From a bacterium (GTDB lineage: Bacteria; Patescibacteriota; Dojkabacteria; SC72; WJKH01): a DNA stretch of 64,000 bases. Shown here in pieces: positions 1 through 64,000 of this stretch. The notes beneath the pieces are model-generated. The model made no database searches. It saw only the letters and a list, made by a program, of their open reading frames with translations, and had not been told where the DNA came from. How positions within the stretch are numbered: position 1 is the stretch's first letter; each line of letters opens with the position of its first letter. The stretch spans positions 4,065 through 68,064 of the forward strand of contig JAKPPS010000032.1 in the NCBI GenBank assembly GCA_029547225.1. Reading direction: 5' to 3'. Position numbers and translations under genes: made by a program.

Positions 1-375
1 GGAATACTGAAGGTTGCAATTGCTGAATTAAAAAATGAAGAGATTAAAAGAGGTGATGCGTTAAGCGATGATGATGTAATTAAAGTCTTGCGGACTTTAG
101 TAAAAAGCTTAAGCGAGGCTATTGAACAGTTCAAAGCTGGTGGCCGGCAAGATCTTGTAGATAACAATTTTGCACAAGTGAAAGCATTGGAAGTGTATCT
201 ACCTCAATTAATGTCTCGAGAGGCCATTGTAGACATCGTAAAGGCCAAAGCAAATGAGATAGGTGCTCAAGGACCACAGGATACTGGTCGATTGATGGGT
301 ATAGTGATGAAAGAGATTTCAAAAAAAGCTGATGGTTCTTTAGTTAGCGAAGTTGTAAGAGAAATCTTGGGGTAA
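1..375 (+). CDS. GatB/YqeY domain-containing protein (5' end outside window)
   Basis: Frame 1 is open from base 1 (GILKVAIAELKNEEIKRGDALSDDDVIKVL...) and runs into tracked ORF 88..375. The tail ...GAQGPQDTGRLMGIVMKEISKKADGSLVSEVVREIL matches my memory of the YqeY/GatB C-terminal domain. Confidence 0.7.
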   Translation, partial: GILKVAIAELKNEEIKRGDALSDDDVIKVLRTLVKSLSEAIEQFKAGGRQDLVDNNFAQVKALEVYLPQLMSREAIVDIVKAKANEIGAQGPQDTGRLMGIVMKEISKKADGSLVSEVVREILG

Positions 376-494
376 CTTGTTTGTTTCCAGAACTAATGCA
401 AGCTTTACTTTATCTTCTATTGATCTAGAGGAAAATGTAATTAAAGGAATTCGAAAGTGATATTATTTTTATTTGAAGTTGGTCAAAGGAAAAA

Positions 495-1055
495 ATGATA
501 GATATTAAAAAACTTGTTAAAGAGGTCCTTTCCGAGGGTGTGAAACTACCGGAAATATTAAATATTCTTTTTGTTTCACAGAAGAAAATCGTGGAACTAA
601 ACAATAAATACCGAAATGTACAGGGTGCAACCGATGTCTTGAGTTTTAACATTGATAATGTTTGTGAAATATACATCTGTCCAGCATATTTGATGGAGCA
701 AAAAAGATTTTACGAAGAGGAGCTCATCAGAATGATGGTTCACGGTATTATTCATATTGCAGGAGGAGAGCATACTGGGCATTTCGATAAGTTCATTACG
801 AGTCCTGATAATGCGAATACCAAAATTATTATTTCAAATAATCAGTTAACGTTTCATTGTTTACACGATAATATTGATAAAACTTTATTCATTTTTAGTG
901 AATGCAGAGAAATTGAGGTCATGCAAGATCAGAAAGAATTTACTGACTACGAATGCGAATGTATGGCTGGAGAATCAATTGATGTAAAGACGTTGAGCGA
1001 AACACAATTTTTCAATTTGCAGGAAAAGATAGTAGCTAAAATATTACAAAAATAA
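495..1055 (+). CDS. ybeY: Endoribonuclease YbeY (rRNA maturation) with a C-terminal extension of about 85 aa
   Basis: ATG start. It has the 'ATDVLSF' motif and the metal motif 'HGIIHIAGGEH' (H..H.....H). The YbeY core ends near residue 100, and the remaining ~85 aa have no match I recognise. Confidence 0.8.
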   Translation: MIDIKKLVKEVLSEGVKLPEILNILFVSQKKIVELNNKYRNVQGATDVLSFNIDNVCEIYICPAYLMEQKRFYEEELIRMMVHGIIHIAGGEHTGHFDKFITSPDNANTKIIISNNQLTFHCLHDNIDKTLFIFSECREIEVMQDQKEFTDYECECMAGESIDVKTLSETQFFNLQEKIVAKILQK

Positions 1056-1056
1056 A

Positions 1057-1665
1057 ATGTATTTAATTGTAGGTTTAGGTAATATAGGCAAACAGTATGT
1101 CAATACGCCACATAACGCTGGCTTTAAATTTATAGAACGTATTTACAATCTTATTGAAAGACAGAAAAGCTTTCTATCTAAAACTTCTAAATCTATGGAA
1201 GTAGGATCAAGTCAAGAAAAAGCCCAAGAACTAGTCATAGGGGAATGGAAGGAAGAAAGAGAATTAAATTCTCAAATTTCTCTCATACGTGACGGTGGAA
1301 AGATCAAATATATACTTGCAAAACCTACTACTCTAATGAATCTATCAGGTGACGCAGTAGCTAAAATTGTGTCATATTACAAATTGAATCCAGCTACTGA
1401 CCTTATTGTAGCATATGATGATATGGATATTGAATTGGGAAAATACAAAATTACATTCGCGAAATATCCGAAAACTCATAACGGAGTAAATGATATTCTT
1501 AAGAGATATAAGAATTTTACAAGTATTAGGATAGGTATTGGTAAGTCACATGATATTGTTGGTGCAGAATATGTACTTTCGAAGTTAAATAGAATCAATA
1601 GTGAAATGTTAATGCAAGCTGTCGATAATGCGATTGCAGAACTTCAAGAGCAAATTTCAAACTAG
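1057..1665 (+). CDS. pth: Peptidyl-tRNA hydrolase
   Basis: N-terminus 'MYLIVGLGNIGKQYVNTPHNAGF' is the classic Pth signature, and 'AKPTTLMNLSGDAV' is present. It starts 2 nt after the ybeY stop and carries an internal insertion of about 25 aa. Confidence 0.9.
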   Translation: MYLIVGLGNIGKQYVNTPHNAGFKFIERIYNLIERQKSFLSKTSKSMEVGSSQEKAQELVIGEWKEERELNSQISLIRDGGKIKYILAKPTTLMNLSGDAVAKIVSYYKLNPATDLIVAYDDMDIELGKYKITFAKYPKTHNGVNDILKRYKNFTSIRIGIGKSHDIVGAEYVLSKLNRINSEMLMQAVDNAIAELQEQISN

Positions 1666-1909
1666 AGTGGATTAATGTGTTAGAACAGCGTAACAGACTA
1701 TAAGGCATATTTGCAGAATAAATCTGTATGAACATATTATTGAATAAAGAAAACAGAAAAGAATCAAAAAAAATAATTAAGTGCTTCATCTAGATAGTCG
1801 TATTATTAGGAAAACAATATAAAGGACATTGAGATAATAATCGTTAAATGATAGAATACTCGATGTGCTATGGGACCTAATATAGAAAGGTAAGAGATTA
1901 ATAGAAAAT

Positions 1910-4744
1910 ATGAAAACTATCCAAGAAGAGAAAATATTAATAAAAAAGATACCAATATATTTAGAAAAAATACTTGTACAAGTATTGGCACGACAGTATG
2001 AAAAAAAGTTTGCTCTATACTCATTTTCTAATCAATACAAATATCGCAAATTCCTTCAGAAAAGTGTAAGTCAAATAGATATTAGCAAAGGTGGAGTATT
2101 AGATATCGGAGATCTTACAACAGAACTATCGGCCTCGGGTGAATACTCGCTTGTTAAACGAGTATGGAGTCCTGGTGAATATTCATTATTGGGTGATATT
2201 ATTAACATATGGCAATATGGAATGCAACTGATACTACGAGTAAGTTTGTTTGATAGGTCAGTCGAGAAGATACAATTTGTTGATCCGCAAACTGGTTTAT
2301 GTAAGACGGAACTCGACACTTACCGGTTAGATATTAGTTCCCAAAACAATCTTATAGAATCGCAAGTTGTCTCTGAACTCATACAGCCTATAGAACGTTC
2401 ATCGTCTTGTTCTAATACACGTGAATACTCACTCATTCAATCTATTTTGCCAATACTCTTTAGCTTAAATTCTACTAGATCGCCAGATCCTTTCAACGTT
2501 CAGAACTACAGGCCTACAACCAATTCAGTTTTAAATTCATTTCTTAACAGAAAGCATGATTCAGATTACACATTAATTAATATTTTAAGTAATGATGGTG
2601 AGTCTGCTAATTACGATCTTGATCTAGGTGTTCTTCCTCTAATCAATGATGGTAATCGAGTAGGCGATAAGGAGTACATTAAATTTTTGTTAAGTACTTA
2701 TCAGCGTTTAGATTATCAGATTTATATTATTTCTGATTTTATCAAAAGTGATTCTCAGTTTAACACATATTTTAATTCCAATCTGTATTCAGATCAGAAT
2801 CGCGCTGATAATCTTGAACAAATAATGTTAAATAGCTCCCCAATTGCCAGTGATAATAATGTTCAAATTGGAGCGAAAAATTTTTCTTCAGATACCTCAG
2901 CTAATGCAGACAGTAGCAATGTTAAAACTAATAGAAACGATAATGAAAAACATAAGAAACTCCAGTTTGTTAGCGCTATCAAGTTATGTGAATATTTAAA
3001 TCTTGCGTCAATCCCGAGAGGTTGGGTAAATACTTTAACAAATTCGATTTTTATTACTGATTACGAACTGTATGGATCAACATCATTGGCTGATAATGAA
3101 ACAAAAAAGCTAATAGATGATAAATTTTCATTAATAACTAAGGGAGATTATCTTGTCCACGAAGATCATGGTATTGGGATTTATAGTGGTATCGAGACAA
3201 AGAACAATATTGACTATTATGTGTTGACATATGCTCAAGGGGATAAGCTTTATGTACCTTTAGCGCAAACAAATAAATTAACAAAATACATAGGGTCTGG
3301 CCGCAAAAAGCCTACACTTACAAGATTATCGGGCGGACACTGGAAGGGTACAAAAGAGAAGGTTTATAAGGATGTAGAACATATTGCAAAAGAACTACTT
3401 CAACTCTACGCCATGCGAACTCTGGTTAAGGCGCCCAGTATGTTAAATAAAGAAGAACAGAGTCAATTGGTCCAACTTTTTATTAAATCATTTGAATATT
3501 CAGATACCGACGATCAGCGTATTGCAACTGCGGAATTACTTGAGGATTTGAAAAAGGAAAACCCAACAGATAGGTTACTAGTGGGTGATGTAGGGTTTGG
3601 CAAGACAGAAATAGCAATACGAGGAGCTTATGCAGCTTTTATCTCGGGTATGCAGACAGCATTTATGGCTCCGACAACAGTTTTAGTAGAACAGCATAAG
3701 GGAGTTCTGATAGCTCGCTTTGAGCGATTCAGGAAATACCTTCTTGATATTGGTTACTCTGAGGAGAATGCAGAAAGGTTGGTTCCAAAAGTTGAGAGCA
3801 TATCACGATTTGCTACTATAGCTGAGCGTAGAGAAATTGTATCAAATGTAAGTGAAGGTAAGGTTGATATTCTTGTCGGTACACATGCAATATTATCTAA
3901 CGCAGTAAAGTTTAGAAAATTAGGATTTGTAATTATTGATGAGGAACAAAGATTTGGGGTTAAGCATAAAGAGAAACTCAAAGCAAAAAGATTGGAGTCT
4001 CATGTGCTTTCTATGACTGCGACACCTATACCAAGGACATTGAATCTTGCCCTAAATTCAGTGAGAGATTTAAGTGTGATAGCAACTGCGCCATTAAATC
4101 GTAAGGAAATAATAAATATCACAACAGAGTATAGTATCGATGCTGTAATCCAAGCAATAACAAATGAGCTAGATCGAAATGGACAAATCTTTTATCTACA
4201 TAATAGGATATCAGATATTGAGAAAATCGCGTTAAATATCATGAAATATTATCCAGAAGCGAAAGTTGGAGTAGCGCATGGACGATTGAGTGCGAAAGAA
4301 TTAGCTATGACAATGCGTGACTTTGCATCAATGAAATTGAATGTGCTTGTATGTACAACAATCATTGAAAATGGAATCGATCTTCCAAATGTAAATACAA
4401 TGATAATTGATGATATTGAACGACTTGGATTGGCACAAATGTATCAAATACGAGGACGAATAGGACGTGGTGAAAAGCAAGCATATGCATACTTCTTGCA
4501 TAAGACATTGGGGGGAGAATCTGCACTGAGACTCGAGGCAATACAAGACTTTCATGCATTAGGCTCTGGATTGCTACTAGCGAACCGAGATTTGGAGATA
4601 CGAGGGGCAGGTACGATATTGGGTGACAATCAGTCAGGAGCAGTAGATGCTGTCGGCTTCAAACTCTACTCAAAGATGCTTGAAGAAGCAGTATCACGAC
4701 TCAAGAAGTCAACGATTGTAAAAGAAGGTATTTGGATAAGGTAA
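1910..4744 (+). CDS. mfd: Transcription-repair coupling factor Mfd (divergent, low-complexity N-terminal half)
   Basis: It has the CarD-like motif 'GDYLVHEDHGIGIY', Walker A 'GDVGFGKTEIAIR', 'IIDEEQRFGV' and helicase C motifs ('QIRGRIGRG'). Confidence 0.9.
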   Translation: MKTIQEEKILIKKIPIYLEKILVQVLARQYEKKFALYSFSNQYKYRKFLQKSVSQIDISKGGVLDIGDLTTELSASGEYSLVKRVWSPGEYSLLGDIINIWQYGMQLILRVSLFDRSVEKIQFVDPQTGLCKTELDTYRLDISSQNNLIESQVVSELIQPIERSSSCSNTREYSLIQSILPILFSLNSTRSPDPFNVQNYRPTTNSVLNSFLNRKHDSDYTLINILSNDGESANYDLDLGVLPLINDGNRVGDKEYIKFLLSTYQRLDYQIYIISDFIKSDSQFNTYFNSNLYSDQNRADNLEQIMLNSSPIASDNNVQIGAKNFSSDTSANADSSNVKTNRNDNEKHKKLQFVSAIKLCEYLNLASIPRGWVNTLTNSIFITDYELYGSTSLADNETKKLIDDKFSLITKGDYLVHEDHGIGIYSGIETKNNIDYYVLTYAQGDKLYVPLAQTNKLTKYIGSGRKKPTLTRLSGGHWKGTKEKVYKDVEHIAKELLQLYAMRTLVKAPSMLNKEEQSQLVQLFIKSFEYSDTDDQRIATAELLEDLKKENPTDRLLVGDVGFGKTEIAIRGAYAAFISGMQTAFMAPTTVLVEQHKGVLIARFERFRKYLLDIGYSEENAERLVPKVESISRFATIAERREIVSNVSEGKVDILVGTHAILSNAVKFRKLGFVIIDEEQRFGVKHKEKLKAKRLESHVLSMTATPIPRTLNLALNSVRDLSVIATAPLNRKEIINITTEYSIDAVIQAITNELDRNGQIFYLHNRISDIEKIALNIMKYYPEAKVGVAHGRLSAKELAMTMRDFASMKLNVLVCTTIIENGIDLPNVNTMIIDDIERLGLAQMYQIRGRIGRGEKQAYAYFLHKTLGGESALRLEAIQDFHALGSGLLLANRDLEIRGAGTILGDNQSGAVDAVGFKLYSKMLEEAVSRLKKSTIVKEGIWIR

Positions 4745-4764
4745 TTCTACCTGTTCTGTTTTTT

Positions 4765-4842
4765 GTAACCAACCGCTGTACAGAGCAAGTCAATCATTCC
4801 ATTACAAACCGAGAGCTATACTGATAAAATTGCTCATTCACG
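4765..4842 (+). repeat. Dispersed intergenic repeat of about 83 nt, copy A
   Basis: gtaaCCAACCGCTGTACAg...CCATTACAAACC...ttgctcattCACg begins 21 nt after the mfd stop. It aligns with copies B, C and D by eye. Confidence 0.7.
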
Positions 4843-5171
4843 TAGGACATATTTGAGCGTAAGAATTTTTTGATATTTCGGAAAGAAATAGAAAATATTT
4901 CAAGTAAACCTGTACGCCCAAAAGCCCGTTATACCAAGGTATAGTTTAACCCTAGAGTGTGTGGTTTTTATCTAATAAATGTAGATAGGTTTTCATCTAG
5001 ATTAGAGAAAAATATGATCGTCAAAATCCCTATTTATAAAAGTTTTTATTAATGTCGATAATTTTCTTGCAAAGAGTAACTTAAAACTCCATACTTTCGT
5101 CTAGAGTTCTTCAATATATGGATACCTCAAATAGAGTTTGCATTTAATTTATAAATTGTACATACTAGATT

Positions 5172-7067
5172 ATGGCTCATGCATTATACCGAAAATATAG
5201 ATCGCAAACATTTGATGAACTCATAGGGCAGGAGCATATTACAAATATCCTCAAGAATGCAGTCAAATCTCAAAATATCGCGCATGCATATCTTTTTGTA
5301 GGTTCCCGAGGTACAGGAAAGACAAGTACAGCAAGGATTTTAGCCAAAGCAATTAACTGTCAAGATATCCAAAAGGATGGTAATCCATGTAATAAATGCG
5401 AACATTGTACCGAAATAACTAATGGGAATTATCTGGACCTTATCGAGATCGACGCAGCGTCTAATCGTGGTATTGACCAGATCCGTGAATTGAAGGAGAA
5501 GATGGAGTTCAGTCCGGTTGAGGGTAAGTTTAAAATTTATATCATCGATGAAGTCCATATGCTTACCAATGAGGCTTTTAACGCGCTTCTCAAGACGTTA
5601 GAAGAACCACCAGAGCATGTGATTTTTATACTTGCTACAACAGAAGCACATAAATTACCTCCAACTATTGTTTCAAGATGTCAGAGGTATGATTTCAGAC
5701 TTGGTAGTAATGAAGAGATAGAGGATGTGATAAAAAAGAGTTCAAAAGAAGAGGGGATTAAAATATCCGATGGGGCATTAAAACTCTTGGTCGAAAGTGC
5801 TCGAGGAAGTTATCGAGATGCTTTATCTATACTTGATGTTGTGATAAGTGGACAGATCGGCAGCGCCAATCCACAAGAGATAAGTGAAGAAGAAGTCCGG
5901 CGAATACTTGGTATCCCTGATTCGACTATGGTCTATTATTTTCTTGAGAGCCTTGTTTATGGTAACCGAACTTCAGCCTTAAACCTAATACAAGAGATAG
6001 AGAGTAAAGGTGTAAATCTACAGCAGTTTACTAAACAAACCCTGGTAATGCTCAGGGAGATACTAGTTGCAAAACTTATTGGTAATTTTTCAGAAATGGA
6101 ATACTCTTTTGCAAAGGATCTGACTCCTAAAGATATTGTTGATATGATAAATATTTTTATTAATGTTGAAAGAAGCATAAAAAGTTTTTCGATACCTGCC
6201 TTAGTACTCGAGATGGTTATACCACAAATCTTTTTTGAAGGTATTACAAATAATAATCATGATAATTGCGATAGTCCGAAGTCAAAATCAGGCAATAAAG
6301 AGAAAAAAGGACAAAATCAAGATTTAAGCACAAATCAAAATAAGGCTTCAAGCAGCGAAGGTGATAAAAAGTTAGATAAGAGTGATACTAAAGTTATTCA
6401 TGCCGAAGCATCTGATGATAGTGAAAAATCAAGCATAAAAAGCGATAATAAAAAAGCTAATAAAACAGAGAAGAACCAGGAATCTGTTCAATCAGCAGTA
6501 AGTACAGAAAAAATTGCGATTGATGGGAAAGTGTCAGATGGAACAAATGAAGAACACTCAAATAAAAAATCAAAAAAAATCTCAATCAGTCTTGAAGACA
6601 TAATCGCAAAATGGAAAGAGGTTACCAATACAATTAAAGCAGCTAATGGGCATCTTTTTGCATTCTTAGAGATGGCAAAATTAGTTTCTTTTGAAGGCGG
6701 AAAGCTTACCATGGAAGTACCTTATGATTTCCATAAGGAGCGTATCGAGTGTCTCAAAAGTCGAGAGGCTATTCTTGAGGTTTTTCAAAATATTTATGGT
6801 GTAACATTCCCATACGAATGTATCGTTAATACCAGTATCAAACCAGAGTTTGTGTTTCACGAAGATGTTGTCGTGGAACAATCAGTGAAAAAAAGTTCCA
6901 CGGATGATAATAAGACTGCTAATACGCCTAATAATGGCAATGGGGGTTCTCAGTATAATAATAATAAATATGGTAATGGCGGTAATTATAACAGCAACAA
7001 TGGTGGTGGTAAATCGTACGGTGGTAGTAATCGTAAACAGATTGAAGAGATTTTTGCAGGTCTCTAG
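5172..7067 (+). CDS. dnaX: DNA polymerase III subunit gamma/tau
   Basis: It has Walker A 'GSRGTGKTSTARILAKAINC', a zinc module 'CNKCEHC', 'IYIIDEVHMLT' and 'SRCQRYDF'. The linker is long and Lys/Ser/Asn-rich, and the tail is Asn/Gly-rich. Confidence 0.9.
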   Translation: MAHALYRKYRSQTFDELIGQEHITNILKNAVKSQNIAHAYLFVGSRGTGKTSTARILAKAINCQDIQKDGNPCNKCEHCTEITNGNYLDLIEIDAASNRGIDQIRELKEKMEFSPVEGKFKIYIIDEVHMLTNEAFNALLKTLEEPPEHVIFILATTEAHKLPPTIVSRCQRYDFRLGSNEEIEDVIKKSSKEEGIKISDGALKLLVESARGSYRDALSILDVVISGQIGSANPQEISEEEVRRILGIPDSTMVYYFLESLVYGNRTSALNLIQEIESKGVNLQQFTKQTLVMLREILVAKLIGNFSEMEYSFAKDLTPKDIVDMINIFINVERSIKSFSIPALVLEMVIPQIFFEGITNNNHDNCDSPKSKSGNKEKKGQNQDLSTNQNKASSSEGDKKLDKSDTKVIHAEASDDSEKSSIKSDNKKANKTEKNQESVQSAVSTEKIAIDGKVSDGTNEEHSNKKSKKISISLEDIIAKWKEVTNTIKAANGHLFAFLEMAKLVSFEGGKLTMEVPYDFHKERIECLKSREAILEVFQNIYGVTFPYECIVNTSIKPEFVFHEDVVVEQSVKKSSTDDNKTANTPNNGNGGSQYNNNKYGNGGNYNSNNGGGKSYGGSNRKQIEEIFAGL

Positions 7068-7138
7068 AATCCTTAATATATCCCAATTTGAATATTTCAA
7101 ATATCAGTGAATTGTAAAGTGCTTGATTCTCATTACTT

Positions 7139-7221
7139 ATGTGTTTGGGATAATTATATGTAATAAGATAGGGTAGTCATGGGTAAAGTATATTGTAACG
7201 CAAAGTGGTTGGTGGCATACC
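7139..7221 (-). repeat. Dispersed intergenic repeat of about 83 nt, copy F (GGTATGCC subfamily)
   Basis: The minus strand reads GGTATGCCACCAACCactttgcgttacaa...CCATGACTACCC..., which is near-identical in layout to copy G. Confidence 0.7.
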
Positions 7222-7360
7222 ATTAAGTTATCGTAAAAAGCAGAAAATGATTCTTGATATAAGGTGATATCATATTTTACTTTTGGAGGCTTAGTTTTGG
7301 TTCTTCATTTTTATAAGATTTTAGGCTATAATCGACAAGTTAATATTAGTAATAATAAAT

Positions 7361-7669
7361 ATGGGTAATGTTTTTTCACAGATGAAAGATCTCTACAAGA
7401 TGCAGAGAGAAGCTAAAGACATGCAAAAGAAACTTCGTGTCGAGAAGATTGTTGGTGAGTCTGATGATAGCAAAGTCAAATTATATATGAATGGAGCTCA
7501 AGAGTTAGAAGATATTTTCATTGATGATTCTTTGTTGCATGAAGGCATGTTGGAAGTTATTAAAAAAGGTTTTAAAGAAGCATTCAAGGATTATCAAAAG
7601 AAGCTCGCTAAGCAGCTTGCGGGTAGTTTCGATGTTGATGAGCTGAAAAGAATGATGGGTAGTAACTAA
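7361..7669 (+). CDS. ybaB: Nucleoid-associated protein YbaB/EbfC
   Basis: It is 102 aa with 'MQREAKDMQKKL...VGESDDSKVKLYMNGAQELEDIFIDDSLL', typical of YbaB. The dnaX-ybaB-recR gene order is conserved. Confidence 0.85.
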   Translation: MGNVFSQMKDLYKMQREAKDMQKKLRVEKIVGESDDSKVKLYMNGAQELEDIFIDDSLLHEGMLEVIKKGFKEAFKDYQKKLAKQLAGSFDVDELKRMMGSN

Positions 7670-7710
7670 TTACTTCCAGTTTTTTAGCAATTAATTTTGG
7701 TATTAATGTC

Positions 7711-8451
7711 ATGTCGGTATTACCTCAATCCGTACAGAAGGTTATTGAACATTTTGAGAAATTGCCTGGTGTCGGTCCAAAATCTGCATCTCGTATGGTG
7801 TACTATTTTTTGCGCAATCCGCACAAAGAAGCGACTTCACTGGCTGATTCCTTAACTGAAATGGATCAGAAGGTTAAGCAGTGTCAACATTGTTATAACA
7901 TTGCGGAATCAGAAATCTGCAACATATGTAACAGTCCACTTCGTGATAAAAAGAAGCTTTGTATTGTCGAGGAGCCACTAGATGTTGTTGCTTTTGAAAA
8001 TTCAGCTGTATACGATGGGGTCTATTTTGTACTAGGTGGAGTTATTTCTCCAGCAGATGGCATCGGAGCTGACGATCTAAGGTTTGATCAGTTAAAAGTG
8101 AGAGTTCGTAACCTGCTAAAGGAGATTGCTGAAAAGAATAGTAAGGATTTACAATCGAAAAGTGAGGACAGCACTGTTGTAAATGTGTTAGAAGATGGGG
8201 ATATAGCAAAGGAAAACAATAGCGGAAAGACTATAGGTGTAGATAAAATAGGGGCTCTAGAAATAATTATTGCAACTAATCCTAGTCTAGAGGGTGAGGC
8301 GACTGCTTCATATATTAAGGAAATTTTTTCCGAAGAGGTCAACGGTGGACTTATACGAATCTCTCAGTTGGCGATGGGTTTGCCGACTGGTGCAGATCTG
8401 GAGTATGCGGACAGACTTACGCTAAAACGTGCTTTAGATGGCCGAAACTAG
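7711..8451 (+). CDS. recR: Recombination protein RecR (with an insertion in the Toprim region)
   Basis: It has the HhH motif 'LPGVGPKSASRM', a C4 zinc finger 'CQHCYNIAESEICNICN' and the Toprim motif 'LCIVEEPLDV'. Confidence 0.9.
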   Translation: MSVLPQSVQKVIEHFEKLPGVGPKSASRMVYYFLRNPHKEATSLADSLTEMDQKVKQCQHCYNIAESEICNICNSPLRDKKKLCIVEEPLDVVAFENSAVYDGVYFVLGGVISPADGIGADDLRFDQLKVRVRNLLKEIAEKNSKDLQSKSEDSTVVNVLEDGDIAKENNSGKTIGVDKIGALEIIIATNPSLEGEATASYIKEIFSEEVNGGLIRISQLAMGLPTGADLEYADRLTLKRALDGRN

Positions 8452-8491
8452 CTTCGTTGATCTTTAATAAAGAATCTTTATCGGAATACCA

Positions 8492-10234
8492 TTATTTTTC
8501 TTTTAGTAGTTTCTTTGCTTCATCTATATCGTTCCATGGGTATTCGGTGTTGCCAAAGCAGAGGCTTTGTTCATGAGCCTTGCCACATATGATTACGATA
8601 TCTCCATTGTTAGCGATGTCGAAAGCTTTGATGAGAGCATCTCGTCTTATTTTTACATTTTGCGTGTCATCGTCAAAGCGAATTAATTGGTGTGGGCGAC
8701 TTGCATCATTTGAATTGGATGAATTAATGTTTTTTTGTGATTTAGTAAATCCTTCTTCTATCTCATCGTTGATTGCTTTAAGTGATTCACTCCGTGGGTC
8801 TTCTGCAGTCAATATTGTTACATCGGCTATCGTTCCGGAAATTTCTCCCATGGGGCCTCGTTTACTCGTATCTCTTTTACCAGCACATCCAAATACTGAG
8901 ATCAATTTGTTATTATCTTTCAGTAATGCTTTCGCCGATTTTAAGGCATTTTCGAGCGCATTTGGAGTGTGTGCGAAATCTACTATCACCATAAAAGGAG
9001 CTTTTTGGACTACTTCCATGCGTCCCTTTATTGTTTCAAAAAACGAAAGGGCCTGTATAATTTCTGCTATTGTATTACCTGCTATTTGTTGTATTGTCGC
9101 TATTGCTGCTAGCGAGTTAGAGATATTATATTCTCCTAAAATTTGCATTTCTACTGGAATCAGGTTGATCAGGCTATTTACAAGGTCTGTCTTGAAATCG
9201 AGACTTTTTACGGAATCATTTTTCGTAACTAGGGTGAAAGAAATATTACCATCCTCGGATTTTTTCTCAGTATTGTTTAAGGCGATATAATCGATTTTAT
9301 CAATGTTGTTGCTTTCTGATAGTCTTGAATATGATAGTTTTACAATATCCTTTCGACCAGTATGATTAATAATGTTAGTAAGAAAGTCGTATGATTTTTT
9401 ATCGTCGTAATTTAATATTACTTTGCCACCGTTTTTTAGGTGCTCTGTAATAAGTCGAGATTTTGCGAGAGCATAGTTTTCCCATGTCTTATGATAATCA
9501 AGATGTTCGTTTGTGATATTTGTATACGCGACGGTATCAAATTTAATACCTGCTAGACGTCCCATCGCCAATCCGTGAGAAGTTGATTCGATGATGGCAT
9601 GAGAGCAGCCTTCTTGCTCCATTGTTTTTATTAGTTTGAATAATTCTTGTGAAGATGGGGTAGTGGTGTGGAAACCTGTGTCTATTTCTTTATCACCAAT
9701 TTTTGCAGATACTGTAGAAATAAGGCCCGGTTTGTAACCTAATTTTAACAATGTGTGATAGATCATTGTGCTGGTTGTAGTTTTACCATCAGTGCCAGTT
9801 ACACCAATATACTTCATCTTTTCAAAATCGATCTTAAATAGCGGCGCAATGTCTGAATCTTCAAATGCCTTTATTTCTTTATCTGAAAGGTTTTTCCCTT
9901 CGTAATCTTTGATCAATTGATCGTAAAGTTCTCCAACTTCCATTGCTTTTATGTCAGGATTATCTATATGCAACTTTTGAATAATATCGTTGGGAAGAGC
10001 AGCAGAGTAGATATATGCGTCAGTATTTTTATCAAATGGCTTGTCCGGATTAGCAAATGTTATTTTTGCACCCATTTTTATTAGTTCGTCGGTGCGAGGA
10101 TTAGGTGATATATCGTGCCCATACACTTTCGTACCGCAAAGCAATAAAAACTTCGCGATATAGAATAATCCAGCACCTCCTATACCAAGACACCTTACTT
10201 CTTTTAATTTCTCATAATTACCAATTTTATTCAT
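8492..10234 (-). CDS. murE: Mur ligase, MurE-like body with a MurC-like N-terminal Rossmann segment
   Basis: MurE-like motifs are 'IGVTGTDGKTTT', 'NEHLDYHKTWENYALAKSRL', 'DFAHTPNALENAL', 'GCAGKRDTSKRGPMG' and 'TAEDPRSE'. The N-terminus 'LGIGGAGLFYIAKFLLLCGTKVYGHD' looks like MurC or Mpl. Confidence 0.65.
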   Translation of the reverse strand: MNKIGNYEKLKEVRCLGIGGAGLFYIAKFLLLCGTKVYGHDISPNPRTDELIKMGAKITFANPDKPFDKNTDAYIYSAALPNDIIQKLHIDNPDIKAMEVGELYDQLIKDYEGKNLSDKEIKAFEDSDIAPLFKIDFEKMKYIGVTGTDGKTTTSTMIYHTLLKLGYKPGLISTVSAKIGDKEIDTGFHTTTPSSQELFKLIKTMEQEGCSHAIIESTSHGLAMGRLAGIKFDTVAYTNITNEHLDYHKTWENYALAKSRLITEHLKNGGKVILNYDDKKSYDFLTNIINHTGRKDIVKLSYSRLSESNNIDKIDYIALNNTEKKSEDGNISFTLVTKNDSVKSLDFKTDLVNSLINLIPVEMQILGEYNISNSLAAIATIQQIAGNTIAEIIQALSFFETIKGRMEVVQKAPFMVIVDFAHTPNALENALKSAKALLKDNNKLISVFGCAGKRDTSKRGPMGEISGTIADVTILTAEDPRSESLKAINDEIEEGFTKSQKNINSSNSNDASRPHQLIRFDDDTQNVKIRRDALIKAFDIANNGDIVIICGKAHEQSLCFGNTEYPWNDIDEAKKLLKEK

Positions 10235-10271
10235 AGTTTTGAATATGAACTTAATTAATAGGCTTATTTCA

Positions 10272-11858
10272 TCAGTTGGAAGCTTTGATCAGCTTTATAA
10301 CTTCGCCGAGATCACCGGCCGAAGCTATAATAATAATACTGTGCTCTCCCTTTTCGGAATATTGCTTTTCGATTTCAAAGATTTTTTCAGCAGTTTTATT
10401 ATATGGTGGTAGGGGATTATTGCTTGATTTCTGTTGTTTTAATAATAATTCGTCAGTGAATGATATGTTTTCAACTCTGTCCGATAATTGAGCTTTAAGA
10501 TATTCGTAAAATTCTTTTGCACTAATAAGGTCCATATCTTGTTGACTCTCTCTTGAAGTGTAAATATTTGGAATGATAATACTGTTTGCTTCTGTTAATG
10601 ACTCAGCTAATTCTTGTTTAAATGTGTAAGTTCTTTCGTGATTATGTGGTTGATATGCAAGTATAATTTTGTGTTCGGTAAAGGCCTCTCTGGCACCTTG
10701 TAGGCAAGATTTAATCTTTTGAGGATTGTGGGCGAAATCCTTGAAAATCGGAGTTTTAAGGGCTGTATATCCAATCAATTCAAATCTTGAAGAAACGCCT
10801 TGAAAAGTTGCAATCGCAGATAGTATTTCTTCTTTGCCTATCCCAATCGCAAGTCCTGTTGCTATTGCTCTGAGTATATTTTCATAATTATGCCTTCCAT
10901 AAAGGTTAGATTGTAATTGTGGAAATATTTTCCGGATTTTGTCGATGTCATAGATAAGAACTTTCTTTAAATCAGTATTAGTCATATCAATATTATTTTC
11001 TATTTCGCAGTTTATCAAAGAACCAAGATGATCACATTTAGATTTCTCAAGTTTTTGTGGAAGGTTAATTTCATATCCGTATTCAAAATGGGGTAGGGCA
11101 TCAATATTGTCAGTCTTTGCAATCAGTTTTATGATTGCAGACTCGTTTTTACCTGCACAATCTATGATCACTGCGTTTGTTGTTGCATTAATCAATTCTG
11201 CGAAAGCAAGGTTATAATCCTCTTGCGATTTGTAATAATCAGTATGGTCGAGATCTATATGAGTTATCACACTCATATATGGTCTAGGTACTCGATCAAG
11301 AAATTGTCTTTTATATTCACAAGCTTCAACCACATGATATTCTTGTGATAAGTCAAGATTATTGTTGGCTTCGAGCCCAGCTATCCTATCATTTGCATCA
11401 CCAACAATGAAATTCGGCAAGCCAATTGTTTGACTCATCATCCAGGTAATAATGGAAGTAGTAGTTGTTTTACCGTGAGTTCCTGCAACAGCTATCCTTT
11501 TCAATTGATTAGTTAATAATCCGTGAAGTTGCTGTATGTAGATTGTCGGGATATCCCTTCGGATTATTTCGATAAACTCTGGATTGTCTGGAGTAACACC
11601 GTTTACAACTACAGCAAGTTCTATGTCATCAGTAATATTTTCTGCTTTTTGACCGTCTGGTAAAAGCACACCTGATTTTTGCCAATAGATTGACACTTCA
11701 GATGTTTGATTTGTGTCAGAAGCGGATAGTTTTTTCCCTTTCGATTGAAGTATTCTCGCACAAAAATGATTGAAGGGCGCGACAATACCTAGAAAGTGTA
11801 TACGATTAAAACTGTCAAGATCAAGATTAGATATTTCTTTTGCAGTTAGTATTGCCAT
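10272..11858 (-). CDS. murC: UDP-N-acetylmuramate--L-alanine ligase
   Basis: It has 'IHFLGIVAPFNHFCARILQSKGKKLSASD' and the P-loop 'VAGTHGKTTTTSII'. It is longer than usual because of an internal insertion. Confidence 0.8.
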   Translation of the reverse strand: MAILTAKEISNLDLDSFNRIHFLGIVAPFNHFCARILQSKGKKLSASDTNQTSEVSIYWQKSGVLLPDGQKAENITDDIELAVVVNGVTPDNPEFIEIIRRDIPTIYIQQLHGLLTNQLKRIAVAGTHGKTTTTSIITWMMSQTIGLPNFIVGDANDRIAGLEANNNLDLSQEYHVVEACEYKRQFLDRVPRPYMSVITHIDLDHTDYYKSQEDYNLAFAELINATTNAVIIDCAGKNESAIIKLIAKTDNIDALPHFEYGYEINLPQKLEKSKCDHLGSLINCEIENNIDMTNTDLKKVLIYDIDKIRKIFPQLQSNLYGRHNYENILRAIATGLAIGIGKEEILSAIATFQGVSSRFELIGYTALKTPIFKDFAHNPQKIKSCLQGAREAFTEHKIILAYQPHNHERTYTFKQELAESLTEANSIIIPNIYTSRESQQDMDLISAKEFYEYLKAQLSDRVENISFTDELLLKQQKSSNNPLPPYNKTAEKIFEIEKQYSEKGEHSIIIIASAGDLGEVIKLIKASN

Positions 11859-11877
11859 ACTTTATTATAGCGTAATT

Positions 11878-12954
11878 TTATTCCCAGGAATAGTTAATAA
11901 AATAAACTGATTTGGCAATCGCATCGCATTCTCCTCTATGTTCATTGTTCTCATGGCATGCAAAACGTAAAGATCTATCTTCTTTATTCGGATCTTTGTA
12001 TCCAATCGAAAGACCTTCAAACCCACAAAGATATTCATCTTGATCAGCTCGGGTTGTAAGAGTAACTGGAAATCCACAGACTTCTAATGGAGTTTTGGGC
12101 GACAAATAAATGTAATAATTTACTCCATATTTATTGGGCCTAGTTACTCTATAGATATCAGTTCCTGCAGTTCCTGTACCAATATTTGTTAAATCCTTTT
12201 CAGTATATCTAATGATATTGCTAGGTTCGTATTCTTCCCAGAAAAGTAGTGACATGTTGTCACTATCAATTGCACCACCAATAAAACTACTATCTGCAAA
12301 ATATGCCTGTCGAGTAAGATACGAGTTTAAAAACTCTTGCGTATATATATCAAAATCAACTTGCCACAAACTTCCATCTGAAGCCTCCGAATATTTATAT
12401 CCGTATAGTATTTCGTGGTCTATCAGATCTCCAAAACTTGAAGTAAATTCATATTGTTTAATATCATATCCAGTAATATTATTTTCTCGTACTGAAGTGT
12501 TAAACTTATATACATATTTACCATCAGAATCTTGAGTAACTGAGTAATCAACTGGGATTTTAATAGGATTATGGGCACCCTCAAATGACGTAATCGTATC
12601 ATACTCTTCTGTTCCTGATTCTTCTGTATTATTTTCTTCTGTCTCTTCAGCAAGAGTCTCGTCTTGATTCAATGTGTCGACTGGATCTTCAATATCTTCT
12701 GCGCTTTCTTCCGAATATATATCGTTAACAATTTTATTCGCATTCTCATCAACTCTTTTTACAAATTTAGTGATAGAGACGATTGCAGAAGTTGACATAA
12801 TGCAACATAATAGCACCGCTACGATTACTAAAATAATAATGATTATTTTTTTCTCTGTCTTTTTTGAATTTACAGAATCATTCTTTTGAGGACTTTCTAA
12901 AGTGGGGCTTTTTTTATTCGGGGTTTTTTCCGATTTTATAGTTTTATTTTTCAT
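11878..12954 (-). CDS. Hypothetical N-terminally membrane-anchored protein inside the mur cluster
   Basis: It has a Lys-rich N-terminus, one TM segment 'IIIIILVIVAVLLCCIMSTSAIV', an acidic linker and a Cys-containing C-terminal domain. I recognise no family. Confidence 0.6.
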   Translation of the reverse strand: MKNKTIKSEKTPNKKSPTLESPQKNDSVNSKKTEKKIIIIILVIVAVLLCCIMSTSAIVSITKFVKRVDENANKIVNDIYSEESAEDIEDPVDTLNQDETLAEETEENNTEESGTEEYDTITSFEGAHNPIKIPVDYSVTQDSDGKYVYKFNTSVRENNITGYDIKQYEFTSSFGDLIDHEILYGYKYSEASDGSLWQVDFDIYTQEFLNSYLTRQAYFADSSFIGGAIDSDNMSLLFWEEYEPSNIIRYTEKDLTNIGTGTAGTDIYRVTRPNKYGVNYYIYLSPKTPLEVCGFPVTLTTRADQDEYLCGFEGLSIGYKDPNKEDRSLRFACHENNEHRGECDAIAKSVYFINYSWE

Positions 12955-13076
12955 AATTTTTATGAATTAATTTATGATTGATAATACATAATACGAAAAA
13001 AAAACGAAAAAGTAACATTTAAATATTATAAAACAGACTTTTTTTCAGTCCTCGATACAAGAAGTCAAAAAATCAA

Positions 13077-14483
13077 CTATAAACTCATTACTATCTCGTC
13101 AAACTGACGGCCACGATCGAATTCATTTGCGAACATATTAAAGCTTGTTGCACCTGGACAAAGCATTATCATGTCGCCACTTTGAGCTAGGGAATACGCT
13201 TTGTCGATTGCTTCTTTAAAAACACCATAAAATTTGTGTACTTCAATATCATTTCCGATGATCTGAGCCATTTTCTCTGAAGCGGTACCTTCGAGAAGAA
13301 CTAGTGATTTAAGGTATTTCACCATTTTATCTTTGATGCGACTGTAATCAAGCTCTTTATCCATTCCGCCAGAAATAAATATGATCTTTCCTTTGTTTTG
13401 CGGTCCAAATCTGTCCAAAGCTGCAATCATAGCTTCCAGTGAAGTCCCTGTAGTATCATTATAAAATTTAATCCCATTTATCTCTCTGATAAGTTGTTCT
13501 CTACCGGCAACACCAGTAAAACCTGATAAAACTTTATTTATACTATCAGTACTAACTTTGTAAATACGTGAAGCTGCTATTGCACCAAGTATATTGTAAT
13601 AATTATGTTCTCCATCAATATGCATCTTGGGTAAATTCATTAAAATTTCTCCATTTTCATATACAGTTTTTGTATCACCATTGATCGACAGGAAGTAGTC
13701 GGCGTGCTTTTCTTTTAAGGAGAAAACAATAAGCTTACTTTTTATAGATTCTTGTTCATTTTTGATTATTTTTGCGTTTGTCTCATTGTCGAGGTTTATA
13801 ACTACAAAATCGTCTTTATTTTGATTGATGAAAATATTCTTTTTAGCCCTTTGATAATCCTGAAGGTCTTTGTGCCAGTTGAGATGATCTTGATATATAT
13901 TTGTTAATACTGCGATATGCGGCGATACTTTACTGTCACCCATTGCATCTAGTTGGAAACTAGATAACTCTAAAACTGCGATATTGTCTTTATCTAGTGC
14001 TGGTAATTCTCTTATTGCACTTTTCCCAATATTGCCACCGAGTAAGATTTTGTCTCCAAACTCCTCATTGAGAAAATCATAAATTAGAGTTGTTGTTGTT
14101 GATTTTCCTCGAGTACCTGTAATACCAATAGTAGGGCAGGGGGCAAGCTTATGGAAAAGACTCATTTCCATTTCAATTGTTTTACCGGCTTCCTTTGCAA
14201 TTTGTAAGAATTCATTATCAGGTTTGATTGCTGGATTGCGAATAATTATATCGTTGTTAATAAAATCTTCTTTTATGTGACCACCAAGATGTAATACTAG
14301 CTTGTCTTTGTACTTACTAAGTTTTTCTAAAGTAGGTTTAAGCTGTTCTTCTGTTTTACCGTCGGTAATAGTGACAATCGAACCTTGAGAGAGAAAAAAA
14401 TCAACCATCCCAAGTCCACCATCATTAAGTCCAAGGCCCCATATTAAAACATTTTTCCCACTATATTGAGGAAAGTTATTCAT
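13077..14483 (-). CDS. murD: UDP-N-acetylmuramoylalanine--D-glutamate ligase
   Basis: It has 'GKNVLIWGLGLNDGGLG' and the P-loop 'GITGTRGKSTTTTLI'. Length (468 aa) and layout are typical of MurD. Confidence 0.9.
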   Translation of the reverse strand: MNNFPQYSGKNVLIWGLGLNDGGLGMVDFFLSQGSIVTITDGKTEEQLKPTLEKLSKYKDKLVLHLGGHIKEDFINNDIIIRNPAIKPDNEFLQIAKEAGKTIEMEMSLFHKLAPCPTIGITGTRGKSTTTTLIYDFLNEEFGDKILLGGNIGKSAIRELPALDKDNIAVLELSSFQLDAMGDSKVSPHIAVLTNIYQDHLNWHKDLQDYQRAKKNIFINQNKDDFVVINLDNETNAKIIKNEQESIKSKLIVFSLKEKHADYFLSINGDTKTVYENGEILMNLPKMHIDGEHNYYNILGAIAASRIYKVSTDSINKVLSGFTGVAGREQLIREINGIKFYNDTTGTSLEAMIAALDRFGPQNKGKIIFISGGMDKELDYSRIKDKMVKYLKSLVLLEGTASEKMAQIIGNDIEVHKFYGVFKEAIDKAYSLAQSGDMIMLCPGATSFNMFANEFDRGRQFDEIVMSL

Positions 14484-14539
14484 AGAAGATTTAATAAAAT
14501 TAAATAATCATCATTAACACATCTAGTATTTAATAGTAG

Positions 14540-14622
14540 GGTATGCCACCAACCTTTTCGCGTTCCAACTATGTCTTTCCATGACTACCCAATCTTTATC
14601 TGTACTATTATCGTTTGTACAA
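14540..14622 (+). repeat. Dispersed intergenic repeat of about 83 nt, copy G (GGTATGCC subfamily)
   Basis: GGTATGCCACCAACCttttcgcgttccaa...CCATGACTACCC...atcgtttgtacaa lies between the murA stop and the murD start. Confidence 0.7.
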
Positions 14623-14685
14623 CTAATCTTGTCAAAGAGATAGTTACCATTAACTAACCATATACTCTCTTTAATAAGTTTTCTT

Positions 14686-15978
14686 CTATTCCCAAGAAAT
14701 ATCTGCCCCTATTGAAGCAAGATTCTCAACAAAATTTGGATGGGCACGCTTAATTGTATCAGCATTCTTTACTACTGATCGACCTTCAACGCTAAGTCCA
14801 ACCATAGCTAAACCAATTGTTGCACGGATAATGTTAGGAGCATTAACTTCTGCTGGAGAAAGTTTTTTACCTCCAAAAACTATTACTCTGTGAGGATCAC
14901 AAGCAACGACATGGGCACCAAACTTCATAAGTTCTTGAATCCAGTTAAAAGCACCTTCGTATACTTTGTTCCAGAACATGATATTGCCGGTAGATCTGAC
15001 TGAGAGTGCCATCATGAGAGGTAAAACGTCGACTGGGAAATAAGGCCATGGAGCTGCTTCAATCCTTGGAAGCATATTTGCTGTAAATGGTGCCTCTATT
15101 TGAAGAGATTGATTAGGTCTCACAATAGCGACATTGCCTTCATATTCTATCTTTACTCCCAATTTCTTGAACGTAGATACTACAAGAGGCATATGTTCAG
15201 GTATTGCATCGTTAACATGTATCTCACCATTTGTCATAGCACCTAATGCTAAGAATGTTGCAATTTCATGATGATCGGCGAGTACACGATATTCAACGGG
15301 TCCGCTTAATTTCTCTACACCAGTAATTTCTAACGTGCTTGTTCCAATACCTTTAATTTTTGCACCTGCTTTTACTAAGAAATTACATAAATCCTGAACA
15401 TGAGGTTCACTTGCAGCATTTGTGATAGTACTTACACCTTCTGCCAAAACGCTTGCCATAATAAAGTTTTCTGTCGAAGTGACGCCCATGAAATCTGGCC
15501 ATACTTTCCCTGCCTTAAATCTACCGTCGATAGATAATTCCAAAATCTTTTTCCTTTCAATCTTTGTTCCTAATGCTTCAAGTAGATCAAGGTGAGGGTC
15601 AATTTCTCGAATACCAAGAGCACAACCACCAACGCTATTACACATCTTAAGCTTCTTCATCTGATATAGGAGAGGAGCAAGTAACAGTAGAGAACCACGC
15701 ATATCAAGCGGAAATTCATTATCAAACATACCATGATTGATATTGGTATTATCTATAACCATTCTGCAATTCTCTTTGTCCCATTCTATTTTTGAACCGA
15801 TACTTGTTAATGTATCATATAGTTTATTTACATCTATGATATCTGGGACATTATTTAATGTGACCTTACCATCGATAAGTAAAGTTGCACAAAGTATTGG
15901 AAGCACTGAGTTTTTATTTCCTGATGGGGTTATTGTACCGGAGAGTGTTTTTCCTCCGTTGATAATTAAATTTGCCAT
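14686..15978 (-). CDS. murA: UDP-N-acetylglucosamine 1-carboxyvinyltransferase
   Basis: It has 'INGGKTLSGTITPSGNKNSVLPILCATLL' and the catalytic Cys region 'VGGCALGIREIDPHL'. Confidence 0.92.
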   Translation of the reverse strand: MANLIINGGKTLSGTITPSGNKNSVLPILCATLLIDGKVTLNNVPDIIDVNKLYDTLTSIGSKIEWDKENCRMVIDNTNINHGMFDNEFPLDMRGSLLLLAPLLYQMKKLKMCNSVGGCALGIREIDPHLDLLEALGTKIERKKILELSIDGRFKAGKVWPDFMGVTSTENFIMASVLAEGVSTITNAASEPHVQDLCNFLVKAGAKIKGIGTSTLEITGVEKLSGPVEYRVLADHHEIATFLALGAMTNGEIHVNDAIPEHMPLVVSTFKKLGVKIEYEGNVAIVRPNQSLQIEAPFTANMLPRIEAAPWPYFPVDVLPLMMALSVRSTGNIMFWNKVYEGAFNWIQELMKFGAHVVACDPHRVIVFGGKKLSPAEVNAPNIIRATIGLAMVGLSVEGRSVVKNADTIKRAHPNFVENLASIGADISWE

Positions 15979-16126
15979 GAATAGAAAATGTGTTAAAATT
16001 TAATTAACTGAACATATCTTCTTCTGATATGTGTCTGTCATTATAGCATAAATAAGAAAAATAAAGTCATGTCGCATCATACTTTATGCTTATAATCTTT
16101 CTGGTGCATTATATAAATATATTTTT

Positions 16127-16207
16127 GTAACCATGCTCTGCCATTCTGCCTGAGCCGACACCATTACAAACCATTATCATTGCATAATAAAGACCGTTTT
16201 CACTTTT
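16127..16207 (+). repeat. Dispersed intergenic repeat of about 83 nt, copy B
   Basis: gtaaccatgctctgcc...CCGACACCATTACAAACC...gaCCGTTTTCACtttt lies in the divergent murA/cysS spacer. It shares a 15-nt identity (CCGACACCATTACAA) with copy D. Confidence 0.7.
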
Positions 16208-16316
16208 CAGTAGAAAGACTCGTCATCGAAAATAATTATACTTACTATCCATAAATCAACGTAAATATGATAATATTATCTGTAATCAATTCGTAATAAT
16301 TTTATTTTTATAATAT

Positions 16317-17837
16317 ATGTCGTTCAAGTTTTACAACACTTTAAATCATAAAAAAGAGGAATTTAAACCTCTAATTGATGGGCAAGTATCGATGTATAGC
16401 TGTGGACCGACAGTATATTGGCGCGTTCATACAGGTAATTTACGGGCATACTCAAGTTGGGATTTTATGATCCGAGCATTTAAATATACAGGACAAAAAA
16501 TACATCGCATCATAAACTTTACTGATGTTGGGCATATGGTTGCCGATGAGGATATGGGAGATGATAAAATCGATAAGCAGGCAAAAAGTCAGAATATTGA
16601 TCCATTTGAAATTGCAAATACATATATTAGATCAGTTTTAGTTGATTTCAAGAAATTTAATATCTTAGGACCAAATGGCGAAGAGATTGATGAGACAATA
16701 GATGTTAAAAGTATGGATAAGGAGAAATGGGCAAAATTAGGTTGGGCTAGAGCAACGGATCACATCGAAGAAATGATCGAGATTATCAAGAAGATCGAAG
16801 AGAATGGATATACTTATTCAACATCTCAGGCATTATATTTTGATGTCTCAAAATTCCCAGAGTATACAAACCTCTCTTTGCAGCCGCTAAACGATAAACA
16901 AGTAGGTGTGAGAGAAGAGGTTGGCGTAGATCCTGAAAAAAAACATCCAGCAGATTTTGTTTTGTGGATGAAAAATGTCGGAAAATATAAAGATCATCTG
17001 ATGCATTGGCAATCCCCTTGGGGAGTTGGTTTTCCTGGTTGGCATATTGAATGTTCTGCGATGGGTACAAAGTATCTAGGTGAATATTTTGATATTCATA
17101 CAGGGGGCACAGATCATATTCCTGTTCATCATGCAAACGAGATAGCTCAGAATTATGGTGCCTTCAAGCACCATGTGGTCAATTTCTGGATACACAACGA
17201 AATGCTAGTAAGTGCTGATGGTGAGAAGGCAAGCAAATCTAAGAAGAATGTTTATTTGCTCGAGGAAATTGAAGAGATGGGCTATGATCCAATGGATATG
17301 AGATATTATTTCTTGACGGTCAATTATCATGTCCCAATTCGATTTAGTATTGAAGGCCTTGAAGGTTCAAGAAAATCAAGAATTTCTTTAGTGAAAAAGA
17401 TTTTTGAAATCGCAAAAAATTCTGGGGCAGATACCTCAGTAGAATTTTCCGTACAATTAAAAATTAGCACAGTGATTGAAGAATATCGATCAGAATTTAT
17501 TTCGAATTTAGAGGATAATCTAAACACTTCTGGAGCGCTTGCCGTTGTAAGCAAGCTTTTTAAATCAACAGAGAAACCTTTCGATGTTATTGCAACGATT
17601 TTAGATTTCGATAATGTCTTTGGCTTGCGTATTGAAGAAAATGTATTAAAGCTTTATGAAACCGAAGGTACTGCAATCGGAGATATTCCTGTTGAAGTCG
17701 CAGATATTGTCCGAGATCGTGATACAGCGAGACAAAATAAGGATTGGGCAAAATCGGATGAATTGCGAGATCAACTTATTAAAATGGGTTGGAATGTAAA
17801 AGATACGCAACAGGGCACACAGATAAGTAAAATCTAG
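16317..17837 (+). CDS. cysS: Cysteine--tRNA ligase
   Basis: It has '[17 protein letters not shown]', '[17 protein letters not shown]' and the KMSKS-type loop 'KASKSKKN'. Confidence 0.92.
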
Positions 17838-17894
17838 TGTAGACATATATTCTTTTTTCAAAGTATGCCAGGTTGACAAAAATACAGTAAAAAT

Positions 17895-18995
17895 ATGGAA
17901 GTAAAAACAATTAAAGTCGATAATTTAGAATTATTAAAGGACAAAATTGCACAAGAACTTGTACAACAACCTGTCACCGACAAATATATGTGTTGGCGGT
18001 ATAAGAATTCACAGATAAGTGTAGTAGCTTATACTTCAGGCAAAGTTGTATTTAGCGGAAATGGTGATATTAATAAATATTTATTACATTGGGGTGTACT
18101 AAACTCCTCTGACATTGAAGATGTACGAACCGAGGACAGTGAAAAGAATTTGCACAGTAATTCTAAAAGTGCCGACGGTTTAAAAATAACTGACAACAAG
18201 GGAAAATTCGATAACACTATCTCGTATAGGGATGGGGCTTTTGTCGATATTGGTTCAGATGAGGCGGGTAAGGGAGAGTACTGGGGGCCTTTATGTGTCA
18301 GCGCAGTATATCTTGAAAATGGGAATATCGCTCAGATAAATAAACTAAAAGAATTGGGCGTAAAGGATTCAAAAAAACTTAGTGATATACAGGTAATCAA
18401 GTTAGCAAGCCAGATAAAGAAAGTGGTTAAGTATGAACTGATAGTTTTGGCATTAAGAGATTTCAATAAAGAGATGGAACTTAAGAAAAATATATCGATA
18501 ATAATGGGGGATTTACATGCTAAAGCGATAAATAACATCATAGCCGAATTAAATGAAGCTAGTGTACAGAAATCTAAAAGCAAGTCTTGTAAATATGAAG
18601 AATTAGACATTGTTGTAGATAAATTCTCTTCGGTATCAAATAGGATTGACGGGAAGCTGATTCCATATACCCCCGGGGGTATATCCAGCACCAAAGTAAA
18701 AGGTGATGCTTCTCATAGTAAAGTGAATCTTCATCAGATAGAGAAGGGGGAACAGTATTTGGCTGTCGCTTGTGCATCAATTATTGCACGACAGGCATAT
18801 CTTGAAAATATCGAAAAGCTTTCAAAGAAATACGATTTTATCTTCCCAAAAGGGTACACGAACATCGAGAAAACTATCATCGATTTTGTAGAATTACATG
18901 GAGAAGATGCTTTATATGATGTTGCTAAGGTCTCCTTTAAGACTACAAAAAGGGCTTTACCAAACTTTCGATACAATATGATAGAACAGAAATAG
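17895..18995 (+). CDS. rnhC: Ribonuclease HIII
   Basis: It has the N-terminal RNase HIII-specific domain ('YTSGKVVFSGNG'), the catalytic motif 'GSDEAGKGEYWGPLCVSAV' and 'VACASIIAR'. Confidence 0.8.
   Translation: MEVKTIKVDNLELLKDKIAQELVQQPVTDKYMCWRYKNSQISVVAYTSGKVVFSGNGDINKYLLHWGVLNSSDIEDVRTEDSEKNLHSNSKSADGLKITDNKGKFDNTISYRDGAFVDIGSDEAGKGEYWGPLCVSAVYLENGNIAQINKLKELGVKDSKKLSDIQVIKLASQIKKVVKYELIVLALRDFNKEMELKKNISIIMGDLHAKAINNIIAELNEASVQKSKSKSCKYEELDIVVDKFSSVSNRIDGKLIPYTPGGISSTKVKGDASHSKVNLHQIEKGEQYLAVACASIIARQAYLENIEKLSKKYDFIFPKGYTNIEKTIIDFVELHGEDALYDVAKVSFKTTKRALPNFRYNMIEQK
18665..18684. repeat. 20-bp palindrome ATATACCCCCGGGGGTATAT (site 1, inside rnhC)
   Basis: It is a perfect 20-nt palindrome in the ATATAC-N8-GTATAT format. 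It is read in frame as Y-T-P-G-G-I-S. Confidence 0.9.
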
Positions 18996-19035
18996 TGTAA
19001 TTTCTGTCATAATCAGGAAACCAGCAATAGAAACC

Positions 19036-20040
19036 TTAATCGACTCTTTTTGAGCGATTCATTTTGCGAGTGAAAATATTTACCAGAGAGATTAAAGTAA
19101 TAAACGATACTAGTGCTGTTAATACAATTAAAGTTAGTTTGAGAGGGTGATTGATAGATATCTCCTTTTCTATAAAATATATATCACCTTCATTTACTAT
19201 CTCTGCTAAGATTTTTACTGGAGAGAAAAGACTTTTGAAATCCCAAACGTTTGATTCAAATTCCCATGAAATTGTGTCATTGCTTGCGACAGTGCTGTTA
19301 TTTTCATTGATAAGAAAAGTGAAAGGTCCGCTTTCTTGATCATCTACTATTCCGAGTCTCTTTAAAGAATAAATATCTACACTCCCTAATGGAGTGAGCT
19401 CGTAAGGAGTATTGTTTGTGAAATCGATCTGAATTTTCATAGGTTTATTTATCCAGCCATAATCTAATACTTTAATATCTAATTTTGTACTTTCATAGGA
19501 ATCACTAGTTCCGAGTACATTTGAAGACTCGTCCAATAAATTAAGTTTTATTACTGATCCGATACCCCCTTCGACATTTATTAGTTCGTTATTTGTAAAA
19601 TCTTTATTTATTATCGCTATGACATTGTAATAAGTACCGATTTGCATTGACTCATCTGTGAGGACAGCATAGGGGATTGATATTGATTCTTTCGGATTAA
19701 GCGTAAATTGACTTTTCTCAGTTTTGATAAATATTGTTTGATCAGCTCTGTTACTGTTTGTGAGGTATTCAGTGTTATCACCGCTGATTATTTCGTTGTT
19801 AGAATTAAGAATCTTCACAGTGAATTCATGTGGATAGTCATCTGTATTGGTAAAATTGATATTTGCAAACTTATTTTCACCTTTTTTGAGATCATATTCA
19901 ACAGTTGATGGTTCGATAGAATATGCGTATGTATTTGTCTGCAAAGTGCCAAATAGTATAGCGGTAAAAGCGACAATCAAAAGGAATAGTGACCCTTTTG
20001 ATAATATTTGCATCAGGCGATTTCTAAAATAAAAATACAT
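19036..20040 (-). CDS. Cell-surface protein with an N-terminal signal/TM and a C-terminal TM anchor (architecture resembles DUF916/DUF3324 proteins)
   Basis: N-terminal hydrophobic segment 'LFLLIVAFTAILFGTL'. C-terminal 'LTLIVLTALVSFITLISLVNIF' is followed by 'TRKMNRSKRVD'. The family assignment rests on architecture only. Confidence 0.55.
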   Translation of the reverse strand: MYFYFRNRLMQILSKGSLFLLIVAFTAILFGTLQTNTYAYSIEPSTVEYDLKKGENKFANINFTNTDDYPHEFTVKILNSNNEIISGDNTEYLTNSNRADQTIFIKTEKSQFTLNPKESISIPYAVLTDESMQIGTYYNVIAIINKDFTNNELINVEGGIGSVIKLNLLDESSNVLGTSDSYESTKLDIKVLDYGWINKPMKIQIDFTNNTPYELTPLGSVDIYSLKRLGIVDDQESGPFTFLINENNSTVASNDTISWEFESNVWDFKSLFSPVKILAEIVNEGDIYFIEKEISINHPLKLTLIVLTALVSFITLISLVNIFTRKMNRSKRVD

Positions 20041-20060
20041 ATTAACTTTACTAAAAAATA

Positions 20061-21407
20061 TTATCTTATAGGATCAGAAGACGGAGCTCCTGAATTAATT
20101 ATTCCAGAAGCTTTTGTAGTCATGACAAAATATACTTCTTCAGTAAAAACACCTGCAGGATTAGCTGATCTTACCTTGCCTTTAACTTTCAAAGCACACT
20201 TACCTGTATAAATTGGACCTTCCGAATAATAAGTGTTCGTCGTTGTCGGATCTTTGCTTATTATCCCAACGTTATCTGTACCACCAAGATATGTACTTGT
20301 ATAGTTTGCAACTGGAGATATTGTTGATAGTTCACCACCATTACCAGTATCGTACTGCTGTGATGAAGTATAGTGCTGTAGCCCAAATCCATCTGTAGAG
20401 GTTGCAAGATCTGCTGTTTTTGATTCAACTGATAAGGTTGTTCCGTCACTTAATCCACCATATTTCCCGAAGTTGCTGATTCTAAAACCAGTTTGGTAAT
20501 TTGTTCCGACATTAAGCCAGATAAGATTATTTGCCTCTTGAATAAAATCTGGAGGTAACACAATGGAAAGATTATGCGGAGGATTGGAGCTTGGTGCTCC
20601 TGAAGTATCTGCAATGTCAATATTCATTTCGAGATAAGGATTTGTTGTTGCTACAGAAGCGTAAGGACCAGGTTCCGATTCAGTAAGGTTACCATGCAAT
20701 GCAGTAGCTCTAATGTAATAAGTTGTACTAGGTGAAATACCTCTTATATTTAAAGTTGTAGCCTCCCATGTTGCTTCTGTTTGATAATCTGCAATTGATT
20801 TTGTACTACTTGCTTTTGGTGCAAATGTAGTACCATCGATAATGCGATATGTCGCGAAAGAGCTATCTGTACTTATCTGTATCGAGTATAGTGTATCGCT
20901 TGGGTTTCCCTGTGGGTCAATTTCAAATCTTGCTCTGTTGTAACATCCGTGAGGTCCACAAACTGTTATCATCCCATCTGATGCTACATATGTAGGTGCA
21001 GTACAACTTGATGAACCAACAGTATCTGTTTCAAAACAGGCAATTTTAGGGACATTGGCGATAAATGCAGGGATTGTTCCATCTTGAGCTTTGTAACTTG
21101 CAGATGTTAGTAGGGTTTCAGCAATCATATCATCGATATTACTTGTTGAAATAAAATTTGATGTAGCAGATGTAGCTTCATCTACCGAACCATAATTTTG
21201 TTTGATTGTCATTTGAAAATTCGGAGAAACTAGTTCTTCGGCATTTACAGGTTTGCTTATAAGGGAGTTATATACCCCAGTGGGTATATCTTGACCTTTA
21301 CTAAAAGAAAATAACTGAGTAACCAACAGATATGTTGATAAGGTGAATAATAGTGATAACAATAATAATTTGAATACCTCAGAATTCATAACCTGTATCT
21401 TTTGCAT
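20061..21407 (-). CDS. Secreted protein with a fibronectin type III-like domain
   Basis: Signal-like N-terminus 'FKLLLLSLLFTLSTYLLV'. The segment 'YSIQISTDSSFATYRIIDGT...STTYYIRATALHGNLTESEPGP' reads like an FN3 domain. The C-terminal strand 'PAGVFTEEVYFVMT' resembles pilin or WxL-type terminal strands. Confidence 0.55.
   Translation of the reverse strand: MQKIQVMNSEVFKLLLLSLLFTLSTYLLVTQLFSFSKGQDIPTGVYNSLISKPVNAEELVSPNFQMTIKQNYGSVDEATSATSNFISTSNIDDMIAETLLTSASYKAQDGTIPAFIANVPKIACFETDTVGSSSCTAPTYVASDGMITVCGPHGCYNRARFEIDPQGNPSDTLYSIQISTDSSFATYRIIDGTTFAPKASSTKSIADYQTEATWEATTLNIRGISPSTTYYIRATALHGNLTESEPGPYASVATTNPYLEMNIDIADTSGAPSSNPPHNLSIVLPPDFIQEANNLIWLNVGTNYQTGFRISNFGKYGGLSDGTTLSVESKTADLATSTDGFGLQHYTSSQQYDTGNGGELSTISPVANYTSTYLGGTDNVGIISKDPTTTNTYYSEGPIYTGKCALKVKGKVRSANPAGVFTEEVYFVMTTKASGIINSGAPSSDPIR
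21270..21289. repeat. 20-bp palindrome ATATACCCCAGTGGGTATAT (site 2, inside the 448-aa surface protein gene)
   Basis: It has the ATATAC-N8-GTATAT format with 8-bp perfect arms ATATACCC/GGGTATAT. It encodes D-I-P-T-G-V-Y on the minus strand. Confidence 0.85.
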
Positions 21408-21684
21408 TTTTGGAGGCAGAATAGATCAAATAAATTATAACTAAATATATCATATATCAGTATAGATTAGTACTTTAATTAATAATTTTTATGATAAGAA
21501 TTATTTTAAGATAGGTGGTTTCTTTGATATCTATTAAACTTTATGCTAAAATTACCTCTAGCACTTAAAATATTAGTTGTGAATATCAGGCTCACAGATT
21601 TCTATTTTAACGAGATTTGAGTCAAAGTATTTACTTCTTGAAAACATTGAGTATTGCTCTTTCTTTGTAGAAAAATTGTATTTT

Positions 21685-21773
21685 GGAGAGGTGTCAGAGT
21701 GGTCGAATGAGACGGTCTTGAAAACCGTTAAGGGGGGCAACCTCCTTCGCAGGTTCAAATCCTGTCCTCTCCG
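21685..21773 (+). tRNA. tRNA-Ser (anticodon UGA)
   Basis: Acceptor GGAGAGG/CCTCTCC, anticodon arm ACGGT-CTTGAAA-ACCGT (anticodon TGA), a long variable arm and T-arm GCAGGTTCAAATCCTGT. CCA is not encoded. Confidence 0.9.
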
Positions 21774-21987
21774 TATCACCATAATATCGATTTATTTGAG
21801 AAGTAGTGGAAGGTATTCCAGAATCGCTCGCTGGGTATCAAAAAAAAGGTGCGTGTTAAGTACAGATGTGAGTCTTCACGAAGTGAAGTGTTCTCGAGAT
21901 TCCCAAAGAATGAGATGTAAAACATCGAAATGATTTGTAGGTATCGAATTGGCAGTCCTTAAAAAATTTTTTGTGTTCTGCCTGGTT

Positions 21988-22001
21988 CCTGTCCTCTCCG
22001 T
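21988..22001 (+). repeat. Direct repeat of the tRNA-Ser 3' end (CCTGTCCTCTCCGT)
   Basis: It is a 14-nt exact copy of 21761..21774 and is preceded by GGTTC, which also matches the T-arm. It lies 214 nt downstream of the tRNA. Confidence 0.8.
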
Positions 22002-22030
22002 GTTTCTCAATAATTTTATCTTAACAAAAT

Positions 22031-22495
22031 ATGAAAGCATTAAAATACATTTTGATTATCCTCGCAGGATTAGTAGCCATTGCGCTTGTTATATTTGTAG
22101 TATTATTCATAATAGTAAATTTCGGAGGGATTGAAAAAAGGGTTATTGGTACTGCTCAATCAACTAATAGCAATCATGAGATTGAAGTTATTTACAGGAA
22201 TGATGGGGGTTCTTACGCTCCTAACAAGGGCGGAATTCATGTCGATGTTTATCTTATAAAGAAGGGTATTTTCCGCACAAAAACAGAAATAACTAATCTT
22301 GTTGGAGGAGTAATCCCATGTAGTTCTTCGTTTGGTGCTTGTTCAATAAATTTCACCGATGGTGAAACCTCAACTTGTGCTGGAAAAGCATGGACAAATG
22401 ATGATGGGAGTCAGGGTTGTGTATCAAAGGATTTGGAAGATTTTGAAATTAAAGAGGGCAAGCTGTATTGGTATGGCGAAGTTTTCGAGCTGTAA
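22031..22495 (+). CDS. Hypothetical small membrane-anchored, Cys-containing protein
   Basis: N-terminal TM 'ILIILAGLVAIALVIFVVLFIIV' is followed by a domain of about 115 aa containing 4 Cys. I recognise no family. Confidence 0.55.
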   Translation: MKALKYILIILAGLVAIALVIFVVLFIIVNFGGIEKRVIGTAQSTNSNHEIEVIYRNDGGSYAPNKGGIHVDVYLIKKGIFRTKTEITNLVGGVIPCSSSFGACSINFTDGETSTCAGKAWTNDDGSQGCVSKDLEDFEIKEGKLYWYGEVFEL

Positions 22496-22617
22496 AAAAA
22501 TCAGTGTCGGATTAATTGCTAATTCCCAAACTAAAAGAATTCTCGTGGAGTTTTCGAAACGAAGCTTATTATTATCGTATCTATTAGTTGAATCTCGGTG
22601 AATTTTGAAACTAATTA

Positions 22618-24945
22618 TTATTCAACAAAGATTTTGATATCAACAGCAAAAACATCATCTTGAGTAACAAGAAGTGGATTAATATCTACAGAAACAATTT
22701 CTGGGTAGAGTAAAATCATTTTCTGTACTGCAAGTATTGCTTTTACTACTTTATCAGTCGCTAATGGGGAGTTCCCTCGTGCACCATTCAATATGTTAAA
22801 TATTTTTGTCTTGCTCAGATTTGTTAAAACTGATTTCTCGTCAGTAGGCGCAAGTGAATAAACGATATCCTTATAAATTTCTGTATAAATACCACCTTGA
22901 CCGTATGCTATAAGGTGACCAAAGCCAGGATTATTATTCTCGTAAACATTTTTATCGCCATCACGATTAGCACCGATGAAGATCTGCTCTTTGTATGAAA
23001 TTTGTTTCTGGACTAGTATCTCGATGCCGCCCTTATAGTTTTCTCCTTGTATTTCTCGAATTGTATTTTCGAGCTTTCTGTACGCATCGATAAATTCCTG
23101 CTCATTATTAATATTTGTATAAAGGGCTTTCTTATCAGTCTTGTGAGGTATTGCACGGTTCGTTGCTTTAATAACAACCGGAAAATTTTCTTTTGCAAAC
23201 TCAAGAGCATCTTCAATATTTCTTGATACTTTTTGTGCAGTCATCGGTAAACCTGCTTCAATGGCGATTTTATATGATAGATCCTCACTTAGAATGATAG
23301 GTCCTTTTGCGCTTTCGGTACTCATTTCATTACTATCGAACTCCTCGCTAAGTGATTTAAATTGACGATTATTTCTCATTTTGGATATTTCTTCGGAGGA
23401 AATAGTTATATTTTCTTCGTTGTTTCTTTCTAAGTAATTGATGTGGATCGCTAATTGTTCGACAGCTTCAGTAATATCCGTATATACGGGGATTTTATTA
23501 TCAAGAAAATCTTGGATTGCTGCGAGCATATGTTTCTTACCAAGTAGGACAGGGTATATCGGCTTATCATATTTCCTTGATGCAAGAATAATTGATCTTG
23601 TTGTATCCTCAATCTGTGTTACTAACTGGGGTGTAATAAGTACGAAAATAGCATCTACTTCAGGGGCTTTTGCAAGTATATCTATAGAATTTCTGTATCG
23701 ATCGGCTAAAGCATCTCCGATGACATCTACAGGATTATGAATGTTAGAAGAAGGTGGCAAAATTTCTCCGAGCTCGGCTTGAGTTTGTTCGGATAGAACG
23801 GCAATTTTTAGACCGTTTTTAATTATCTGATCGGTTGCAATAATTCCTGGACCTCCAGCATTAGTTACAATGGCAACATTTCTTCCGGCTGGCCTCTTGC
23901 CCCATGCAAAACTCATAAGCAGTGAGTACATTTGGTTAAAATCGCAAGCTTCGATAACATTATTCTGCTCTAGAGCAGTTTTAAATGTTTCTATGCTGCC
24001 TGCTAATGCACCCGTATGTGATGCGATAGCCTTTTTCGCTTGTTCGGTTTGTCCTGGTTTTAAAACGATGACAGGTTTTTTGTTTTTACATTTTTTAATT
24101 GCTTCAATAAAATCTCGTCCATATTTTATCTCTTCTAAATATGCACCTATTACTTTAATATCGTTGTCGTCGGACCAGAGCTCTATTAATTCAACTTCGT
24201 TTACATCAGCTTTATTTCCAAAAGATACAAAATCTCTGAAACCTAAATTGTCGGGTATCGCGGAGTCGAGTAGAGCAGTACATATAGCTCCAGATTGAGA
24301 TAAAAACGCAATATTCCCAGTTGTGGGCATACCTGTTGCAAAAGAAGCGTTGAGTTTTGTCGAGGGACTAATCACACCTAAACAGTTTGGTCCAATTATT
24401 CTAATATTTGCATCCTTTGCTATTGTTACAATTTCTTTTTCTAACTCTGCACCAGCTTCTCCTGTTTCCTTAAATCCCGACGAGATGATTATTACTGCTT
24501 GTACTTTTTTTGCAGCGCAATCTTTCATAGCATCTAAAACATATTGTGATGGGATAACGATAATCGCAAGCTCTATCGGTTCATCTATATCAGTAATTTT
24601 TGCATATGCTTGATAATTAAATAGCTCTGTATATTTGGGATTGATGGGGTAGAGCTTTCCTTTGTATCCTCCGAAGATAAGGTTATTGAACACGACCGAG
24701 CCTAATTTTGAAGGATCTTCTGAAACACCAAATACCGCTATACTTTTTGGCTTAAAGAAGTAATCTAGAGAATCTTGATTTTTGCTAAACATATTTTTAT
24801 GAGTATTATTTAAATTATTAGTAGAAAAAATATTTTTTGGACCAGATAATTTAATTTCATCAGTGCCTTTTATGTTGTTCGATGACGTTTTACTTATTCC
24901 AGATAACAGCTCTGATAATTTGTCAAAAATATCATCATTCTTCAT
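22618..24945 (-). CDS. Acetate--CoA ligase (ADP-forming), fused alpha/beta type
   Basis: It has the CoA-binding start 'FFKPKSIAVFGVSEDPSKLG', succinyl-CoA-synthetase-like segments ('IIGPNCLGV', 'GNIAFLSQSGA') and a C-terminal ATP-grasp part. An alternative start at Met52 (24792) would remove an Asn/Ser-rich leader. Confidence 0.85.
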   Translation of the reverse strand: MKNDDIFDKLSELLSGISKTSSNNIKGTDEIKLSGPKNIFSTNNLNNTHKNMFSKNQDSLDYFFKPKSIAVFGVSEDPSKLGSVVFNNLIFGGYKGKLYPINPKYTELFNYQAYAKITDIDEPIELAIIVIPSQYVLDAMKDCAAKKVQAVIIISSGFKETGEAGAELEKEIVTIAKDANIRIIGPNCLGVISPSTKLNASFATGMPTTGNIAFLSQSGAICTALLDSAIPDNLGFRDFVSFGNKADVNEVELIELWSDDNDIKVIGAYLEEIKYGRDFIEAIKKCKNKKPVIVLKPGQTEQAKKAIASHTGALAGSIETFKTALEQNNVIEACDFNQMYSLLMSFAWGKRPAGRNVAIVTNAGGPGIIATDQIIKNGLKIAVLSEQTQAELGEILPPSSNIHNPVDVIGDALADRYRNSIDILAKAPEVDAIFVLITPQLVTQIEDTTRSIILASRKYDKPIYPVLLGKKHMLAAIQDFLDNKIPVYTDITEAVEQLAIHINYLERNNEENITISSEEISKMRNNRQFKSLSEEFDSNEMSTESAKGPIILSEDLSYKIAIEAGLPMTAQKVSRNIEDALEFAKENFPVVIKATNRAIPHKTDKKALYTNINNEQEFIDAYRKLENTIREIQGENYKGGIEILVQKQISYKEQIFIGANRDGDKNVYENNNPGFGHLIAYGQGGIYTEIYKDIVYSLAPTDEKSVLTNLSKTKIFNILNGARGNSPLATDKVVKAILAVQKMILLYPEIVSVDINPLLVTQDDVFAVDIKIFVE

Positions 24946-25127
24946 ATTCTTGGATGTTTATAGAGGTAAATGAAAATTGCTTGTGAACAGATCTACAAAA
25001 TATCTATCAGTTATTGGTGTAAATAAAGGCAGGTTTTTATCTATTCAATATTAGCATATCACTTGTTATGAAATGATTCAAATGATATATTGATATAGAT
25101 AAAATAATATTTATTTTTAAAGGCGAA

Positions 25128-27536
25128 ATGCAAAACAGTTATTCAAATAATCAGATGGTAGGTGGGTCAATAGCTCCTACTACAAATGGAAATAGTTTTG
25201 ATGGTCATGATAATACACAAAAGTTTAAGACAGGTTTATGGCAGGAGGATATCGATGTCCGTGATTTTATACAAAAAAATTATACTCCATATGAAGGCGA
25301 TGAAACTTTTCTAGCTCCAGCAACGGATCGTACTAAGAAATTGTGGGAAAAGGTGTCAGGTTTAATCAAGGAAGAATTAGAAAAGGGAATACTTGATCTT
25401 GATGTTAATACGCCTTCAAGCATAACAAGTCATGCTCCTGGTTATATAGATAGAGAGAATGAAATAATTGTGGGTTTGCAAACAGATGCACCACTTAAGA
25501 GGTCGATAAAGCCGAATGGGGGTATTAGATTAGTCGAGAAAGCAGCCGAAAGTTATGGTTATACGATTCCTCAGGAAGTCATCGATATCTTTACGAAACA
25601 TCGTAAAACTCATAATGATGGCGTTTTCAGTGCTTATACAGATGAAATCAAACTTCTAAGATCTCATCATGTAATCACTGGCCTTCCGGACAATTATGGA
25701 CGAGGTAGGATAATTGGAGATTATCGTCGATTAGCGTTATATGGTACTTCACGTCTGATAGAACAAAGAAAAAATTATCTTTCTCAAATGAGCAATACTC
25801 AATCAGAAGAGAATATCCGTGCAAGGGAAGAGATTTTCGAACAAATAGAAGCGTTACAAGACATAGAAAAGATGGCAAAAGAGTATGGTTATGATGTATC
25901 GAGGCCAGCAACAAACAGTAAAGAGGCGTTGCAATGGATCTACTTTGCATATTTGTCAGCTAACAAACAACAAGATGGCGCAGCAATGTCACTTGGCCGT
26001 ATCGACGCATTTTTAGACATCTATTTCAATCAAGATCTTGAAAACGGTCTTTTTGATGAAGCTCAAATCCAGGAGATGATAGATGATTTTGTAATAAAAC
26101 TCAGAATAATCCGACATTTACGCCCACCTGAATATAATGAACTATTTGCTGGGGATCCAATATGGGTTACCATGGTTTTTGGTGGTATCGGTATCGATGG
26201 AAGGAATATGGTTACTAAAACAGCATATAGATTTCTACATACGCTGAGCAATTTGGGTCCTGCTCCCGAACCCAATCTAACGGTATTGTGGGCAGATCTT
26301 TTGCCTGCTAACTGGAAGAAGTATTGTGCAAAACAATCAATCAGATTCAGCTCGATCCAATATGAGAATGATGACATCATGAAGGAGTACTATGGAGACG
26401 ACTATGGAATCGCGTGTTGTGTTTCTGGCATGAAATTAGGTAAGGAGATGCAATTCTTTGGAGCCAGAGCTAATCTCGCTAAGACTTTACTTTTGGCAAT
26501 TAATGGAGGTAAAACAGAGCCGATGTTGAAATCTAATGCGCTATCTGGTGTGAGTTATTCCGGAAGTATAATCAATGGCCAACAAGGAGATAACAAAGCT
26601 TCTGAAGAAGAAGAAAAGGCTAGGGGTGGTATAACGATTTTTGAAGGTCTAAAGCCATTAAATCAGAGCGAATATTTACAATATGACCAGGTTTGGGATC
26701 AGTTTTTGTTAGTTCTGGATAAAGTAGCAAAGGTTTATGTTGATGCTTTAAATACAATCCATTACATGCATGACAAATACCATTACGAAAGTGCCGAGAT
26801 GGCTTTTCATGATGTAGATGTCAAAAGGTGGCTAGCTTGTGGTATCGCTGGATTATCAATAGTCGCCGACTCACTGAGTGCAATAAAGTATGCGAAAGTT
26901 AAACCAGTATGGAATGAGTTTGGAGTTGCTGAAGATTACATCATCGAAGGAGATTACCCTAAATATGGTAATGACGATGATCGAGTTGATGAAATAGCTG
27001 TTGAGATATGTAAGGAAGTTATAACTGCATTGAGAAGATATGAAGCATATAGAGATTCTATACATACATTGTCAGTGCTTACAATCACTTCAAATGTTGT
27101 GTATGGTAAGGCTACGGGTGCAACTCCAGATGGTCGAGACGCTGGAGTACCATTTGCTCCAGGTGCTAATCCTATGCATGGTCGAGATGCTAATGGTGCG
27201 GTCGCATCACTAAATTCGGTCGCTAAAATCCCTTATAAATACTGTCAAGATGGTATTTCAAACACATTTTCGGTTGTACCTACCACATTGGGGGCTGATA
27301 TAGAAACGCAGAGTCAAAACCTAGTTGCGTTGATGGATGGATATTTTGTAGCTCATGGAGCCCATCATCTTAATGTAAATGTACTTACAAGAGAGCTATT
27401 GCTAGATGCACAGCAAAGTCCTGAAAAATATCCGCAATTAACAATCAGAGTAAGTGGTTACGCGGTATTATTTAATAGACTTAGTAAAATACAACAAGAT
27501 GAAGTAATTGCTCGTACATTTCATACAAGATTGTAA
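25128..27536 (+). CDS. pflB: Formate C-acetyltransferase (pyruvate formate-lyase)
   Basis: It has the catalytic Cys-Cys 'GIACCVSG' and the glycyl-radical motif '[12 protein letters not shown]'. The length (802 aa) fits. Confidence 0.93.
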
Positions 27537-27607
27537 TTGTACCAATAAGCTAATTGAAACATTGGGATTATTCTACAAATAATTTATATGTTAGTATTCT
27601 GAGCGAG

Positions 27608-28468
27608 ATGGATAATAAGTCGATAAAAGGGAAGATACATTCGATTGAATCTTTTTCTACAATAGATGGCCCTGGTATTAGGTCGGTACTTTTTATGTCT
27701 GGCTGTTTTTTGAAATGTCCATTTTGTCACAATATTGATGTTGTACTTAATCCGGCTAATCAAGTAAGCGAGCCTGCAGAAATATTGCAGTATCTTAAAA
27801 AGTTTTCAGATTATTGGGGTGATGATGGAGGTATCACCTTAAGTGGGGGAGATCCTTTAGTTCAGATTGAGTTTACGCAGGAGATTACAAAGTTAGCTAT
27901 AGGTGAGGGGATTAATGTCACTATCGATACGGCTTTGATAAGTGATGAGTCTAGCTTCCGATATCTAATGGATGCTTTATATACCCCTGGGGGTATATCG
28001 GACAGTACATTACGGGGGTTAGAATCTGATATTCCTGCCAATCGTGGAAAAATATTTTGGATGTCTTCTTTTAAACCACATATCTTTGCAAAAGACACTC
28101 CAGGTTATAATTTAGATAATTTTCTTGCTAATCTAAGGGCGCTTATTGATCGAATAAGGTTATCAGAGAGGGTAAGTTTGAGGATAAGGTATGTTGTTAT
28201 AAAGGGTTTTACAGATAATCTTGAGGCATGTAATGAATTGGTTGAACTTCTTTCTCAAATCGATGTGCCGTTTGAATTAGAACTTCTGCCGTATGTTAGT
28301 TGGGGTGAGAAAAAATGGGCCGATCAGGGTTTGGAGTATTTGCTTAAGGGTTTAAGTAGTACAAACCATGAGGAATTAATGCAATTTCGTAATATGGTGG
28401 AGCAACAGGTGAAAGATAGAAACCTATCAAATGTTACTAAGATAATGCCACTAATACAGAATAAATAG
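27608..28468 (+). CDS. pflA: Pyruvate formate-lyase activating enzyme (radical SAM)
   Basis: It has 'IESFSTIDGPGIRSVLFMSGCFLKCPFCHN' (CX3CX2C). I prefer the ATG at 27608 over the tracked TTG at 27554. It carries an insertion of about 20 to 40 aa relative to my memory of E. coli PflA. Confidence 0.88.
   Translation: MDNKSIKGKIHSIESFSTIDGPGIRSVLFMSGCFLKCPFCHNIDVVLNPANQVSEPAEILQYLKKFSDYWGDDGGITLSGGDPLVQIEFTQEITKLAIGEGINVTIDTALISDESSFRYLMDALYTPGGISDSTLRGLESDIPANRGKIFWMSSFKPHIFAKDTPGYNLDNFLANLRALIDRIRLSERVSLRIRYVVIKGFTDNLEACNELVELLSQIDVPFELELLPYVSWGEKKWADQGLEYLLKGLSSTNHEELMQFRNMVEQQVKDRNLSNVTKIMPLIQNK
27979..27998. repeat. 20-bp palindrome ATATACCCCTGGGGGTATAT (site 3, inside pflA)
   Basis: It has the ATATAC-N8-GTATAT format with one central mismatch. 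It is read in frame as Y-T-P-G-G-I-S, the same heptapeptide as site 1. Confidence 0.9.
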
Positions 28469-28516
28469 GTTTTTGCTTTAATTAGTAATGTTATTTTTTC
28501 CCATAAATATATTTAT

Positions 28517-28599
28517 ATAACCGACCGTTTTACAGCCAAATTTCCCATCACCATTACAATCCGTGCGCTACTTTTCAGAATTGTCGCTTTACACTTTTA
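28517..28599 (+). repeat. Dispersed intergenic repeat of about 83 nt, copy C
   Basis: ataaCCGACCGTTTTACAg...TCACCATTACAATCC...ttGTCGCTTTACACtttta begins 49 nt after the pflA stop. Confidence 0.75.
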
Positions 28600-28638
28600 C
28601 TCTAAGGATTATCTCAAATAGTAGGAATCTTATCTTTT

Positions 28639-28720
28639 CTGTTGTGATAGCCTTATTTTGTTAGAAAGCTCAAGGTTTGTAATGGTAAAGAGGTTTTTAA
28701 GCAGGGAAAGCATGGTTATA
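28639..28720 (-). repeat. Dispersed intergenic repeat of about 83 nt, copy E (inverted partner of C)
   Basis: The minus strand reads ataaccatgctttccctg...TACCATTACAAACC...ggctatcacaacag. It resembles copy B and lies tail-to-tail with copy C, 39 nt apart. Confidence 0.7.
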
Positions 28721-28857
28721 TAATTCATTTTTTATTCATATATATTTAATAGCTATGTTTTAACATTAAGTAATAAATTTAATGTCGGACAGAAATAACT
28801 AATTCCGTAAATCAAAATCGCTCAAATAGATTATATCGCTACGATAATCTTGAAAAT

Positions 28858-31266
28858 ATGAACAAGATCCATTTGATTAAAATGAAAATGCCTTACCATA
28901 CAAGTGAGGGAGAAGCAGATACAACTTATAAAAACAGATATTTTGTTATTGGAAAGTGCCTTAATTGTAATAGAAATCTTGGTAGGAGTGTTTTTATTGG
29001 TGAACCTATCAAAAAAAGAAATTGGTTAGTATCAAAATACCTTTCTGTAATATTAGTAAGTTTTATCTTTGCTTGTGTAATCTCTTTGACTCCAAAAACT
29101 GTAAAGGCGGATTATTTTTATCCTTCAGGCGATACTGTTAATTGCAATATTGCTCAGTCAACATCGATTACTGTAAATCGTCTTCCAGAAAACACAGATA
29201 AAGACGACTCAATTAGTTATGACTCACACCTAGTTGTTGGACAATATGTGGATTTCCCACAGAACCATACAATTACGGATATCGCGGACATTACTTATCC
29301 AGATGCCAGAAGGTATCTCGGTGTTGCAGATCGAGTTTCTGCCCCACCTGATGCTGTTTTGGATGTTGGGTACTTTGTATTCAATTATTCTGGGCACCAA
29401 GTTGATGTTGTCAATGGTTACTTTTTCTTCTCCAAAACAGATCAGTTGGGGGACTGGGGTCGTTTCGGGATAAATGGGCCAACGAGAAGCGTTTCGTATT
29501 TGATTAATGGAACCTGGGTGAATAAAGTTGGGAAGACAATTTATAAGGAAAACTGGGGAAGTTGGCCTGTAAGTAGTTTTTCTGCACCACCGAGAGGTAC
29601 ACTGATAGGACAAATTACTCTTGGAGAACAAATCCAGTACGATACAACGGGTGTGAGTTACGAAATTAATGAATCGTCAGAAATTGTTGCGAATATAACT
29701 GTAATTGTAAAAAACATAGCAGGATATGATTTAACCGATCTTGAATATCGTCACGGAACCTTTTCAGAACAATTTGCATTGTCAAAAAATGGAGAAGCAG
29801 GCGATACAAAGGAAATTAATTATTCTCTTAATCTGGGGCGGAATTATGGAAGACAAATAGATATTGGACGCCCGGCAATCATTAATAATACTTCACATAC
29901 AGAGTGTTTACTTGAAGCAGGACAAAACTGGAATTCCACTGATCCAGATACAAGAAGTATAGTGACTTTTCGAAGTGATCAAAATGCGGGTTCGTGGCTT
30001 GGCTCGCAAATAGATTTAAATACTGAGCCAAGTGGAGATAGTATGTGTATCACAATGATACCATATACGAAGCATTTGAAATCTTTGTATATCGATGTTT
30101 TGCCCCAATTGAGTTCAGAAATTACTCTATCAGATAATGATGAAATATCTACAAAATCGTTGAGCACTTTTGTTGCTCAAACCTCGGTTGTGAATATTAC
30201 AGTTGCGGATACAATCATTGATGGTAAGGAAATAAAAATAGCTCTTGATTTTAAAAAAGAAAATATCCGATTTCTAGATACATGTGGTGGGCGGATATAC
30301 GGCGATTCAGTGATTTGGGATGAGGTTAGTATTGCAAATAATGCAGTATGGTCTTGCAATTTGACTTTTGTTTCAGAAAATGTGGCTGAGGATGTTAATT
30401 TTAATGTGTTTGCAAGGATAGATGAATTAGATGTTGAAAGTAATCATGATAATGCAATTGTTGATATTGGAGAATTGCCTAAAGTTAATGTAGAAAAATC
30501 GATGCAGTACGATGTAGAGAGTAAGAAAATAATTGCAACAGTATCATTTGAGGTAGATGCATTAGGTGATGGACGTTCAATTATCCTAAGTGATGTGTGT
30601 GATAACTGTCCTGAGAATTATGAATATCTTGGTAATGTACCATTGAACGAAGTGTATTATCCAACCAATGAAAATTATTTACTCAAATTCGAGTATTTAC
30701 TTGATGCGCAAGATTTATCTGAGCTGCCAAAAATAGTTAACAACTGTTTTTTTGTACATGCGTCAGATTTTGATGATTCTGAAGGATCAAGCGAGGCTGG
30801 TAGACACAATATAGAAATAGCAAAATCGTGTATTAGTCTCGCTCTTACAATTGATGGAGGCGAGATTATTCCTGATTGGGAAACATTACCTCAGAATATC
30901 TCTGAAGATGTTCTTCCAGATCAATTACTTGTTCCAGAAACTAACGAGGGTATTCTAAGTTTTTTCTCTAACCTTGAAGACGCGATAAGTAATGGTGGAA
31001 ATTGGGGAAATGATGGTGGCTCGAATAGTCAAACTTTTTCAGGTTTTGTTGATAATATCGCAGATCTGCCTTATTTGCTTTTTGAAAATACTCTTGCTAA
31101 TTCTGGTTTCGCATTTTCAGAAAATATCAAAATTGCTTTATTTTCAGCGTTGATCTTAATTGTTGCTTGTGTAACCGGAGTAATTCTATGGGCAAGCAGG
31201 CGGAAAGAGAAAAAAATATTCCGTGATCAAATACATTCAAAAGGGCATAATGGAAATCATAGGTAG
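28858..31266 (+). CDS. Large envelope protein with an N-terminal TM and a C-terminal TM plus basic tail
   Basis: N-terminal 'CLNCNRNLG' then TM 'LSVILVSFIFACVISL'. An ectodomain of about 690 aa follows. The C-terminus is 'TLANSGFAFSENIKIALFSALILIVACVTGVILWASRRKEKK'. Confidence 0.6.
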   Translation: MNKIHLIKMKMPYHTSEGEADTTYKNRYFVIGKCLNCNRNLGRSVFIGEPIKKRNWLVSKYLSVILVSFIFACVISLTPKTVKADYFYPSGDTVNCNIAQSTSITVNRLPENTDKDDSISYDSHLVVGQYVDFPQNHTITDIADITYPDARRYLGVADRVSAPPDAVLDVGYFVFNYSGHQVDVVNGYFFFSKTDQLGDWGRFGINGPTRSVSYLINGTWVNKVGKTIYKENWGSWPVSSFSAPPRGTLIGQITLGEQIQYDTTGVSYEINESSEIVANITVIVKNIAGYDLTDLEYRHGTFSEQFALSKNGEAGDTKEINYSLNLGRNYGRQIDIGRPAIINNTSHTECLLEAGQNWNSTDPDTRSIVTFRSDQNAGSWLGSQIDLNTEPSGDSMCITMIPYTKHLKSLYIDVLPQLSSEITLSDNDEISTKSLSTFVAQTSVVNITVADTIIDGKEIKIALDFKKENIRFLDTCGGRIYGDSVIWDEVSIANNAVWSCNLTFVSENVAEDVNFNVFARIDELDVESNHDNAIVDIGELPKVNVEKSMQYDVESKKIIATVSFEVDALGDGRSIILSDVCDNCPENYEYLGNVPLNEVYYPTNENYLLKFEYLLDAQDLSELPKIVNNCFFVHASDFDDSEGSSEAGRHNIEIAKSCISLALTIDGGEIIPDWETLPQNISEDVLPDQLLVPETNEGILSFFSNLEDAISNGGNWGNDGGSNSQTFSGFVDNIADLPYLLFENTLANSGFAFSENIKIALFSALILIVACVTGVILWASRRKEKKIFRDQIHSKGHNGNHR

Positions 31267-31438
31267 TGTCTTACATAATAATTGTCTTACAATAAAGATC
31301 ATCCGCTTATACTTTATGGGTTTCGATTTAGGTGATTTAAATCATAAATGACAACGGATTAAATTCTAAAAGTATGCTACTCGATATTATTGTTGAGTTA
31401 TCATTGATATCCGAAGCAAATATTGTTACGATATATGC

Positions 31439-32986
31439 ATGGATATAAGCCTAAACAAGTTCGATAAACGCTTTAAAACTAACTTCTCTGCAAATATTGC
31501 ACCTCAAGATAGTGTTCCCCAATTAAAAGAGGAGTATACAAGAAATGCTGATTCCGGCAGTACAACAATAAAATATGCTATTCCTGACTATGTTTTAAAG
31601 GTCGCTAGAATGCTCCACAAAGAGGGTTATAAGGCATATCTTGTTGGCGGAGCTTTACGGGATATTGTAATGGGCATTGAGCCTGATGATTATGATTTGG
31701 GAACTGATGCAAAACCAGAAGAAATGCTCCGATTTTTCCCAAAATCCGTTTCGACCGGGGCAAAATTTGGTATGGTGATGGTGCTTGTACCCGATGCAAA
31801 AAATGAAACCCATTCTGTAGAAGTGACTACATTTAGGAGTGAAGCAGATTATGTTGATGGGCGTTGGCCAACAAAGGTCGAATTTATAGGTGATCTTGAT
31901 AGGGATTTAGGGCGTAGAGATTTCACTATTAATGCGATGGCCTTAGATTTAACAAGTGGAGATTATGAAGCAGGTGGAAAAGAGCAGTCGTGGCTGTTGT
32001 ACGATCCGTTTGGTGGGATGACAGATTTAGGATTGAGAGTGTTGCGTGCAGTAGGGACACCGATAGAGAGATTCCGAGAAGACGGATTACGGGCATTTAG
32101 AGCGTGTCGTCTTGCTTCTCAGCTAGGTTTTGACATTGAGAGTGAAACATATGAAGCAATAAGGCAATCTGTAGCTATCGCTATGCAGGTATCTATGGAA
32201 CGAATCAGGGATGAATTTTTGAAACTGTTAAATCATTCAGCAAAACCTTCTCGTGGTATTGAGCTACTTCGTCAAACTGGCTTATTGGAGAGAATTATCC
32301 CAGAATTACTTGAAGGTTATGGAGTAGAGCAGAAGCTTTTTCATCATGATGATGTTTATCATCATTTGCTCAATACTTGTGATGTGGCTCCTGATAAAAT
32401 AAAACTTGCCGCTTTATTTCATGATATCGGAAAGCCTCGTACAGATATGCATAATGGACATTTCTATGGTCATGATGCAGAAGGTGAGCGTATGACAAGG
32501 GAAATTATGAAAAGATTGAAATTTCCAAATAATGAAATTGAACGAGTAGCTCGGCTTGTAAAAAATCATATGTTTTTCTTTCCATATGCCGAAGATAACA
32601 TGACACCCGAACAAATTGATAATCTTAATGAAAAGGCTTGGACTGATTCTGCAGTCCGTAGATTTATTGCAAGGGTAGGTGAGGAGAATGTTGACGATCT
32701 TTTTGCATTGAGAATTGCTGATGCAAGCGCAAACCCTAAAACTGCTTTCCAGCCTAAGGAGGTAGAAGAATTGCAAAAAAGAATTTCTGAAGTTAGAGCA
32801 AAAGATATGGCATTAAAGGTTACAGATTTGATGATCGATGGTGAAGATCTTATGGCAATTGGTTTTGAAGCTGGTCCGCAAATCGGCATTGTGCTTAACG
32901 ATTTGCTGGAACTTGTCCTCGATGATCCGATGATAAATACTAAAGAAAACCTTTTAGCGATCGCGACAAAAAAAATTGCTAAATAG
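31439..32986 (+). CDS. cca: CCA-adding tRNA nucleotidyltransferase with HD domain
   Basis: It has 'AYLVGGALRDIVMGIEPDDYDLGTD' (GG..RD...D.D), 'RDFTINAMA' and the HD region 'LFHDIGKP'. Confidence 0.85.
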   Translation: MDISLNKFDKRFKTNFSANIAPQDSVPQLKEEYTRNADSGSTTIKYAIPDYVLKVARMLHKEGYKAYLVGGALRDIVMGIEPDDYDLGTDAKPEEMLRFFPKSVSTGAKFGMVMVLVPDAKNETHSVEVTTFRSEADYVDGRWPTKVEFIGDLDRDLGRRDFTINAMALDLTSGDYEAGGKEQSWLLYDPFGGMTDLGLRVLRAVGTPIERFREDGLRAFRACRLASQLGFDIESETYEAIRQSVAIAMQVSMERIRDEFLKLLNHSAKPSRGIELLRQTGLLERIIPELLEGYGVEQKLFHHDDVYHHLLNTCDVAPDKIKLAALFHDIGKPRTDMHNGHFYGHDAEGERMTREIMKRLKFPNNEIERVARLVKNHMFFFPYAEDNMTPEQIDNLNEKAWTDSAVRRFIARVGEENVDDLFALRIADASANPKTAFQPKEVEELQKRISEVRAKDMALKVTDLMIDGEDLMAIGFEAGPQIGIVLNDLLELVLDDPMINTKENLLAIATKKIAK

Positions 32987-33106
32987 GTTTAATCAGAAAA
33001 AAATTATAATCTTCTCGGATTCTTTATGACTATATGCAAAGAAGAAATTATATCTTTAGTTGTAAGAATTACTGTGATCGAATAATAATCAAATATTGAA
33101 TAAAGC

Positions 33107-34180
33107 CTATTTGCCATATTTCATTATAAAACCGCGGTTTCTTTGCGTTTCAATAAGTGATGGAGTAATACCACTTTTCTCAATTTTATCTCGTATCCTT
33201 TGAATTAGTTTAGTGATAGCACTTAAACTAAAACTTTGCGAAGAATTTTCTCGCCATAATACTCTTCCGATCTCATCAACTGATACAATTTCGTTTTTAT
33301 TAACAAATAATAGTCTAAAAATCTTATCTTCGGATTTTGTAAATGGAATAGTGCACCCATTTATTGAGATACTTCGTGGAGATAATCTTATTGAAATATC
33401 TGATGGAAAGCCTAATTTTTCGTAGTACTTCCTGGAGTCCTTTGCAAGTGTAAGATAGCTTTTATCTCGTAAATTGGGTAAAGTACACTGCTTATTCAGT
33501 CTTAATTGTATTTTCTTATTAACTCCTGTTTGCTTTGAAAAGCTACCTATAATGGTATTGTTAATCAAGAAATCGATTATCGCTTCTCTTTCTTCCCAAG
33601 AAAAATCTTCTAATAATTTTTTGTGTCCGGCAAAATTAAGTGGAGTCATCAATATCCCTTCAATGAGATGATATATATTTGCATCTTCCCGGAGATATAG
33701 TCTTATTTCATCAGAATTAGTCTCTGAAGCAAACTCAGAGCAAACAGATCCATATTTAGTTGGTCTAATAAGAATACCGGAGTAATTATCAAAGATCCCA
33801 GGTATAAATTTCTGACATTTTGAGAAAAATTTTTCACTAATATCTTGCCATTGGGATAGAACATCTTGAATATTGATTTTTCCATTTTCAAGCTCTTTTA
33901 ATTCGTCAATGATAATTTGTTTATAATAATAGCCTTTTCGAATAAAAGGTTTTGAGAATATGTCATTTTTATTACTAGAAAGATCGGAAAAGAAATCTGA
34001 ATTAGTAAAAATTTTTAGTTCCGGAAGATAAATTACTCGAGAATTAAAATTAAGGTAGGGGAGTAAATAAAAATCTTTCGATTGGTAAAAACCATTCTTT
34101 AAATAATGACAAATAAAAAGTATCCTCTGATACTCTGTCTCTGCATTATATTCGATTTGTAAAGTTTTGTTCTTCATCAT
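33107..34180 (-). CDS. Orphan OmpR/PhoB-type winged-helix DNA-binding protein with an unknown N-terminal domain of about 260 aa
   Basis: C-terminus 'FTKSEDKIFRLLFVNKNEIVSVDEIGRVLW...ITKLIQRIRDKIE...IETQRNRGFIM' matches the trans_reg_C pattern. No receiver-domain motifs are present. Confidence 0.65.
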   Translation of the reverse strand: MMKNKTLQIEYNAETEYQRILFICHYLKNGFYQSKDFYLLPYLNFNSRVIYLPELKIFTNSDFFSDLSSNKNDIFSKPFIRKGYYYKQIIIDELKELENGKINIQDVLSQWQDISEKFFSKCQKFIPGIFDNYSGILIRPTKYGSVCSEFASETNSDEIRLYLREDANIYHLIEGILMTPLNFAGHKKLLEDFSWEEREAIIDFLINNTIIGSFSKQTGVNKKIQLRLNKQCTLPNLRDKSYLTLAKDSRKYYEKLGFPSDISIRLSPRSISINGCTIPFTKSEDKIFRLLFVNKNEIVSVDEIGRVLWRENSSQSFSLSAITKLIQRIRDKIEKSGITPSLIETQRNRGFIMKYGK

Positions 34181-34306
34181 AAATTCCCTCCTAATAAACA
34201 GAAATTTTTCTACGTATTAGCTTATGAATGTGTTTCTGTCATTTTGGCGTCATGTAATTATACTATGAGATTATATAATTGTGAATAAATTTATTAATAA
34301 CTCGCA

Positions 34307-35029
34307 ATGAGTCCAATAAATAGGAATTTTCTAGATGATTCTCCCTTTATAGTTATTAGTTCAGGAGAGGTATTTTGCCCTTCATTGAATGAACATGAAT
34401 TGTCCGAAAATGTAATAGTCGGTCCTGTATGTTTACTAATATTATTACAAGAAATGTCTGATTGTGGGCGTGTATTTGATATCTCTATCAGAATGTTTGT
34501 TTCAGATTTTAACGATTACGTAAAATTTGATTCACGTAAGAATTCTATAGGAAATTATATTCTAGGCTTTATGGCTTCATTACAAGTAAATATAAGTGGA
34601 AATCCGACAAAAACAAGCAGTATCCCTATTGAGTGCATTATTCAGAGTTTCCCTGCATACTATGACTTAAATCCTTGTTTAAGTAATTTTGATGAAGGTA
34701 GTTTCCCAGACTTGAAGGGTGCCCAAGGGTATGTATTAAGGGTAAGTGATCTAAGCAGGTTAGCAAATTTAGTAATGACCTCAGAGTTTGGAGAAGAAAC
34801 TGAGGTAATTGGAGAAATATCTGATGAGATCTTGCTTCGAATAGCATCAAGTATATTTACGCTATTGGAAAAATATGAAATAGACGATCTTGAAAAAGAT
34901 GGAATAGTTGAATTTATTAAACAACATCGGAACATGTACTCAAGTATTTTTATCGCACTAGTATTAGCAATTCGGAAAAGTATTGAGAATTCGAATAATA
35001 GGTCTAAAAAATGTGGGGAAACTTCGTAA
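34307..35029 (+). CDS. Hypothetical protein, divergent from the winged-helix gene
   Basis: It is a 240-aa ORF with no motif I recognise and no opposing ORF of comparable length. Confidence 0.5.
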   Translation: MSPINRNFLDDSPFIVISSGEVFCPSLNEHELSENVIVGPVCLLILLQEMSDCGRVFDISIRMFVSDFNDYVKFDSRKNSIGNYILGFMASLQVNISGNPTKTSSIPIECIIQSFPAYYDLNPCLSNFDEGSFPDLKGAQGYVLRVSDLSRLANLVMTSEFGEETEVIGEISDEILLRIASSIFTLLEKYEIDDLEKDGIVEFIKQHRNMYSSIFIALVLAIRKSIENSNNRSKKCGETS

Positions 35030-35240
35030 AAAGATAATTGAAAGAGTATTTGCTCAAGTCAAGCTTGAAAAAACACCAAAATACATTGACAAACGCTGAA
35101 CATATATCACTTAAAACTATCAATGAAAATTAGCCTCTAAATCAACATCAATTTATTTACATAGCTTTACATATTTGCCCTTTGCCAAGCAGATAAAAAA
35201 CTGGTAAGATAAATGTGAACTAATATAACTGCCTAAGTAA

Positions 35241-36728
35241 GTGAAAGTCCAATTCTGTGGAGCCGCAAAAACTGTTACTGGATCGTGTTTTTATCTCGAG
35301 ACAGGTAAATATAAAGTCCTTGTTGATTGTGGGATGTTTCAAGGTGATCCAGAGCTCGAAAAGCTAAATAAAGAACCGTTTCCTTTTGACCCCTCAGCAA
35401 TAGATTATGTTTTCTTGACACATGCACATTATGATCATTGTGGTAGATTACCTTTACTTGTAAAACAAGGCTTTAAAGGTGAGATCATTTCTACTCAACC
35501 AACTCGTGATTTAACACAATTAGTTTTATTAGATTCGGCAAAAGTACAAGAAGAGGATTATCGCAGATCAGTTGGTCGAGAGGGTTTTGAGGCGTATTTG
35601 CACAAAAAAGATAGCGAGAATGTAAAAGTATATAATGGTCAAATAAAAGATAGTCTTTACGGTGATGCGACATCATCAGATGATAACGCCGAATACCCGC
35701 TTTTTAATGAGGGAGATGTGTATGAAACAATGAAATATTTCAGGATTTATGAGTATGGAGATTCTGTTGTTTTGCGAGATGGTTTGGAATTCAGGATGCG
35801 TGATGCAGGACATATTTTAGGTTCAGTTACTTTCGAATTATGGATTCAAAACGGAGATGGAAAACAGAGAAAGCTTGTATTCTCGGGAGATCTTGGACAG
35901 CCTGGGCAAAGAATTATTCGTGACCCTGATATGATCCGCGATGCTGACTTCGTTTTTGTCGAATCAACATATGGTGATAGGATACATAAAAGTAAAGATG
36001 AGACGGTTTTGGAATTTCTTACAATACTTAAAGAAGCTGAAAAAATTAATGGAAATGTATTGATACCGATTTTTGCAATAGAAAGAACTCAAGAGATTAT
36101 TTATGAGCTAAATCTTTTTTATGAATCAAAATTGGTTACCGATATACCTGTTTATCTTGATAGTCCTATGGCTTCTGATGCTACAGAAATATTTAAACGT
36201 TATCCTGCTTTTTATGATGAAGACGCCAAGAGATTATTGGAAAAGGGAGATGACCCTTTCAATTTTAAAGGCTTGAAGTTTGTAAAAAGTGTTGATGAGT
36301 CGAATCGAATTAGCAATCAGAAAAAATCCATAATCATGGCGGGTAGTGGTATGTGTACTGGAGGTAGGATTTTGAATCACCTTATTAACAATCTTGCAAA
36401 ACAATCAACGAGTATTATTTTTGTAGGGTATCAGGTAAGAGGTACATTGGGTCGTCGAATATTAGACGGCCAGAAATCAGTAAGGATAAGAGGTCGTGAA
36501 GTTGAATCGAATGCCCAGTTGCATACTCTTGGTGGTTTTTCTGCACATGCTGACGAACGAGATTTAATGTATTGGTTAAGAGGTTTTGGACATACTCCAA
36601 GGATGATTTTTATATGTCATGGTGATGAAGATATTGCTACAAGTTTTTCTGATAAAGTGAAAACAGATCTTATGATTGACACGCATGTTCCTTCGATGTT
36701 TGAAACTGTGGATTTAGAGAAATATTAG
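35241..36728 (+). CDS. MBL-fold beta-CASP ribonuclease (RNase J/CPSF-like)
   Basis: GTG start. It has 'MKVQFCGAAKTVTGSC', 'THAHYDHCGRLP' (HxHxDH) and, later, 'GGFSAHAD' typical of beta-CASP. Confidence 0.8.
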   Translation: MKVQFCGAAKTVTGSCFYLETGKYKVLVDCGMFQGDPELEKLNKEPFPFDPSAIDYVFLTHAHYDHCGRLPLLVKQGFKGEIISTQPTRDLTQLVLLDSAKVQEEDYRRSVGREGFEAYLHKKDSENVKVYNGQIKDSLYGDATSSDDNAEYPLFNEGDVYETMKYFRIYEYGDSVVLRDGLEFRMRDAGHILGSVTFELWIQNGDGKQRKLVFSGDLGQPGQRIIRDPDMIRDADFVFVESTYGDRIHKSKDETVLEFLTILKEAEKINGNVLIPIFAIERTQEIIYELNLFYESKLVTDIPVYLDSPMASDATEIFKRYPAFYDEDAKRLLEKGDDPFNFKGLKFVKSVDESNRISNQKKSIIMAGSGMCTGGRILNHLINNLAKQSTSIIFVGYQVRGTLGRRILDGQKSVRIRGREVESNAQLHTLGGFSAHADERDLMYWLRGFGHTPRMIFICHGDEDIATSFSDKVKTDLMIDTHVPSMFETVDLEKY

Positions 36729-36852
36729 TTTTGAAAGATAATCTGGCTTTTGGCCTTACGACAGTTTTGAAGAAACCATATCTAATTATTGATCGAGGGA
36801 GATATAGAGGAAAATAGATTAGTAAATATTTTATTTTTTATTAGTGCGAAAA

Positions 36853-39153
36853 ATGGATAATAATAATTATGGACCGATTAAGAGCTTTTCTCAAAGTCAG
36901 GTACCAACAAACTCGGGAAATAAAATTGGTGACAGTGGCAATATTGGTAACGGCTCAGGAAATTGGGGCACTAATGATGATAGTTTCTCTTCAAGCTCGA
37001 ATCCAATATCTAATCAGATTTCCAATGCTCAACAAACTGATGATGCTACTTCTCAGATAGACGAAGATGAAATTTCAAGTATCAATCAAATTTCTGGAAC
37101 AACTGATAGTTCGCTGGATATTAATAGCCTTGATCCGCTAAATGATGATCCAACCAATACACAATATTCTTCTTTGAATAAAACAGATGATGAGAAATTT
37201 GATGCGCTTATCCAGCATTATAATTCAAAAATTAAGGAGCTAGAGCAGAGTGATAGAAAGGATTTAGAGAATAAAGGATTTGGGGATTATCCTCAGCATG
37301 AACAATTAGAAAAAGCCGAAGATTTTAAAACCTCAGGAGATTTGCTTGAAGAAAGTTTGACCGGATCTGATGTGCACTCAAGTTATGACAAATTATTTGA
37401 TGATGCAGGTCAGCCTATTTCTGTGATTGCTAAAGATATAATCGTAGATCAAGTAATTGATGAGCCAGATCAAACGCACTCGACTGGCACAAATATTTCT
37501 TTTTCAAGCGATAATGATTCTGAGCAAACGCACTCAGCTGGCATAAATATTTCTTCTTCAAACGATAATGATATGGGTCCTGATTTGATCTCTTCTGATA
37601 TTTATTCTGGTGGCATTGTTAATAAAGATATCATTTCCTCTGATGCAAATTATGACAGCACAAATGATATTGCCACAGATAAGAGCAATTCTGACGATGA
37701 AGAAAATCTTAGAATACTACAGGAGTTTAAACAATATGAGGATCAAGTTCTTCAAGAAATAAATAGAAAAATGGGTATAAAATCAACGACAGATTTAAGC
37801 AAATATTCAGATTTAGGTTATCGCGGTGATGCTCAATCTGACAATACAAATGTTGTAGAATCTCCAAATATTGATTTCAGTGCAAAGGATATACTTTCAG
37901 CAAATAGAACTCTCGATACAAACGCTGATGTCATTGATTCTTCAATGCAAATTAATACGTCCAATATATCCGAAGGACCAAGCGTTATTTCTAGCAAAAA
38001 GACAGTAGTTGATCCGACTGATTACAATAAGTTAGATTTTTCTCATGGGAGTGGTTCGATGATGCACGATGATTCTTCATTATCCAATTATGTAAATATT
38101 GACGATATAATTAATGATATTAAAAGTATTAAAATCCAAGGTGCAACAAATGTCGCTATCGCTACATTTATGGGGTTGAAGCTTTTTGTAAATCAGTATG
38201 ATAGAGAGGTGCCTTTGGAAGTTTTTATCTCTGATGTGCAAAAGGCAGGTATTTCACTTGCTAATGCTCGACCAAATGAACCTTTAGCAAAAAATGGCGT
38301 CAAATTTATAATAAATAAATTGAATCGTGAAACTGGATTAATAAATGGTATTGATCCTTTGCCTCAAGATTCAAACGAGATATTTAATAAAGTCTCTGAG
38401 ATTATTCAAAATACAGATGATTTATCGCAAAATTCGCTGTACCAAAGTTCAAGCGATGAAATATATCATGTCAAAGACCTAATATCTGCTAAGAAAAGAG
38501 TCCTCGAATTATGTGAAGATTATATTACTCACATTAAGAATGCAAAACAAAAAATAATTGAATATGCAAGTCCAGTATTAAAAAATATAAAATCAATATT
38601 GACCCATTGCCATTCTTCTACTTCGGAGAAGATTATTATCAATCAAAGTAAAAACATCGCTGGTTTCAAGGTTGCCTGTACTGAGACTCGACCACTATTT
38701 CAAGGACGAATCACAGCAAAGAATCTCGCTGATGCGGGACTCGATGTAACATTCTTAACTGATAGTGCTGCTCCTGGATTTATTGCTGGTAAAGGCTCTT
38801 TCCCGATAGACGCAGTATTTATCGGGGCTGATCAGATGACAATCAATGGTGATGCGATTAATAAAGTCGGAAGTTGGTCAATAGCATCTGCAGCAATAGC
38901 GGCTGGTAAACCGGTATATATCGTAACATCTATACTTAAACTTGATTTAACTACTGCTTACAAGCCAGTCGAGATAGAGATGAGAAGCGGTAAAGAGATT
39001 TGGGAAGAAGCTCCAGATGGTGTTACTGTTTACAATCCATCCTTTGAACTTATCGAGAGTAAATACATTACTGGATACTTGACGGAAATAGGAGTTATCT
39101 CACCAAGTGAATTAACTCATTCTGCTCAAAAAACTTACTATTGGTTGACTTAA
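36853..39153 (+). CDS. eIF-2B alpha/beta/delta family protein (ribose-1,5-bisphosphate isomerase-like) with a disordered N-terminal extension of about 415 aa
   Basis: The C-terminal ~350 aa carry 'IKIQGATNVAIA', 'THCHSSTSE' and 'GADQMTINGDAINKVGSW'. The N-terminal part is rich in Ser, Asp and Asn. I prefer the ATG at 36853 over the GTG at 36844. Confidence 0.7.
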   Translation: MDNNNYGPIKSFSQSQVPTNSGNKIGDSGNIGNGSGNWGTNDDSFSSSSNPISNQISNAQQTDDATSQIDEDEISSINQISGTTDSSLDINSLDPLNDDPTNTQYSSLNKTDDEKFDALIQHYNSKIKELEQSDRKDLENKGFGDYPQHEQLEKAEDFKTSGDLLEESLTGSDVHSSYDKLFDDAGQPISVIAKDIIVDQVIDEPDQTHSTGTNISFSSDNDSEQTHSAGINISSSNDNDMGPDLISSDIYSGGIVNKDIISSDANYDSTNDIATDKSNSDDEENLRILQEFKQYEDQVLQEINRKMGIKSTTDLSKYSDLGYRGDAQSDNTNVVESPNIDFSAKDILSANRTLDTNADVIDSSMQINTSNISEGPSVISSKKTVVDPTDYNKLDFSHGSGSMMHDDSSLSNYVNIDDIINDIKSIKIQGATNVAIATFMGLKLFVNQYDREVPLEVFISDVQKAGISLANARPNEPLAKNGVKFIINKLNRETGLINGIDPLPQDSNEIFNKVSEIIQNTDDLSQNSLYQSSSDEIYHVKDLISAKKRVLELCEDYITHIKNAKQKIIEYASPVLKNIKSILTHCHSSTSEKIIINQSKNIAGFKVACTETRPLFQGRITAKNLADAGLDVTFLTDSAAPGFIAGKGSFPIDAVFIGADQMTINGDAINKVGSWSIASAAIAAGKPVYIVTSILKLDLTTAYKPVEIEMRSGKEIWEEAPDGVTVYNPSFELIESKYITGYLTEIGVISPSELTHSAQKTYYWLT
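37471..37578 (+). repeat. Tandem 2 x 54-nt in-frame repeat within the N-terminal extension
   Basis: caaacgcactcgactggcacaaatatttc... is repeated as caaacgcactcagctggcataaatatttc.... It encodes QTHSTGTNISFSSDNDSE / QTHSAGINISSSNDNDMG. Confidence 0.8.
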
Positions 39154-39326
39154 AGATTGAAAATTTCTAAGTATTAGACAACTAGGTAATTTGACAATCT
39201 GAATAAATAGATCGAAATTGATGATTGTAGTTTGCGAAAACCACAGGGAAAATAATAATAAAAATACGAAATGTCTGAAAAGCTCGGATAAATATTATAT
39301 TAATTAATATGTTAAATTTTTTTAGA

Positions 39327-40838
39327 ATGGCATTATACGTAAAAACCAAAAAACTTGATTTCAAAACTGGGGATCCACTTGTTGTACTTTTGCACAGAGC
39401 AGATGCAGAGGAATTAGGAGTAAAAGAAGGACAGAAGGTGATATTCAACTGGCGCGATTTAGAGCTCTATGTTGTAATCAATCTTACAGATACTGAAGTG
39501 AGTAGGGGCGAAGTTGGCTTATATTTTGAGATATGGGAATCTAATGATATCCCTAATAATGAAATGGCCTCAATAAATCTTTTAGAGCGTCCAGATTCAA
39601 TAGAATACATCAAAAGTAAAATACTTGGGCAGCGCTTAAGTCGCGAACAGATCTACGAAATAATGCAAGATATTTCAGATCGTAAAATCCGTGAAGTCGA
39701 AATAGCATATTTTATGGCATGTTTTTTTAACCCTGGTTTTGATGATGAAGAGGTAAGGGATATTGCAGTCGGTATGGCACGAGCTGGAGATATTATTGAT
39801 TTTACAAATATTAATGGTAATGGAAAGCTAGTAGTAGATAAACATTCTATTGGGGGTATTGCTGGCAAAGGTGTCACACCAATATTGGTACCAATTATTG
39901 CAAGTGAGAATCTGATTATCCCAAATACTTCTACTAGGGCTATAACAACACCAGCTGGCACTTCAGATATATTAGAAGTTGTAATGCCAGTATCCTTTAC
40001 TCCTGAAACAGTTAAAGAAGTTGTTAAGAAAACAAATGCTTGTATGGTGTGGGGTGGTTCTATGAAATTAGCTCCAGCTGATGATGTCCTTATATCAGTA
40101 GAAAAAGAATTACATGCTCAAGCATATGGTAAGCTGATTGCAAGTATAGTTGCCAAGAAAATCTCAATGGGCATTACAGATATTGTCGTAGATATACCAT
40201 ATGGAAAGAGTGCGAAGGTAAAAACTCCTGAAGAAGCAGAAATGCTAGGTAGGAAGCTAAAAAAGACATTTCTATCTGTCGGGATAAACTGTGAAACTTT
40301 CCTAAGGTTTGTTACAAGTCCAGATGGGCGAGGTATCGGTCCTGTGTTAGAAATGCGGGATATTCTGAGAGTACTTGAGAGAGATTCTCAAAGGCCTTTA
40401 ACATTGGAGAAGACCGCAGTTGAGATGGCAGGAGTTCTTTTAGAAATGGCTGGCAAGGCTACCAAAGGTAAGGGGCGTGAACTTGCTCAAAAGAAATTAG
40501 ATAATGGTGATGCATTAAAGAAATTCTGGGAGATTGCCACAACTCAAGGCGCAGCGAGTCCGATTGATTCTATAAATCTTGTGCCTGGCGACTATACTCA
40601 TCCTGTCACAATAAACAAAACAGGTAGTATCCGTTTTATCGACAATCACGAGATAGTAAAAATCTGTCGAGCACTTGGTAATCCAACTATCAGAAATGCT
40701 GGTATTTATTTCAAGAGATTTATTGGAGAGAGTGTCAAGGAGGGAGATGTTGTCATGATGATGTATGCGAGTTCTCCAGAACGCTTAGAAATGGGTATTT
40801 CTGAAGTTGATATCAATAAACTATTCGAGATAGTGTAG
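39327..40838 (+). CDS. AMP phosphorylase-like (thymidine phosphorylase family, archaeal type)
   Basis: The N-terminal extra domain 'LYVKTKKLDFKTGDPLVVLLHRADAEELGVKEGQKV' is typical of AMP phosphorylases. 'DKHSIGGIAGKGVTPILVPI' matches the family phosphate-binding motif. The start could also be 39309. Confidence 0.75.
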   Translation: MALYVKTKKLDFKTGDPLVVLLHRADAEELGVKEGQKVIFNWRDLELYVVINLTDTEVSRGEVGLYFEIWESNDIPNNEMASINLLERPDSIEYIKSKILGQRLSREQIYEIMQDISDRKIREVEIAYFMACFFNPGFDDEEVRDIAVGMARAGDIIDFTNINGNGKLVVDKHSIGGIAGKGVTPILVPIIASENLIIPNTSTRAITTPAGTSDILEVVMPVSFTPETVKEVVKKTNACMVWGGSMKLAPADDVLISVEKELHAQAYGKLIASIVAKKISMGITDIVVDIPYGKSAKVKTPEEAEMLGRKLKKTFLSVGINCETFLRFVTSPDGRGIGPVLEMRDILRVLERDSQRPLTLEKTAVEMAGVLLEMAGKATKGKGRELAQKKLDNGDALKKFWEIATTQGAASPIDSINLVPGDYTHPVTINKTGSIRFIDNHEIVKICRALGNPTIRNAGIYFKRFIGESVKEGDVVMMMYASSPERLEMGISEVDINKLFEIV

Positions 40839-40930
40839 AGGGGAAAATTATTTCAATCCGTCTTTATAAATCTTTCATAGCTGAATTTTTTATTGTTTTC
40901 TAGAAACTTTTTTCAGCTTCGCAAACTAAT

Positions 40931-43105
40931 CTAGTTTTCAGATTTTGTTTCAAGTTTCTTGCTAGTGTCCTTTTCTATATCTTTTCCTGTATTATCGTTA
41001 GAAGTAGTATTTGCCATTAATCTCTTCTTATTGTACTTTCTTATTTGTGATGCAATCAGTGTGATAATAACGATAAAGATTACCAGGGTAACACAAACTG
41101 GAAGTACCACAATAGCAGTTTTACCAAGAGGATTAGTTTTTATCATAAAATCAAGTTTGTCTTGCTCCTGTATTATTTGCAAATCAGAAATAGTTGCAAT
41201 TTGATCAACTGTTTTTAAAGAACCAATTTCCGAAAATTGACTTGCAGGCACGGGATATATAATTATGTGGTAATTATCATAAGCGTTTTCGGCAGTAATA
41301 TTTGCAGAATAAACCATCGCATCAATTGGAGAAGTACTAATACTACTTGATGTATACCAAAGCACATGTTCAAGATCTGGTCCGATATATATTCTTTTTG
41401 TTTCTCCCCATGTCGGATCTACAGTCATCCACCCATAATCTGGAAACCAAACTTGTACCCATTGATGACCCTTACTTTTTTGATTTAGGTCTTCATTATT
41501 ACTCTCAACGGTCTTATTTTCATCACTCTCGTTTGAATTAGTGTTGTTCGTTGTGTCAGAGAGTGTAGCTTCATTTTTTTGTAGAAATTCGGTTTTACTA
41601 ACATCTGTTTGCTGTGTTGAATTGTATACTTCGTTATCAAGAAGGGGATCGTTGCCATACCCAAAAGCAGGTCGTGCAGGTATGCCTTGAGCTCTAAGTA
41701 AGGTGATAAGGCTATCTGAATACTCCATACAGACTGTAGCTTCACCTTCAAGTGCTCGTAAGGCTCCAATGCGTTGATTGAATTGTGAAACCTTATCATA
41801 ACTATAATCAAATTCTTCAACTAAATAATTATAATCAGATATCAATATGTCGTAGATTTTCTCTTTATCCGCCTTCAGAGAATTGGCTAATTGAATAATT
41901 TCTGGATCGGTTGTTTGCCAATATGTATCGGATTCCAAAAACTTAGATAATGTTTGGTTGGATCTGATATCACTTGCAAGATCAGTTAATGTGACCTCAG
42001 TAGTGCTTTTAGTCTCTTGAGTATCTGAAGCTTCTTCGTTTGTACTTGTGGCTTCTTCCTGAATATCCTTATGAATGCTTTGTTTTACATAACCTTCTAT
42101 TGTTATTGTGCTCTCTTTGTTAGCGGGTACCTCCCAGCGTCCGATCAAGTTCCCTTCATCATCATGATATAAAAGTTTGGGCTCGGGAGAAATAGATTTA
42201 ATATATATTTCTTGATTGGTTTCCTCAAATTCTCTTGGAAGAATAATCTCGTAAACATTTGTTGAGAGTAATGGTGAAATATTGCTAATAGATTCAGGTA
42301 TTAAATTATCAGATATTGGTGCTTTTTGTTCTATCTTAAAGTAGGTGTATTGTTCCGTACCAATCTGAACCCAACCCATATTATTCTTAATTGTCTGGTG
42401 ATCAAGAGTGTAAATTCGATGGCCATTTTCAGTGTTTATCTGGATTGAGCTTGGAGAATAATATGAGTGCATTGACTCATTTTCAGGTACTAAAATCTTT
42501 TGAGTATAATTATAGTTTGTTTTGAGACCATTTCCATCAGTTTTACTATCTTCAAGTGTCGGCATTTGTGGGGTATAAATATTGCTTATATTTCCATTAA
42601 TATCTATGAACTGGTGAGATTTGTATCGGATTTCTGCTTCAAAGGGATTATAATTATCAATATTGTAATCCTGTGGAATTAATACTTTTATACCCTGTGG
42701 GGTATTCTCAACTTGATAGGAATTATTTATTTGACCATTAACATACACTTGTAACGAATCCCTGGAAAATGCCATTTCTGAATCGAATAATTCATTCTGA
42801 TATTCAGATGAGATCGGAGTGATATACATTTCTTGCATATACCCAGCAGGGTATAAGTATAATGATGTATTAACTTGTAAGCGGAGTCTTTCCTTTACTT
42901 CAACGTAATCTTGGTTTGGTTGATAATAAATTTCTAGGATGTGGTTGGTCTCGAAATCTGGATCGGAAGCATGAGTATTGGTATTTAGTAGTGCTATATC
43001 TGCAAAGAAAAGTGTTATTATCATTAAAATCGCGAACACTTTTTGTATAAAAGGGGAAATTGTTTTTAAAAGTGCGTTAGTGTTCAGAAATAGATTTTGT
43101 AGCAT
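40931..43105 (-). CDS. Large transglutaminase-like envelope protein with N- and C-terminal TM segments
   Basis: It has the transglutaminase core Cys 'ATVCMEYSDSLITLLRAQGIPAR', His 'KGHQWVQVWF' and Asp 'MTVDPTW'. The C-terminal TM is 'AIVVLPVCVTLVIFIVIITLIA'. Confidence 0.75.
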   Translation of the reverse strand: MLQNLFLNTNALLKTISPFIQKVFAILMIITLFFADIALLNTNTHASDPDFETNHILEIYYQPNQDYVEVKERLRLQVNTSLYLYPAGYMQEMYITPISSEYQNELFDSEMAFSRDSLQVYVNGQINNSYQVENTPQGIKVLIPQDYNIDNYNPFEAEIRYKSHQFIDINGNISNIYTPQMPTLEDSKTDGNGLKTNYNYTQKILVPENESMHSYYSPSSIQINTENGHRIYTLDHQTIKNNMGWVQIGTEQYTYFKIEQKAPISDNLIPESISNISPLLSTNVYEIILPREFEETNQEIYIKSISPEPKLLYHDDEGNLIGRWEVPANKESTITIEGYVKQSIHKDIQEEATSTNEEASDTQETKSTTEVTLTDLASDIRSNQTLSKFLESDTYWQTTDPEIIQLANSLKADKEKIYDILISDYNYLVEEFDYSYDKVSQFNQRIGALRALEGEATVCMEYSDSLITLLRAQGIPARPAFGYGNDPLLDNEVYNSTQQTDVSKTEFLQKNEATLSDTTNNTNSNESDENKTVESNNEDLNQKSKGHQWVQVWFPDYGWMTVDPTWGETKRIYIGPDLEHVLWYTSSSISTSPIDAMVYSANITAENAYDNYHIIIYPVPASQFSEIGSLKTVDQIATISDLQIIQEQDKLDFMIKTNPLGKTAIVVLPVCVTLVIFIVIITLIASQIRKYNKKRLMANTTSNDNTGKDIEKDTSKKLETKSEN
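42688..42707. repeat. Near-consensus 20-bp palindrome TTATACCCTGTGGGGTATTC (site 4)
   Basis: It has the 20-nt frame TTATAC-N8-GTATTC with a CCC..GGGG core. It encodes N-T-P-Q-G-I-K on the minus strand. Confidence 0.55.
42837..42856. repeat. Near-consensus 20-bp palindrome ATATACCCAGCAGGGTATAA (site 5)
   Basis: It has the frame ATATAC-N8-GTATAA with 7-bp perfect arms TATACCC/GGGTATA. It encodes Y-L-Y-P-A-G-Y-M on the minus strand. Confidence 0.65.
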
Positions 43106-43205
43106 TATTTTCCTTACAATAAATTAATTATTTACTTTATTTGTACAATAAATTATAATTGCGTGTTATTATGTTAAAGTGTAATTGAATTTAGTATTTT
43201 TTTCA

Positions 43206-44324
43206 ATGTCAGTAGTAAGATCACATTCGTTATCAATAGGAATTGTAGGAGTTCCAAATGCTGGAAAGTCAACATTATTTAATGCATTGACCAAATGCGC
43301 AGTTCCTGCTGAAAATTTCCCTTTTTGCACGATCGACAAAAATATTGGAGTAGTTAAAATCCCTGATGCAAGATTGGATAGTTTGTCAGATTTTTTCAAA
43401 GCTCAAAAAGTTGTACCATCTGCGATAAAATTTGTTGATATCGCAGGTTTAGTTAAGGGGGCATCTAAAGGAGAGGGATTGGGAAACCAATTTCTTTCTC
43501 ATATCCGTGAGGTAGATATGATACTTTATGTGTTGCGAGCATTTGGTGGAGAGAAAGTAGTACATGTATATGATCGAATAGACCCTTTGGATGATCTGAA
43601 AATTGTAGAATCTGAACTAATACTAAAGGATATCGAAACGGTTACAAAAAGGATTGCGGATCTTGAAAGGATGACTAAATCAGGTACAAGTGAAGAAATA
43701 AAAGCTAAACTAGAAATCTGTCATAAGATTATGGATCAGTTTGCAAAAGGTCGAAGTGCGGTAGAATTGACTTTTCCTGAAGAGTATCAAGATTTTATTT
43801 ATGAAATGAGTTTACTTACAAACAAGAGGAGGATGTATTTGTTAAACATAAGAGATGGGGTAGAGGAGAGTCAGCTGACAAATTGGGAGAATGCAATTAA
43901 AGAGTATGTAACTCAAGAAGAGAAGGATGCAATAATAAAAGTAGATGTCAAATTGCTTGGCGAAATGTCAGACATGGATGAGGATACAAAATCAGAATAT
44001 ATTGAAATGTTGGGGTATAAGCCTTTTACTGTGCAAGATTTAATAAGCTCTGCAATCAAAGAGCTCGGTTTAATAACATTTTATACCGGTAATGAAAAAG
44101 AATGTAATGCATGGAGTATCAATAATGGAGCCACTGTAAAAGAAGCTGCTGGTGTAATCCATACGGACTTAGAGCAAAGATTTATCACAGCTGATGTAGT
44201 AAATGTTGAAGCCTTAGTGCAAGCAGGAGGATGGGCTCAGGCAAAGGAGAAAGGATTGATACGAAATCAAGGTAAAGGTTATATTGTAAATGATGGTGAC
44301 TATATTATTATTTACAATAGCTAG
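43206..44324 (+). CDS. ychF: Ribosome-binding ATPase YchF
   Basis: It has 'IGIVGVPNAGKSTLFNALT', 'DIAGLVKGASKGEGLGNQFL' and a C-terminal TGS-like region. I prefer the ATG at 43206. Confidence 0.9.
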   Translation: MSVVRSHSLSIGIVGVPNAGKSTLFNALTKCAVPAENFPFCTIDKNIGVVKIPDARLDSLSDFFKAQKVVPSAIKFVDIAGLVKGASKGEGLGNQFLSHIREVDMILYVLRAFGGEKVVHVYDRIDPLDDLKIVESELILKDIETVTKRIADLERMTKSGTSEEIKAKLEICHKIMDQFAKGRSAVELTFPEEYQDFIYEMSLLTNKRRMYLLNIRDGVEESQLTNWENAIKEYVTQEEKDAIIKVDVKLLGEMSDMDEDTKSEYIEMLGYKPFTVQDLISSAIKELGLITFYTGNEKECNAWSINNGATVKEAAGVIHTDLEQRFITADVVNVEALVQAGGWAQAKEKGLIRNQGKGYIVNDGDYIIIYNS

Positions 44325-44443
44325 TATCATCGATCAAATACTCATCTTAACTGTTATTTTTTATATCCATGCAAATGTCGCATGCGACCTCTTTCCATCA
44401 CTATCCATGGGTATATTTTCAGAGATAGCTTATGTATGGGATC

Positions 44444-44526
44444 GTGCAAGCGGTACTTTTGAAAGATTGAGCTTGGGTAGTCATGGTGAGCACTATTATG
44501 TATTGTACAGCGGTTGGTGGCATACC
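44444..44526 (-). repeat. Dispersed intergenic repeat of about 83 nt, copy H (GGTATGCC subfamily)
   Basis: The minus strand reads GGTATGCCACCAACCGCTGTACAA...CACCATGACTACCCAAGCTCA...taCCGCTTGCACg. It bridges both subfamilies. Confidence 0.75.
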
Positions 44527-44568
44527 TAGAAAATTGTAAATCAATTGGATAATTCAGTTAATTGTATA

Positions 44569-44597
44569 TTGAAGTTAAGGGTGACTTTTGGTATAAT
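44569..44597 (+). promoter_or_regulatory. Putative sigma-70-type promoter of rpsF-ssb-rpsR
   Basis: TTGAAG, 17 nt, then TATAAT with an extended -10 TG (TGGTATAAT). It lies about 48 nt upstream of the rpsF ATG. Confidence 0.4.
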
Positions 44598-44644
44598 GAG
44601 CTACCTTCGCACGGTTAACCCATTTAATTTAATATAGATAAAGT

Positions 44645-44971
44645 ATGTACGAACTAATGGTTATCTTGAAACCATTGCTTCCTGACGATGTCCGAAAGTC
44701 AATACACAAAAATATTGTAAAGACAATTCAGGATATGGGAGGTGATGTAAAAGATGTAGATGTTTGGGGTAAGCGATATTTAGCTTACAATATTAAAGGC
44801 CACAATGAAGGTTACTATATTGTATATCAGTATGATTTACCTTCAAATCAGGTCGAAGAGTTTGCACGACAATTAGGTTTAAAGCAGGAAGTTATTAGAT
44901 TTCTTGTAACTGTTGTTGAGCACGCAAGTGAGATCAAGAAGAATATTAAGAAAAAAGAAATGGATATTTAA
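44645..44971 (+). CDS. rpsF: 30S ribosomal protein S6
   Basis: 'MYELMVILKP...VDVWGKRYLAYNIKGHNEGYYIVYQYD' is the S6 signature. Confidence 0.92.
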   Translation: MYELMVILKPLLPDDVRKSIHKNIVKTIQDMGGDVKDVDVWGKRYLAYNIKGHNEGYYIVYQYDLPSNQVEEFARQLGLKQEVIRFLVTVVEHASEIKKNIKKKEMDI

Positions 44972-45091
44972 TAATGTTTCTTTTTTAGGTTTGGTCATGT
45001 TTATGGTAGCTCGTAATGATTAATAAATACTTAAGGAAGTTTTAATAATTATGTGTTACCATAGAATTAATAAGTTATTAGTGGAGTAATT

Positions 45092-45595
45092 ATGGCTGTT
45101 AGATCTTTAAATAAAGTTTTATTAATCGGTAACCTTACACGTGATCCTGAGGTTAAGTACACAGCAAATGGTACTGCAGTATGTTCTTTTGGTTTAGCAA
45201 CAAACAGATCATGGAAAGATACTGCTGGAGAAATAAAAGAAGCAGTTGATTTTCATAATATAATTGCTTGGGCAAAAAAAGCTGAAGTATACTCAAAATT
45301 GTTATCTAAAGGTATGAAAATATTTGTTGAGGGTGCAATAAGTACTAGAAGCTGGGAAGGTGAAGATGGTAAAACAAGAACAAAGACAGAAATTCGTGCA
45401 GATAATCTGATTTTGCTTGATTCAAAGGGTAAATCTGGTGCTGGCATGGTAGATACAAGTGATGCAAAATCTCCTGAAGCACTTCTTGAGGAATTAGAAT
45501 CAGGTCAGGAATCAGAAGATGTAATTGATGTAGATGGAGCTTCGGCAAAAGATAATAAAGATGCTGAGGATCCTTTGGCAGATATGCCTTTTTAA
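45092..45595 (+). CDS. ssb: Single-stranded DNA-binding protein
   Basis: It has 'LNKVLLIGNLTRDPEVKYTANGTAVCSFGLATNRSW', an acidic tail and a terminal 'DMPF' tip. Confidence 0.92.
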   Translation: MAVRSLNKVLLIGNLTRDPEVKYTANGTAVCSFGLATNRSWKDTAGEIKEAVDFHNIIAWAKKAEVYSKLLSKGMKIFVEGAISTRSWEGEDGKTRTKTEIRADNLILLDSKGKSGAGMVDTSDAKSPEALLEELESGQESEDVIDVDGASAKDNKDAEDPLADMPF

Positions 45596-45612
45596 TTTGA
45601 GTTTAGTTTATT

Positions 45613-45921
45613 ATGGTACAAGATGTAAAAGATCCATTGAAAGAAGTTTTTGATGAATCATCATTCGATGACAATGAGAGAGGTAAAAAGGGACGAAGAA
45701 AGAAAGTTCATCTTGATTTGAAATGTCCTTTATGTGAGTCGGGTGTCAAATATGTTACTTACAAAGATGTTTATCAGTTAAAGAAATTTACTTCGGTAAG
45801 AGGTAAGATAATCTCTACTGAGAAATCTGGAGTTTGTGCAAAACATCAAAGACAACTTGCGAAATCTATCAAAAGAGCGAGATATATTGGTTTGATGCCT
45901 TATGTCGCATTAGATGCGTAA
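45613..45921 (+). CDS. rpsR: 30S ribosomal protein S18
   Basis: It has 'CPLCESGVKYVTYKDVYQLKKFTSVRGKIISTEKSGVCAKHQRQLAKSIKRARYIGLMPY'. Confidence 0.9.
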   Translation: MVQDVKDPLKEVFDESSFDDNERGKKGRRKKVHLDLKCPLCESGVKYVTYKDVYQLKKFTSVRGKIISTEKSGVCAKHQRQLAKSIKRARYIGLMPYVALDA

Positions 45922-45959
45922 TCGCAATTTTGAATTCATTTGAGTTTTTACCGCTGATT

Positions 45960-45991
45960 AACTCCCGTTTATACGGGAGTTTTTCTTTTTT
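45960..45991 (+). terminator. Rho-independent terminator after rpsR
   Basis: Stem AACTCCCG / CGGGAGTT with loop TTTATA, followed by TTTTTCTTTTTT. Confidence 0.8.
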
Positions 45992-46070
45992 ATCGTTCTT
46001 TATTACGTATTGGATTGTGCTTTATACTTCAATGTTGCCTAGATGTAAAATAAAGTGATATACTAATTCA

Positions 46071-47390
46071 GTGGAAAAACTGCCTTTACTCGAAAAAAAT
46101 GCATATTTGAAAATCCGCATAAAAAAGGATAATGCCGTTGCTCATCTTGCTTATTCTCATTATGATGTCGGAAGAAGTTACATACTCAAAGATATCACAA
46201 GTGGTTTGAATCCTGAAATGATCGGTGAATATCTAGCTACATTACAGAGTGAGTTTGATTGGGAAATTTTTCATTTGGTTGATAGTGCAAATTTCATACT
46301 AGATTTTTCTGATGAAGGAATTGGTATTTCTGGCATTACTATTATTTTAGATGATACAACTTATGTTAAAGCAATAAGAGATTTTTGTCCTGAGATTAAG
46401 ATCGAAATAAATAGTAAGAAGCTTGTAAGTGATCGTATGACAGCTTTCTGCCGTAAACTAGGTTATAAAGATCTCTTGTTTATAGACTCTGATATCCTTT
46501 CTACTACGATAACAAGGGCAAGATATGCTCTTGAGGATTCATTAAAAAATAATTATTCTGTGCAAGATGCTTACATTTCTGATAACGATATTGATGTTCT
46601 TGCGAGTTCGATATTATCGGCTCAATTACAGGCTTTTATGACAGATAATGCAACTATCTATGCCCTTGCAAATCGTTGGGTAAACTATGTGTATACTGGC
46701 ATTGAAGAAACTGAAGATAACTGCTTACTCGATATTCTGCGTGCTCAAAAAACTCGGCAGTTGTTATCTTTAAGTCTTGCTAACAAAGAATTACTCAAAG
46801 ATTTCGGTAAACAGAGTAGAGCCCAGAAAAATTTACAGGGTATAGCTATCATTTTTACAGGTAGTATGGCTCGAGTGATTAATGAAAAATCGATAATTGT
46901 TTCACTAATTGATGGACTTCAGTTGAGTGGTCATTTTGACCTATATGTAGATAAAAACAATTTCTTTGATACCATGGTGAGTAGTTATTTGGATGGTATA
47001 AATGCAAGCGACATTATTCTTTCAAGGAAAGATGTTTTAGAAGATCCAATAAAAGTAATTCTACCTGAGATACAAAAGGATAAAAGTGTGAGAAAAGTTG
47101 TAATGGATGGAAATGTTATTAGTCAAGAGCGAGGCGAAGTGAGAATATATGCATTAGCTCCGAATATCACGCTTATCGATACGCCGAATGAAAAAGCCTT
47201 TGTGAGTATGAAACTTTCTCGCGGAGCTTATCTCAAGGGATATGGTGAAGAACTTGAGTTTTCATCTGATCCATTGTCGACAAAATATTCCAAGATAATT
47301 GTAGATTGTCGCTATAAACCAATAATATATGGCCCCGATAGGTCGATAAATAAAAATAATTTTGATTTATGGTTTAATGAACAGGATTAA
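46071..47390 (+). CDS. Hypothetical protein (439 aa)
   Basis: It is a long ORF with a GTG start and no recognisable motif. It overlaps the next gene by 14 nt, which suggests translational coupling. Confidence 0.6.
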   Translation: MEKLPLLEKNAYLKIRIKKDNAVAHLAYSHYDVGRSYILKDITSGLNPEMIGEYLATLQSEFDWEIFHLVDSANFILDFSDEGIGISGITIILDDTTYVKAIRDFCPEIKIEINSKKLVSDRMTAFCRKLGYKDLLFIDSDILSTTITRARYALEDSLKNNYSVQDAYISDNDIDVLASSILSAQLQAFMTDNATIYALANRWVNYVYTGIEETEDNCLLDILRAQKTRQLLSLSLANKELLKDFGKQSRAQKNLQGIAIIFTGSMARVINEKSIIVSLIDGLQLSGHFDLYVDKNNFFDTMVSSYLDGINASDIILSRKDVLEDPIKVILPEIQKDKSVRKVVMDGNVISQERGEVRIYALAPNITLIDTPNEKAFVSMKLSRGAYLKGYGEELEFSSDPLSTKYSKIIVDCRYKPIIYGPDRSINKNNFDLWFNEQD

Positions 47391-48429
47391 AAGATTTGTT
47401 AAAAAACAGTTTCAAACTCTAGCTTACATACCTTTTAATGGTAAACCAGAACTTTTAGTCGAAGTTGGTTCAAAAGTTAATGCGGGTGATGTTTTGTTTT
47501 ATTCAGTCGGAAAATCAATTGCCGAATCACACGATCTTGTTAGTGAAATAGGGATAAGTGTATCTCAAGCTCAAACTGCTTGTACTAGGTTAAAAGGTGA
47601 GTATGTAGTAGCTGGTGATATTATTGCTGAATCTCCTGCGAAATCAGGTTTGGTTTTAAAAAGAATAGTTGCTGGCACAGAAGGTGTGATTAACTATGAT
47701 AATATCGATAGGGGTATTGTAAATATCCTTTCAGAAATGACTCAGATTGATGTAAAGTCGTATTTCAGTGGTGTAGTTAATCGGATTGATCTTAAAGATG
47801 GAATTTTTATTGATATTTACGCATCTGAGGTAGATTGCTTTGCGTCTGTTACTAATCCAAATCCTCAACTTTTCCCGATAGAGATATTAAAGGACGGTAA
47901 GTCAGTTTTTGTTGAGAAAGATCTTGAAATGAATTATACAGGCAAGTATGTTTTTGCGGGGAGATATGTTTATGGTGCTCTGATCCAAAAAATCCTTGAT
48001 CGAGGTGCAAAAGGTGTTATCGTATATGCTATGGATTATTATGATTACGAATCTTTGAGCCAAGAGATAATTAAGAATAAAAGCCAAAGTTTGATAGTGC
48101 TTGGTGGTTTTGGTCAAATACCTTGGAATAATTGCATCGAGGAATTCCTAAATCTTGTAAAAAATCAGCAGATCCGCGTAGAGAATATAGAGGGAACAGG
48201 AAAAAATCGAATTATTATTACTCAGCCGTCTCTACAGCCAACAAATGTTTCAAATTATAATCAGGTAAAAGTTGGCAATAAAGTTTGGATAGGTACGGGC
48301 GAATTATGGGGCAGTGTAGGGGTTGTTGATGCGTTTGATCAGAGTAATGAATACTGTTTTGTGATCACCGATGGAGGTCAAAAGAGTTTAATTGCAAAAA
48401 GAAATCTTATGCTTGTTAATGATTTATAA
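47377..48429 (+). CDS. Hypothetical protein with barrel-sandwich (lipoyl/HlyD-like) segments
   Basis: 'LLVEVGSKVNAGDVLF' and 'LKGEYVVAGDIIAE' look like hybrid-barrel motifs. I prefer the ATG at 47377 over the TTG at 47362. Confidence 0.55.
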   Translation: MNRIKRFVKKQFQTLAYIPFNGKPELLVEVGSKVNAGDVLFYSVGKSIAESHDLVSEIGISVSQAQTACTRLKGEYVVAGDIIAESPAKSGLVLKRIVAGTEGVINYDNIDRGIVNILSEMTQIDVKSYFSGVVNRIDLKDGIFIDIYASEVDCFASVTNPNPQLFPIEILKDGKSVFVEKDLEMNYTGKYVFAGRYVYGALIQKILDRGAKGVIVYAMDYYDYESLSQEIIKNKSQSLIVLGGFGQIPWNNCIEEFLNLVKNQQIRVENIEGTGKNRIIITQPSLQPTNVSNYNQVKVGNKVWIGTGELWGSVGVVDAFDQSNEYCFVITDGGQKSLIAKRNLMLVNDL

Positions 48430-48508
48430 CCAACCGTTGTACAAATATCATTCCCGACACCATTACAATCCAAGCTCATGTTTTCACAATGTTCGTTTTA
48501 CACTTTTA
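48426..48508 (+). repeat. Dispersed intergenic repeat of about 83 nt, copy D
   Basis: ataaCCAACCGTTGTACAa...CCGACACCATTACAATCCAAGCTCA...tGTTCGTTTTACACtttt. Its first bases overlap the TAA stop at 48427..48429. Confidence 0.75.
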
Positions 48509-48594
48509 TTTTGATTAAGGCTGATTGATAGCTGCATCCATTTAATACTTTTTTCTGATAGCGCCTGATAATAAGATGTGGTATTATTAAAACT

Positions 48595-49896
48595 ATGGAA
48601 AATATTGAAACAAAAAATAATAATCTTCATGAAAGTGATAACAAAGCTTTTATGGTTGTAGCAAAAACATTAGGCATTATTGCTCTAGTTGTATGTTTTT
48701 TTGCTTTTGGATTTATTGCAGGTAAAGTTATCCCGACATCCAATTTGGGTACTGATCTTCAAGTTAGTAGTGCCGAAGATAAAAATGCAAAGATGGATAT
48801 GTTCTGGACAGTATGGAACGCAATGAATAAATACTATGTTGATGCGGATAAAGTTGATTCAAAGAAAATGGTCGAAGGCGCAATCAAAGGTATGGTTGAT
48901 TCATTTGAAGATCCAGCAACATTATATTTTACTCAAGAAGAGACCGAATTATACAACAATCAAAATTCAGGAAAGCTATTTTCTGGTATTGGAGCAGAGT
49001 TAGGTTATAGAGATGGTTTAATAATTGTCGTTGCACCGATTGAGGGTTCTCCCGCAATAGCTGCTGGCTTAAGGGCTGGCGATGTTATAGTTAAAGTAGA
49101 TGATTATACTGTATTAAGCTCAGATAATGTGTATGATATCGTTGCTAAAATAAGAGGTGATGTAGGTACAACAGTAACACTCACAATATATAGGCAAGGT
49201 GAAAGCGATTATTTGTCTATACCGATAGAGCGTGGAGAGATTACAGTTCCAAGTATGTCACAAAGAGCTTTATCATCATATCAACCAGATTTTGCATCAT
49301 ATGATGATGATTATGCGGTGATAAATATCGCTAGATTTACAGAATCGACATTACCAGAATGGGAAAATAGATGGGATCAGATCGTTTCCGAAATTAGAGA
49401 GGGTGGTTATAGCGGTTTGATACTTGACCTACGCAATAACCCAGGAGGATATTTTGATGCTGCAATCTATGCAGGAAATGATTTCTTACCAATTGGCACT
49501 GTTGTTTCAAAACAAGAAGACAGGGACGGTGCAATACAAGAATATAAGGTAACTAGGATGGGTAAATTACTCGATATCCCAGTTGTAGTTTTAGTAAATG
49601 AAGGAAGCGCTTCCGCATCAGAGATTTTGGCTGGAGCTTTACAGCAAAATGGTCGCGCAAAGGTTATTGGAATGCCTACTTATGGTAAGGGTACAGCTCA
49701 AAATGTACTTCCTTTGGAAGATGGCTCAAGCTTACATATTACTGTTATGAAGTGGTTGTTACCCGATGGGACTTGGTTAAACAATGAGTCACCAATTACT
49801 CCTGATGTTGAGCAAGATAAAACGAATGAAGACTTTACAAAGGGGAACGACCCTCAGATGAAAAAAGCTATTGAAATCCTAGATAATGCTCAGTAG
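48595..49896 (+). CDS. ctpA: Carboxyl-terminal processing protease (S41)
   Basis: It has an N-terminal TM, 'FSGIGAELG', a PDZ domain ('GSPAIAAGLRAGDVIVKVDD'), 'LVNEGSASASEILAGALQ' and 'TYGKGTAQ'. Confidence 0.88.
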   Translation: MENIETKNNNLHESDNKAFMVVAKTLGIIALVVCFFAFGFIAGKVIPTSNLGTDLQVSSAEDKNAKMDMFWTVWNAMNKYYVDADKVDSKKMVEGAIKGMVDSFEDPATLYFTQEETELYNNQNSGKLFSGIGAELGYRDGLIIVVAPIEGSPAIAAGLRAGDVIVKVDDYTVLSSDNVYDIVAKIRGDVGTTVTLTIYRQGESDYLSIPIERGEITVPSMSQRALSSYQPDFASYDDDYAVINIARFTESTLPEWENRWDQIVSEIREGGYSGLILDLRNNPGGYFDAAIYAGNDFLPIGTVVSKQEDRDGAIQEYKVTRMGKLLDIPVVVLVNEGSASASEILAGALQQNGRAKVIGMPTYGKGTAQNVLPLEDGSSLHITVMKWLLPDGTWLNNESPITPDVEQDKTNEDFTKGNDPQMKKAIEILDNAQ

Positions 49897-49944
49897 TATT
49901 AGATAGAGAATTATAAATCTAAATAATTTGTAATAGTAGGAAAG

Positions 49945-51279
49945 ATGGCAAATAACAATAGGACTGAAGAAGTGAAGAAGAGTCAGAACGAAATCCTAGA
50001 TATATCAGATAGTAGTACAAATATCCGTGTTACAAATGAAAATGATGACGTAGTCTCTACGCTTGAATATGCGGATAAGAGAGCTCAAGACGCAATTGAA
50101 GAACAAGAGAAGAAGGAGCAAACAATCAAACAAAAGAAAAAACCGACAAAAACACAGTTATTAATTAGGAAAATACTATTAATAGTAGGGGTGATACTAG
50201 TTTTAGTATTGATTGGATTTATAGTAGGTTTGTGGGTATATCCAAAGGGATACGGTTGGCTCAAGGATCATAATTTCGTTAAGGATGATGGTACAAATAC
50301 TGAAAATGCATTTGTCGGATATGATAAATTAAATCGTGAAATCGTAAGTGAGGAGAGTACAATCATTGATGTTGTGAGAAATACGCAGGATAGTGTGGTA
50401 AGTATTGCAGTTGCAGAATTGTCATTGGGACAAGATGGCTCTACAGAATCAAATAGTATTGGCTCAGGTTTTATAGTTGGTAAAGATGGACTGATAGCTA
50501 CAAATCAACATGTAGTTGCACAGTTAAATCAAAATTATGTAGTAGTAACATCTGATGGAAAACAGTTACCTGTAGAAAATATTTTGCGTGATGACGTAAA
50601 CGATATTGCCATAATAAAAGTAAATGCAAGCGATTTAAATGCATTAACGCTCGGCGATTCTGAACAGCTAACTCAAGGACAACTAGTTATTGCTATTGGT
50701 ACGCCACTAGGTGAATATGCCGGAAGTGTAACTACAGGTGTAATCAGCGGTCTAAATAGAAAGGTTGTTGCAGGCAATTATTGGGGTACGGGTGTTAAAA
50801 ATTATGAGAATGTAATACAAACTGATGCAGCAATTAATCCTGGAAATTCGGGAGGCCCTTTGCTAAATTCCAAGGGTGAGGTAGTGGGAGTAAACTTTGC
50901 TACGACTTCTAATGCGGAGAATATTTCTTTCTCAATACCGATAAATATTGTTTCATCGAGGTTAGAAGAGTATCGTAAATATGGAAAGTTTATCAAGCCT
51001 TATCTTGGTATTCAGTATGATATTATATCCGAGCTTGATGCAATTTATTATAAGAATGTTGTAGCAGGAGCATTAGTTCAGCGAGTAGTACCAGGATCTC
51101 CAGCCGAGAAAGCAGGTATTGTTAAAAGTGATATCGTTACCGAGATTAATGGTATAAAGGTCGAAAATTCAGTATCCTATGTGATTCAAAAATTCAAAGT
51201 AGGTGATGAGATAACAATAAAAGTTTGGAGAAATGGTCAAGTTCTTGAACTAAAAACTGTATTGGACGAATCTGATTAG
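49945..51279 (+). CDS. htrA: HtrA/DegP-family serine protease with PDZ domain
   Basis: The catalytic triad context is 'ATNQHVV', 'DIAIIKV' and 'TDAAINPGNSGGPLLN'. The C-terminal PDZ carries 'GSPAEKAGIVKSDIV'. Confidence 0.88.
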   Translation: MANNNRTEEVKKSQNEILDISDSSTNIRVTNENDDVVSTLEYADKRAQDAIEEQEKKEQTIKQKKKPTKTQLLIRKILLIVGVILVLVLIGFIVGLWVYPKGYGWLKDHNFVKDDGTNTENAFVGYDKLNREIVSEESTIIDVVRNTQDSVVSIAVAELSLGQDGSTESNSIGSGFIVGKDGLIATNQHVVAQLNQNYVVVTSDGKQLPVENILRDDVNDIAIIKVNASDLNALTLGDSEQLTQGQLVIAIGTPLGEYAGSVTTGVISGLNRKVVAGNYWGTGVKNYENVIQTDAAINPGNSGGPLLNSKGEVVGVNFATTSNAENISFSIPINIVSSRLEEYRKYGKFIKPYLGIQYDIISELDAIYYKNVVAGALVQRVVPGSPAEKAGIVKSDIVTEINGIKVENSVSYVIQKFKVGDEITIKVWRNGQVLELKTVLDESD

Positions 51280-52397
51280 TGCTCCATGCAATAATCTTCG
51301 AAATATATGCCTTTAATGTTGAATTGCCTCTCTTTTGATAATCCCATTATTGCAGATAAGAGATTGTCTGAATTTCCTACCAAAGCTAATTTGGGCTCAT
51401 GATCTTTTACACTAGGGTCTAGTTTTAAATATACCTCAGGGGGTATATATGGCGGATTTGATATTATAAACACACTACTTTTATCAAATACGCTCTGGGG
51501 TATATTTTTGAGCCAATTACTATTTATAAATTGAACATCTTTACTATTTAGAATCGCTTTTTTGTCGTCCAATATAGGATTCTTTTTTATTGTTTGATAG
51601 TTGTTAGTAGCAATAGATAAAGCTTCTTGAGAAATATCCGTTCCTATAAAGTCAAATAACGCAAACCATTTACTTACTAAATTACGCTTACGGAGATCAT
51701 TGATGAAACCATCTATTTTATTTCTGTTTTTCTTAAAGTATTCATGCAATTCGAAAATATCTCTTTCAGTGATAAGCCTAGTGTTTGTTTTAAAACATAT
51801 ATGTGGTATTTCAAGCTGTTCCGTATATATTCGATCAGAAATATTCTTGATGTTTATTGAACCAGAAATAATACCACTTAAAATCATGTAAACCGAAGTG
51901 ATTATACAACCTGAACCAGTACCGATATCTATTATTGTAATTGTATTAATTGATGATTTATCGGAATCAAGTTTATCTAACAGGTCATTATTATTAAAAA
52001 CATATTCTGAAAAGAAATATTGTAATATCGATAGGGTAGAGTAGTACACTAAGAATTCCGTATCGGTCCTTGGTATAAGAACATTTTTATCAACCTGAAA
52101 AATATACCCACAAAATTCTGCCGAACCTTTGAAATATTCCCAAGGCATATTGTTCTTGAGCTTCTCAATTATCACATCTATCTGAGAAGAAATAAGTGAT
52201 TTAAGGTTTTCGATACTTTTCTTTGCAGGCTTCTTTTTGTTTGGATTAATAAAATTCTCATTACAGGGATTAGCGGAGATTTCGTTAATTACATATTGCA
52301 GTATCTCGTTTGAAATGCGTAAACTATCAGGGTGATTGATATTCTGGAGTTTTCTTTGCAATTGGGGTAGCAAATCGATAAATTCGCTTGGTATCAT
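51276..52397 (-). CDS. prmC: Release-factor glutamine N5-methyltransferase (with a large internal insertion)
   Basis: It has the SAM motif 'IIDIGTGSGCI' and the catalytic motif 'IISNPPYIP'. It lies immediately downstream of prfA on the same strand. Confidence 0.8.
   Translation of the reverse strand: MIPSEFIDLLPQLQRKLQNINHPDSLRISNEILQYVINEISANPCNENFINPNKKKPAKKSIENLKSLISSQIDVIIEKLKNNMPWEYFKGSAEFCGYIFQVDKNVLIPRTDTEFLVYYSTLSILQYFFSEYVFNNNDLLDKLDSDKSSINTITIIDIGTGSGCIITSVYMILSGIISGSINIKNISDRIYTEQLEIPHICFKTNTRLITERDIFELHEYFKKNRNKIDGFINDLRKRNLVSKWFALFDFIGTDISQEALSIATNNYQTIKKNPILDDKKAILNSKDVQFINSNWLKNIPQSVFDKSSVFIISNPPYIPPEVYLKLDPSVKDHEPKLALVGNSDNLLSAIMGLSKERQFNIKGIYFEDYCMEH
51429..51448. repeat. 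20-bp palindrome ATATACCTCAGGGGGTATAT (site 6, inside prmC)
   Basis: It has the ATATAC-N8-GTATAT format and overlaps the codons for P-Y-I-P-P-E-V-Y, directly at the NPPY motif. Confidence 0.8.
51486..51505. repeat. Near-consensus site AAATACGCTCTGGGGTATAT (site 7, inside prmC)
   Basis: It has the frame AAATAC-N8-GTATAT, centred 57 bp from site 6. It encodes N-I-P-Q-S-V-F on the minus strand. Confidence 0.5.
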
Positions 52398-52401
52398 ACT
52401 C

Positions 52402-53481
52402 TTATTTGTTTTCTTCGAGTAGCTTTATTTTAAGTATCTCCTGGTCGATATCGTTGACAATCTCATCAAGAGAACCATTCATTATTGCCTCAATATTAAA
52501 CCAAGATTTCTTAATACGATGATCGGTAACTCGATTTTGAGGAAAGTTGTATGTTCTTATCTTTTCTGCTCTCATCATTGAGCCGATTTGTGACGAACGC
52601 ATATTTTCTCTTTTTGCGTCTTCCTCTTTTTTCTTTCGGTCATATAACCTAGAACGAAGAAGTTCCATAGCCTTTTCTTTGTTTTGCGATTGATGCTTTG
52701 TTTCCTGACAGCTTACTACAATGCCGGTTGGTATATGTGTTATCCTGACTGCCGAGTCTGTACGATTAACGCACTGTCCACCAGCACCAGAAGCTCTCAT
52801 AACATCTATCCTAAGCTCTGCAGGGTCAATCTGTATATCAATATCTTTGACAAGAGGTAATATTGCAACCGAAGCTGTAGAAGTGTGTATCCTCCCAGAA
52901 GATTCTGTTGATGGGATACGCTGTACGCGATGTACTCCGCTTTCATATTTAAGCTTTTTGTAAATATTTTCACCAACAATATTTGCAATTACTTCTTTGT
53001 AACCGCCTGATTCATTTGCATTACTGTCGACGATGACGATTTGCCATCCATTTGTTTCTGCATATTTGGAATACATCCTAAAAAGGTCAGCTGCAAATAG
53101 TCCAGCTTCATCTCCACCTGCACCAGCTCTGATTTCTAAAACGACAGATTTGTTATCATCAGGATCAGAAAACTTATGTTCTATCTCCAAGGTTTCAATC
53201 TGATTATCAGTATCGCATATTAGAGTCTCAACATTTTTTTGTTCCTCTTTGGCCATCTCAAGTAGAGTAGGGTCCGATTCAGTTTTCAACATTTCCAAAG
53301 CCTGATCATAACGCTCAATATAGCTGAATAGTGTAGAAATAAGTTGATGTAGATTTGAAAAATAGGAGTATTGCGCAAAATTATTACTAGTGGGAGTTGT
53401 TGCGATCAATGCCTCGTACTCGGCTTTCTTTGCACCGATGCTGTCAATATTGTACTTAGAACGGATCTCTGATGTATCCAT
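52402..53481 (-). CDS. prfA: Peptide chain release factor 1
   Basis: It has the GGQ motif 'SGAGGQCVNRTDSAVRITHIPTG' and the RF1-type tripeptide region 'RIPSTESSGRIHTS'. Confidence 0.93.
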   Translation of the reverse strand: MDTSEIRSKYNIDSIGAKKAEYEALIATTPTSNNFAQYSYFSNLHQLISTLFSYIERYDQALEMLKTESDPTLLEMAKEEQKNVETLICDTDNQIETLEIEHKFSDPDDNKSVVLEIRAGAGGDEAGLFAADLFRMYSKYAETNGWQIVIVDSNANESGGYKEVIANIVGENIYKKLKYESGVHRVQRIPSTESSGRIHTSTASVAILPLVKDIDIQIDPAELRIDVMRASGAGGQCVNRTDSAVRITHIPTGIVVSCQETKHQSQNKEKAMELLRSRLYDRKKKEEDAKRENMRSSQIGSMMRAEKIRTYNFPQNRVTDHRIKKSWFNIEAIMNGSLDEIVNDIDQEILKIKLLEENK

Positions 53482-53508
53482 AATTACTTTTTATGATAAA
53501 TTGGGTAT

Positions 53509-53838
53509 TTATTGATTTGAAAGGCTAGCAAGCATGTCCTTAAGTGTGACTGATTTGCTTGAAGGAGTTTGAGTGGAGAATTTTGCTTTTCTTTGAGACA
53601 TTTTTTCCTTCTTGGATCTAAATGAACCCAATGATTTACTCTTTTCTTGTCTTGCTTCAAATTTTGCAACAAGATTCTCAGTATCGACAATTTTTTGTTC
53701 ACCAGTATAGAAAGGGTGACATTTTGAGCAAAGCTCTGTCTTGATTTCATCAACAGTTGAACCTGTTTTAAACTTGTTTCCACAGGAACATGTGACCCAT
53801 ATTTCTTCGTTGTATTTTGGATGAATATTTTTCTTCAT
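53509..53838 (-). CDS. rpmE: 50S ribosomal protein L31 (zinc-binding type, Lys-rich C-terminal extension)
   Basis: '[28 protein letters not shown]...[11 protein letters not shown]'. Confidence 0.9.
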
Positions 53839-54308
53839 GCTCGGCTATTATAGCAGAGCTATATCTAACATGCAAGTGCTTATTTTGTGATATTTAAGGA
53901 TTTGGGATTAATAAAAGTTTTGAAGAGTTTAGGAGAGTCTTGAAAGGCTTTTATGGTTTTTTATGAGTTTTGAAAAAGATTTTTTTGTTGAAATGAAAAC
54001 TATGATTATACTTGTAGTTTATTTCCATAAGTATGCGCGGGCATTAATGGTGCATAAGGGGGGAGTGAATCAGCGAGTGGAGAGTAAGCAAAAACATAAT
54101 GGTAACGTAGTAATCGTAAAGCAATATTGAGGTTGTTGTTGTAACGGAACATGGGATATAATAATTGCTGATTTGATGATAGATTTACTGAGTGAGGTTA
54201 TTATAAAAAATCGAGCGAATATTTAACCGTAATCTTCCGGTCTTTAGTGTTTAGTGTACAGATAGTAAATTCTGAGTTAAAAATAGGATTATAGGTTCGA
54301 ATCATGTG

Positions 54309-54338
54309 TTGACATATACCCCTAGGGGTATATATAAT
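54309..54338 (+). promoter_or_regulatory. Promoter with an embedded perfect 20-bp palindromic operator
   Basis: TTGACA (54309..54314), then ATATACCCCTAGGGGTATAT (54314..54333, a perfect palindrome), then TATAAT (54333..54338), giving an 18-nt spacer. It lies 32 nt upstream of the CsoR-like ATG. Confidence 0.7.
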
Positions 54339-54369
54339 GTATTAAGATAATATAAATATTAAACAGTAT

Positions 54370-54597
54370 ATGGCGAAAAAAGGACCTGCTTCAATATCAG
54401 ATCGATTAAATAGAGTAGAGGGACAGATTAGGGGTATTGAAAAATTAATTGCAGAAGGTGAATCTACAGAAAAAATATTACCTCAGTTACAAGCGATTAT
54501 TTCTGGTATAGAAAATGTTAAGCTCGAAATGATTAAAGAACAAATGAAAAAACAGCTTCTATCTGAATTAGATAAAGTTGTTGATCTATTAAAGTAG
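54370..54597 (+). CDS. CsoR/RcnR/FrmR-family (DUF156) DNA-binding protein lacking all Cys and His
   Basis: 'SDRLNRVEGQIRGIEKLIAEGESTEKILPQLQAIISGIENVKLEMI' aligns by eye to the family core 'RL.RIEGQ.RGI...C.DIL.Q..A...A...V.L.LL..H...C'. The 75-aa sequence contains no C or H. Confidence 0.75.
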   Translation: MAKKGPASISDRLNRVEGQIRGIEKLIAEGESTEKILPQLQAIISGIENVKLEMIKEQMKKQLLSELDKVVDLLK

Positions 54598-54693
54598 TTA
54601 TTGCATGTTAATGGTATTTCCCTTGAATTGCCAGAGGATAAATAATAACCTTTCTTACCGTCATCTATAGAAAGTGTAAAAAATTTTTCTTAC

Positions 54694-55818
54694 TTGAATC
54701 GTAACGATAAATCAATTTCCAATGATATCGAATCTACAATTTCTTCTTTATTTATGGGGATTTTCCGAGGTAGTCGAATTGTATTTAATCGCTCTGTTTG
54801 GTTGAATCGCCATAGAGGGAGTTTAGTAATTCCTTCTATTTTATTCATTGCTATTTTTATTGCTATTGTAATATTTGTATTTCAACTATCCTGTATTTTT
54901 TCTTCGGGTTATTGTCAAAATTTATATCATGCTATTTATGATTTAAATAACGATGTCGATGGAAAAACTATCGCGGATGATGTCTTTAATCAAAATACAG
55001 CTAATCTTCAGATCGAGGATTCTGATGAAGTTGATAAAGGTACTGAAAAACGAAGTGGTATTAATAAGGTTAGTGAAGTAGTCGAAAACTGCGGTTTAAA
55101 CATTAGTAATAATGAATCTAAACAGATAGTGGAATGCTTCAATAATTACTTTAACTCAAATATGTATTCAGATGCTTTTTTGTGTATAGAAAGCGCAAAT
55201 ATATATGCAGACATTAATTACGGAGATGAATTTGATATCGATAAGGGCATGGTAATTAGACAGAATGGTGCTAATTGGGATGATGAAAATAATATTGTTA
55301 TTACGGGTCATAGGATTAATTTATCTCAACCAAATCATAAAACTCTACTTAATTTGGATGATGTTGAATCTGGAGATAAGATTCTTGTTTTACGTACACT
55401 TCCAAAGGAAAAGCTGGAAGAAACTGCCTTTGAAAACCAAAAAGTCACTGAAAAAAAATCTGCTAATGAATCTTATGATAATATCCACAATGACGAGGTC
55501 CTAAACATTAACAATACAATAGTTTGTAATGCTGAAGATTTTATTTCACATAGAAATATTAATAATAACGATGACTTAAGTAGCGATGGTAAACAAGCAT
55601 TTATCATTTATGAGTACAGTGTAAATATTATAGATGAGGTACTTCCTCAGGAAGTTCAGATAGAAAGTATAATCAGTCCATATTTATATACTAGTGGGGG
55701 TATATATAATGAAAGAAAGTCTACAATTACAATTTATACTTGTACACCCTTGTGGGTATTTAATCGAAGACTGGTTGTATTTGGTATCTTAGAGAATAAA
55801 TATCATTTGTTGCTCTGA
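54694..55818 (+). CDS. Sortase-family transpeptidase-like protein with an N-terminal TM and a large insertion
   Basis: It has a TM 'LVIPSILFIAIFIAIVIFVF', 'NIVITGHRIN...LLNLDDVESGDKILV', the catalytic Cys context 'ITIYTCTP' and Arg 'NRRLVVFG'. TTG start. Confidence 0.65.
   Translation: MNRNDKSISNDIESTISSLFMGIFRGSRIVFNRSVWLNRHRGSLVIPSILFIAIFIAIVIFVFQLSCIFSSGYCQNLYHAIYDLNNDVDGKTIADDVFNQNTANLQIEDSDEVDKGTEKRSGINKVSEVVENCGLNISNNESKQIVECFNNYFNSNMYSDAFLCIESANIYADINYGDEFDIDKGMVIRQNGANWDDENNIVITGHRINLSQPNHKTLLNLDDVESGDKILVLRTLPKEKLEETAFENQKVTEKKSANESYDNIHNDEVLNINNTIVCNAEDFISHRNINNNDDLSSDGKQAFIIYEYSVNIIDEVLPQEVQIESIISPYLYTSGGIYNERKSTITIYTCTPLWVFNRRLVVFGILENKYHLLL
55686..55705. repeat. 20-bp site ATATACTAGTGGGGGTATAT (site 9, inside the sortase-like gene)
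   Basis: It has the ATATAC-N8-GTATAT format, with the left C-tract replaced. The right side GGGGTATATATAATG is a 15-nt identity with the promoter copy at 54325..54339. Confidence 0.75.
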
Positions 55819-56014
55819 AATATATGTGCAATTTTACTTAATGTATTGTACAATAGTCCATCAGTCAGAAATTTTGTGTATGATTTCTATGCATGTAGTT
55901 TGTTTATTTGTGCGTTCTTGCACAAGCTTTAAGTCTGATAGTTAAAGAAAAGACGGAATATTGATGCAACTTGATTGCTCAAAAATCTATTTAAAATGTT
56001 GAAGAGAAAAATTA

Positions 56015-56644
56015 ATGAAAATTAGGTATCAAGGTGAGATGTCAGTAAGAATTGATTGTGATGGTACAGTATTTGTCACTGATCCTCAAAGTTTACAGGT
56101 AACAGGTCGAAAGGCTCCAAAAGTTGAGGCAGATGTTGTACTAGTATCCGATACGAAATATTTGGGTGTTTCCGATTATGCTACACAGGCAAATTTAACG
56201 TTAGAATCGTCAAACCGAGAGAAAGTTTTTGAAATTGTAAATTTCGGCGAATATGAAATAGGTGGAATCATGATTCGTAGAAGCCAAAGAAATGGATTTT
56301 ATATTTTAGATCAGGGTTATGTTCGTATAGTCTATGCAGGTTATATCTCTCCAAACTTTGAAGTAGATAAAGCAAAAAATCTTGGTGATGTTGATGTCTT
56401 AATTCTGCCAGTAGGTGATGGAGGCATTTTTCCAAGCAATCCAAAGTTGTCGAAGATAATACAAATAATTGATCCATCTTATCTTATCCCAATCGCATTT
56501 TCTGGCGAAGGTATGCAAGATATTGATACTTTTATTAAAGAATGTGATCTTACTAAGGGTGAAGATATGAAAGAATTAAAGCTTACTGATGCTCCTGAGA
56601 AGGATGAGAAGACACTGAAGGTTATAGTTTTACCAGAAAAATAG
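56015..56644 (+). CDS. MBL-fold (UPF0173-like) protein with degenerate metal-binding motif
   Basis: 'MKIRYQGEMSVRIDCDGTVFVTDP' and 'VDVLILPVGDGGIFPSNPKLSKIIQIIDPSYLIPIAF' resemble UPF0173 metallo-hydrolases from memory. The expected HxHxDH position reads 'VSDTKYLGVSD'. Confidence 0.45.
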   Translation: MKIRYQGEMSVRIDCDGTVFVTDPQSLQVTGRKAPKVEADVVLVSDTKYLGVSDYATQANLTLESSNREKVFEIVNFGEYEIGGIMIRRSQRNGFYILDQGYVRIVYAGYISPNFEVDKAKNLGDVDVLILPVGDGGIFPSNPKLSKIIQIIDPSYLIPIAFSGEGMQDIDTFIKECDLTKGEDMKELKLTDAPEKDEKTLKVIVLPEK

Positions 56645-56958
56645 AATCTTAAGTTTGCGAACTATTCAATTAAAATATAAACATTGATCTGGCTACTTTC
56701 AGATATATAGAAGAGATAATTTTTGGAAAAATCTTTTTGTAGAGTAGGGAGTAGAGTTTAATAAATTAATTATTACTTTTCGACAGCAAGACTAAATACA
56801 ATATATCTGCATTAGAATATAAGTTTGAGAAACGGTTGAAATTTAGATACATTTGATATATAAGTAAACTAAATATTAAACAATACTAGTCTTGTTTTAC
56901 TCGATGTATATGTTCTGTAAAATATAAAGAATTTATTTTTATAATAATTAAAGAAAAT

Positions 56959-58269
56959 ATGGATAGATTACCTCCTCAGAATATAGAAGCAGAACAGTCA
57001 GTTATTGGTGCAATGCTTTTGGATAAGAATGCAGTTATCGATGTAGCCGAGTTTTTGACTGCAGAACATTTCTATGACCAGAAGAATGCAATCGTTTTTT
57101 CTACGATTATTGAGCTATTTGAAGAGGGTGCTCCAATCGATTTAGTTACTGTTTCTGACCGCCTAAAGAGTAAAGATATGCTAAAAAAGATTGGTGGTAG
57201 GACATATTTAAATGATCTTGTTGCGATGGTTCCTACAAGTGCCCATGTTGAAGAATATGGAAATATTGTTAAAGATAATGCTGTCCGTCGTGGATTGATT
57301 TCGGTTTCCTCAGAGATCAATAAAATCAGTTATCAAGAAAATCTCCCAATAAGGGATATTGTTGATAAATCAGAGCAGATGCTATTTTCTTTAGCTCAGG
57401 AGGGTGTGAGGAGTAAGTTTGTGCCAATAAAAGATTTGCTGAAAGCAGCTTATGAAAGAGCTGAGAAGATTGGTAAGGAAGGTGATATTATGGGAGTATC
57501 CACGGGCTTAAGGGATCTAGATCTTTTACTTGGTGGATTTCAAAAGTCTGATTTGGTTGTTCTTGCTGCAAGGCCTTCAGTCGGTAAAACTGCACTTGCA
57601 CTTGATATGATGAGACACGCAGCAGTTATCGAAAAGAAGAAAGTTGCTTTTTTCTCGCTTGAAATGTCTACCGTTCAGATTATTGACAGGTTGATCGGTA
57701 TGCAGGGCGGTATCCCATTCTGGGAGATCAGAACCGGAAAAATGTCAGACGAGAAATTTATAAAATATAGTGATGCAATGGGTGTTTTGTCTGAATGTGA
57801 GATGTATATTGATGATACACCTGGTCAGAATATTACTGAAATTCGTACAAAAGCTCGTAGGTTAGCTATTGAGCATGGTATAGATATTGTTTTTATCGAC
57901 TATCTACAGCTAGTTGTTGGTCATTCGAAGGATAATCGTGTTCAAGAAGTTGCTGAAATTTCCAGAGGCCTAAAGAACTTAGCTAGAGAGCTTGATGTCC
58001 CAGTAATAGCTTTATCGCAGCTTTCCCGTGCAATCGAACAGAGAGGTACAAGGATGCCTCAACTTAGTGATCTTAGAGAATCGGGTTCTATTGAGCAGGA
58101 TGCTGACGTTGTAATCTTTATCGAAAGAGAGGATTCATATAATCCTGATACTGAGAGGAAAGGTATTGCTGATATTATTGTTGCAAAGCACCGTAATGGT
58201 CCTACGGGCAAAATTGAAGTGGCATTTGTTAAAGATTTGGCGAGCTTCAGAAATCTTTACAAGAAGTAG
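56959..58269 (+). CDS. dnaB: Replicative DNA helicase
   Basis: It has 'PPQNIEAEQSVIGAMLLD', Walker A 'AARPSVGKTALALDM', 'FIDYLQLV' and 'ALSQLSRAIEQR'. Confidence 0.93.
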   Translation: MDRLPPQNIEAEQSVIGAMLLDKNAVIDVAEFLTAEHFYDQKNAIVFSTIIELFEEGAPIDLVTVSDRLKSKDMLKKIGGRTYLNDLVAMVPTSAHVEEYGNIVKDNAVRRGLISVSSEINKISYQENLPIRDIVDKSEQMLFSLAQEGVRSKFVPIKDLLKAAYERAEKIGKEGDIMGVSTGLRDLDLLLGGFQKSDLVVLAARPSVGKTALALDMMRHAAVIEKKKVAFFSLEMSTVQIIDRLIGMQGGIPFWEIRTGKMSDEKFIKYSDAMGVLSECEMYIDDTPGQNITEIRTKARRLAIEHGIDIVFIDYLQLVVGHSKDNRVQEVAEISRGLKNLARELDVPVIALSQLSRAIEQRGTRMPQLSDLRESGSIEQDADVVIFIEREDSYNPDTERKGIADIIVAKHRNGPTGKIEVAFVKDLASFRNLYKK

Positions 58270-58482
58270 TGGACAATCAAGTAAAGAATTTTCTACCATT
58301 TTCCCAAGAGAATATTTTTCAAAATATTTTGTATTTTTTACTACTCTCAGCTTGTGACTGTATTTGGTCTCTTATGGTAATAAAATCTATAAAATTTGGA
58401 GGAAATTGGCGAGAAAAATCTCTAAATATCTATTGTTTTATCAAGTAAAAAGGTGTAATATTATCAACAATTGTGAGAGCTT

Positions 58483-58566
58483 GCAGAAGTGGTGGAATTG
58501 GCATACACGCGGGACTCAAAATCCCGTCCTCGCAAGAGGATGAGGGTTCAACTCCCTCCTTCTGCA
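58483..58566 (+). tRNA. tRNA-Leu (anticodon CAA)
   Basis: Acceptor GCAGAAG/CTTCTGC, anticodon loop CTCAAAA (anticodon CAA), a long variable arm and T-arm GAGGGTTCAACTCCCTC. Confidence 0.88.
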
Positions 58567-58615
58567 TTTGCTTTTGTGTATTCCACAAAAATAAATAAAT
58601 TTAAGTTCAGTCAAA

Positions 58616-59476
58616 ATGAGCGTAGAACAATATATCCTCGATACCCTCAACAATATCGGTACAATAAACTTTGATGGTGTAATGAAAATAGTTGCACTTC
58701 TTTTTGTTGTATTTTGGGTCTTTGTTGTAATATGGGTTTGGAATGATTCAGGCGAGAGATCTCGAAATCTTTTCTTTAGACTGACTAGTGTCTTAACCGT
58801 TTTGATACTTAATATTTTTGGGTTAGTTATATATCTGCTTATCAGGCCTCAGTTTACTATTGAGGAAGTGTATTGGTCTGATCTTGAAAGAAGATATCTT
58901 AAATACGAAACAAAAGAACTTGGTGATTGTCCAAAGTGTGGATATCAATTGCAACCGGGATATATTTATTGTCCTGAATGTAATTATGAATTAAAGGTAA
59001 AATGTAAGGGTTGTGAATTGTATTTTGATAAGGATAATAAGTATTGTCCTTATTGTGGCTTGATAAATAAGAAAGAAATCCCTCTCGAACAGATTTCTGC
59101 AAAAGAAATGCAAGAGATAGCAAGTGCTAACAAGGATGAGATTGTTCAGACTGTTGAAGAAAAAGGTACGAGGTATTCAAGCAAAAAAGGTGTATTCTTC
59201 AAAAGCGCAGATTTCTTCAATAAAATCTTTCACACAAAAACACCAGAAGAGAAAGCAGAAGAAAAAAGATTAAAGGAAGAGAAAAAGGCTCAGGAACAAA
59301 GAATTAAGAAAGAGAAAAGAATCGAAGCTGAGAATTTGAAGAAGGCCAAACTTGAAGCTAAAAAGAATAACGATAAAGCAGTTTCTGAAAGTGCAGAGAA
59401 AAAAGATCAAGGTAGTAATCAGAAGAAAGATAAAAAGGTAGCTAATAAAAATAATAAAAAAAGCAATACTAAATAA
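58616..59476 (+). CDS. Membrane protein with a PLD-N-like TM hairpin, a double zinc ribbon and a Lys-rich tail
   Basis: It has 'VWVWNDSGERSRNLFFRLTSVLTVLILNIFGLVIYLLIRP', 'CPKCGYQLQPGYIYCPECNYELKVKCKGCELYFDKDNKYCPYCG' and a C-terminal K/E-rich region of about 90 aa. Confidence 0.6.
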   Translation: MSVEQYILDTLNNIGTINFDGVMKIVALLFVVFWVFVVIWVWNDSGERSRNLFFRLTSVLTVLILNIFGLVIYLLIRPQFTIEEVYWSDLERRYLKYETKELGDCPKCGYQLQPGYIYCPECNYELKVKCKGCELYFDKDNKYCPYCGLINKKEIPLEQISAKEMQEIASANKDEIVQTVEEKGTRYSSKKGVFFKSADFFNKIFHTKTPEEKAEEKRLKEEKKAQEQRIKKEKRIEAENLKKAKLEAKKNNDKAVSESAEKKDQGSNQKKDKKVANKNNKKSNTK

Positions 59477-60288
59477 TGAACTTTATAGATTCGTTCAACA
59501 ATATTTTTAGCGTTATGCCTTTTTTAGCATGGCTGGGGATAATATATCTCGTAGTGTCATATTTTTTCTGGCGTGAAGCAAGGATTCTCAATAAAGACAG
59601 AAATTCAATATTTGATCTATGGTTTGTCAGTTTCTTTGGTATGGCAATATGGGGTAGGATGTCTTTCGTAGGTGCTAACTGGTCTGCACTGTATGAAGGC
59701 CTCCCATGGTCTTTATTACCTTATGAAAGGTATGCGAATAACATATATCTGTTTAGATTATTGCCTTGGAAATTTATCACAGTTTGGGATGGTGGATTTT
59801 TATTTTCAGGAGTAGCTGTTGCATTTATAGTAATAAGCTTTGCATATATTGTCCTGGTTAAAAAGTGGAGTTGGAAGCAGATGATGATGCCAATTATTAC
59901 TTTTTCACAATACTTACTCTCTTTAACTCTTGTTGTATATGGTTCATTAATGAGATATGAAAATGCTGTAATACTCGGTTTATTTTTGTTGCTGGCAGTT
60001 ATAATTATTACAATTGTAAGGTCACTTTTTTCGGATAAATATTTCGTGGTTAAATATGTTTTCCCAATTTATACTTTACTGTCTGAGCTTTTTATTGGTT
60101 ACATTTTCTATTCTGCTCAGGTGGCTCTAATCGATAAGATAAATGTAGGTCTACTAATATTGGTCACGATAATAATGGTGATAAAGTATTTAACTGAGCT
60201 TCTCAGACCTAAAACTACAATCGAATCTATCTCTGCGGTAAAGCCCATTTCTCCTATTGTACTTAATAAGCCTGTCAAAATAAGCTAA
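59476..60288 (+). CDS. lgt: Prolipoprotein diacylglyceryl transferase-like polytopic membrane protein
   Basis: It has multiple TM segments, 'AIWGRMSFVGANW' (compare GRxGNF) and 'VWDGGFLFSGVAVAF' (compare W.GG...G). It lies directly upstream of lspA. Confidence 0.5.
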   Translation: MNFIDSFNNIFSVMPFLAWLGIIYLVVSYFFWREARILNKDRNSIFDLWFVSFFGMAIWGRMSFVGANWSALYEGLPWSLLPYERYANNIYLFRLLPWKFITVWDGGFLFSGVAVAFIVISFAYIVLVKKWSWKQMMMPIITFSQYLLSLTLVVYGSLMRYENAVILGLFLLLAVIIITIVRSLFSDKYFVVKYVFPIYTLLSELFIGYIFYSAQVALIDKINVGLLILVTIIMVIKYLTELLRPKTTIESISAVKPISPIVLNKPVKIS

Positions 60289-60299
60289 TCTCTACAATT

Positions 60300-60716
60300 A
60301 TGCTTAGAAAACTATTTAATATCCTGACAAATAAAGTCTTTTCATTTTCTGCTTTGGGAGTTGCGATTTTGTTGATTTCACTTCATTGGTTACGCTTTAT
60401 ACTCTTTGAACAGTGTGTAAATAATAGTGGTATAGCTTTAGGGTCGTTAAGTGGAGTAATGCCGATTGTCCTTATTGTTTGTATAGGCACTATTCTTGCA
60501 ATTGTGCTTTTTTATGCGATAAAACAAAAGGATATTTTCCTTGTTATTCTCTTTATTGGTGGATTATCAAATTGGATAGATAGGGTGATAGATGGATTTG
60601 TTTGTGATTATCTACTTTTTTTAGACTTCTATATCAACTTCAATGATATAGTTATATCAGTTATTGTTGCTTTGATTGTATTTAGAGATATACTTAAAGA
60701 AAAGATAGCGGCTTAA
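60300..60716 (+). CDS. lspA: Lipoprotein signal peptidase II
   Basis: It has 'NNSGIALGSL' (N.G.AFG-type) and 'GGLSNWIDRVIDGFVCDYL' (compare NxxDR...G.V.D). Confidence 0.75.
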   Translation: MLRKLFNILTNKVFSFSALGVAILLISLHWLRFILFEQCVNNSGIALGSLSGVMPIVLIVCIGTILAIVLFYAIKQKDIFLVILFIGGLSNWIDRVIDGFVCDYLLFLDFYINFNDIVISVIVALIVFRDILKEKIAA

Positions 60717-60764
60717 TGATATGTGATATGTAAGTTTGTAGTTATGAATTTTTAATCAACGATT

Positions 60765-62081
60765 ATGAAAAGCATCGAAGAAAGTAATAAAAATCTTGAA
60801 TCTGAAAATAATGATACTGCTGTAGAAAGTCCAAATGTAGTGGTTGGAAAACGATTAGATTTAACGGTATTTGAATATATACAGAATCTTGGGCATCAAA
60901 TGCGGTCTAAAAGTGATGATGAAATATACTTGAGCAAAGATCCAAATATCACAATTAATGTAATTAATACTGGGGTAGATATACAATTAGATAACTTAGA
61001 AAAAGTTAGCCGAAGTCTGATTTCAAATAACATTAACAGTATCGTACTGGTCAATAATCTTAAAGAAAAACGAGGTTATAAATTAAGGAAAAATGATGTA
61101 GTAACAATTGATCTGTCGGGTCTTAACAAAATACTGGATCAATCAATAAAAAATAAAAATCTAAATAGTGGGATATTTACAGTTGTCTCAAGAAAAGGTG
61201 ATCTTGATATAGTCTTTGAAGACAAGAACCTACTTGTAATCAACAAAAAAGCTGGTGTGTCGGTACATCCTGGAATCTCAAATCTCGATAATACTTTAGC
61301 CAATTATGTCCGATATTATCTTGAGGATAAATCAGAATTTGATAATCAGGTTGTAAATGGAGGTATCGTCCATCGACTAGATAAATGTACGAGTGGCTTA
61401 ATAATTTATGCAAAAAATCATGAAACACAGATCGCATTGAAACAAATGTTTAAGAGAAGAAAAATAGTAAAGGGGTATATTGCACAAATAGAAGAAAACA
61501 TCTTGAATATAGGCCCCATATACCTAGGGGGGTATATAAAACGTGATAAGGTTGACCGTAGAAGGATGAAGTATTTCCCTTTGACAATTCAGAATCTTGA
61601 AACAGAAAGCAAAGTAGATATATTGAGAGATATTGAATATGTTCCCGTTAATCAGGCGTTTATTAACTCACAATCTGCAGAAATACTTCCTTTATCTGAG
61701 GACAAATCTAATACACGAATGACTCAATATGGCAATGTGAGTATAGATGGGCCAGATGTTCAACAAGTTAACAAGAATGATTTTAAGAGTACCTACAGCC
61801 CTCGAGATATAAAAGATATTGGTAATACATTAAAACTTTGCGAAACACTTATTGAACCAATATCAGGAAATAGATTGTTGGTCTATCCAATTACTGGCAG
61901 AAACCATCAAATAAGGGCTGTCTTACGCGAAATTGGCTATTATATTTTCGGAGACACATTGTATAAGTCCAAAAGGGAAGGGGATATACCAGAAGAAATT
62001 GGTCTGAAGTGTGTCTATCTTCGAGTTGAAGAATATGGTGATGGTTTGGAGATTTCCCTGCCAGACTATAAGACACTCTGA
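60765..62081 (+). CDS. rluD: RluA/RluD-family pseudouridine synthase (with insertions)
   Basis: It has 'LLVINKKAGVSVHPG' and the catalytic motif 'HRLDKCTSGLIIYAKN', with 'RNHQIRAVL' near the C-terminus. Confidence 0.8.
   Translation: MKSIEESNKNLESENNDTAVESPNVVVGKRLDLTVFEYIQNLGHQMRSKSDDEIYLSKDPNITINVINTGVDIQLDNLEKVSRSLISNNINSIVLVNNLKEKRGYKLRKNDVVTIDLSGLNKILDQSIKNKNLNSGIFTVVSRKGDLDIVFEDKNLLVINKKAGVSVHPGISNLDNTLANYVRYYLEDKSEFDNQVVNGGIVHRLDKCTSGLIIYAKNHETQIALKQMFKRRKIVKGYIAQIEENILNIGPIYLGGYIKRDKVDRRRMKYFPLTIQNLETESKVDILRDIEYVPVNQAFINSQSAEILPLSEDKSNTRMTQYGNVSIDGPDVQQVNKNDFKSTYSPRDIKDIGNTLKLCETLIEPISGNRLLVYPITGRNHQIRAVLREIGYYIFGDTLYKSKREGDIPEEIGLKCVYLRVEEYGDGLEISLPDYKTL
61518..61537. repeat. 20-bp site ATATACCTAGGGGGGTATAT (site 11, inside rluD)
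   Basis: It has the ATATAC-N8-GTATAT format and encodes P-I-Y-L-G-G-Y-I-K. Confidence 0.8.
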
Positions 62082-62636
62082 TAGTTTTCTCAGTAATATG
62101 TTTATCGGTGCAGTACGGATATTCGTTCCATGGGTATGCTTGATATACCAATACATATGTACGCGGGTAAGAATTGTACCCAGAAGCGAGTAAAATTAAC
62201 AGATTATATTCTCAATATTTGTGAAATTTTCTTTGGTGAAGGTCTGCACATACAAAGGTTACTATTTAAACAAAAGAAGGTAACAAAATAGTAACACCGA
62301 CCCTTGTACTTTATCTGGCATAGTTAACTGAATCAAATTGCATAACACACTTATGGGGTATGGTACTTGCCTTGAATTTTCTATATTCTTCACCTTATTA
62401 TTTTGTGAAAAATTTATTGAATTTAACGAATCTGCTTTACTTTTATCCGTATTTTATCTATCGTATTAATAGAACTACTGCCAAAAAAGTATGATTACGT
62501 TTTAGGTTTTTTTATCTAATTACTAAAATACTATTCTATATATTTTCTTATATTTGCAGTGTTTCTGTGTATTATAATATTATGCTTTTATTGCTAATTA
62601 ATACTGATAGTCAGTTTATTTTGTTTTTCGTTTGAA

Positions 62637-64000
62637 ATGCAGCAAATCGAGCTATTAAATCAAAACAGAAAGAGTATGTTAAGTGAGCCAAAGTATAATA
62701 TTCTTTCGTTGTTTAAATCAAATGAAAAGGATAGGACTCGTTCGACTGAAATACGTCATGATAAGTATTCGTCACATGTATTAGATATTAAGAGAGATAT
62801 TATTAATTCAAATACAAGTGAAGCGAAGAGAAATTTTAAGAATAAAAATTTCCGTCGGCATGGTTTGGCAGAGGACAGTATTAAGTATAAGAATGAAAAA
62901 TACTCTTCTTCTCGGTCAAGAGCTTCTGTTGGCTCTTGTAATGCAGAAAGTAAAAAAGATCGTGGAGGAAATAGTGTACTTGGAAAATTGTTTACTGTTC
63001 TTACAAAGATAGTAATTGCTCTGATTGTACTTGCTATCCCAGCATATTATATTTATGTTGGATTTACTCTTTCGGTGATAAATATCGAGGATCCTTTATC
63101 GAATACAGGGACTCTAGTTGCGAGAGATGATGATTTATTTAGGCAAATAATAATAATGACTGATGAAGAAGATACTGAGGTCGTGGGTGTGTATATCTTC
63201 ATTTCAAATCAAGTCTCGGGTGATTCGCTAGTATATTATATACCCCCGTGGGTATATAGTGATGACTACAGTAACACTTTTGAGCAACCTGTTTCTGTGG
63301 GGAACTTGCTTTATATGGCTTCAACGGTTGATCCGGAAAAGAAATATCAATTTGTGATAAATCAAATATCAAGTGTAGTGGGTATGATCTTTGACTCATA
63401 TATATATCTACCAACCGATAAAGCTTCTGAAATCTCTGATCAATGTAAATATGATAGTAGTAAGGGTGCGGAGTATATCGATAAATGTATATCCGGTCTT
63501 ACAAATCCTTTTAATGTACTTGAGAGTCATAAGTTGGACGAACTAATACGATCTCTTCGCTCAAATCTTACTTATAAGCAGATTATGCAGTTAAGAAACC
63601 GTATTGGTGCGATTGATTTTGGAACTGATGGTAATGGTATTATTTCTAATTACAACGGAAATATTATTGATCTTTCAAGTAATAATTATGTAATAGAGAA
63701 TACTGCTCCTGGTGATCAAAACATTATAGTGAGTAAACTTGTAGTTGAATCTATAGACAGTATTATCTCTGAAAACATTGATATTGTACGCTCCAAAAAT
63801 ATCCAAAAAGAGCTTGTTAAAGTAGAAGTTTACAATGGTAGTGGTATACCTAAGTATGCAAGTAAATATTCGAGATATATTAGTAATATGGGGTGTACTG
63901 TAGTGCGTTTTGGCAATGCAGATAAAGAATATGAGCAGACTACAATATATGTTGTTGATCCCGAAAGATTTCAGTATTCCTTGAGTGTGGTTAAAGCTAT
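62637..64000 (+). CDS. Membrane protein with a LytR_C-type C-terminal domain (LCP-like; 3' end outside window)
   Basis: This ORF is not in the supplied track because it runs off the window. ATG at 62637, TM 'LFTVLTKIVIALIVLAIPAYYIYVGF', and 'VKVEVYNGSGIPKYASKYSRYISNMGCTVVRFGNADKEYEQTTIYV' resembles the LytR C-terminal domain. Confidence 0.6.
   Translation, partial: MQQIELLNQNRKSMLSEPKYNILSLFKSNEKDRTRSTEIRHDKYSSHVLDIKRDIINSNTSEAKRNFKNKNFRRHGLAEDSIKYKNEKYSSSRSRASVGSCNAESKKDRGGNSVLGKLFTVLTKIVIALIVLAIPAYYIYVGFTLSVINIEDPLSNTGTLVARDDDLFRQIIIMTDEEDTEVVGVYIFISNQVSGDSLVYYIPPWVYSDDYSNTFEQPVSVGNLLYMASTVDPEKKYQFVINQISSVVGMIFDSYIYLPTDKASEISDQCKYDSSKGAEYIDKCISGLTNPFNVLESHKLDELIRSLRSNLTYKQIMQLRNRIGAIDFGTDGNGIISNYNGNIIDLSSNNYVIENTAPGDQNIIVSKLVVESIDSIISENIDIVRSKNIQKELVKVEVYNGSGIPKYASKYSRYISNMGCTVVRFGNADKEYEQTTIYVVDPERFQYSLSVVKA
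63238..63257. repeat. 20-bp palindrome ATATACCCCCGTGGGTATAT (site 12, inside the LCP-like gene)
   Basis: It has the ATATAC-N8-GTATAT format with 8-bp arms ATATACCC/GGGTATAT. It encodes Y-I-P-P-W-V-Y. Confidence 0.85.

Follow-up and report, generated by a model that had tools for sequence, protein, structure and literature searches.

Intergenic repeats of REP/BIME-like character in a Candidatus Dojkabacteria lineage

What are the short sequences that recur between the genes of an uncultured bacterium with a small genome? In a 64-kb stretch of DNA from a member of Candidatus Dojkabacteria (CPR/Patescibacteria), the whole of which we call the window, an original prediction had listed eight dispersed noncoding repeats; CPR/Patescibacteria, whose genomes are very small, are generally considered to contain few repeats and little mobile DNA. 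Judged by its sequence, the repeat appears to be a previously undescribed family of ~90-nt intergenic elements resembling REP/BIME of E. coli, and we give roughly even odds (about 0.5) to the reading that the copies are lineage-restricted extragenic repeats of the REP/BIME/REPIN kind with a retained function. The eight listed copies are real: each was recovered by leave-one-out profile search with E between 4e-10 and 5e-6, and a degenerate pattern built from the two best blocks matches seven of the eight and nothing in 100 shuffles. The three shared blocks and two subfamilies that had been described also hold, the latter corresponding to subtype T1 (copies A, B, C, D and E) and subtype T2 (F, G and H). 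The profile stretches every listed copy to ~95 nt, and with a degenerate ninth copy there are nine in the window and 10 in 84 kb; two proposed fragments, at 4906 to 4935 and 62291 to 62309, did not come up with 70-copy profiles, even with the threshold relaxed to E <= 5. Overall we found 70 distinct copies (35 T1 and 35 T2), ~60 of them outside the window. By ORF-based calls none lies inside a confidently called gene and two overlap short or doubtful ORFs, and the window copies are intergenic, as claimed. Outside their motifs the window copies have diverged to saturation (44-72% identity), with the motifs retained.

For each copy we give the G-rich, hairpin-forming strand, which is the complement of the orientation originally assigned. 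Copy A (4756 to 4850, minus strand) is a T1 singlet (nhmmer E 6e-18, leave-one-out E 4e-10) whose outer end lies 12 nt past the mfd stop codon and whose inner end is 322 nt from the dnaX start. Copy F (7131 to 7225, plus; nhmmer E 2e-20) is a T2 singlet that stands between dnaX and ybaB, on the upstream side of a conserved promoter-like sequence belonging to ybaB itself. These two copies document gain or loss, as L094, a 78%-identity relative, retains an orthologous copy A and is missing copy F from the orthologous spacer. Copy G (14536 to 14630, minus; nhmmer E 3.5e-24), a T2 singlet between an EPSP-synthase-family (murA-like) gene and murD, has orthologs u6 and u9 in strains L060 and L075. 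Copy B (16118 to 16212, minus; nhmmer E 6e-19) is a T1 singlet with the murA-like gene on one side and cysS on the other, and in strain L075 a 318-aa ORF, a putative murB, ends 12 nt from its outer end. Copies C (28508 to 28602, minus; nhmmer E 2.5e-18) and E (28634 to 28728, plus; nhmmer E 4e-14), both T1, are the left and right halves of a head-to-head doublet whose fold is a hairpin, long but imperfect (z = -2.5). Copy H (44435 to 44530, plus; nhmmer E 1e-16), in the ychF-rpsF spacer, joins a T2 stem to the TGTACAGCGGTTGG loop of A and D and so bridges the subfamilies as had been proposed. Back to back with H stands the ninth copy (44353 to 44434, minus), degenerate, T1-like and absent from the original list, with nhmmer E of 0.004-0.1 in all leave-one-out runs and 0.005-0.036 with 70-copy profiles. 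It forms the left half of a decayed doublet with H, and this 150-nt unit is 72-73% alike in two other genomes, L032 and L038. Copy D (48417 to 48511, minus; nhmmer E 8e-14), a T1 singlet, overlaps the upstream gene as described, its outer end covering the last codons and stop of the 47362-48429 ORF (distance -12).

Each ~90-nt module combines a 5' GTG and a GGTAAT-like block with a helix formed by the G-rich strand, and GG-rich motifs (ATGG, GGTTGG or GCATGG) lie on either side of the helix; the T2 core reads GGGTAGTCATGG...GGTTGGTGGCATACC. That no strong internal hairpin was to be seen is true of the C-rich strand, the one that had been read, where folding gave no consensus pairs and z-scores near 0, but not of its complement: only the G-rich strand folds, into a conserved helix with G·U pairs. 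Its arms are GTAAT/GTTAY in T1 and GGGTAGTCAT/GTGGCATACC in T2, and a stem of 5-10 bp closes a loop of fixed length (24 nt in seven of the eight listed window copies). The five core pairs are ~99% paired across 64 distinct copies (171 cells are G·U and no more than 3 are unpaired), compared with 31-50% pairing at slid positions and with 500 shuffles, none of which reaches the observed pairing. A single A-U to C-G swap in the helix distinguishes T1 from T2, and covariation amounts essentially to this one compensatory event, the remaining changes being wobble. Several further features were considered and rejected. An extra 5' helix between the GTG and the GG block has copy-specific pairings only, and RNAalifold finds none; a second internal hairpin, P2 (UUG-GAACG-CAA), is present in most T2 but is not general in T1, and is replaced by other small hairpins in H, u22, u30 and u32. 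A small peptide, suggested by the many T1 copies readable as ATG-GTG...GTT-ATA-TAA (13 codons), is ruled out by early stops in A, u10, u63 and most T2, by frame-shifting indels and by the absence of a ribosome-binding site. CsrA-type GGA pairs, C/D-box-like AUGGUGA, a two-tetrad G-quadruplex in T2 and sigma54/ECF promoter motifs, all inspected by eye, are not conserved family-wide.

Orthologous copies indicate how these parts evolve. Across 15 orthologous pairs from close strains, motif columns changed in 3 of 486 cases and other columns in 62 of 711 (Fisher p = 1.6e-11), i.e. changes are 14 times rarer in the family-wide motifs than elsewhere in the element, while the variable columns (8.7%) and the flanks (~12%) change at about equal rates. 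The motifs are under purifying selection at each locus, so the family probably has a function, and selection in place speaks against a MITE that is purely selfish and decaying.

The neighbourhood of the copies is less regular. They occupy tandem, convergent and divergent spacers in both orientations, and because all three spacer types are occupied the elements do not act as promoters, as terminators or as gene leaders. Copies face a gene end in 39 cases and a gene start in 27, and 17 outer ends are no more than 27 nt from a stop codon. The rule that copies A, C and D lie sense, and F, G and H antisense, to the upstream gene holds inside the window but not in other carrier genomes, where four T2 singlets in co-directional spacers are reversed relative to it and doublets put either subtype beside a gene end; the rule was a small-sample effect. 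Replication-strand polarity of the KOPS kind was also rejected, as copies point both ways on one replichore (window GC skew is positive throughout).

These observations bear on several other accounts of the family. It is conceivable, though we think it unlikely, that the modules are RNA elements, either sRNA genes or cis-acting, made from the G-rich strand, with a conserved protein-binding scaffold (hairpin and GG motifs) and a freely varying part, a doublet then being two divergent genes that share an AT-rich centre. Folding of the G-rich strand only, a helix rich in G·U and motifs selected in place would all suit such elements, and indifference to neighbouring genes is what independent genes should show; copy G even carries over its 5' part the best sigma70-like match in 20 kb, TTGACA-17-GATAAT. 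Yet an unsystematic survey by eye found no consistent promoter-like hexamers 5' of the other copies or in doublet centres, and the helix is followed by A-rich sequence (ATAAA or TTAAA) with no U-run, a terminator scan reporting no site at the elements. Many copies would, moreover, transcribe into a convergent gene 3' end within -12 to +27 nt, and the variable columns are not guides because they evolve about as fast as the flanks. The Rfam search proposed with the original list matched the elements to no family: at gathering thresholds the whole window yields two tRNAs only, and permissive E-value scans of the H region and five doublet loci return nothing at the elements.

Improbable, in our estimation, is that an architectural or topological protein binds the elements as double-stranded DNA, much as IHF and gyrase bind BIMEs, with the helix a by-product of two half-sites. 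Independence of orientation and context, strictly intergenic placement and blocks selected in place, which span ~85 bp with a constant 24-nt spacing in seven of the eight listed window copies, are in keeping with this idea; however, the subtype switch alters both arms complementarily, and the non-Watson-Crick cells are all G·U on one strand, which duplex binding does not need. The blocks are also without helical periodicity, and they show none of the replication-strand polarity looked for above.

How the copies multiplied is best seen outside the window. In other carrier genomes the unit is a head-to-head doublet of ~190 nt, usually T2/T1. We found 15 distinct head-to-head doublets; those at separate loci are 61-91% identical (mean 75%) across the full unit, with similarity that breaks off abruptly at TATGGTATGCC at one end and at GGTTATATAA at the opposite end. 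The head-to-head doublet is the unit that multiplied; a singlet, the commonest form in this window, is half of such a unit. Its two halves are inverted and only ~55-60% alike (T1/T2), with termini that differ (GGCATACC versus GGTTATATAA), and because of this low match a long hairpin of the REPIN type is poor (z = -1.45 and +0.68 for the L045 doublet, and -2.5 for C/E). We deduce mobility from paralog similarity alone, because no filled/empty site pair with exact boundaries was found. An enzyme that could have moved the doublets was sought in several ways. IS200 TnpA and E. coli RAYT (YafM) queries gave no tblastn match in ~0.45 Mb of family-carrying loci, in a search that works, since it matches an unrelated cyanobacterial locus; Pfam, run on 40 proteins (30 encoded in the window and 10 flanking elements elsewhere), also detected no RAYT/Y1 transposase. 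No protein recurs across family loci in a multi-copy protein search, no locus has a transposase gene between T2 and T1 ends, and the genes beside the elements are ordinary cellular genes.

Inverted halves, sharp outer ends of similarity, paralogs up to 91% alike and the presence of F in the window and its absence in L094 might also suggest ordinary decaying MITEs, the doublet being a deletion derivative of a DDE-transposase IS with long imperfect terminal inverted repeats and no host function. We regard this as quite improbable. No direct repeat stands beside any of 18 doublets, although a 2-nt TA duplication would be undetectable in such AT-rich DNA; the ends are unequal, and neither a parent IS nor a transposase was found in the loci searched. 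Neutral decay predicts neither the 14-fold slower change of the motifs nor their survival in otherwise saturated copies. The same features separate the family from bacterial MITEs and mosaic repeats, namely Correia (Neisseria), RUP and BOX (Streptococcus pneumoniae) and ERIC/IRU (enterobacteria) elements, which are likewise non-coding, intergenic inverted-repeat units of 100-200 nt, present in dozens to hundreds of copies and variably present between relatives: in the Dojkabacteria family, unlike these, neither a TA nor any longer duplication was seen, the termini are not short, near-perfect repeats and no parent IS turned up in the loci searched, and it conserves its motifs in place while the rest of the copy is saturated.

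That the elements are promoters, leaders or terminators of the flanking genes is very improbable, even though in six of the 10 copies in the window's species the G-rich strand points towards a gene that starts 53-140 nt further on and 17 outer ends are close to stop codons, since copies of either orientation sit in spacers of all three kinds (divergent, convergent and tandem), only seven of the ~30 window spacers of at least 60 nt are occupied, a good sigma70-type promoter match occurs only in copy G, no U-run follows the helix, and dnaX and ybaB have their own conserved sigma70-like promoter-like sequences beside the start codon and apart from the elements, that of ybaB being equally conserved in L094 without copy F. 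For these reasons two of the originally suggested roles, a 3'-UTR module (divergent spacers and both orientations are also occupied) and operon punctuation as a general role, find no support. The suggested REP- or MITE-like role is the best supported, by copies that are dispersed, intergenic, independent of context, arranged in inverted doublets, limited to one lineage and, for F, absent in L094.

On the preferred reading, that of REP/BIME/REPIN-kind repeats, the doublets would spread through a trans-acting enzyme that recognises a single-stranded hairpin and flanking motifs. An HUH/RAYT-like route would fit the missing target-site duplication and the tolerated G·T wobble pairs. After this spread the copies would pass on vertically, their motifs being retained because a putative host protein still binds them, and they may protect transcript ends or insulate neighbouring transcription units, as proposed for REP/BIME. 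The family shares with the REP/BIME elements of enterobacteria and the REPIN-RAYT system of Pseudomonas a high copy number, an extragenic location and one hairpin per unit, and with both REP and REPIN the lack of target-site duplication, frequent proximity to stop codons and long vertical persistence. As Y and Z REPs pair inverted in BIMEs, so do T1 and T2 here; as in REPINs, where the doublet multiplies and singlets are remnants, we find 15 doublets and, in H, a copy with a decayed partner. The differences are also clear. A REP is a near-perfect palindrome of 20-40 nt, whereas the module here, at ~90 nt, is ~3 times longer, with a short stem around a 30-nt loop, and the REP 5' tetranucleotide (e.g. 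GTAG) is present in T2 (GGGTAGTCAT) but absent from T1. A RAYT (Y1/HUH transposase) gene is typically flanked by REP/REPIN repeats; in contrast to REPIN-RAYT, the family has doublet halves only ~55-60% alike, no RAYT gene found in the ~0.45 Mb of loci searched and a small-genome CPR host. Integron attC sites also combine a single-strand hairpin, conserved outer motifs and a variable centre just past stop codons, but they are co-oriented in an array beside an integrase, whereas the family copies are dispersed in both orientations with no integrase nearby.

No copy was found in 185,579 reference genomes: among the GTDB species representatives the scan returned just 22 isolated matches, in unrelated taxa, where ~17 were estimated by chance; one match in viral contigs was judged chance. 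True copies are found only in metagenome contigs, mostly from one anaerobic-digester sample series, which also yielded contigs of the window's species, plus one activated-sludge assembly. DnaX homologs assign the lineage to Dojkabacteria. Syntenic segments of 10-20 kb from each of the relatives at ~52-55% DnaX identity contain no copy. From these scans the family appears confined to one lineage, a subclade of Candidatus Dojkabacteria; our literature search found no paper on repeats in Dojkabacteria, nor on REPINs in Patescibacteria.

A bolder reading, which we consider doubtful, holds that the modules are non-selfish, selected hairpin-and-motif sites, ~100 per genome if a 1-Mb genome is assumed, bound as RNA or ssDNA by a putative CPR-lineage protein. 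If true, this would be a dedicated system that marks or protects the boundaries of transcripts or chromosomes; the one 20-kb scan showed few terminator-like sites where genes end. Because the motifs resist change at each locus while the remainder drifts, the family may offer a compact, sequence-defined handle on a putative nucleic-acid-binding function in an uncultured lineage, and it would add a test case to the debate over whether REP/REPIN elements are long-lived, vertically inherited host partners or short-lived parasites. Rearrangement breakpoints at element ends were considered and rejected: the window has lost the murB-like ORF, and L090, a contig at 1.7x coverage, has a foreign flank, but both changes lie near, not exactly at, the ends. 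In practical terms the family, which occupies ~1% of the window, is a diagnostic marker for this Dojkabacteria subclade and a possible cause of assembly breaks and rearrangements.

The eight intergenic repeats of about 90 nt (modules A to H, beginning at 4765, 16127, 28517, 48426, 28639, 7139, 14540 and 44444) belong to a new family with two subtypes, T1 (A to E) and T2 (F to H). Each omitted copy is recovered by a profile from the other seven (E = 4e-10 to 5e-6), with no other sequence in the window reaching a comparable score, and a degenerate pattern, GGNTWGTMATGG-N24-GSWYGGTKRYA, which joins the two strongest blocks, matches seven of the eight copies and has no match in 100 dinucleotide-preserving shuffles; the family is therefore real, and by the same E-values and shuffle control the similarity is more than low-complexity AT-rich resemblance. 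The three shared blocks of the original prediction are visible in an alignment of the eight stretches; at 44-72% pairwise identity the copies are much further apart than the doublets of other genomes described below, yet seven of the eight keep 24 nt from ATGG to the 3' block. Every copy sits between ORFs, as proposed, and copy D does overlap the stop codon of the ORF upstream. Profiles from 70 copies recover A to H plus a ninth, degenerate one that abuts H back to back at 44353-44434; two possible fragments of the original prediction, 4906-4935 and 62291-62309, are not recovered by these profiles even at E ≤ 5. The additional 10 kb on each side of the window contains one further T1 copy, between yebC and ruvC.

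Among one genome each of 185,579 species, the block pattern has only 22 single matches, all in unrelated taxa, which is chance level, as we estimate that about 17 would arise by chance; the one match in viral contigs is unsupported by the profiles. Metagenome contigs hold 65 loci with the pattern, mostly from the Ga01161xx, Ga0208940 and Ga0208459 sample series, ERZ795031 and one activated-sludge assembly, and a profile search over all loci gives 87 hits that correspond to 70 distinct copies (35 T1 and 35 T2). JGI sample 3300010345 and the assemblies ENA ERZ773283 and NCBI GCA_035424305.1 contain contigs that match the window exactly or almost exactly. The named DnaX homologs are from Candidatus Dojkabacteria (CPR/Patescibacteria), a lineage for which our literature search found no paper describing such repeats.

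Copies in the other genomes are usually head-to-head doublets, a minus-strand module followed directly by a plus-strand module, strands being named for the G-rich, folding sequence described below. The 5' GTG ends face each other, and the AT-rich centre between them varies in length. Most doublets combine a T2 with a T1. Doublets from different loci with unrelated neighbour genes are 61-91% identical (mean 75%) across the whole unit of ~190 nt, with TATGGTATGCC and GGTTATATAA marking where the similarity ends on the two sides. It was thus the doublet that multiplied as a unit. The doublets of the window are C/E and H with its decayed partner, all remaining copies being single modules (singlets). 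In a close strain, a low-coverage contig (929-1222 and 1345-2354, against window 28503-28632) has a 290-nt insert separating C and E, and past the outer end of C it carries unrelated DNA that by eye appears to contain a truncated 5' fragment of lysS; this arrangement reflects either rearrangement at the doublet or a chimeric assembly.

A relative with 78% identical DnaX has an ortholog of copy A in the same place, with the copy-specific loop sequence in common (E = 9e-16), and lacks copy F; relatives with ~52-55% DnaX identity keep the ybeY-pth-mfd-dnaX-ybaB-recR synteny and have no copy in 10-20 kb each. The family thus arose inside a subclade, and its copies can persist across species. Another close strain (97% identical) carries, between the murA-like gene and cysS (2226-3201 of its locus), a 318-aa ORF that we read as a putative murB; just about its first ten codons are left in the window (16070-16125), where it appears to have been deleted.

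The absence of a strong internal hairpin, as originally described, holds for the C-rich strand on which the copies had been written, which has no consensus fold, and fails for the complementary G-rich strand, which folds. On the latter, (T)TTGTAAT pairs with GTTAYAA(A) in A to E, and GGGTAGTCAT with GTGGCATACC(C) in F to H. Across 64 distinct copies, five core pairs are ~99% paired, one pair divides the copies into 33 with A-U and 31 with C-G, and the non-Watson-Crick cells comprise 171 G·U against at most three others. Pairing falls to 31-50% when the 3' partner is shifted by 1-3 columns, and none of 500 shuffles attains the observed pairing or covariation score. The A-U/C-G swap is the T1/T2 split, and this double change amounts essentially to one event in evolution. 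That the copies are RNA genes or RNA modules is a reading that such a helix invites and that we consider unlikely; Rfam gives no match to the elements at curated thresholds or permissive E-values.

Selection is evident at individual loci. In 15 copies that have an ortholog in a strain with 91-99% identity in the surrounding DNA, motif columns (conserved at least 85% family-wide) show 3 changes in 486 comparisons (0.6%), against 62 in 711 (8.7%) for the remaining element columns, which is close to the rate in the adjoining flanks (Fisher p = 1.6e-11). The genome is AT-rich and the motif columns G/C-rich, so mutation bias should act against their conservation. This pattern is not predicted by neutral decay of a dead mobile element: either something continues to read the motifs locus by locus, or homogenisation takes place among the copies. 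Elements serving simply as duplex protein-binding sites would be read in this way; we hold this to be somewhat less likely still than RNA modules.

No transposase is present among the 30 window proteins scanned, in agreement with the original prediction, and no candidate enzyme lies within 10 kb on each side. We found no target-site duplication in 18 doublets and no protein recurring at different loci; ten proteins sampled from element-bearing loci, seven of them immediate neighbours of an element, are of ordinary cellular kinds (UvrD helicase, YgjP-like peptidase, Hsp20, an HTH protein, type II/IV secretion ATPase, glycosyltransferases, a hydrolase, an MFS transporter and one without a match). 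Approximate IS200 TnpA and E. coli RAYT queries find no tblastn match in loci from family-carrying genomes, and the same search picks up an IS200-like gene in a control locus that is unrelated; this negative is weak, as the search was confined to individual loci. That the repeats are neutral DDE-type MITEs, short dispersed elements as they are, is improbable, as motif conservation at each locus is unlike neutral decay.

The closest known systems are REP/BIME of enterobacteria and REPIN doublets of Pseudomonas, which are likewise extragenic, with a hairpin in every unit, two subtypes in inverted pairing, the doublet as replicating unit, no duplication at the insertion site and long vertical persistence. 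The present family differs in its module of ~90 nt with a short stem round a large loop, in doublet halves that match poorly and in that a RAYT gene was not found; we therefore describe it as working like these systems and do not file it as a member. We give a probability of about 50% to a joint mechanism in which a trans-acting enzyme recognising the hairpin would spread doublets, the doublets would be inherited vertically and decay to singlets, and the motifs would be retained since they are bound by a host protein.

The family is independent of gene context. Its neighbours in the window are housekeeping genes (mfd, dnaX, ybaB, recR, mur ligases, the murA-like gene, cysS, pyruvate formate-lyase and its activase, rpsF, ssb, rpsR and proteases), and copies occupy tandem, convergent and divergent spacers. 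Outer ends point toward gene ends in 39 cases, 17 of them ≤27 nt from the stop codon, and toward gene starts in 27, none nearer than 24 nt. The proposed orientation rule (T1 sense, T2 antisense to the upstream gene) fits the six window copies cited for it and breaks down in other genomes, where four T2 singlets in co-directional spacers are oriented against it and either T1 or T2 of a doublet may adjoin a gene end. A copy is present in only 7 of the ~30 window spacers that reach 60 nt or more; long spacers with neither a family copy nor an Rfam match lie at 53839-54753 (915 nt), 62082-62636 (555), 35030-35333 (304) and 56645-56958 (314).

Comparison of the window with the relative whose DnaX is 78% identical reveals conserved sigma70-like promoter-like sequences and leaders beside the start codons of ybaB (GCTATAAT) and dnaX (TTGCAA-17-CATACT), outside the elements, and the one upstream of ybaB is equally conserved in this relative, where copy F is absent. 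An A-rich sequence, and no U-run, follows the helix, and a strong promoter-like match overlaps copy G alone. Given these promoter-like sequences, the missing U-run and the single promoter-like copy, we rejected the elements as promoters or terminators of their neighbours, and punctuation of this kind is very improbable. The TTGCAA-17-CATACT site stands 5' of a leader of ~70 nt directly before the dnaX start codon (window ~5100-5171) that is almost identical in the relative, the rest of the spacer being barely alignable; judged from sequence, this leader could be a cis-regulatory RNA, and it has no match in Rfam.

The window also contains a second repeat family, nine copies of the 18-nt palindrome TATACCCCnnGGGGTATA (18666-18683, 21271-21288, 27980-27997, 42838-42855, 51430-51447, 54315-54332, 55687-55704, 61519-61536 and 63239-63256), which we take to resemble CsoR operators. 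Eight of the nine are inside long ORFs (RNase HII, PFL activase, a transglutaminase-like protein, sortase, pseudouridine synthase and others); the only intergenic one, at 54315, lies shortly before a CsoR-family gene (PF02583, near 54370-54597). It is unexpected to see nine of these palindromes in 64 kb, most of them within genes. At 36844-40838, an IF-2B-family gene (PF01008) adjoins a thymidine-phosphorylase-family gene (PF02885/PF00591), a pair that may be ribose-1,5-bisphosphate isomerase and AMP phosphorylase, which form a nucleotide-salvage route reported in CPR bacteria.

Follow-up and report, generated by a model that had tools for sequence, protein, structure and literature searches.

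CsoR-family operators of type 2 have been defined in streptomycetes, where the consensus is ATATACCCCTNAGGGGTATAT and binding requires the TAC/GTA dyads (PMC3902906), and in S. mitis, where the cst operator reads ATATACCCTTATGGGGTATAT (PMC8643695). Across the published CsoR/CstR operators, the dyads are essential for binding and the G-tracts are variable (PMC3902906, PMC8643695). Judged by its sequence, the 20-bp palindrome ATATAC-N8-GTATAT that recurs in a 64,000-nt window (the whole stretch of DNA analyzed here) of an uncultured Dojkabacteria (CPR) bacterium is an operator of this published type, with TAC/GTA dyads around a C-tract and a G-tract. The exact 20-mer is present in many phyla, where it adjoins PF02583, rhodanese, CoA-disulfide-reductase-type and Cu-ATPase genes; 50 of 117 8-kb loci holding it contain a PF02583 ORF, and the genes adjoining it in these loci are chiefly PF02583 (23), rhodanese (14) and Pyr_redox_2 (10). 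An earlier sequence-only reading of the window had suggested the CsoR-family operator type from the shape of the motif, and this assignment agrees both with the published operators (PMC3902906, PMC8643695) and with the PF02583 neighbors in other phyla.

The window contains 8 exact sites, starting at 18665, 21270, 27979, 51429, 54314, 55686, 61518 and 63238, all at the positions first reported for them. The 3 near copies described in the same 20-nt frame were also recovered, those at 42837 and 51486 having one mismatch each to ATATAC-N8-GTATAT and that at 42688 retaining ATAC-N8-GTAT. Enrichment above chance, previously a rough estimate, was confirmed: the motif was absent from 100 dinucleotide-preserving shuffles, as compared with 8 sites in the real window. 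In the codon-shuffle control proposed by the sequence-only reading, 47 protein sequences were held constant through 1000 synonymous-codon shuffles, which gave a mean of 1.45 exact sites (1 being the unshuffled intergenic site) and a maximum of 5 against the 8 observed; 7 intragenic exact sites were thus found where ~0.45 were expected. The constant length also held, with enrichment at the N8 spacing only: of the spacings n = 4 to 13, n = 8 accounts for 15 instances of ATAC-Nn-GTAT and each of the others for 0–3. A GC-rich core is present in 11 of these 15, which are exactly the 8 exact and 3 near sites, and an inverted-repeat scan with 6-nt arms and spacings of 0–12 returned ATATAC as the sole recurring arm. 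Since the site is sequence-specific and of fixed length, it is better regarded as protein-recognized than as a loose hairpin, as had been argued. All 11 sites lie within 44.6 kb; the count refers to the approximately 82 kb of the genome that was inspected. The density is ~0.13–0.17 sites per kb and regionally patchy, with zero sites in flanking stretches of 28 kb and 9 kb, and regional clustering is weakly supported (p about 0.01–0.06).

As originally noted, only one of the 11 copies is intergenic. This copy, ATATACCCCTAGGGGTATAT (54314..54333), is a putative autoregulatory operator and fills the spacer of the sigma-70-type promoter of the csoR-like gene (TTGACA-18-TATAAT, 54309..54338, + strand), the sole 12/12 consensus match in the 51–64 kb region. 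The operator is identical in all strains compared. In relatives, an equivalent ATAC-N8-GTAT separates the -35 and -10 elements that precede the csoR-like gene, an arrangement kept where the protein is 45–60% identical; over-extended database ORFs translate the operator (IYPRGYI, IPPGVYI).

The downstream gene (54370..54597, + strand) encodes a 75-aa protein whose proposed CsoR-like identity was supported by Pfam (PF02583, E = 2.8e-14). Its AlphaFold2 model has a pLDDT of 91, the top 19 matches in a PDB fold comparison are CsoR, CstR, InrS or FrmR, and the DNA-contact residues (RLxR and the invariant Gln39) are kept. At sensor positions X/Y/Z, the protein has Thr33/Gln58/Gln62 in place of the family Cys/His/Cys, residues found at positions 33, 58 and 62 in 99 (Cys), 67 (His) and 78 (Cys) of the top 150 relatives, and there is no Cys or His in its entire sequence. 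The absence of Cys/His at W-X-Y-Z (T33/Q58/Q62) makes the described Cu, Ni/Co, formaldehyde and persulfide sensing chemistries impossible. Cys is missing altogether from 41 of the top 150 relatives, and the protein belongs to a Cys-free clade of roughly 75-aa proteins, in which no characterized member was found; of six members followed up, five (all except P0007) come from Dojkabacteria records or syntenic contigs.

The intragenic copies occupy all three codon phases, their flanks have no common sequence, and their positions relative to gene starts and ends show no consistent pattern suggesting one regulatory logic. Their reported translations are correct, Y-T-P/S-G-G-I, I-P-x-x-V-Y and I-Y-L-G-G-Y-I corresponding to codon phases 3, 2 and 1, respectively. 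The host names stood in part: RNase HIII, a PflA-type radical SAM protein, sortase, transglutaminase and RluD were identified by Pfam; prmC has the NPPY motif and a position beside prfA but no Pfam support; the "LCP-like" gene has a LytR_C domain, but its LCP identity was not borne out; and the supposed surface-protein gene (20061-21407) has no family match.

The exact copy in rnhC (18665..18684; + gene, phase 3, Y-T-P-G-G-I) sits at one end of a 13-aa insertion specific to the Dojkabacteria RNase HIII, and that in pflA (27979..27998; + gene, phase 3, Y-T-P-G-G-I) starts at the conserved Y-T of PflA and extends into a clade-specific insertion. The 3' end of the sortase-like gene holds an exact copy (55686..55705) that falls within an insertion absent from the sortase of L257, a more distant relative; this copy is enclosed by a promoter-like element (TTTATA-16-TATAAT, 55683-55710), the second-best promoter match in the 51–64 kb region, 310 bp upstream of a Lactamase_B_3 gene. 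The exact copy in prmC (51429..51448; - strand, phase 2, Y-I-P-P-E-V-Y) directly follows the NPPY motif and has arms conserved in sister strains; because the L257 orthologue reads Y-I-P-T-D-T-Y, this site was made by substitutions. A near copy in the same gene, AAATACGCTCTGGGGTATAT (51486..51505, one mismatch), 57 bp from the first, is unchanged in a sister strain while 10 of 60 flanking bases differ. At the rluD copy (61518..61537; + gene, phase 1, I-Y-L-G-G-Y-I), a sister strain shows 15 differences in 60 flanking bases, 2 in the core and 0 in the arms, and the L257 orthologue reads I-K-V-E-G-Y-I. Arms are likewise kept, with one core change, in the sister-strain counterparts of the copy in the gene with the LytR_C domain (63238..63257; + gene, phase 2, I-P-P-W-V-Y) and of the copy ~120 bp inside a 448-aa gene without family match (21270..21289; - strand, phase 2, I-P-T-G-V-Y; sister strain L345). 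The transglutaminase-like gene (- strand) carries two near copies, TTATACCCTGTGGGGTATTC (42688..42707, ATAC-N8-GTAT, phase 3) and ATATACCCAGCAGGGTATAA (42837..42856, one mismatch, phase 1).

Ortholog alignment, another check suggested at the outset, gave a divided answer: in prmC and rluD, point substitutions in codons existing in the L257 orthologue created the copies, and the rnhC, pflA and sortase copies lie within or at the edge of low-constraint, lineage-specific insert segments. The syntenic 20 kb of L257 (protein 60% identical) yielded only the promoter operator and two weak matches; hence the sites in prmC, rluD and the sortase gene are lineage-specific. In sister strains, substitutions were found at 0/96 arm, 6/64 core and 48/480 flank positions (arms vs flanks, Fisher p = 1.6e-4), a pattern that mirrors the biochemistry, in which the dyads are critical and the tract tolerant. 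In a species with ~69% nucleotide identity, the rnhC site is an identical 20-mer at the orthologous position (L344:7329) and the pflA site is conserved with perfect arms (L347:6656); the two together show 0/24 substitutions in the arms and 68/120 in the flanks (p = 3e-8). Other CPR MAGs (three Dojkabacteria and one Peregrinibacteria) contain perfect 20-mers inside SufB, transglutaminase and F420-ligase-like genes and a perfect-arm copy inside an MnmA gene (L189:5443). Pure amino-acid constraint as the cause of the intragenic copies was rejected. By the evidence of these comparisons, the intragenic copies are kept by selection at the DNA level.

We consider it probable that the intragenic copies serve the sensor-less CsoR-like protein as further binding sites, which would make it an autoregulated, multi-site chromosomal DNA-binding protein. 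The protein most likely represses its own promoter (54314) constitutively, and this self-repression is proposed to hold the concentration of free protein steady. The copy at 55686 probably controls an internal promoter of the downstream MBL-fold gene. The other nine, inside housekeeping genes, would have come about in coding DNA through substitutions, in many cases in low-constraint inserts, and been maintained there by DNA-level selection as additional high-affinity sites of the same protein, presumably with two tetramers per site as in characterized CsoRs; binding at these sites may contribute to local architecture, act as transcription roadblocks or provide titration sites. Retention of the motif at ten unrelated housekeeping-gene positions suggests that this small repressor binds many chromosomal sites and not one operon. 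If so, the CsoR-like protein is a multi-site chromosomal binder rather than a one-operon stress sensor. Among the four explanations offered by the sequence-only reading, the first, in which the sites serve the local CsoR-like protein as a regulon, as nucleoid sites or as roadblocks, agrees best with the data, although we infer the binding of the intragenic sites by the 75-aa protein, and the effect of binding, from the identity of the motif with the operator in its own promoter. That reading had overlooked the loss of the three sensor residues, the promoter-like surroundings of the 55686 copy and the cross-species conservation of two intragenic sites.

The intragenic palindromes might instead be the targets of a different factor and so constitute an inducible regulon or a set of roadblocks. 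This factor could be an additional, sensor-competent CsoR/CstR paralogue whose gene lies in another part of the genome, or a palindrome-binding protein of another kind. Other bacteria carry both CsoR and CstR paralogues, whose operators closely resemble each other (PMC8643695), and the ~82 kb inspected belongs to a roughly 1-Mb genome. However, CPR genomes are small, the only PF02583 gene seen has the same motif in its own promoter, and throughout the sensor-less clade the operator stays paired with this promoter. We regard a different factor as unlikely.

A genome signature unrelated to transcription factors, i.e. an uptake signal, a methylation or repair target, or a mutational bias of the HIP1, USS or DUS kind, seems distinctly improbable. 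Like USS and HIP1, the sites are found in coding DNA, in three phases, and are conserved between species, and CPR bacteria are thought to depend on imported DNA; but their low and patchy density (11 sites in 82 kb) speaks against such a signature, as do the perfect palindrome with a tolerant center, a form typical of sites for dimeric or tetrameric proteins, and the identity of the motif with a CsoR-family operator that is found in many phyla and in the csoR-like promoter here. The window contains no methyltransferase, R-M or competence genes. A restriction-modification target found no support, the site being enriched rather than avoided, and neither did the uptake-signal explanation.

That the sites work as hairpins in RNA or single-stranded DNA, for instance to signal mRNA pausing, stability or processing, is very improbable. 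Most copies can form a hairpin with a stem of 8 bp and a loop of 4 nt (-6.5 to -9.4 kcal/mol), and the transcript is the same from either strand because the motif is palindromic. On the other hand, the stem is always ATATACC(C), with no other complementary stems and no compensatory changes, the copies at 55686 (-3.8 kcal/mol) and 51486 (-2.7 kcal/mol) fold weakly, and the promoter copy at 54314, lying between the -35 and -10 elements, is untranscribed. In-frame insertion of a minute palindromic mobile element, comparable to a Rickettsia palindromic element or MITE, is scarcely credible and largely refuted, for although the rnhC, pflA and sortase sites are at the edge of lineage-specific insertions, the sequence common to the copies ends with the 20-mer, a unit of 20 nt does not keep the frame, not being a multiple of 3, prmC and rluD acquired their sites by substitutions in codons present in the orthologue, the inserts vary in length and sequence, and many motif-free inserts of like kind occur in this organism's proteins.

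Rickettsia palindromic elements resemble the Dojkabacteria motif as palindromic DNA within ORFs that are left undestroyed. They are, however, insertions of 100–150 bp with family-wide sequence similarity, whereas here only the 20-mer is common and point substitution accounts for at least some of the copies. HIP1 of cyanobacteria and USS/DUS of Pasteurellaceae and Neisseria are also short motifs over-represented in genes, in all frames, and conserved between relatives; they occur about once per kb or more over the whole genome, and USS and DUS are not palindromes, whereas the present motif is patchy in distribution, has a 10-fold lower density and is identical in sequence to a known repressor operator. 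The ParB-parS, Noc-NBS, SlmA-SBS and MatP-matS systems have short palindromes in tens of copies, mostly in coding regions, sometimes regionally clustered and under DNA-level selection, with a binder that is autoregulated or constitutive. The Dojkabacteria sites are similarly short, palindromic, mostly intragenic and selected at the DNA level, but nothing in the present data ties them to segregation or division, and their binder would have the CsoR fold, not that of ParB, TetR or MatP. The 75-aa protein shares with the CsoR/RcnR/FrmR/CstR/InrS family (PF02583) the Pfam match, the helical-bundle fold, RLxR and the conserved DNA-contact Gln, as well as small size and, as predicted from the promoter sequence, negative autoregulation; it differs in having no Cys or His at W-X-Y-Z. 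The type-2 CsoR/CstR operators (Streptomyces lividans csoR and copZA; staphylococcal and streptococcal cst) belong to the same sequence class as the present motif, i.e. an AT-rich arm ending in TAC, a C-tract, a short variable center, a G-tract, GTA and an AT-rich arm, with critical dyads and a tolerant center, and in both cases the regulator gene carries one copy across its own promoter. Unlike those systems, the presumed binder here lacks any inducer-sensing residue; the spacing is strictly TAC-N8-GTA, as compared with N9 in the S. lividans operator; and whereas known type-2 CsoR/CstR regulons have 1–4 promoter-proximal operators, 9 of the 11 copies here are intragenic.

All eight exact copies of ATATAC-N8-GTATAT that had been read directly from the sequence were confirmed, at 18665 (rnhC), 21270 (a gene for a 448-aa protein), 27979 (pflA), 51429 (prmC), 54314 (intergenic), 55686 (a sortase gene), 61518 (rluD) and 63238 (a LytR_C gene), and no site appeared in 100 dinucleotide shuffles. 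Two of the three near copies reported with them, 42837 (transglutaminase-like gene) and 51486 (prmC), were recovered at one mismatch, and the third (42688, also in the transglutaminase-like gene) retains ATAC-N8-GTAT. The fixed length also holds, as ATAC-Nn-GTAT occurs 15 times with n = 8 (11 with a GC-rich core) and 0–3 times with each other n from 4 to 13. No enrichment of other spacings or other palindromes was found, and among 6-nt arms only ATATAC recurs as an inverted repeat at any of the spacings 0–12. The half-site is A-T-A-T-A-C-C-C-c (counts out of 22: A19, T20, A22, T22, A22, C22, C20, C19 and C14); flank alignment and a logo extended by ±8 nt showed no similarity beyond the 20-mer, the information stopping at its ends.

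The sequence-only reading had staked the motif on its exceeding codon-shuffled controls, and it does so: shuffling synonymous codons in 47 genes, with proteins and codon usage kept, gave a mean of 0.45 and a maximum of 4 intragenic sites, against 7 observed (mean 1.45 and maximum 5 when the fixed intergenic site is included). Since the sites are spread over all three codon phases, in host genes on both strands (reading Y-T-P/S-G-G-I, I-P-x-x-V-Y or I-Y-L-G-G-Y-I), a shared peptide is ruled out as the explanation. Chance and amino-acid constraint are excluded by the dinucleotide shuffles, the synonymous-codon shuffles and the three-phase use. The finding is genuine and its statistics are robust. 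In mfd (1970–1985), and in three other assemblies (L339–L341), a perfect 16-bp palindrome, ATACTTGTACAAGTAT, has the same ATAC-N8-GTAT frame; its core is AT-rich, and it may be due to chance or weakly related to the motif.

The motif has the TAC/GTA inverted dyads, internal C-/G-tracts and AT-rich outer arms of type-2 CsoR/CstR operators. The streptomycete type-2 consensus is ATATACCCCTNAGGGGTATAT; exchange of any base of its TAC/GTA dyads abolishes binding, its variable G-tracts are thought to give deformability, and two CsoR tetramers occupy each site (PMC3902906). In S. mitis, CstR, which senses persulfide, binds the cst operator ATATACCCTTATGGGGTATAT (PMC8643695). When one genome per species was scanned for ATATACCCCNNGGGGTATAT (18 specified bases), at least 117 loci matched (L136–L252). 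The matches listed are mostly from high-GC Actinomycetota, usually with 1–2 copies per locus, and are mostly canonical operators; as the host genomes are high-GC, this AT-armed 20-mer is not there by chance. Among the matches listed, a PF02583 ORF is present in 50 of the 117 8-kb loci with the exact 20-mer, and the ORFs starting beside the 20-mer include PF02583 (23), rhodanese (14), Pyr_redox_2 (10), thioredoxin (7) and Lactamase_B (6) genes, together with E1-E2 ATPase/HMA genes. These neighbours are cst- and cop-type regulons. With the published consensus they establish the operator identity, and bear out the CsoR-family operator type named in the sequence-only reading. Single-sequence phmmer/jackhmmer searches plus a P-type ATPase motif found a match in 34 of the 117 loci listed, the Pfam scan of adjacent ORFs being clearer. 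In Actinomycetota and other phyla the 20-mer marks cst-like loci (rhodanese, CoA-disulfide reductase type, MBL-fold, thioredoxin) and cop-like loci, often in tandem pairs 23–44 bp apart, and would serve well as a probe for CstR/CsoR regulons. A viral-contig scan with 14 specified bases gave mostly single matches among those listed.

The candidate binder is the 75-aa protein encoded at 54370–54597 (+ strand), which matches the PF02583 profile with E = 2.8e-14 (53.7 bits; cut-off 22.8) and whose sequence matches in the PDB are CsoR, CstR, InrS and FrmR. Its AlphaFold2 model (pLDDT 91.4) predicts a CsoR-type helical bundle; the top 19 Foldseek matches of the model in the PDB are all CsoR, CstR, InrS or FrmR, many superposing at about 1 A rmsd over 49–56 aligned residues (range 0.7–9.9 A). 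The DNA-contact residues are kept, namely R12-L13-N14-R15 (RLxR, helix 1) and Gln39 (helix 2), the latter invariant in all 150 nearest cluster representatives; S. lividans CsoR needs RLxR and the conserved Gln to bind DNA (PMC3902906). The W-X-Y-Z inducer residues are absent: T33, Q58 and Q62 take the places of the C, H and C found in 99, 67 and 78 of the 150 nearest relatives, respectively, and the protein contains no Cys and no His. The missing ligands argue against the described inducer-release mechanisms for this protein, as judged from its sequence. It belongs to a Cys-free clade of about 75 aa that makes up 41 of the top 150 representatives. Protein and neighbourhood recur across ENA, JGI and NCBI in many assemblies, GCA_035351115.1 among them, one record naming the protein 'metal-sensing transcriptional repressor [Candidatus Dojkabacteria bacterium]'; a metagenome search with the protein alignment did not have the source species among its matches. 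The source itself is an uncultured Candidatus Dojkabacteria (CPR/Patescibacteria) population of anaerobic digesters.

The copy at 54314 overlaps the csoR-like promoter, occupying the 18-nt spacer of TTGACA-N18-TATAAT, the sole perfect (12/12) promoter match in 51–64 kb. Overlap is plausible at 55686, which lies inside the second-best match of that region (TTTATA-16-TATAAT, 10/12), upstream of a conserved downstream Lactamase_B_3 gene; the other nine copies are within coding sequence. Relatives with a 45–60% identical protein retain ATAC-N8-GTAT upstream of the csoR-like gene, between the -35 and -10 elements (loci L011–L013 and L167) or 55–88 bp upstream of the start (L257 and L260/L261). Since the operator is kept at these promoters, negative autoregulation through it appears to be conserved across the sensor-less clade. 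Three database entries for relatives of the csoR-like gene (P0008, P0018 and P0030) are over-long ORFs whose spurious N-termini translate the operator (IYPRGYI, IPPGVYI and IPPWVYT), by sequence an annotation artefact that documents operator conservation. About 530 bp between rpmE and the csoR-like gene (53839–54369) are non-coding, although some assemblies call a 55-aa ORF there. Relatives carry a divergent GNAT acetyltransferase gene in place of this spacer, and no remnant of it was detectable in 53.8–54.3 kb. Rfam gave no match in the leader or at the sites, finding only two tRNAs: tRNA-Leu(caa) (58482–58567) and tRNA-Ser(tga) (21684–21774), the latter divergent from the gene with the 21270 site and exposing the mechanical ORF at 21676–21933 as spurious.

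The intragenic copies are under purifying selection at the DNA level. In sister strains about 97% identical overall, the arms of eight sites carry 0 substitutions in 96 positions, compared with 6 in 64 in the core and 48 in 480 in the flanks (Fisher p = 1.6e-4 for arms vs flanks and 0.0035 for arms vs core). At 61518 the flanks have diverged by about 25% and two core bases have changed in a sister strain, with both arms intact. Fixed dyads around a free centre are the pattern that published binding studies of CsoR operators describe. The ±30 nt around the sites show about 10% divergence between sister strains, three times the 3.2% mean of the aligned 20 kb, so the sites tend to lie where genes evolve fast. 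Another Dojkabacteria species that is clearly distinct (sample ERR14964769; proteins 61–63% and genes 68–69% nt identity) has ATATACCCCCGGGGGTATAT at the orthologous position in rnhC and again in pflA, with 0 of 24 differences in the arms and 68 of 120 in the ±30-nt flanks (p = 3e-8). Synonymous positions are kept at both sites, and in rnhC the preceding codon still ends in A though the amino acid differs (Pro vs Ser).

The leading interpretation of the sequence-only reading, that these are sites for the local CsoR-like protein, stands up to the tests made. The intragenic copies are probably extra binding sites of the 75-aa protein, given its retained DNA-contact residues and the operator at its own promoter. 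We regard binding by some different factor as unlikely.

Less likely still is a genome signature, uptake signal or methylation target. HIP1 and USS/DUS occur about once per kb genome-wide, whereas this motif has 11 sites in the 81.6 kb examined, with stretches of 28 kb and 9 kb empty; extending the contig by 9.5 kb before and 8 kb beyond the window added no site. A restriction-modification target lacks support in the window, where the site is enriched rather than avoided and no R-M or methylase genes are present. All 11 sites lie within 44.6 kb, and their clustering around the csoR-like gene is only suggestive (p = 0.013 with the 11 sites taken as independent, 0.037 with 9 clusters and 0.061 with the 8 exact sites). 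The window contains neither a DnaA-box cluster nor a GC-skew switch. Its genes are housekeeping only (ybeY, pth, mfd, dnaX, ybaB, recR, mur ligases, cysS, rnhC, pfl/pflA, cca, RNase J, ychF, rpsF-ssb-rpsR, prfA/prmC, dnaB and rluD). An IF-2B-family (ribose-1,5-bisphosphate isomerase-like) gene whose product is extended N-terminally by about 430 aa (36844–39153) and a following gene with nucleoside/AMP-phosphorylase-type domains (39309–40838) look like genes of the CPR nucleoside-salvage (RuBisCO) pathway reported from Dojkabacteria (PMC5113843).

A hairpin function is very improbable: an 8-bp stem could form at most sites, yet its sequence is invariant and the copy in the promoter is untranscribed.

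As to how the sites arose, that in prmC follows the catalytic NPPY and reads Y-I-P-P-E-V-Y, compared with Y-I-P-T-D-T-Y in a distant orthologue; in rluD a conserved G-Y-I gives one arm, and I-K has changed to I-Y. Those in rnhC, pflA and the sortase gene are at the edges of lineage-specific insert segments that have no sequence in common. The prmC and rluD substitutions and the unrelated inserts indicate that sites were written by substitution where protein constraint permitted, rather than delivered by an element. A mobile element, including the tiny palindromic element raised in the sequence-only reading, is hardly credible, since the flanks are dissimilar, the prmC and rluD sites arose by substitution and the shared unit longer than the core that marks RPEs and MITEs is absent.

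Several copies stand at the edges of large insertions in housekeeping proteins: RNase HIII (17895–18995) has a lineage-specific insertion of 13 aa and PflA (27608–28468) one of about 45 aa, while the sortase (54694–55818) has 374 aa vs 129–150 aa in relatives, PrmC (51276–52397) 373 vs 296 aa and RluD (60765–62081) 438 vs 328 aa. With three close relatives from Dojkabacteria set aside, the best remaining homologues of RNase HIII are only about 33% identical; the few with a source name are from Bacilli, Chlamydiales and one Verrucomicrobia, and the gene may be an old horizontal acquisition.

In L257, a distant relative with a 60% identical protein, the syntenic 20 kb yielded no more than two weak matches besides the promoter operator, which makes the prmC, rluD and sortase sites young and the rnhC and pflA sites old. 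Perfect 20-mers in SufB and transglutaminase genes, and a copy with perfect arms (ATATACCCTGGAGGGTATAT, L189:5443) in MnmA, occur in three other Dojkabacteria MAGs, and a Peregrinibacteria MAG has a perfect 20-mer inside an F420-ligase-like gene; the habit is therefore not unique to the window species.

We propose that the 75-aa protein would bind all copies and, having no inducer site, would do so constitutively. Its own operator would act as a set-point controller, with total protein scaling with the number of chromosomal sites, a design typical of architectural proteins. Intragenic occupancy might serve as RNA polymerase roadblocks, in bridging or looping between sites (the pairs 42688/42837 and 51429/51486 being candidates) or in titration. 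More tentatively, and as a possibility we hold with considerable doubt, the Cys-free clade of Dojkabacteria, and perhaps of other CPR, could be a nucleoid-associated or chromosome-organising protein and no longer a stress sensor, held at constant level by its promoter operator and occupying conserved operator palindromes in housekeeping genes, regionally clustered around its own gene.

CsoR-family proteins are textbook one-operon sensors of metals, formaldehyde or persulfide; in CPR bacteria, transcription factors are very scarce and genetics is lacking. Motif class and protein family were known before; what is new is to find a sensor-less clade combined with intragenic operators conserved across species in a CPR bacterium, and no earlier description was found in the literature on CsoR intragenic or ChIP-seq sites, sensor-less CsoR clades or Dojkabacteria. 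If true, a sensor-less clade with selected operators in unrelated essential genes would mean that the fold has been re-used as a constitutive multi-site DNA-binding protein. The conserved, searchable 20-bp site set offers a concrete handle on DNA organisation and regulation in reduced CPR genomes, and Y-T-P-G-G-I and I-P-x-x-V-Y are a clear instance of protein sequence being shaped by selection on the DNA. It is also a warning to those regulon prediction pipelines that throw intragenic matches away.

Among known systems, the parS, NBS, SBS and matS sets share with this one many palindromic, mainly intragenic sites conserved at the DNA level, 10 of the 11 here being in coding sequence. They differ in their binders: the window has no ParB, TetR (SlmA) or MatP gene, and the candidate binder is CsoR-fold. 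As a nucleoid organiser, the 75-aa protein would be a CsoR-fold analogue, in logic, of ParB-parS, Noc-NBS or SlmA-SBS.

Follow-up and report, generated by a model that had tools for sequence, protein, structure and literature searches.

The locus described here raises the question of why two unrelated enzymes contain the same heptapeptide, YTPGGIS, encoded by nearly the same palindromic DNA. The first-pass annotation, in which this was noticed, suggested either that a short palindromic cassette had been acquired in frame or that the local sequence had been converted toward the motif. Here, both sites were re-read, and the palindrome was followed through the window, that is, the whole stretch of 64,000 nucleotides that was analyzed, and through related genomes. 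The answer reached is that the peptide is probably a by-product of a DNA element resembling the operators of CsoR-family repressors. The source organism is Candidatus Dojkabacteria, a CPR lineage. Identical contigs were recovered in a number of JGI and ENA metagenome assemblies that are independent of one another, so that the locus is not an assembly artefact.

The Shared Heptapeptide and Its Host Genes

In the window DNA, the two focal palindromes are each followed by C and share the pattern ATATACCCC-NN-GGGGTATAT. As had been claimed, 20 of 21 nucleotides are identical, the sole difference being located at the central position. The same frame, TAT ACC CCN GGG GGT ATA TCN, is used at both sites, confirming that the same seven residues are encoded. 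The likeness ends at the edges of the palindrome, also in agreement with the earlier description, and the DNA around the 27979 copy is unrelated to that around the 18665 copy. The observation of two sites was therefore real but incomplete, the family comprising at least eight copies, which are listed in Table 1 together with the genes concerned.

Table 1. Positions of the palindrome copies, host genes, and regulatory features in the window.
Feature	Position	Strand	Remark
Second focal palindrome ATATACCCCCGGGGGTATAT	18665..18684		within RNase HIII-like gene; encodes (P)YTPGGI(S)
RNase HIII-like gene	17895..18995	+	hosts 18665 copy
Copy ATATACCCCAGTGGGTATAT	21270..21289		in 448-aa secreted-protein ORF (minus strand); DIPTGVY directly past signal peptide
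Glycyl-radical-enzyme activase gene, PFL-AE-like radical SAM	27554..28468	+	hosts 27979 copy
Focal palindrome ATATACCCCTGGGGGTATAT	27979..27998		within PFL-activase-like gene; encodes (L)YTPGGI(S)
Two weak relatives TTATACCCTGTGGGGTATTC, ATATACCCAGCAGGGTATAA	42688..42856		in transglutaminase-like gene; family membership doubtful
Copy ATATACCTCAGGGGGTATAT	51429..51448		in prmC (minus strand); over catalytic NPPYIPPEVY motif
Sigma-70-type promoter TTGACA-18-TATAAT	54309..54338	+	12/12 consensus positions
Palindrome ATATACCCCTAGGGGTATAT, presumed operator	54314..54333		intergenic; spacer of csoR-like promoter
75-aa CsoR/RcnR-family protein, presumed palindrome binder	54370..54597	+	PF02583
Copy ATATACTAGTGGGGGTATAT	55686..55705		3' part of sortase gene; LYTSGGIY in 13-aa lineage-specific insertion
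Copy ATATACCTAGGGGGGTATAT	61518..61537		in RluD-like pseudouridine synthase gene; encodes IYLGGYI
Copy ATATACCCCCGTGGGTATAT	63238..63257		in LytR_C-domain gene; YIPPWVY over invariant YIPxW motif

The names pflA and rnhC given to the two host genes are approximate. Both agree with the top NCBIfam match, but both matches lie under their curated cut-offs: the activase matches PFLA (TIGR02493) in two pieces and scores 150 bits where 231.75 are required, and the RNase HIII-like protein reaches 138.9 of the 161.2 bits required for rnhC (TIGR00716). A PFL-like gene at 25128-27536 is located directly 5' of the activase gene, and the RNase HIII-like protein contains an RNase_HII domain together with a weak DUF3378 N-domain.

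Both sites had been described as lying in segments that look inserted or variable relative to homologues, and the alignments bear this out. The activase contains approximately 20-37 extra residues compared with distant homologues, in the stretch that joins a helix to the following strand, and the RNase HIII-like protein contains an insertion of approximately 15 aa without counterpart in distant homologues; the palindrome is at the start of the insertion in each case. Structure prediction, proposed earlier as a check on the encoded loops, places both peptides in low-confidence coil. In the AlphaFold model of the activase (286-aa form), YTPGGIS corresponds to residues 125-131, with pLDDT < 50 at 131-143, while in that of the RNase HIII-like protein it corresponds to residues 258-264, with pLDDT < 50 at 262-274. 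The annotation had also named YTPGGIS in homologues that lack the DNA motif as the observation that would speak against its reading; each homologue with YTPGGIS was found to have the DNA palindrome as well.

Distribution of the Palindrome in the Window

A mismatch-tolerant search of the window, with up to three mismatches allowed, returned eight matches, compared with 0.00 expected from 100 dinucleotide-preserving shuffles. The family of copies is far in excess of chance. The element is a 20-bp palindrome, ATATAC-CCC-NN-GGG-GTATAT, and the interiors of all eight copies are C/G-rich. The spacing of its arms is fixed: ATATAC-Nx-GTATAT occurs eight times in the window at x = 8 and not once at each other x from 4 to 12. 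Weaker look-alikes are located at 42688, 42837, and 51486. Further copies were sought in the 9.5 kb of the contig extension before the window and the 8 kb after it, and none was found there. Approximately 82 kb of this genome examined thus hold eight copies, all inside 45 kb, and the density is about 1 per 8-10 kb. The clustering near the csoR-like gene is marginal, with five of the eight copies at most approximately 9 kb from it (rough post-hoc p = 0.05). GC skew places the window within one replichore.

Seven of the eight copies are intragenic, the 54314 copy being the sole intergenic one. Approximately 85% of the window is coding, and placement that ignores gene boundaries gives such a share, which is unlike that of a classical regulon. 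No common functional theme is apparent among the host genes, and copies are read in each of the three frames and on either strand.

The copies can be observed to occupy protein segments that accept them or sites whose codons were already suited to the palindrome. The rnhC, activase, and sortase copies are associated with insertions relative to homologues, of 13 to about 37 aa, with the palindrome at or near one edge. The PrmC, RluD, and LytR_C copies involve no insertion; they lie over conserved motifs and display point changes in comparison with relatives. At the motif equivalent to 51429, relatives of PrmC read NLPYIPSEVC or NLPYIPTGQY, which indicates that the site shifted toward the palindrome via point changes. 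The right arm of the 61518 copy lies over a GYI(G/K)R motif common to both relatives compared, and the one arm mismatch of the 63238 copy is located in an invariant Trp codon. The idea of local conversion toward the motif is accordingly borne out in part, in that it fits these three copies on pre-existing conserved peptide motifs.

Conservation of the Palindrome at the DNA Level

The two focal sites were compared with those of a second species, from sample ERR14964769, at the loci of the activase (L124) and the RNase HIII-like gene (L125). The activase and RNase HIII-like proteins of this species are 61-65% identical to those of the window, the activase orthologue being 63% identical. Both focal palindromes are present at orthologous positions with 18 of 18 arm bases the same, while the flanks have diverged. 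In the activase copy the centre alone differs, and in the rnhC copy there is no change. Elsewhere in the focal genes, the codon is kept at only approximately 50% of the conserved residues. Over the approximately 15 kb that were compared with this species, no palindrome was gained or lost. Closer relatives display the same behavior. In two strains that are approximately 97% identical (L211 and L212), the rnhC copy is retained with changes at the central NN only, and the 17 nt directly 3' of it carry 8-9 substitutions. In L211, the copy in the 448-aa gene is likewise retained with changes at the centre only.

The codons chosen are also restricted. Given the peptide YTPGGI and the codon usage of the window, the probability of TAT ACC CCN GGG GGT ATA is 0.0013 per occurrence, and the rare codons ACC (9.6%) and GGG (11%) are used in all four YTPGGIS occurrences. 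The expected count of YTPGGI in the window proteins is 0.00045. Since arm bases and rare codons have been kept next to flanks that changed, it is the DNA that is selected: the intragenic copies compared are under purifying selection at the DNA level. Furthermore, departures from symmetry among the eight copies are all one-sided and none is compensatory, with ATATAC and GTATAT invariant, and sequence-specific protein recognition is therefore favored over pairing.

A CsoR-Like Gene Behind the Intergenic Copy

The intergenic copy and the promoter that surrounds it form a unit 36 nt upstream of a gene for a 75-aa protein of family PF02583 (Trns_repr_metal; E = 2.8e-14, 53.7 bits, cut-off 22.8), with PDB matches to CsoR, InrS, and FrmR. 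The protein retains the RLxR motif in helix 1 (RLNRVEGQ) and the Gln of helix 2 (QLQA), and R12, R15, G18, Q19, Q39, and A42 are invariant across its 75-aa clade. It contains zero Cys and zero His, and the copper-ligand Cys at the X position of Geobacillus CsoR (4m1p) aligns with Thr. In the clade of roughly 75-aa relatives, the sensing residues have likewise been lost, and RLxR and the helix-2 Gln retained. None of the W-X-Y-Z ligand sets used for sensing, such as x-C-H-C (copper) or x-C-x-C (persulfide), is present in the protein. Judged from its residues, it is a putative CsoR-family DNA binder that lacks the sensing site of every characterized subgroup.

Detoxification genes (copZ/copA, cst, rcnA, and frmA) were sought near the csoR-like gene and were absent there; its neighbors are rpmE, prfA, prmC, a sortase gene, an MBL-fold gene, and dnaB. 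The position of the palindrome as the spacer of the gene's own promoter implies autorepression. The same arrangement, TTGAC plus the palindrome, also precedes the csoR-like gene in three other Dojkabacteria loci (L038, L206, and L210), and in L060 it stands before a probable csoR-like gene that is cut off at the end of the locus. The match to CsoR-family operators and the overlap with a csoR-family promoter in the same window were absent from the first-pass annotation.

Resemblance to CsoR-Family Operators

For streptomycete CsoR, the type-2 consensus is ATATACCCCTNAGGGGTATAT, in which the TAC/GTA dyad and the G-tracts are essential; two tetramers bind such a site, and the part played by the RLxR and Gln residues in DNA binding has been described (PMC3902906). 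The operator of CstR in S. mitis is ATATACCCTTATGGGGTATAT (PMC8643695). At the level of sequence, the window palindrome matches the CsoR/CstR type-2 operator class. It is almost identical to the operators of Streptomyces lividans CsoR and S. mitis CstR, in which the arms are likewise ATATAC and the C/G tracts and TAC/GTA dyad are likewise present. In these systems the site also lies over the regulator's own promoter, as at 54314, and the regulator is likewise a PF02583 protein with RLxR and the conserved Gln. Several differences should be noted. The spacing from TAC to GTA is N8 here and N9 in the published Streptomyces consensus. In the CsoR/CstR systems, sensing residues are present and copZ/copA or cst lies nearby, whereas neither holds here. 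Moreover, seven of the eight sites in the window are inside ORFs, where both focal ones are conserved.

The N8 form is also common beside csoR genes in other phyla, as displayed by an exact-motif scan over 185,579 species genomes, the figures of which refer to the matches listed. Among these, many loci from Actinobacteria, Firmicutes, and other groups contain one to three copies of the motif. A CsoR-family ORF was detected with an iterated HMM in 50 loci, and in 29 of these 50 the exact motif is at most 300 nt away from it. In unrelated metagenomic csoR-family loci, TACCY-N-RGGTA is located at most 250 nt upstream of the gene in 37 of 80, again among the matches listed, and these 37 gene-upstream palindromes account for most of the 56 TACCY-N-RGGTA palindromes in the 557 kb of the same loci. 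A literature search on Dojkabacteria palindromes or intragenic CsoR sites returned nothing relevant.

Occurrence in Other Dojkabacteria

Syntenic loci from other Dojkabacteria, in which RF1 is 64-70% identical, were compared for the presence of regulator, operator, and intragenic copies. In two of them (L207 and L208), the CsoR-like protein is 73 aa long and belongs to a different subclade, and its gene is not preceded by the palindrome; in L209, a csoR-like gene was sought and none was found. Over the 55 kb of these three loci taken together, there is 1 relaxed match. L206 and L210 encode the 75-aa CsoR-like subclade with the operator, and their intragenic matches are weak only. The window together with L206 and L210, in all of which the palindrome lies in the csoR-like promoter, contains 17 relaxed matches in 94 kb. 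With the window left out of the count, as well as the operators in promoters and the orthologous sites that are shared, the co-occurrence has a p of roughly 0.02, and the co-occurrence of operator lineage and copies gives weak support to a link between protein and sites.

The presence of regulator and operator with weak intragenic matches in L206 and L210 indicates that the expansion is narrower than the distribution of the regulator. Strong intragenic copies seem to represent an expansion limited to the window lineage and the relative from ERR14964769. Perfect intragenic copies do occur, among the matches listed, in other Dojkabacteria MAGs and in one Peregrinibacteria MAG. Examples are a SufB-like protein with YIPPGVY (L010), DIPPGVY (L074), and EYTPGGI (L050), which are subject to ascertainment bias because they were found via a motif search.

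Proposed Function of the Palindrome

On the basis of the operator match and the residues of the 75-aa protein, it is proposed with a probability of roughly 0.6 that the palindromes are dispersed putative binding sites of a sensor-less CsoR-like protein and that YTPGGIS is a by-product of the DNA element. The mostly intragenic placement, the lack of a theme among the host genes and of copper or sulfide genes in the neighborhood, the N8 spacing, and the narrow spread of the expansion speak against this proposal. The 75-aa CsoR-family protein, its sensing residues lost, would bind the palindrome ATATACCCCNNGGGGTATAT and would repress its own gene via the copy in the promoter spacer. The seven further copies would persist in surface-loop insertions, in a linker following a signal peptide, or in motifs with codons that resemble one arm. 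Purifying selection would hold both arms and leave the central NN free, so that unrelated proteins would share YTPGGI, IPxGVY, or IYxGYI according to the reading frame. We infer that the 75-aa protein binds the intragenic copies and that this binding is the selected trait.

The effect of such binding may take several forms. Repression of internal or downstream promoters is a candidate, because the 55686 copy is the spacer of a promoter-like TTTATA-16-TATAAT, approximately 300 nt upstream of the next gene. Transcription roadblocking, bridging or looping among clustered sites, and nucleoid organization may also be considered. A more far-reaching version, drawn by analogy with Noc/NBS, SlmA/SBS, MatP/matS, or ParB/parS, is that the CsoR-family protein has been repurposed and is not a metal or sulfide switch but a site-specific chromosome binder, with high-affinity palindromes kept in genes. 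Upkeep of the sites would then create or fix loop insertions and force rare codons on the host proteins. This version is speculative and rather unlikely to hold.

Alternative Explanations

Another source of selection on the DNA could be a DNA-level drive or some other binding protein, such as an uptake-signal-like system, restriction-modification, or a recombination site, with the csoR operator match coincidental or secondary. The placement of copies in low-constraint segments and pre-adapted motifs, with gene boundaries ignored, would be expected from this, and the placement of USS/DUS and HIP1 in coding DNA is similar. It is an unlikely explanation, however, in view of the full match between the motif and a well-characterized operator class, and of its presence in the promoter spacer of a gene of the same family in at least four Dojkabacteria lineages, probably a fifth. 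In addition, known uptake sequences, at about 1 per kb, are roughly ten times denser than the palindrome, which occurs about once per 8-10 kb, and the relatives without the operator (L207-L209) are nearly without copies. The short palindromic cassette suggested earlier, which would be a mobile, in-frame, miniature analogue of the Rickettsia palindromic elements (RPEs) with the heptapeptide marking independent insertions, is also unlikely. The lineage-specific insertions at the edges of which the rnhC, activase, and sortase copies lie are in its favor, but the PrmC, RluD, and LytR_C copies are over conserved motifs and not in insertions. The likeness between copies ends exactly at 20-21 nt, with neither common flanks nor terminal structures, and the focal copies are stable between species at approximately 63% protein identity over the approximately 15 kb compared. 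No transposase or RAYT-like gene is present among the proteins checked. Finally, 2.9 million viral contigs yielded 17 matches, all single-copy, which indicates that the palindrome is no phage or mobile repeat.

If pairing alone mattered, the palindrome could act as a hairpin, either as an mRNA stability or processing signal or as a DNA cruciform. The perfect copies can indeed fold into a stem of 8 bp, at -9 to -14 kcal/mol, but the z-scores against shuffles are modest, from -0.3 to -2.9. In the degenerate copies, one-sided changes break two or three pairs of the stem without compensation, and ATATAC and GTATAT are always kept. One copy, moreover, forms the spacer of a promoter and so precedes any probable start of transcription. 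An Rfam search of the window returned two tRNAs only, with no match to the palindrome. An RNA hairpin was rejected because of its modest energies and the lack of covariation, and the pairing explanation as a whole is very unlikely. The remaining reading, that selection in both enzymes is on YTPGGIS as a functional peptide and that the palindrome is incidental to it, has next to no probability. The peptide is indeed conserved in Dojkabacteria orthologues of both enzymes. Against this, all four occurrences are written with the same rare codons, at 0.0013 each, other copies are in other frames, on the opposite strand, or untranslated, and the loops, modeled with low confidence, are missing from distant homologues. 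Codon usage and the diversity of frames effectively refute a protein motif.

Comparison With Known Systems

The proposed dispersed binding sites of the CsoR-like protein resemble several known classes of repeated DNA. RPEs are likewise repeated palindromic DNA in unrelated ORFs, in frame, in surface segments missing from orthologues. They are mobile insertions of 100-150 bp and are similar across their whole length, whereas here only 20 nt are common and some copies are on conserved motifs without insertion; an RPE-type consensus extending beyond the core is lacking, the flanks of all eight copies being unrelated. The sites of chromosome-organizing proteins (parS/ParB, NBS/Noc, SBS/SlmA, and matS/MatP) are palindromes of 13-20 bp; a chromosome carries tens of them, most lie within genes, and they are retained from one species to another. 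The likeness to them concerns the features of the sites alone, the 75-aa protein belonging to a different family from the parS, NBS, SBS, and matS binders. In the case of Haemophilus USS, Neisseria DUS, and cyanobacterial HIP1, the motif is, as here, located in poorly constrained segments or where the codons fit, and gives rise to recurrent peptides. Unlike these, the palindrome in the window is much sparser and is a recognizable repressor operator, with a gene of the cognate family adjoining.

Conclusion

CsoR operators, as well as intragenic sites of transcription factors or organizers, are already known. What is unusual here is a regulator without a sensor, an operator multiplied within the ORFs of a tiny CPR genome, and sites whose conservation is so strong that unrelated enzymes are made to use rare codons and to contain the same loop peptides. 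For annotation, it should be noted that short peptides common to unrelated proteins can be footprints of a DNA motif and not protein motifs. Should the intragenic copies truly be bound, they would represent a clear case of dual-use coding DNA in bacteria: rare codons, and the loop peptides that recur in unrelated enzymes, would be set by a repressor operator conserved within the ORFs. A sensor-less clade of the CsoR family in CPR bacteria, whose regulators are very few, would also gain a role.

Sequence around the palindromes in rnhC and the sortase gene

Directly 3' of the palindrome (ATATAC-N8-GTATAT) in the RNase HIII-like gene rnhC, window positions 18685-18701 were compared with 8388-8404 of locus L211, from a strain that is ~97% identical elsewhere. 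Within these 17 nt, 8-9 substitutions can be observed, and the protein reads SSTKV in the window versus SDADI in L211. The tract is locally hypervariable and borders an invariant palindrome. Within the 3'-terminal part of the sortase coding sequence, another copy forms the spacer of a promoter-like sequence, with an MBL-fold gene (56015) located ~300 nt downstream. This element is a candidate internal, repressible promoter that could have arisen through the sortase's 13-aa insertion.

Features of the window with their positions
Feature	Position	Remarks
tRNA genes (n=2)	21685-21773 and 58483-58566	Rfam
802-aa ORF	28858-31266	just 3' of the activase gene
PrmC	51276-52397	373 aa vs 268-291 in related Dojkabacteria orthologues
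Sortase	54694-55818	374 aa vs 181-219 in related Dojkabacteria orthologues
Promoter-like TTTATA-16-TATAAT	55683-55710	10/12 matches; spacer is palindrome copy 55686
RluD-like	60765-62081	438 aa vs 309-323 in related Dojkabacteria orthologues
LytR_C protein	gene start near 62637	487 aa vs 400-402 in related Dojkabacteria orthologues

Other features of the window

Proteins of the window's lineage systematically exceed their related Dojkabacteria orthologues in length, via multiple insertions. Rfam gave no match in the window besides the two tRNA genes. The 802-aa ORF had no match in Pfam or NCBIfam; it equals the PFL-like protein (25128-27536) in length, and BLASTP found no similarity between the two (E = 3).

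Inverted repeats and palindrome-like sites in related loci

The intergenic region shared by a csoR-like gene without the palindrome and a divergent hsp20 gene carries, in both L207 (about 8974-9085) and L208 (about 7828-7943), a TTAGCA...GAGTGCTAA inverted repeat, which we take to resemble the CIRCE/HrcA operator. In the RNase HIII locus of a related species (L125, 7513-7532), a palindrome near-copy, ATATTCCCGAAGGGGTATAT, lies over the conserved FPKG motif; the peptide constraint probably accounts for this similarity, which would then be coincidental. Weaker palindrome-like sites occupy orthologous positions in an ABC ATPase gene and prmC of two other operator-bearing Dojkabacteria lineages (L206 1741/L210 1588 and L206 11769/L210 11853), suggesting that some intragenic sites may have originated before the window's lineage.

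Follow-up and report, generated by a model that had tools for sequence, protein, structure and literature searches.

Characterised members of the CsoR/RcnR/FrmR family (PF02583) all keep at least the cysteine at position X of the W-X-Y-Z ligand set, which reads x-C-H-C in CsoR, x-C-x-C in CstR, P-C-H-x in FrmR, H-C-H-H in RcnR and H-C-H-C in InrS (PMC8643695). In Streptomyces, the operator of the Cu(I)-sensing CsoR has the consensus ATATACCCCTNAGGGGTATAT, and such a site also precedes S. lividans csoR itself (PMC3902906). Exchange of DNA-contact residues in the S. lividans protein leaves binding undetectable for R57A and Q81A and about 28-fold weaker for R54A (PMC3902906). A further member, TTHA1953 of T. 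thermophilus, is a CsoR-family sox regulator with a multi-promoter regulon unrelated to metal efflux (PMC10318464).

Here we describe a 75-residue relative of these proteins encoded in an uncultured Dojkabacteria bacterium, within a 64-kb stretch of DNA that was analysed as a whole and is called the window below. The genome of its Dojkabacteria host is reduced and presumed to hold few regulators. Searches of the literature yielded nothing relevant on the exact operator sequence, on CsoR proteins devoid of Cys or on CsoR in Patescibacteria or Dojkabacteria. The reading that we favour and consider probable, on the strength of sequence comparison, is that this protein acts as a ligand-less autorepressor of a probable csoR-like–sortase–MBL–dnaB operon and, in this lineage, would also bind selected intragenic sites.

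A CsoR-family protein without the canonical ligand residues

The csoR-like ORF (54370..54597, + strand) begins with ATG and encodes 75 amino acids (MAKKGPASISDRLNRVEGQIRGIEKLIAEGESTEKILPQLQAIISGIENVKLEMIKEQMKKQLLSELDKVVDLLK). An initial annotation of this DNA had aligned it by eye to the CsoR/RcnR/FrmR core, and family membership is borne out by both sequence and predicted structure. Pfam PF02583 (Trns_repr_metal, DUF156) matches residues 9–67 with an E-value of 2.8e-14 and 53.7 bits, the curated cut-off being 22.8 bits, and the closest PDB sequence matches are exclusively CsoR, CstR, InrS and FrmR. Proteins of this family form dimer-of-dimers homotetramers, and the sensing members let go of DNA in an inducer-dependent way. 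Structure prediction was carried out on a single chain. The resulting AlphaFold monomer model (pLDDT 93) comprises helices 9–28 and 33–74, with helices 2 and 3 fused, and the predicted fold is the all-helical CsoR fold. Ranks 1–17 of a Foldseek search of the PDB with this model are all CsoR, CstR, FrmR or InrS.

The residues that read DNA in S. lividans CsoR are retained. In the HMMER alignment register, R12 and R15 of the RLxR motif in helix 1 and Q39 in helix 2 align with R54, R57 and Q81 of that protein, and each is present in 108 of the 108 members of the 75-aa clade. Across 26 diverse Cys-free relatives, R12, R15, G18, Q19 and A42 do not vary, and Q39 hardly does.

The ligand positions tell a different story. 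The initial annotation had reported a protein free of Cys and His, with Thr and Gln or Glu at the canonical Cys-His-Cys positions. Both residue counts over the whole 75 aa are indeed 0, and alignment to characterised CsoR proteins assigns X-Y-Z to T33/Q58/Q62. X (Cys) corresponds to T33 in HMMER alignments to S. lividans CsoR (4adz) and G. thermodenitrificans CsoR (4m1p), and Y (His) and Z (Cys) fall on Q58 and Q62 when the ungapped alignment register is extrapolated. The protein is part of a large clade within the Dojkabacteria; of the 108 members with a length of 75 aa, 102 contain no Cys. Among these 108, X is T, V, L or I, Y is E, Q, G or K, and Z is N, S, K or A, which makes all three positions variable and non-ligating. 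W-X-Y-Z inducer residues, minimally a Cys at X, were found neither in the window protein nor in the 108 relatives. Judged from these alignments, the loss of sensory residues is clade-wide and not a one-off, and the 75-aa ORF is a minimal, sensor-less family member in which the CsoR DNA-reading apparatus is kept.

A genome-collection scan with the clade alignment, for which the pattern used was the universal RLxRIEGQ, retrieved generic CsoR genes only; one of them (L024) is a Saccharibacteria CsoR with the canonical Cys. A metagenome scan with C-terminal halves returned a single locus (L104), and a cluster look-up of distant relatives provided hardly any taxonomy.

The clade is Cys-free but not His-free. 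His14, within an RLHR motif, is found in 100 of 108 members, the N-terminal tail M-[PA]-K-K-G is conserved among the 108, and helix-2 conservation exceeds what DNA contact needs (S45, L47, S49, K51, L52, E53 and K56). His14 and the conserved tail could form an unrecognised sensory site. A repressor that senses a ligand or partner through such non-canonical residues, and thereby derepresses the sortase–MBL–dnaB operon and other targets, would also fit a family that is plastic in what it recognises (Cu, Ni/Co, persulfide, formaldehyde) and in which several large clusters are uncharacterised (PMC8643695). We nonetheless regard this possibility as unlikely. The window protein itself has N14 instead of His14, X, Y and Z are neither conserved nor chemically fit for ligation in the 108 members, and no linked transporter, detoxification or metabolic gene points to a ligand. 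Since the canonical site holds no ligand residue, the ligand-less autorepressor that we prefer would most likely owe its occupancy to its own concentration or to a partner, and not to Cu, Ni, persulfide or formaldehyde.

Promoter, operator and putative operon

Upstream of the csoR-like gene lies a promoter that had been called textbook, and the hexamers justify the word. TTGACA (–35, 54309..54314, + strand) and TATAAT (–10, 54333..54338, + strand), 18 nt apart, match the consensus at 12 of 12 positions. As had likewise been recognised, the spacer is filled by a perfect 20-bp palindrome, ATATACCCCTAGGGGTATAT, at 54314..54333. This palindrome differs very little from the Streptomyces CsoR consensus ATATACCCCTNAGGGGTATAT. 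In it, a TAC/GTA inverted repeat encloses a G/C tract, and the whole overlaps the promoter. The same spacer-operator layout occurs in seven further lineages (L003/L001, L006, L087/L089, L103, L104, L105 and L106). It is kept at 96, 59, 51, 43 and about 50–60% protein identity, while the central 6 nt vary.

We propose that the 75-aa protein recognises the dyad ATATACC-N6-GGTATAT, which amounts to the G/C tract between the TAC/GTA inverted repeats. Bound in the promoter spacer, it would exclude RNA polymerase and keep its own level constant. The same repression probably extends to the downstream sortase, MBL-fold and dnaB genes.

The gene directly downstream (54694..55818, + strand; the start may be ATG 54754, as in strain contigs) had been described as sortase-like. 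This identification stands (PF04203), but the conserved partners are an MBL-fold gene and dnaB, not the sortase alone. The MBL-fold gene (Lactamase_B_3; 56015..56644, + strand) is a downstream partner at all Dojkabacteria loci examined, and dnaB (56959..58269, + strand) closes the conserved part of the putative operon. Eight species share the order csoR-like–(sortase)–Lactamase_B_3–dnaB. Gaps are mostly below 100 bp in relatives. In the window they measure 97–315 bp, and a search of the interval 55780–57000 revealed no terminator-like site. From this gene order, the regulated unit is likely to be csoR-like–(sortase)–MBL-fold–dnaB, and we infer that the csoR-like, sortase, MBL and dnaB genes are co-transcribed. 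A hairpin resembling a terminator comes after the csoR-like gene in L103, and co-transcription with dnaB is therefore not assured.

The upstream neighbours are L31, RF1 and PrmC, and a zinc-ribbon protein is also among the neighbours. The arrangement of these neighbours is conserved in 8 species. In agreement with the initial annotation, Cu, Ni or formaldehyde resistance genes were absent from the scanned ORFs (neighbours, site-bearing genes and largest ORFs). Cognate copA/copZ, rcnA, frmA or cst genes were found neither at the locus nor among the large ORFs of the window.

A large, conserved Cys-free clade that combines DNA-reading residues with an autoregulatory operator would show that the CsoR scaffold can serve simply to bind DNA, inducer-free. 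If the protein also binds the dyads described below, there may be a link to the control of a replicative helicase operon.

Operator-like dyads within genes

The operator was further claimed to be scattered through the chromosome, and its frequency in the window substantiates this. ATACC-N6-GGTAT occurs nine times exactly, compared with 0.12 expected from 5-mer frequencies, and ranks first among the inverted repeats of the window. Enrichment is seen at spacing 6 only, with 0–1 matches at each of the other spacings between 0 and 12. The 20-mer ATATACCCCTAGGGGTATAT has 6 occurrences with at most three mismatches (0.00 expected), and dyads with at most one mismatch number 15 (1.58 expected). Orphan half-sites are about as frequent as expected.

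Eight of the nine exact sites are intragenic, in unrelated genes and in all three frames. Two encode YTPGGI, in the RNase HIII gene (ATATACCCCCGGGGGTATAT, 18665..18684) and in a PFL-activase-like radical-SAM gene (ATATACCCCTGGGGGTATAT, 27979..27998). A minus-strand gene of 448 aa carries ATATACCCCAGTGGGTATAT (21270..21289), which encodes IPTGVY around residue 40. A transglutaminase-like gene, also on the minus strand, contains two sites 149 bp apart, with the cores ATACCCTGTGGGGTAT (42688..42707; NTPQGI) and ATACCCAGCAGGGTAT (42837..42856; LYPAGY). The remaining three are located in prmC on the minus strand (ATATACCTCAGGGGGTATAT, 51429..51448; NPPY-IPPEVY), in an RluD-like pseudouridine synthase gene (ATATACCTAGGGGGGTATAT, 61518..61537; IYLGGY) and in a LytR_C gene cut off by the end of the window (ATATACCCCCGTGGGTATAT, 63238..63257; YIPPWVY). 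Sites with one mismatch accompany them. In prmC, ATACGCTCTGGGGTAT (51488..51503) lies 57 bp from the 51429 site and has an exact counterpart in the sister species (L087, 6778). The sortase gene carries two such sites, at 55744 and at 55688..55703 (ATACTAGTGGGGGTAT); the latter is exact at the orthologous position of L089 (1819).

Synonymous-codon shuffles gave a mean of 2.36 sites, 2 of which are fixed, and none of 2000 shuffles reached nine. The codons used at the sites are rare (CCC 9%, GGG 11%, ACC 10%). Of the peptide positions able to encode the dyad, 8 of 15 are realised in the window, 3 of 6 in L103, 2 of 5 in L087 and 1 of 1 in L089, compared with 0 of 3 in four operator-less species. 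Moreover, positions outside the search pattern repeat the operator consensus. Among 30 intragenic half-sites, A is found at –2 in 22 and T at –1 in 23, and the inner C positions are occupied in 22, 18 and 14 of 30, in a genome of 35% GC. The intragenic dyads are in excess and maintained at the codon level.

These numbers effectively refute an origin of the intragenic copies by chance from a shared protein motif or paralogy. Two pairs of sites do encode the same peptides (YTPGGI twice; IPTGVY and IPPWVY), but the hosts are unrelated (RNase HIII, radical SAM, PrmC, RluD, LytR_C and transglutaminase-like), three frames are used, over half of the compatible positions in the window are realised and the excess vanishes on synonymous shuffling. 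It is also very improbable that the palindromes act in RNA, as 7–8-bp mRNA hairpins that affect stability or translation. Each of them can fold into a short G/C-containing hairpin whichever strand is transcribed; yet the arm sequence ATATACC/GGTATAT is invariant around a variable centre, compensatory changes were not observed and transcription is likely to start downstream of the promoter copy.

Comparison with orthologues indicates how such sites came about. Insertion was rejected as their origin: prmC, RluD and LytR_C, whose sites are the three alignable to orthologues and define the scope of this comparison, align gap-free with orthologues lacking the dyad, and the sites are substitutions. 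The LytR_C orthologues encode YIPxWV in other codons. In prmC, the orthologous site is present in L087/L088 and L103 and absent in L099–L102; it reads TAT ATA CCC xxx GAG GTA in three species and TAT ATT CCA... in four operator-less species. Third synonymous positions in the site arms are identical between two species at 12 of 14 positions (background 54%, P = 0.015). The species that share the prmC site have otherwise largely randomised synonymous sites. We suggest that the dyads arose by recoding of near-compatible peptides (Y-I-P-x-[EGW]-V-Y and Y-T-P-G-G-I) and that, in the window lineage, they were fixed inside unrelated genes at about one per 7–8 kb. Operator recoding, with its rare codons and amino-acid shifts, together with orthologous conservation provides direct evidence, at the sequence level, of selection or drive acting on intragenic candidate sites.

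Two further candidates did not hold. A longer repeat or mobile element was rejected, the flanks beyond about 20 bp sharing 30–43 identities in 116 positions (32 expected). Internal promoters were rejected as a general explanation, a weak promoter-like context being present only at the sortase near-site (TTTATA-16-TATAAT) and at 42839. A scan of viral contigs for the dyad gave scattered single matches and no dense cluster.

The scatter is restricted to the window species, a sister species of 75–83% identity, L103 and one site in L104. In a single-gene RF1 tree, scatter and non-scatter species are not clearly separate clades, and the correlation between gene and motif represents few independent events. 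No dyad was found in 76 kb from four species without the promoter dyad or without the gene at the locus. In L105 and L106, 20 kb of each were free of intragenic sites, although both encode the 75-aa protein and carry its promoter operator. The protein by itself thus does not suffice for the scatter, and there may be another driver.

This leads to the alternative that the protein is a local autorepressor only. Another factor would then recognise the dyads, or they would stem from a process with sequence bias, such as a drive like that of uptake signals or biased repair or recombination, and their identity to the operator would be secondary. Besides L105 and L106, the placement of the sites speaks for it. 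Eight of nine sites are coding in a window with a coding share of 86%, a proportional distribution that does not resemble an ordinary promoter regulon and is uninformative as to function. The sites occupy all frames, fall in poorly conserved protein stretches in three PDB alignments and turn over between species. Proportional, all-frame placement with species turnover is the pattern of the Haemophilus and Neisseria uptake sequences. Against such a drive, the strict symmetric 7+7 motif, with its fixed 6-bp spacing and unenriched half-sites, suggests a symmetric oligomer and not a monomeric receptor. Where the motif leaves bases free, they follow the promoter operator and the CsoR consensus, the 76 kb of operator-less or gene-less sequence hold no site, uptake sequences are far denser, at roughly 1 per kb compared with about 1 per 7 kb here, and no second candidate binder was found. 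We consider this alternative rather unlikely, though somewhat less so than a signal-responsive repressor.

If, as we prefer, the autorepressor also occupies the intragenic dyads, it would have a genome-wide site-specific role as an architectural bridge, a titration system or a roadblock. Binding, autorepression and any function of the intragenic sites are inferred. The initial annotation had suggested that the protein was repurposed for DNA binding, perhaps globally, or responds to an unknown ligand, and the evidence favours that suggestion. A more far-reaching version, which we offer tentatively as one possibility, is that a ligand-less CsoR-family tetramer has become, in one Dojkabacteria lineage, a chromosome-wide site-specific binder whose dyads were written into genes by selection, for bridging or titration. 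Bridging would use the two DNA-binding faces of the D2 tetramer. In the case of titration, chromosomal sites would soak up the autoregulated repressor, so that expression of the dnaB-ending operon would track DNA content. If the protein binds the dyads, it could provide a tractable entry to chromosome organisation or global regulation in Patescibacteria.

Comparison with known systems

The uptake sequences of Pasteurellaceae (USS) and Neisseriaceae (DUS) are short motifs enriched across the genome. They occupy protein regions that tolerate change, are read in more than one frame and come and go between species. The window dyads share the enrichment, the tolerant placement and the species turnover, by analogy only. 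Unlike uptake sequences, they form strictly symmetric dyads, identical to the operator of a repressor, and are roughly ten-fold sparser. Where an uptake signal would be expected at about 1 per kb as a single enriched non-dyad motif, the window shows about 1 per 7 kb and a full dyad at spacing 6 only. The link of the dyad to the csoR-like promoter has no USS/DUS counterpart.

The sites of chromosome-organising proteins provide a second analogy. ParB/parS, Noc/NBS, SlmA/SBS and MatP/matS rely on palindromes of about 14–16 specified bp that are present in many copies per chromosome, are largely intragenic and are maintained against coding constraints. The window dyads are likewise dispersed, largely intragenic (8 in 64 kb) and apparently selection-maintained, and they are lineage-restricted. 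The window protein is not homologous to ParB, Noc, SlmA or MatP, and its putative sites are denser at about 1 per 7 kb.

Within the family, TTHA1953 shares TAC/GTA-based palindromes with strict spacing (PMC10318464). It differs in having two Cys for redox control and promoter sites without a G/C tract. CstR, FrmR, RcnR and InrS resemble the window protein in their helical fold and in operators that have a G/C tract between inverted repeats; they also repress by occluding the promoter, as we propose for the window protein. Whereas these four keep the X-position Cys, the Dojkabacteria clade has none at that position.

The most extensive likeness is with S. lividans CsoR. Family and fold are the same, the RLxR motif and the helix-2 Gln that are essential there are kept in the window protein, and the consensus ATATACCCCTNAGGGGTATAT almost equals the window palindrome. 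The differences lie in the Cys-His-Cys site of a 133-aa protein compared with T33/Q58/Q62 in 75 aa, and in an operator of TAC-N9-GTA compared with TAC-N8-GTA. Unlike S. lividans CsoR, the window protein has no copZA or resistance gene nearby, and its cognate-like sites have multiplied in coding regions.

A CsoR-family protein lacking the canonical sensor residues

The 75-aa ORF at 54370–54597 (+) contains neither cysteine nor histidine, as the initial annotation had read from the sequence, and its placement in the CsoR/RcnR/FrmR superfamily holds: the protein matches Pfam PF02583 with 53.7 bits (E = 2.8e-14; cut-off 22.8 bits). Its only solved sequence relatives in HMMER are CsoR, CstR, InrS and FrmR. 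An AlphaFold model (pLDDT 93), predicted from an alignment including 26 relatives, agrees, as its best 17 PDB fold matches all belong to the CsoR/CstR/FrmR/InrS family. The source names of the identical protein and of many relatives identify the host as a Candidatus Dojkabacteria (Patescibacteria/CPR) bacterium. S. lividans CsoR (4adz) aligns without gaps to residues 8–61 (HMMER), placing T33 on the ligand Cys (position X) and Q58 on the ligand His (Y); extending the register puts Q62 on the second ligand Cys (Z). Alignment to a characterised CsoR thus bears out the proposed replacement of the canonical ligand positions.

Operator binding by S. lividans CsoR rests most on R54 and R57 of an RLxR motif and on Q81; binding is not detectable for R57A and Q81A and is ~28-fold weaker for R54A (PMC3902906). 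These residues align to R12, R15 and Q39, which, with G18, Q19 and A42, are invariant across 108 members of the 75-aa clade. Among these members, X is T, V, L or I, Y is E, Q, G or K, and Z is N, S, K or A; 102 are Cys-free and 100 carry a single His at position 14 within RLHR, where the window's protein has Asn. Searching 1.84 billion cluster representatives exhaustively with phmmer gave 164 relatives with E ≤ 0.001. Cys is missing from 61 of 157 relatives (150 listed from this search plus seven found earlier), and Cys loss is therefore a property of the clade and no sequencing accident. Every characterised family member keeps, at minimum, the X-position Cys (PMC8643695), and our literature search for a Cys-free clade of the CsoR family found no paper.

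With neither an X-position Cys nor a linked resistance gene, the protein falls outside each sensing subfamily as defined. The reported lack of an adjacent metal or formaldehyde resistance gene extends further: no copper, nickel/cobalt, sulfide or formaldehyde genes lie nearby or among the window's large ORFs (Mfd, DnaX, acetyl-CoA synthetase-like, PFL, CCA-adding enzyme, RNase J, IF-2B-like and AMP-phosphorylase-like). A rival reading is that the protein has an unrecognised ligand site; the substitutions at X, Y and Z and the absent resistance genes would sit more simply with a ligand-independent repressor. Elsewhere in the window, the IF-2B-like protein (ribose-1,5-bisphosphate-isomerase-like, 769 aa including a long N-terminal extension) adjoins the AMP-phosphorylase-like gene (36844–40838), a pyruvate formate-lyase gene lies beside its own activase (25128–28468), and an 802-aa ORF (28858–31266) has no Pfam match.

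Promoter, operator and gene neighbourhood

The promoter, previously described as textbook with a palindrome filling its spacer, matches the sigma-70 consensus at 12/12 positions and lies 56 nt ahead of the start codon, with TTGACA (54309–54314, +) and TATAAT (54333–54338, +) 18 nt apart. The operator at 54314–54333, the perfect 20-bp palindrome ATATACCCCTAGGGGTATAT, fills the spacer and extends one base into either hexamer. In relatives, the corresponding promoters repeat ATACC-N6-GGTAT with a TTGAC-like -35 on one side and a TATAAT-like -10 on the other, namely in the sister species L087–L090 (96% identity to the window's protein) and the comparison loci L001–L005 and L105 (59%), L103 and L104 (about 50–60%), L006 (51%) and L106 (43%). 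The arms are constant, while the six central bases vary (CCTAGG, CCCGGG, CACTAG, TTGTAG, CCTAAG, CCGTGG and TGTGGG).

The window's operator is the same sequence as the Streptomyces CsoR consensus, ATATACCCCTNAGGGGTATAT, except that its centre is one base shorter; in Streptomyces the TAC/GTA dyad is essential and two tetramers occupy each duplex (PMC3902906). A Saccharibacteria CsoR homologue (L024, 9973–10240) with its sensory Cys and His still in place (GKYCIDII ... NHLEEH) carries ATACC-N7-GGTAT in its promoter, which makes the operator design ancestral, older than the sensor loss, and that loss derived. In three other Dojkabacteria species the equivalent syntenic position, directly upstream of Lactamase_B_3-dnaB, is taken by a 73-aa Cys-free subclade (MKYPKRIQNRV...; L099 8108–8329, L100 8752–8973 and L101 8971–9192, all −). 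Here the sortase gene is missing, the MBL-fold gene abuts the csoR-like gene, and the AT-rich promoters (TTGATT/TTGCTT ... TATACT) lack the G/C-tract dyad.

Gene order in eight species is L31-RF1-PrmC (−) followed by csoR-like, (sortase), Lactamase_B_3 and dnaB (+), in agreement with the sortase-like assignment of the downstream gene. Gaps from csoR-like to dnaB are mostly 6–100 bp in relatives and 97–315 bp in the window, where 55780–57000 contains no terminator-like sites and its promoter-like matches are weak. The csoR-like stop codon of L103 is closely followed, before the sortase gene, by a terminator-like hairpin with a T run (CCTGACT-TTTATA-GTCAGG; about 4890–5020, −), of which the window showed no counterpart. 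Co-transcription through dnaB is thus only plausible. Two further features were noted around these genes. A 55-aa ORF without a family match (53963–54130, +), which several strain contigs have annotated as a gene, lies between rpmE and the csoR-like promoter, and in L001 (47–1498, −) rpmE (L31) and prfA (RF1) form one unbroken 483-aa ORF, perhaps by gene fusion or through loss of a stop codon.

Copies of the operator within genes

The suggestion that the operator is scattered through the DNA is upheld by nine copies of ATACC-N6-GGTAT in 64 kb against 0.12 expected; none of the other spacings between 0 and 12 occurs more than once. Among all combinations of a 5-mer, N0–10 and its reverse complement, the registers of this dyad are the sole outlier in the window (another register, TACCC-N4, has 7 against 0.02 expected). 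Allowing up to one mismatch yields 15 sites against 1.58 expected, seven of the nine exact sites extend to ATATACC-N6-GGTATAT, and half-sites outside dyads are about as frequent as expected.

Eight exact sites are intragenic. Their host genes, from families unrelated to one another, encode RNase HIII, an unknown 448-aa protein, a PFL-activase-like radical-SAM enzyme, a transglutaminase-like protein (with two of the sites), PrmC, an RluD-like pseudouridine synthase and LytR_C. The sites occupy all three reading frames, encode YTPGGI (twice), IPTGVY, IPPWVY, IPPEVY, NTPQGI, LYPAGY and IYLGGY, and employ rare codons (CCC, 9% of Pro; GGG, 11% of Gly; ACC, 10% of Thr). Synonymous-codon shuffling within each gene left a mean of 2.36 sites, two of these not shuffled, and none of 2000 shuffles reached nine; in the long ORFs, 8 of the 15 peptide positions able to encode the dyad carry it. 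The shuffles, the unrelated host families and this realised share rule out chance or a shared protein motif as the source. Across 30 intragenic half-sites, A stands at -2 in 22 and T at -1 in 23, and the three inner positions have C in 22, 18 and 14 (the genome has ~17% C), so that positions free in the search pattern repeat the operator consensus.

An inserted element was likewise rejected: flanks past 20 bp are unrelated to one another, and the RluD, LytR_C and PrmC sites align gap-free to dyad-less orthologues, which makes them substitutions at nearly compatible peptides. The scattered dyads are not embedded in promoters and track coding share (8/9 in 86% coding DNA). Action at the RNA level is an unlikely rival to DNA binding; arms of constant sequence around a variable centre favour the latter. 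Dyads or near-dyads also lie 56–57 bp apart in two unrelated genes, prmC (51431/51488) and the sortase gene (55688/55744), a spacing that recurs in the sister species (L087 6721/6778; L089 1819/1875) and may reflect cooperative binding or wrapping. As a separate observation, four window proteins far exceed their orthologues in length through large lineage-specific insertions or extensions: RluD (60765–62081; 438 vs about 310 aa), PrmC (51276–52397; 373 vs 270–290), sortase (54694–55818; 374 vs 150–230) and LytR_C (62637 to the window end; 487 vs about 400).

Conservation of the dyads and a proposed mechanism

In strain contigs of the window species (L091–L098; 96.7–97.8% identical, background divergence about 3%), none of the 56 arm positions of the four shared sites has changed, and the 24 central positions show 4 changes, all synonymous; on these small numbers, the centre may be under unusually little constraint or may even evolve fast. 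The sister species, only 75–83% identical in DNA, retains the promoter and prmC sites, and the window's one-mismatch sites at 51488 (prmC) and 55688 (sortase) are exact there. At synonymous third positions in the arms, the two species agree in 12/14 cases against a 54% background (P = 0.015).

The 17.7 kb of L103 (RF1 64% identical) contain four sites, where 0.02 are expected. They lie in the promoter, in genes for an ABC ATPase and the sortase, and in prmC, the last orthologous to the window's. The prmC site reads TAT ATA CCC (CCT or TCA) GAG GTA in three dyad-bearing species and TAT ATT CC(A/T), then unrelated codons, in four species without the operator. In the 8.7 kb of L104 (47% GC), a single intragenic site accompanies that of the promoter. 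In four species the csoR-like promoter is without the dyad or the gene is missing from the locus; their 76 kb contain no site, and none of three compatible peptide positions carries one. L105 and L106 (20 kb each), with the 75-aa protein and promoter operator, contain no further exact dyad and nonetheless encode prmC, RluD and LytR_C orthologues, with one-mismatch sites in LytR_C (L105, 16154) and RluD (L106, 17518). These two loci, and an RF1 single-gene tree that does not cleanly part scatter from non-scatter species, speak against a simple one-to-one link between protein or operator and scatter. The promoter operator is general to the 75-aa clade, and the scatter a lineage-restricted elaboration.

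A ligand-independent CsoR-family repressor is the best-supported mechanism. It would contact the dyad with its conserved RLxR/Gln surface and, sitting in the -35/-10 spacer, shut its own very strong promoter, holding its own level, and probably that of the downstream genes, homeostatic. Since the intragenic dyads are upheld against codon bias and across species and copy the operator at free positions, binding by this same protein is the most economical inference, a prediction testable with only a 75-aa protein and 20-bp duplexes. Binding by a different protein, or a sequence-biased drive, could also maintain such dyads, and the dyad-poor L105 and L106 might fit either; the match to the operator consensus favours the csoR-like protein. 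The surprising part is the codon-level writing of an operator into genes, and the initial proposal of a repurposed, possibly global DNA-binding role or an unknown ligand finds support here. By analogy with what is generally known of DNA-binding proteins, the distribution looks less like a promoter regulon than like titration sites or the scattered sites of proteins that organise the chromosome.
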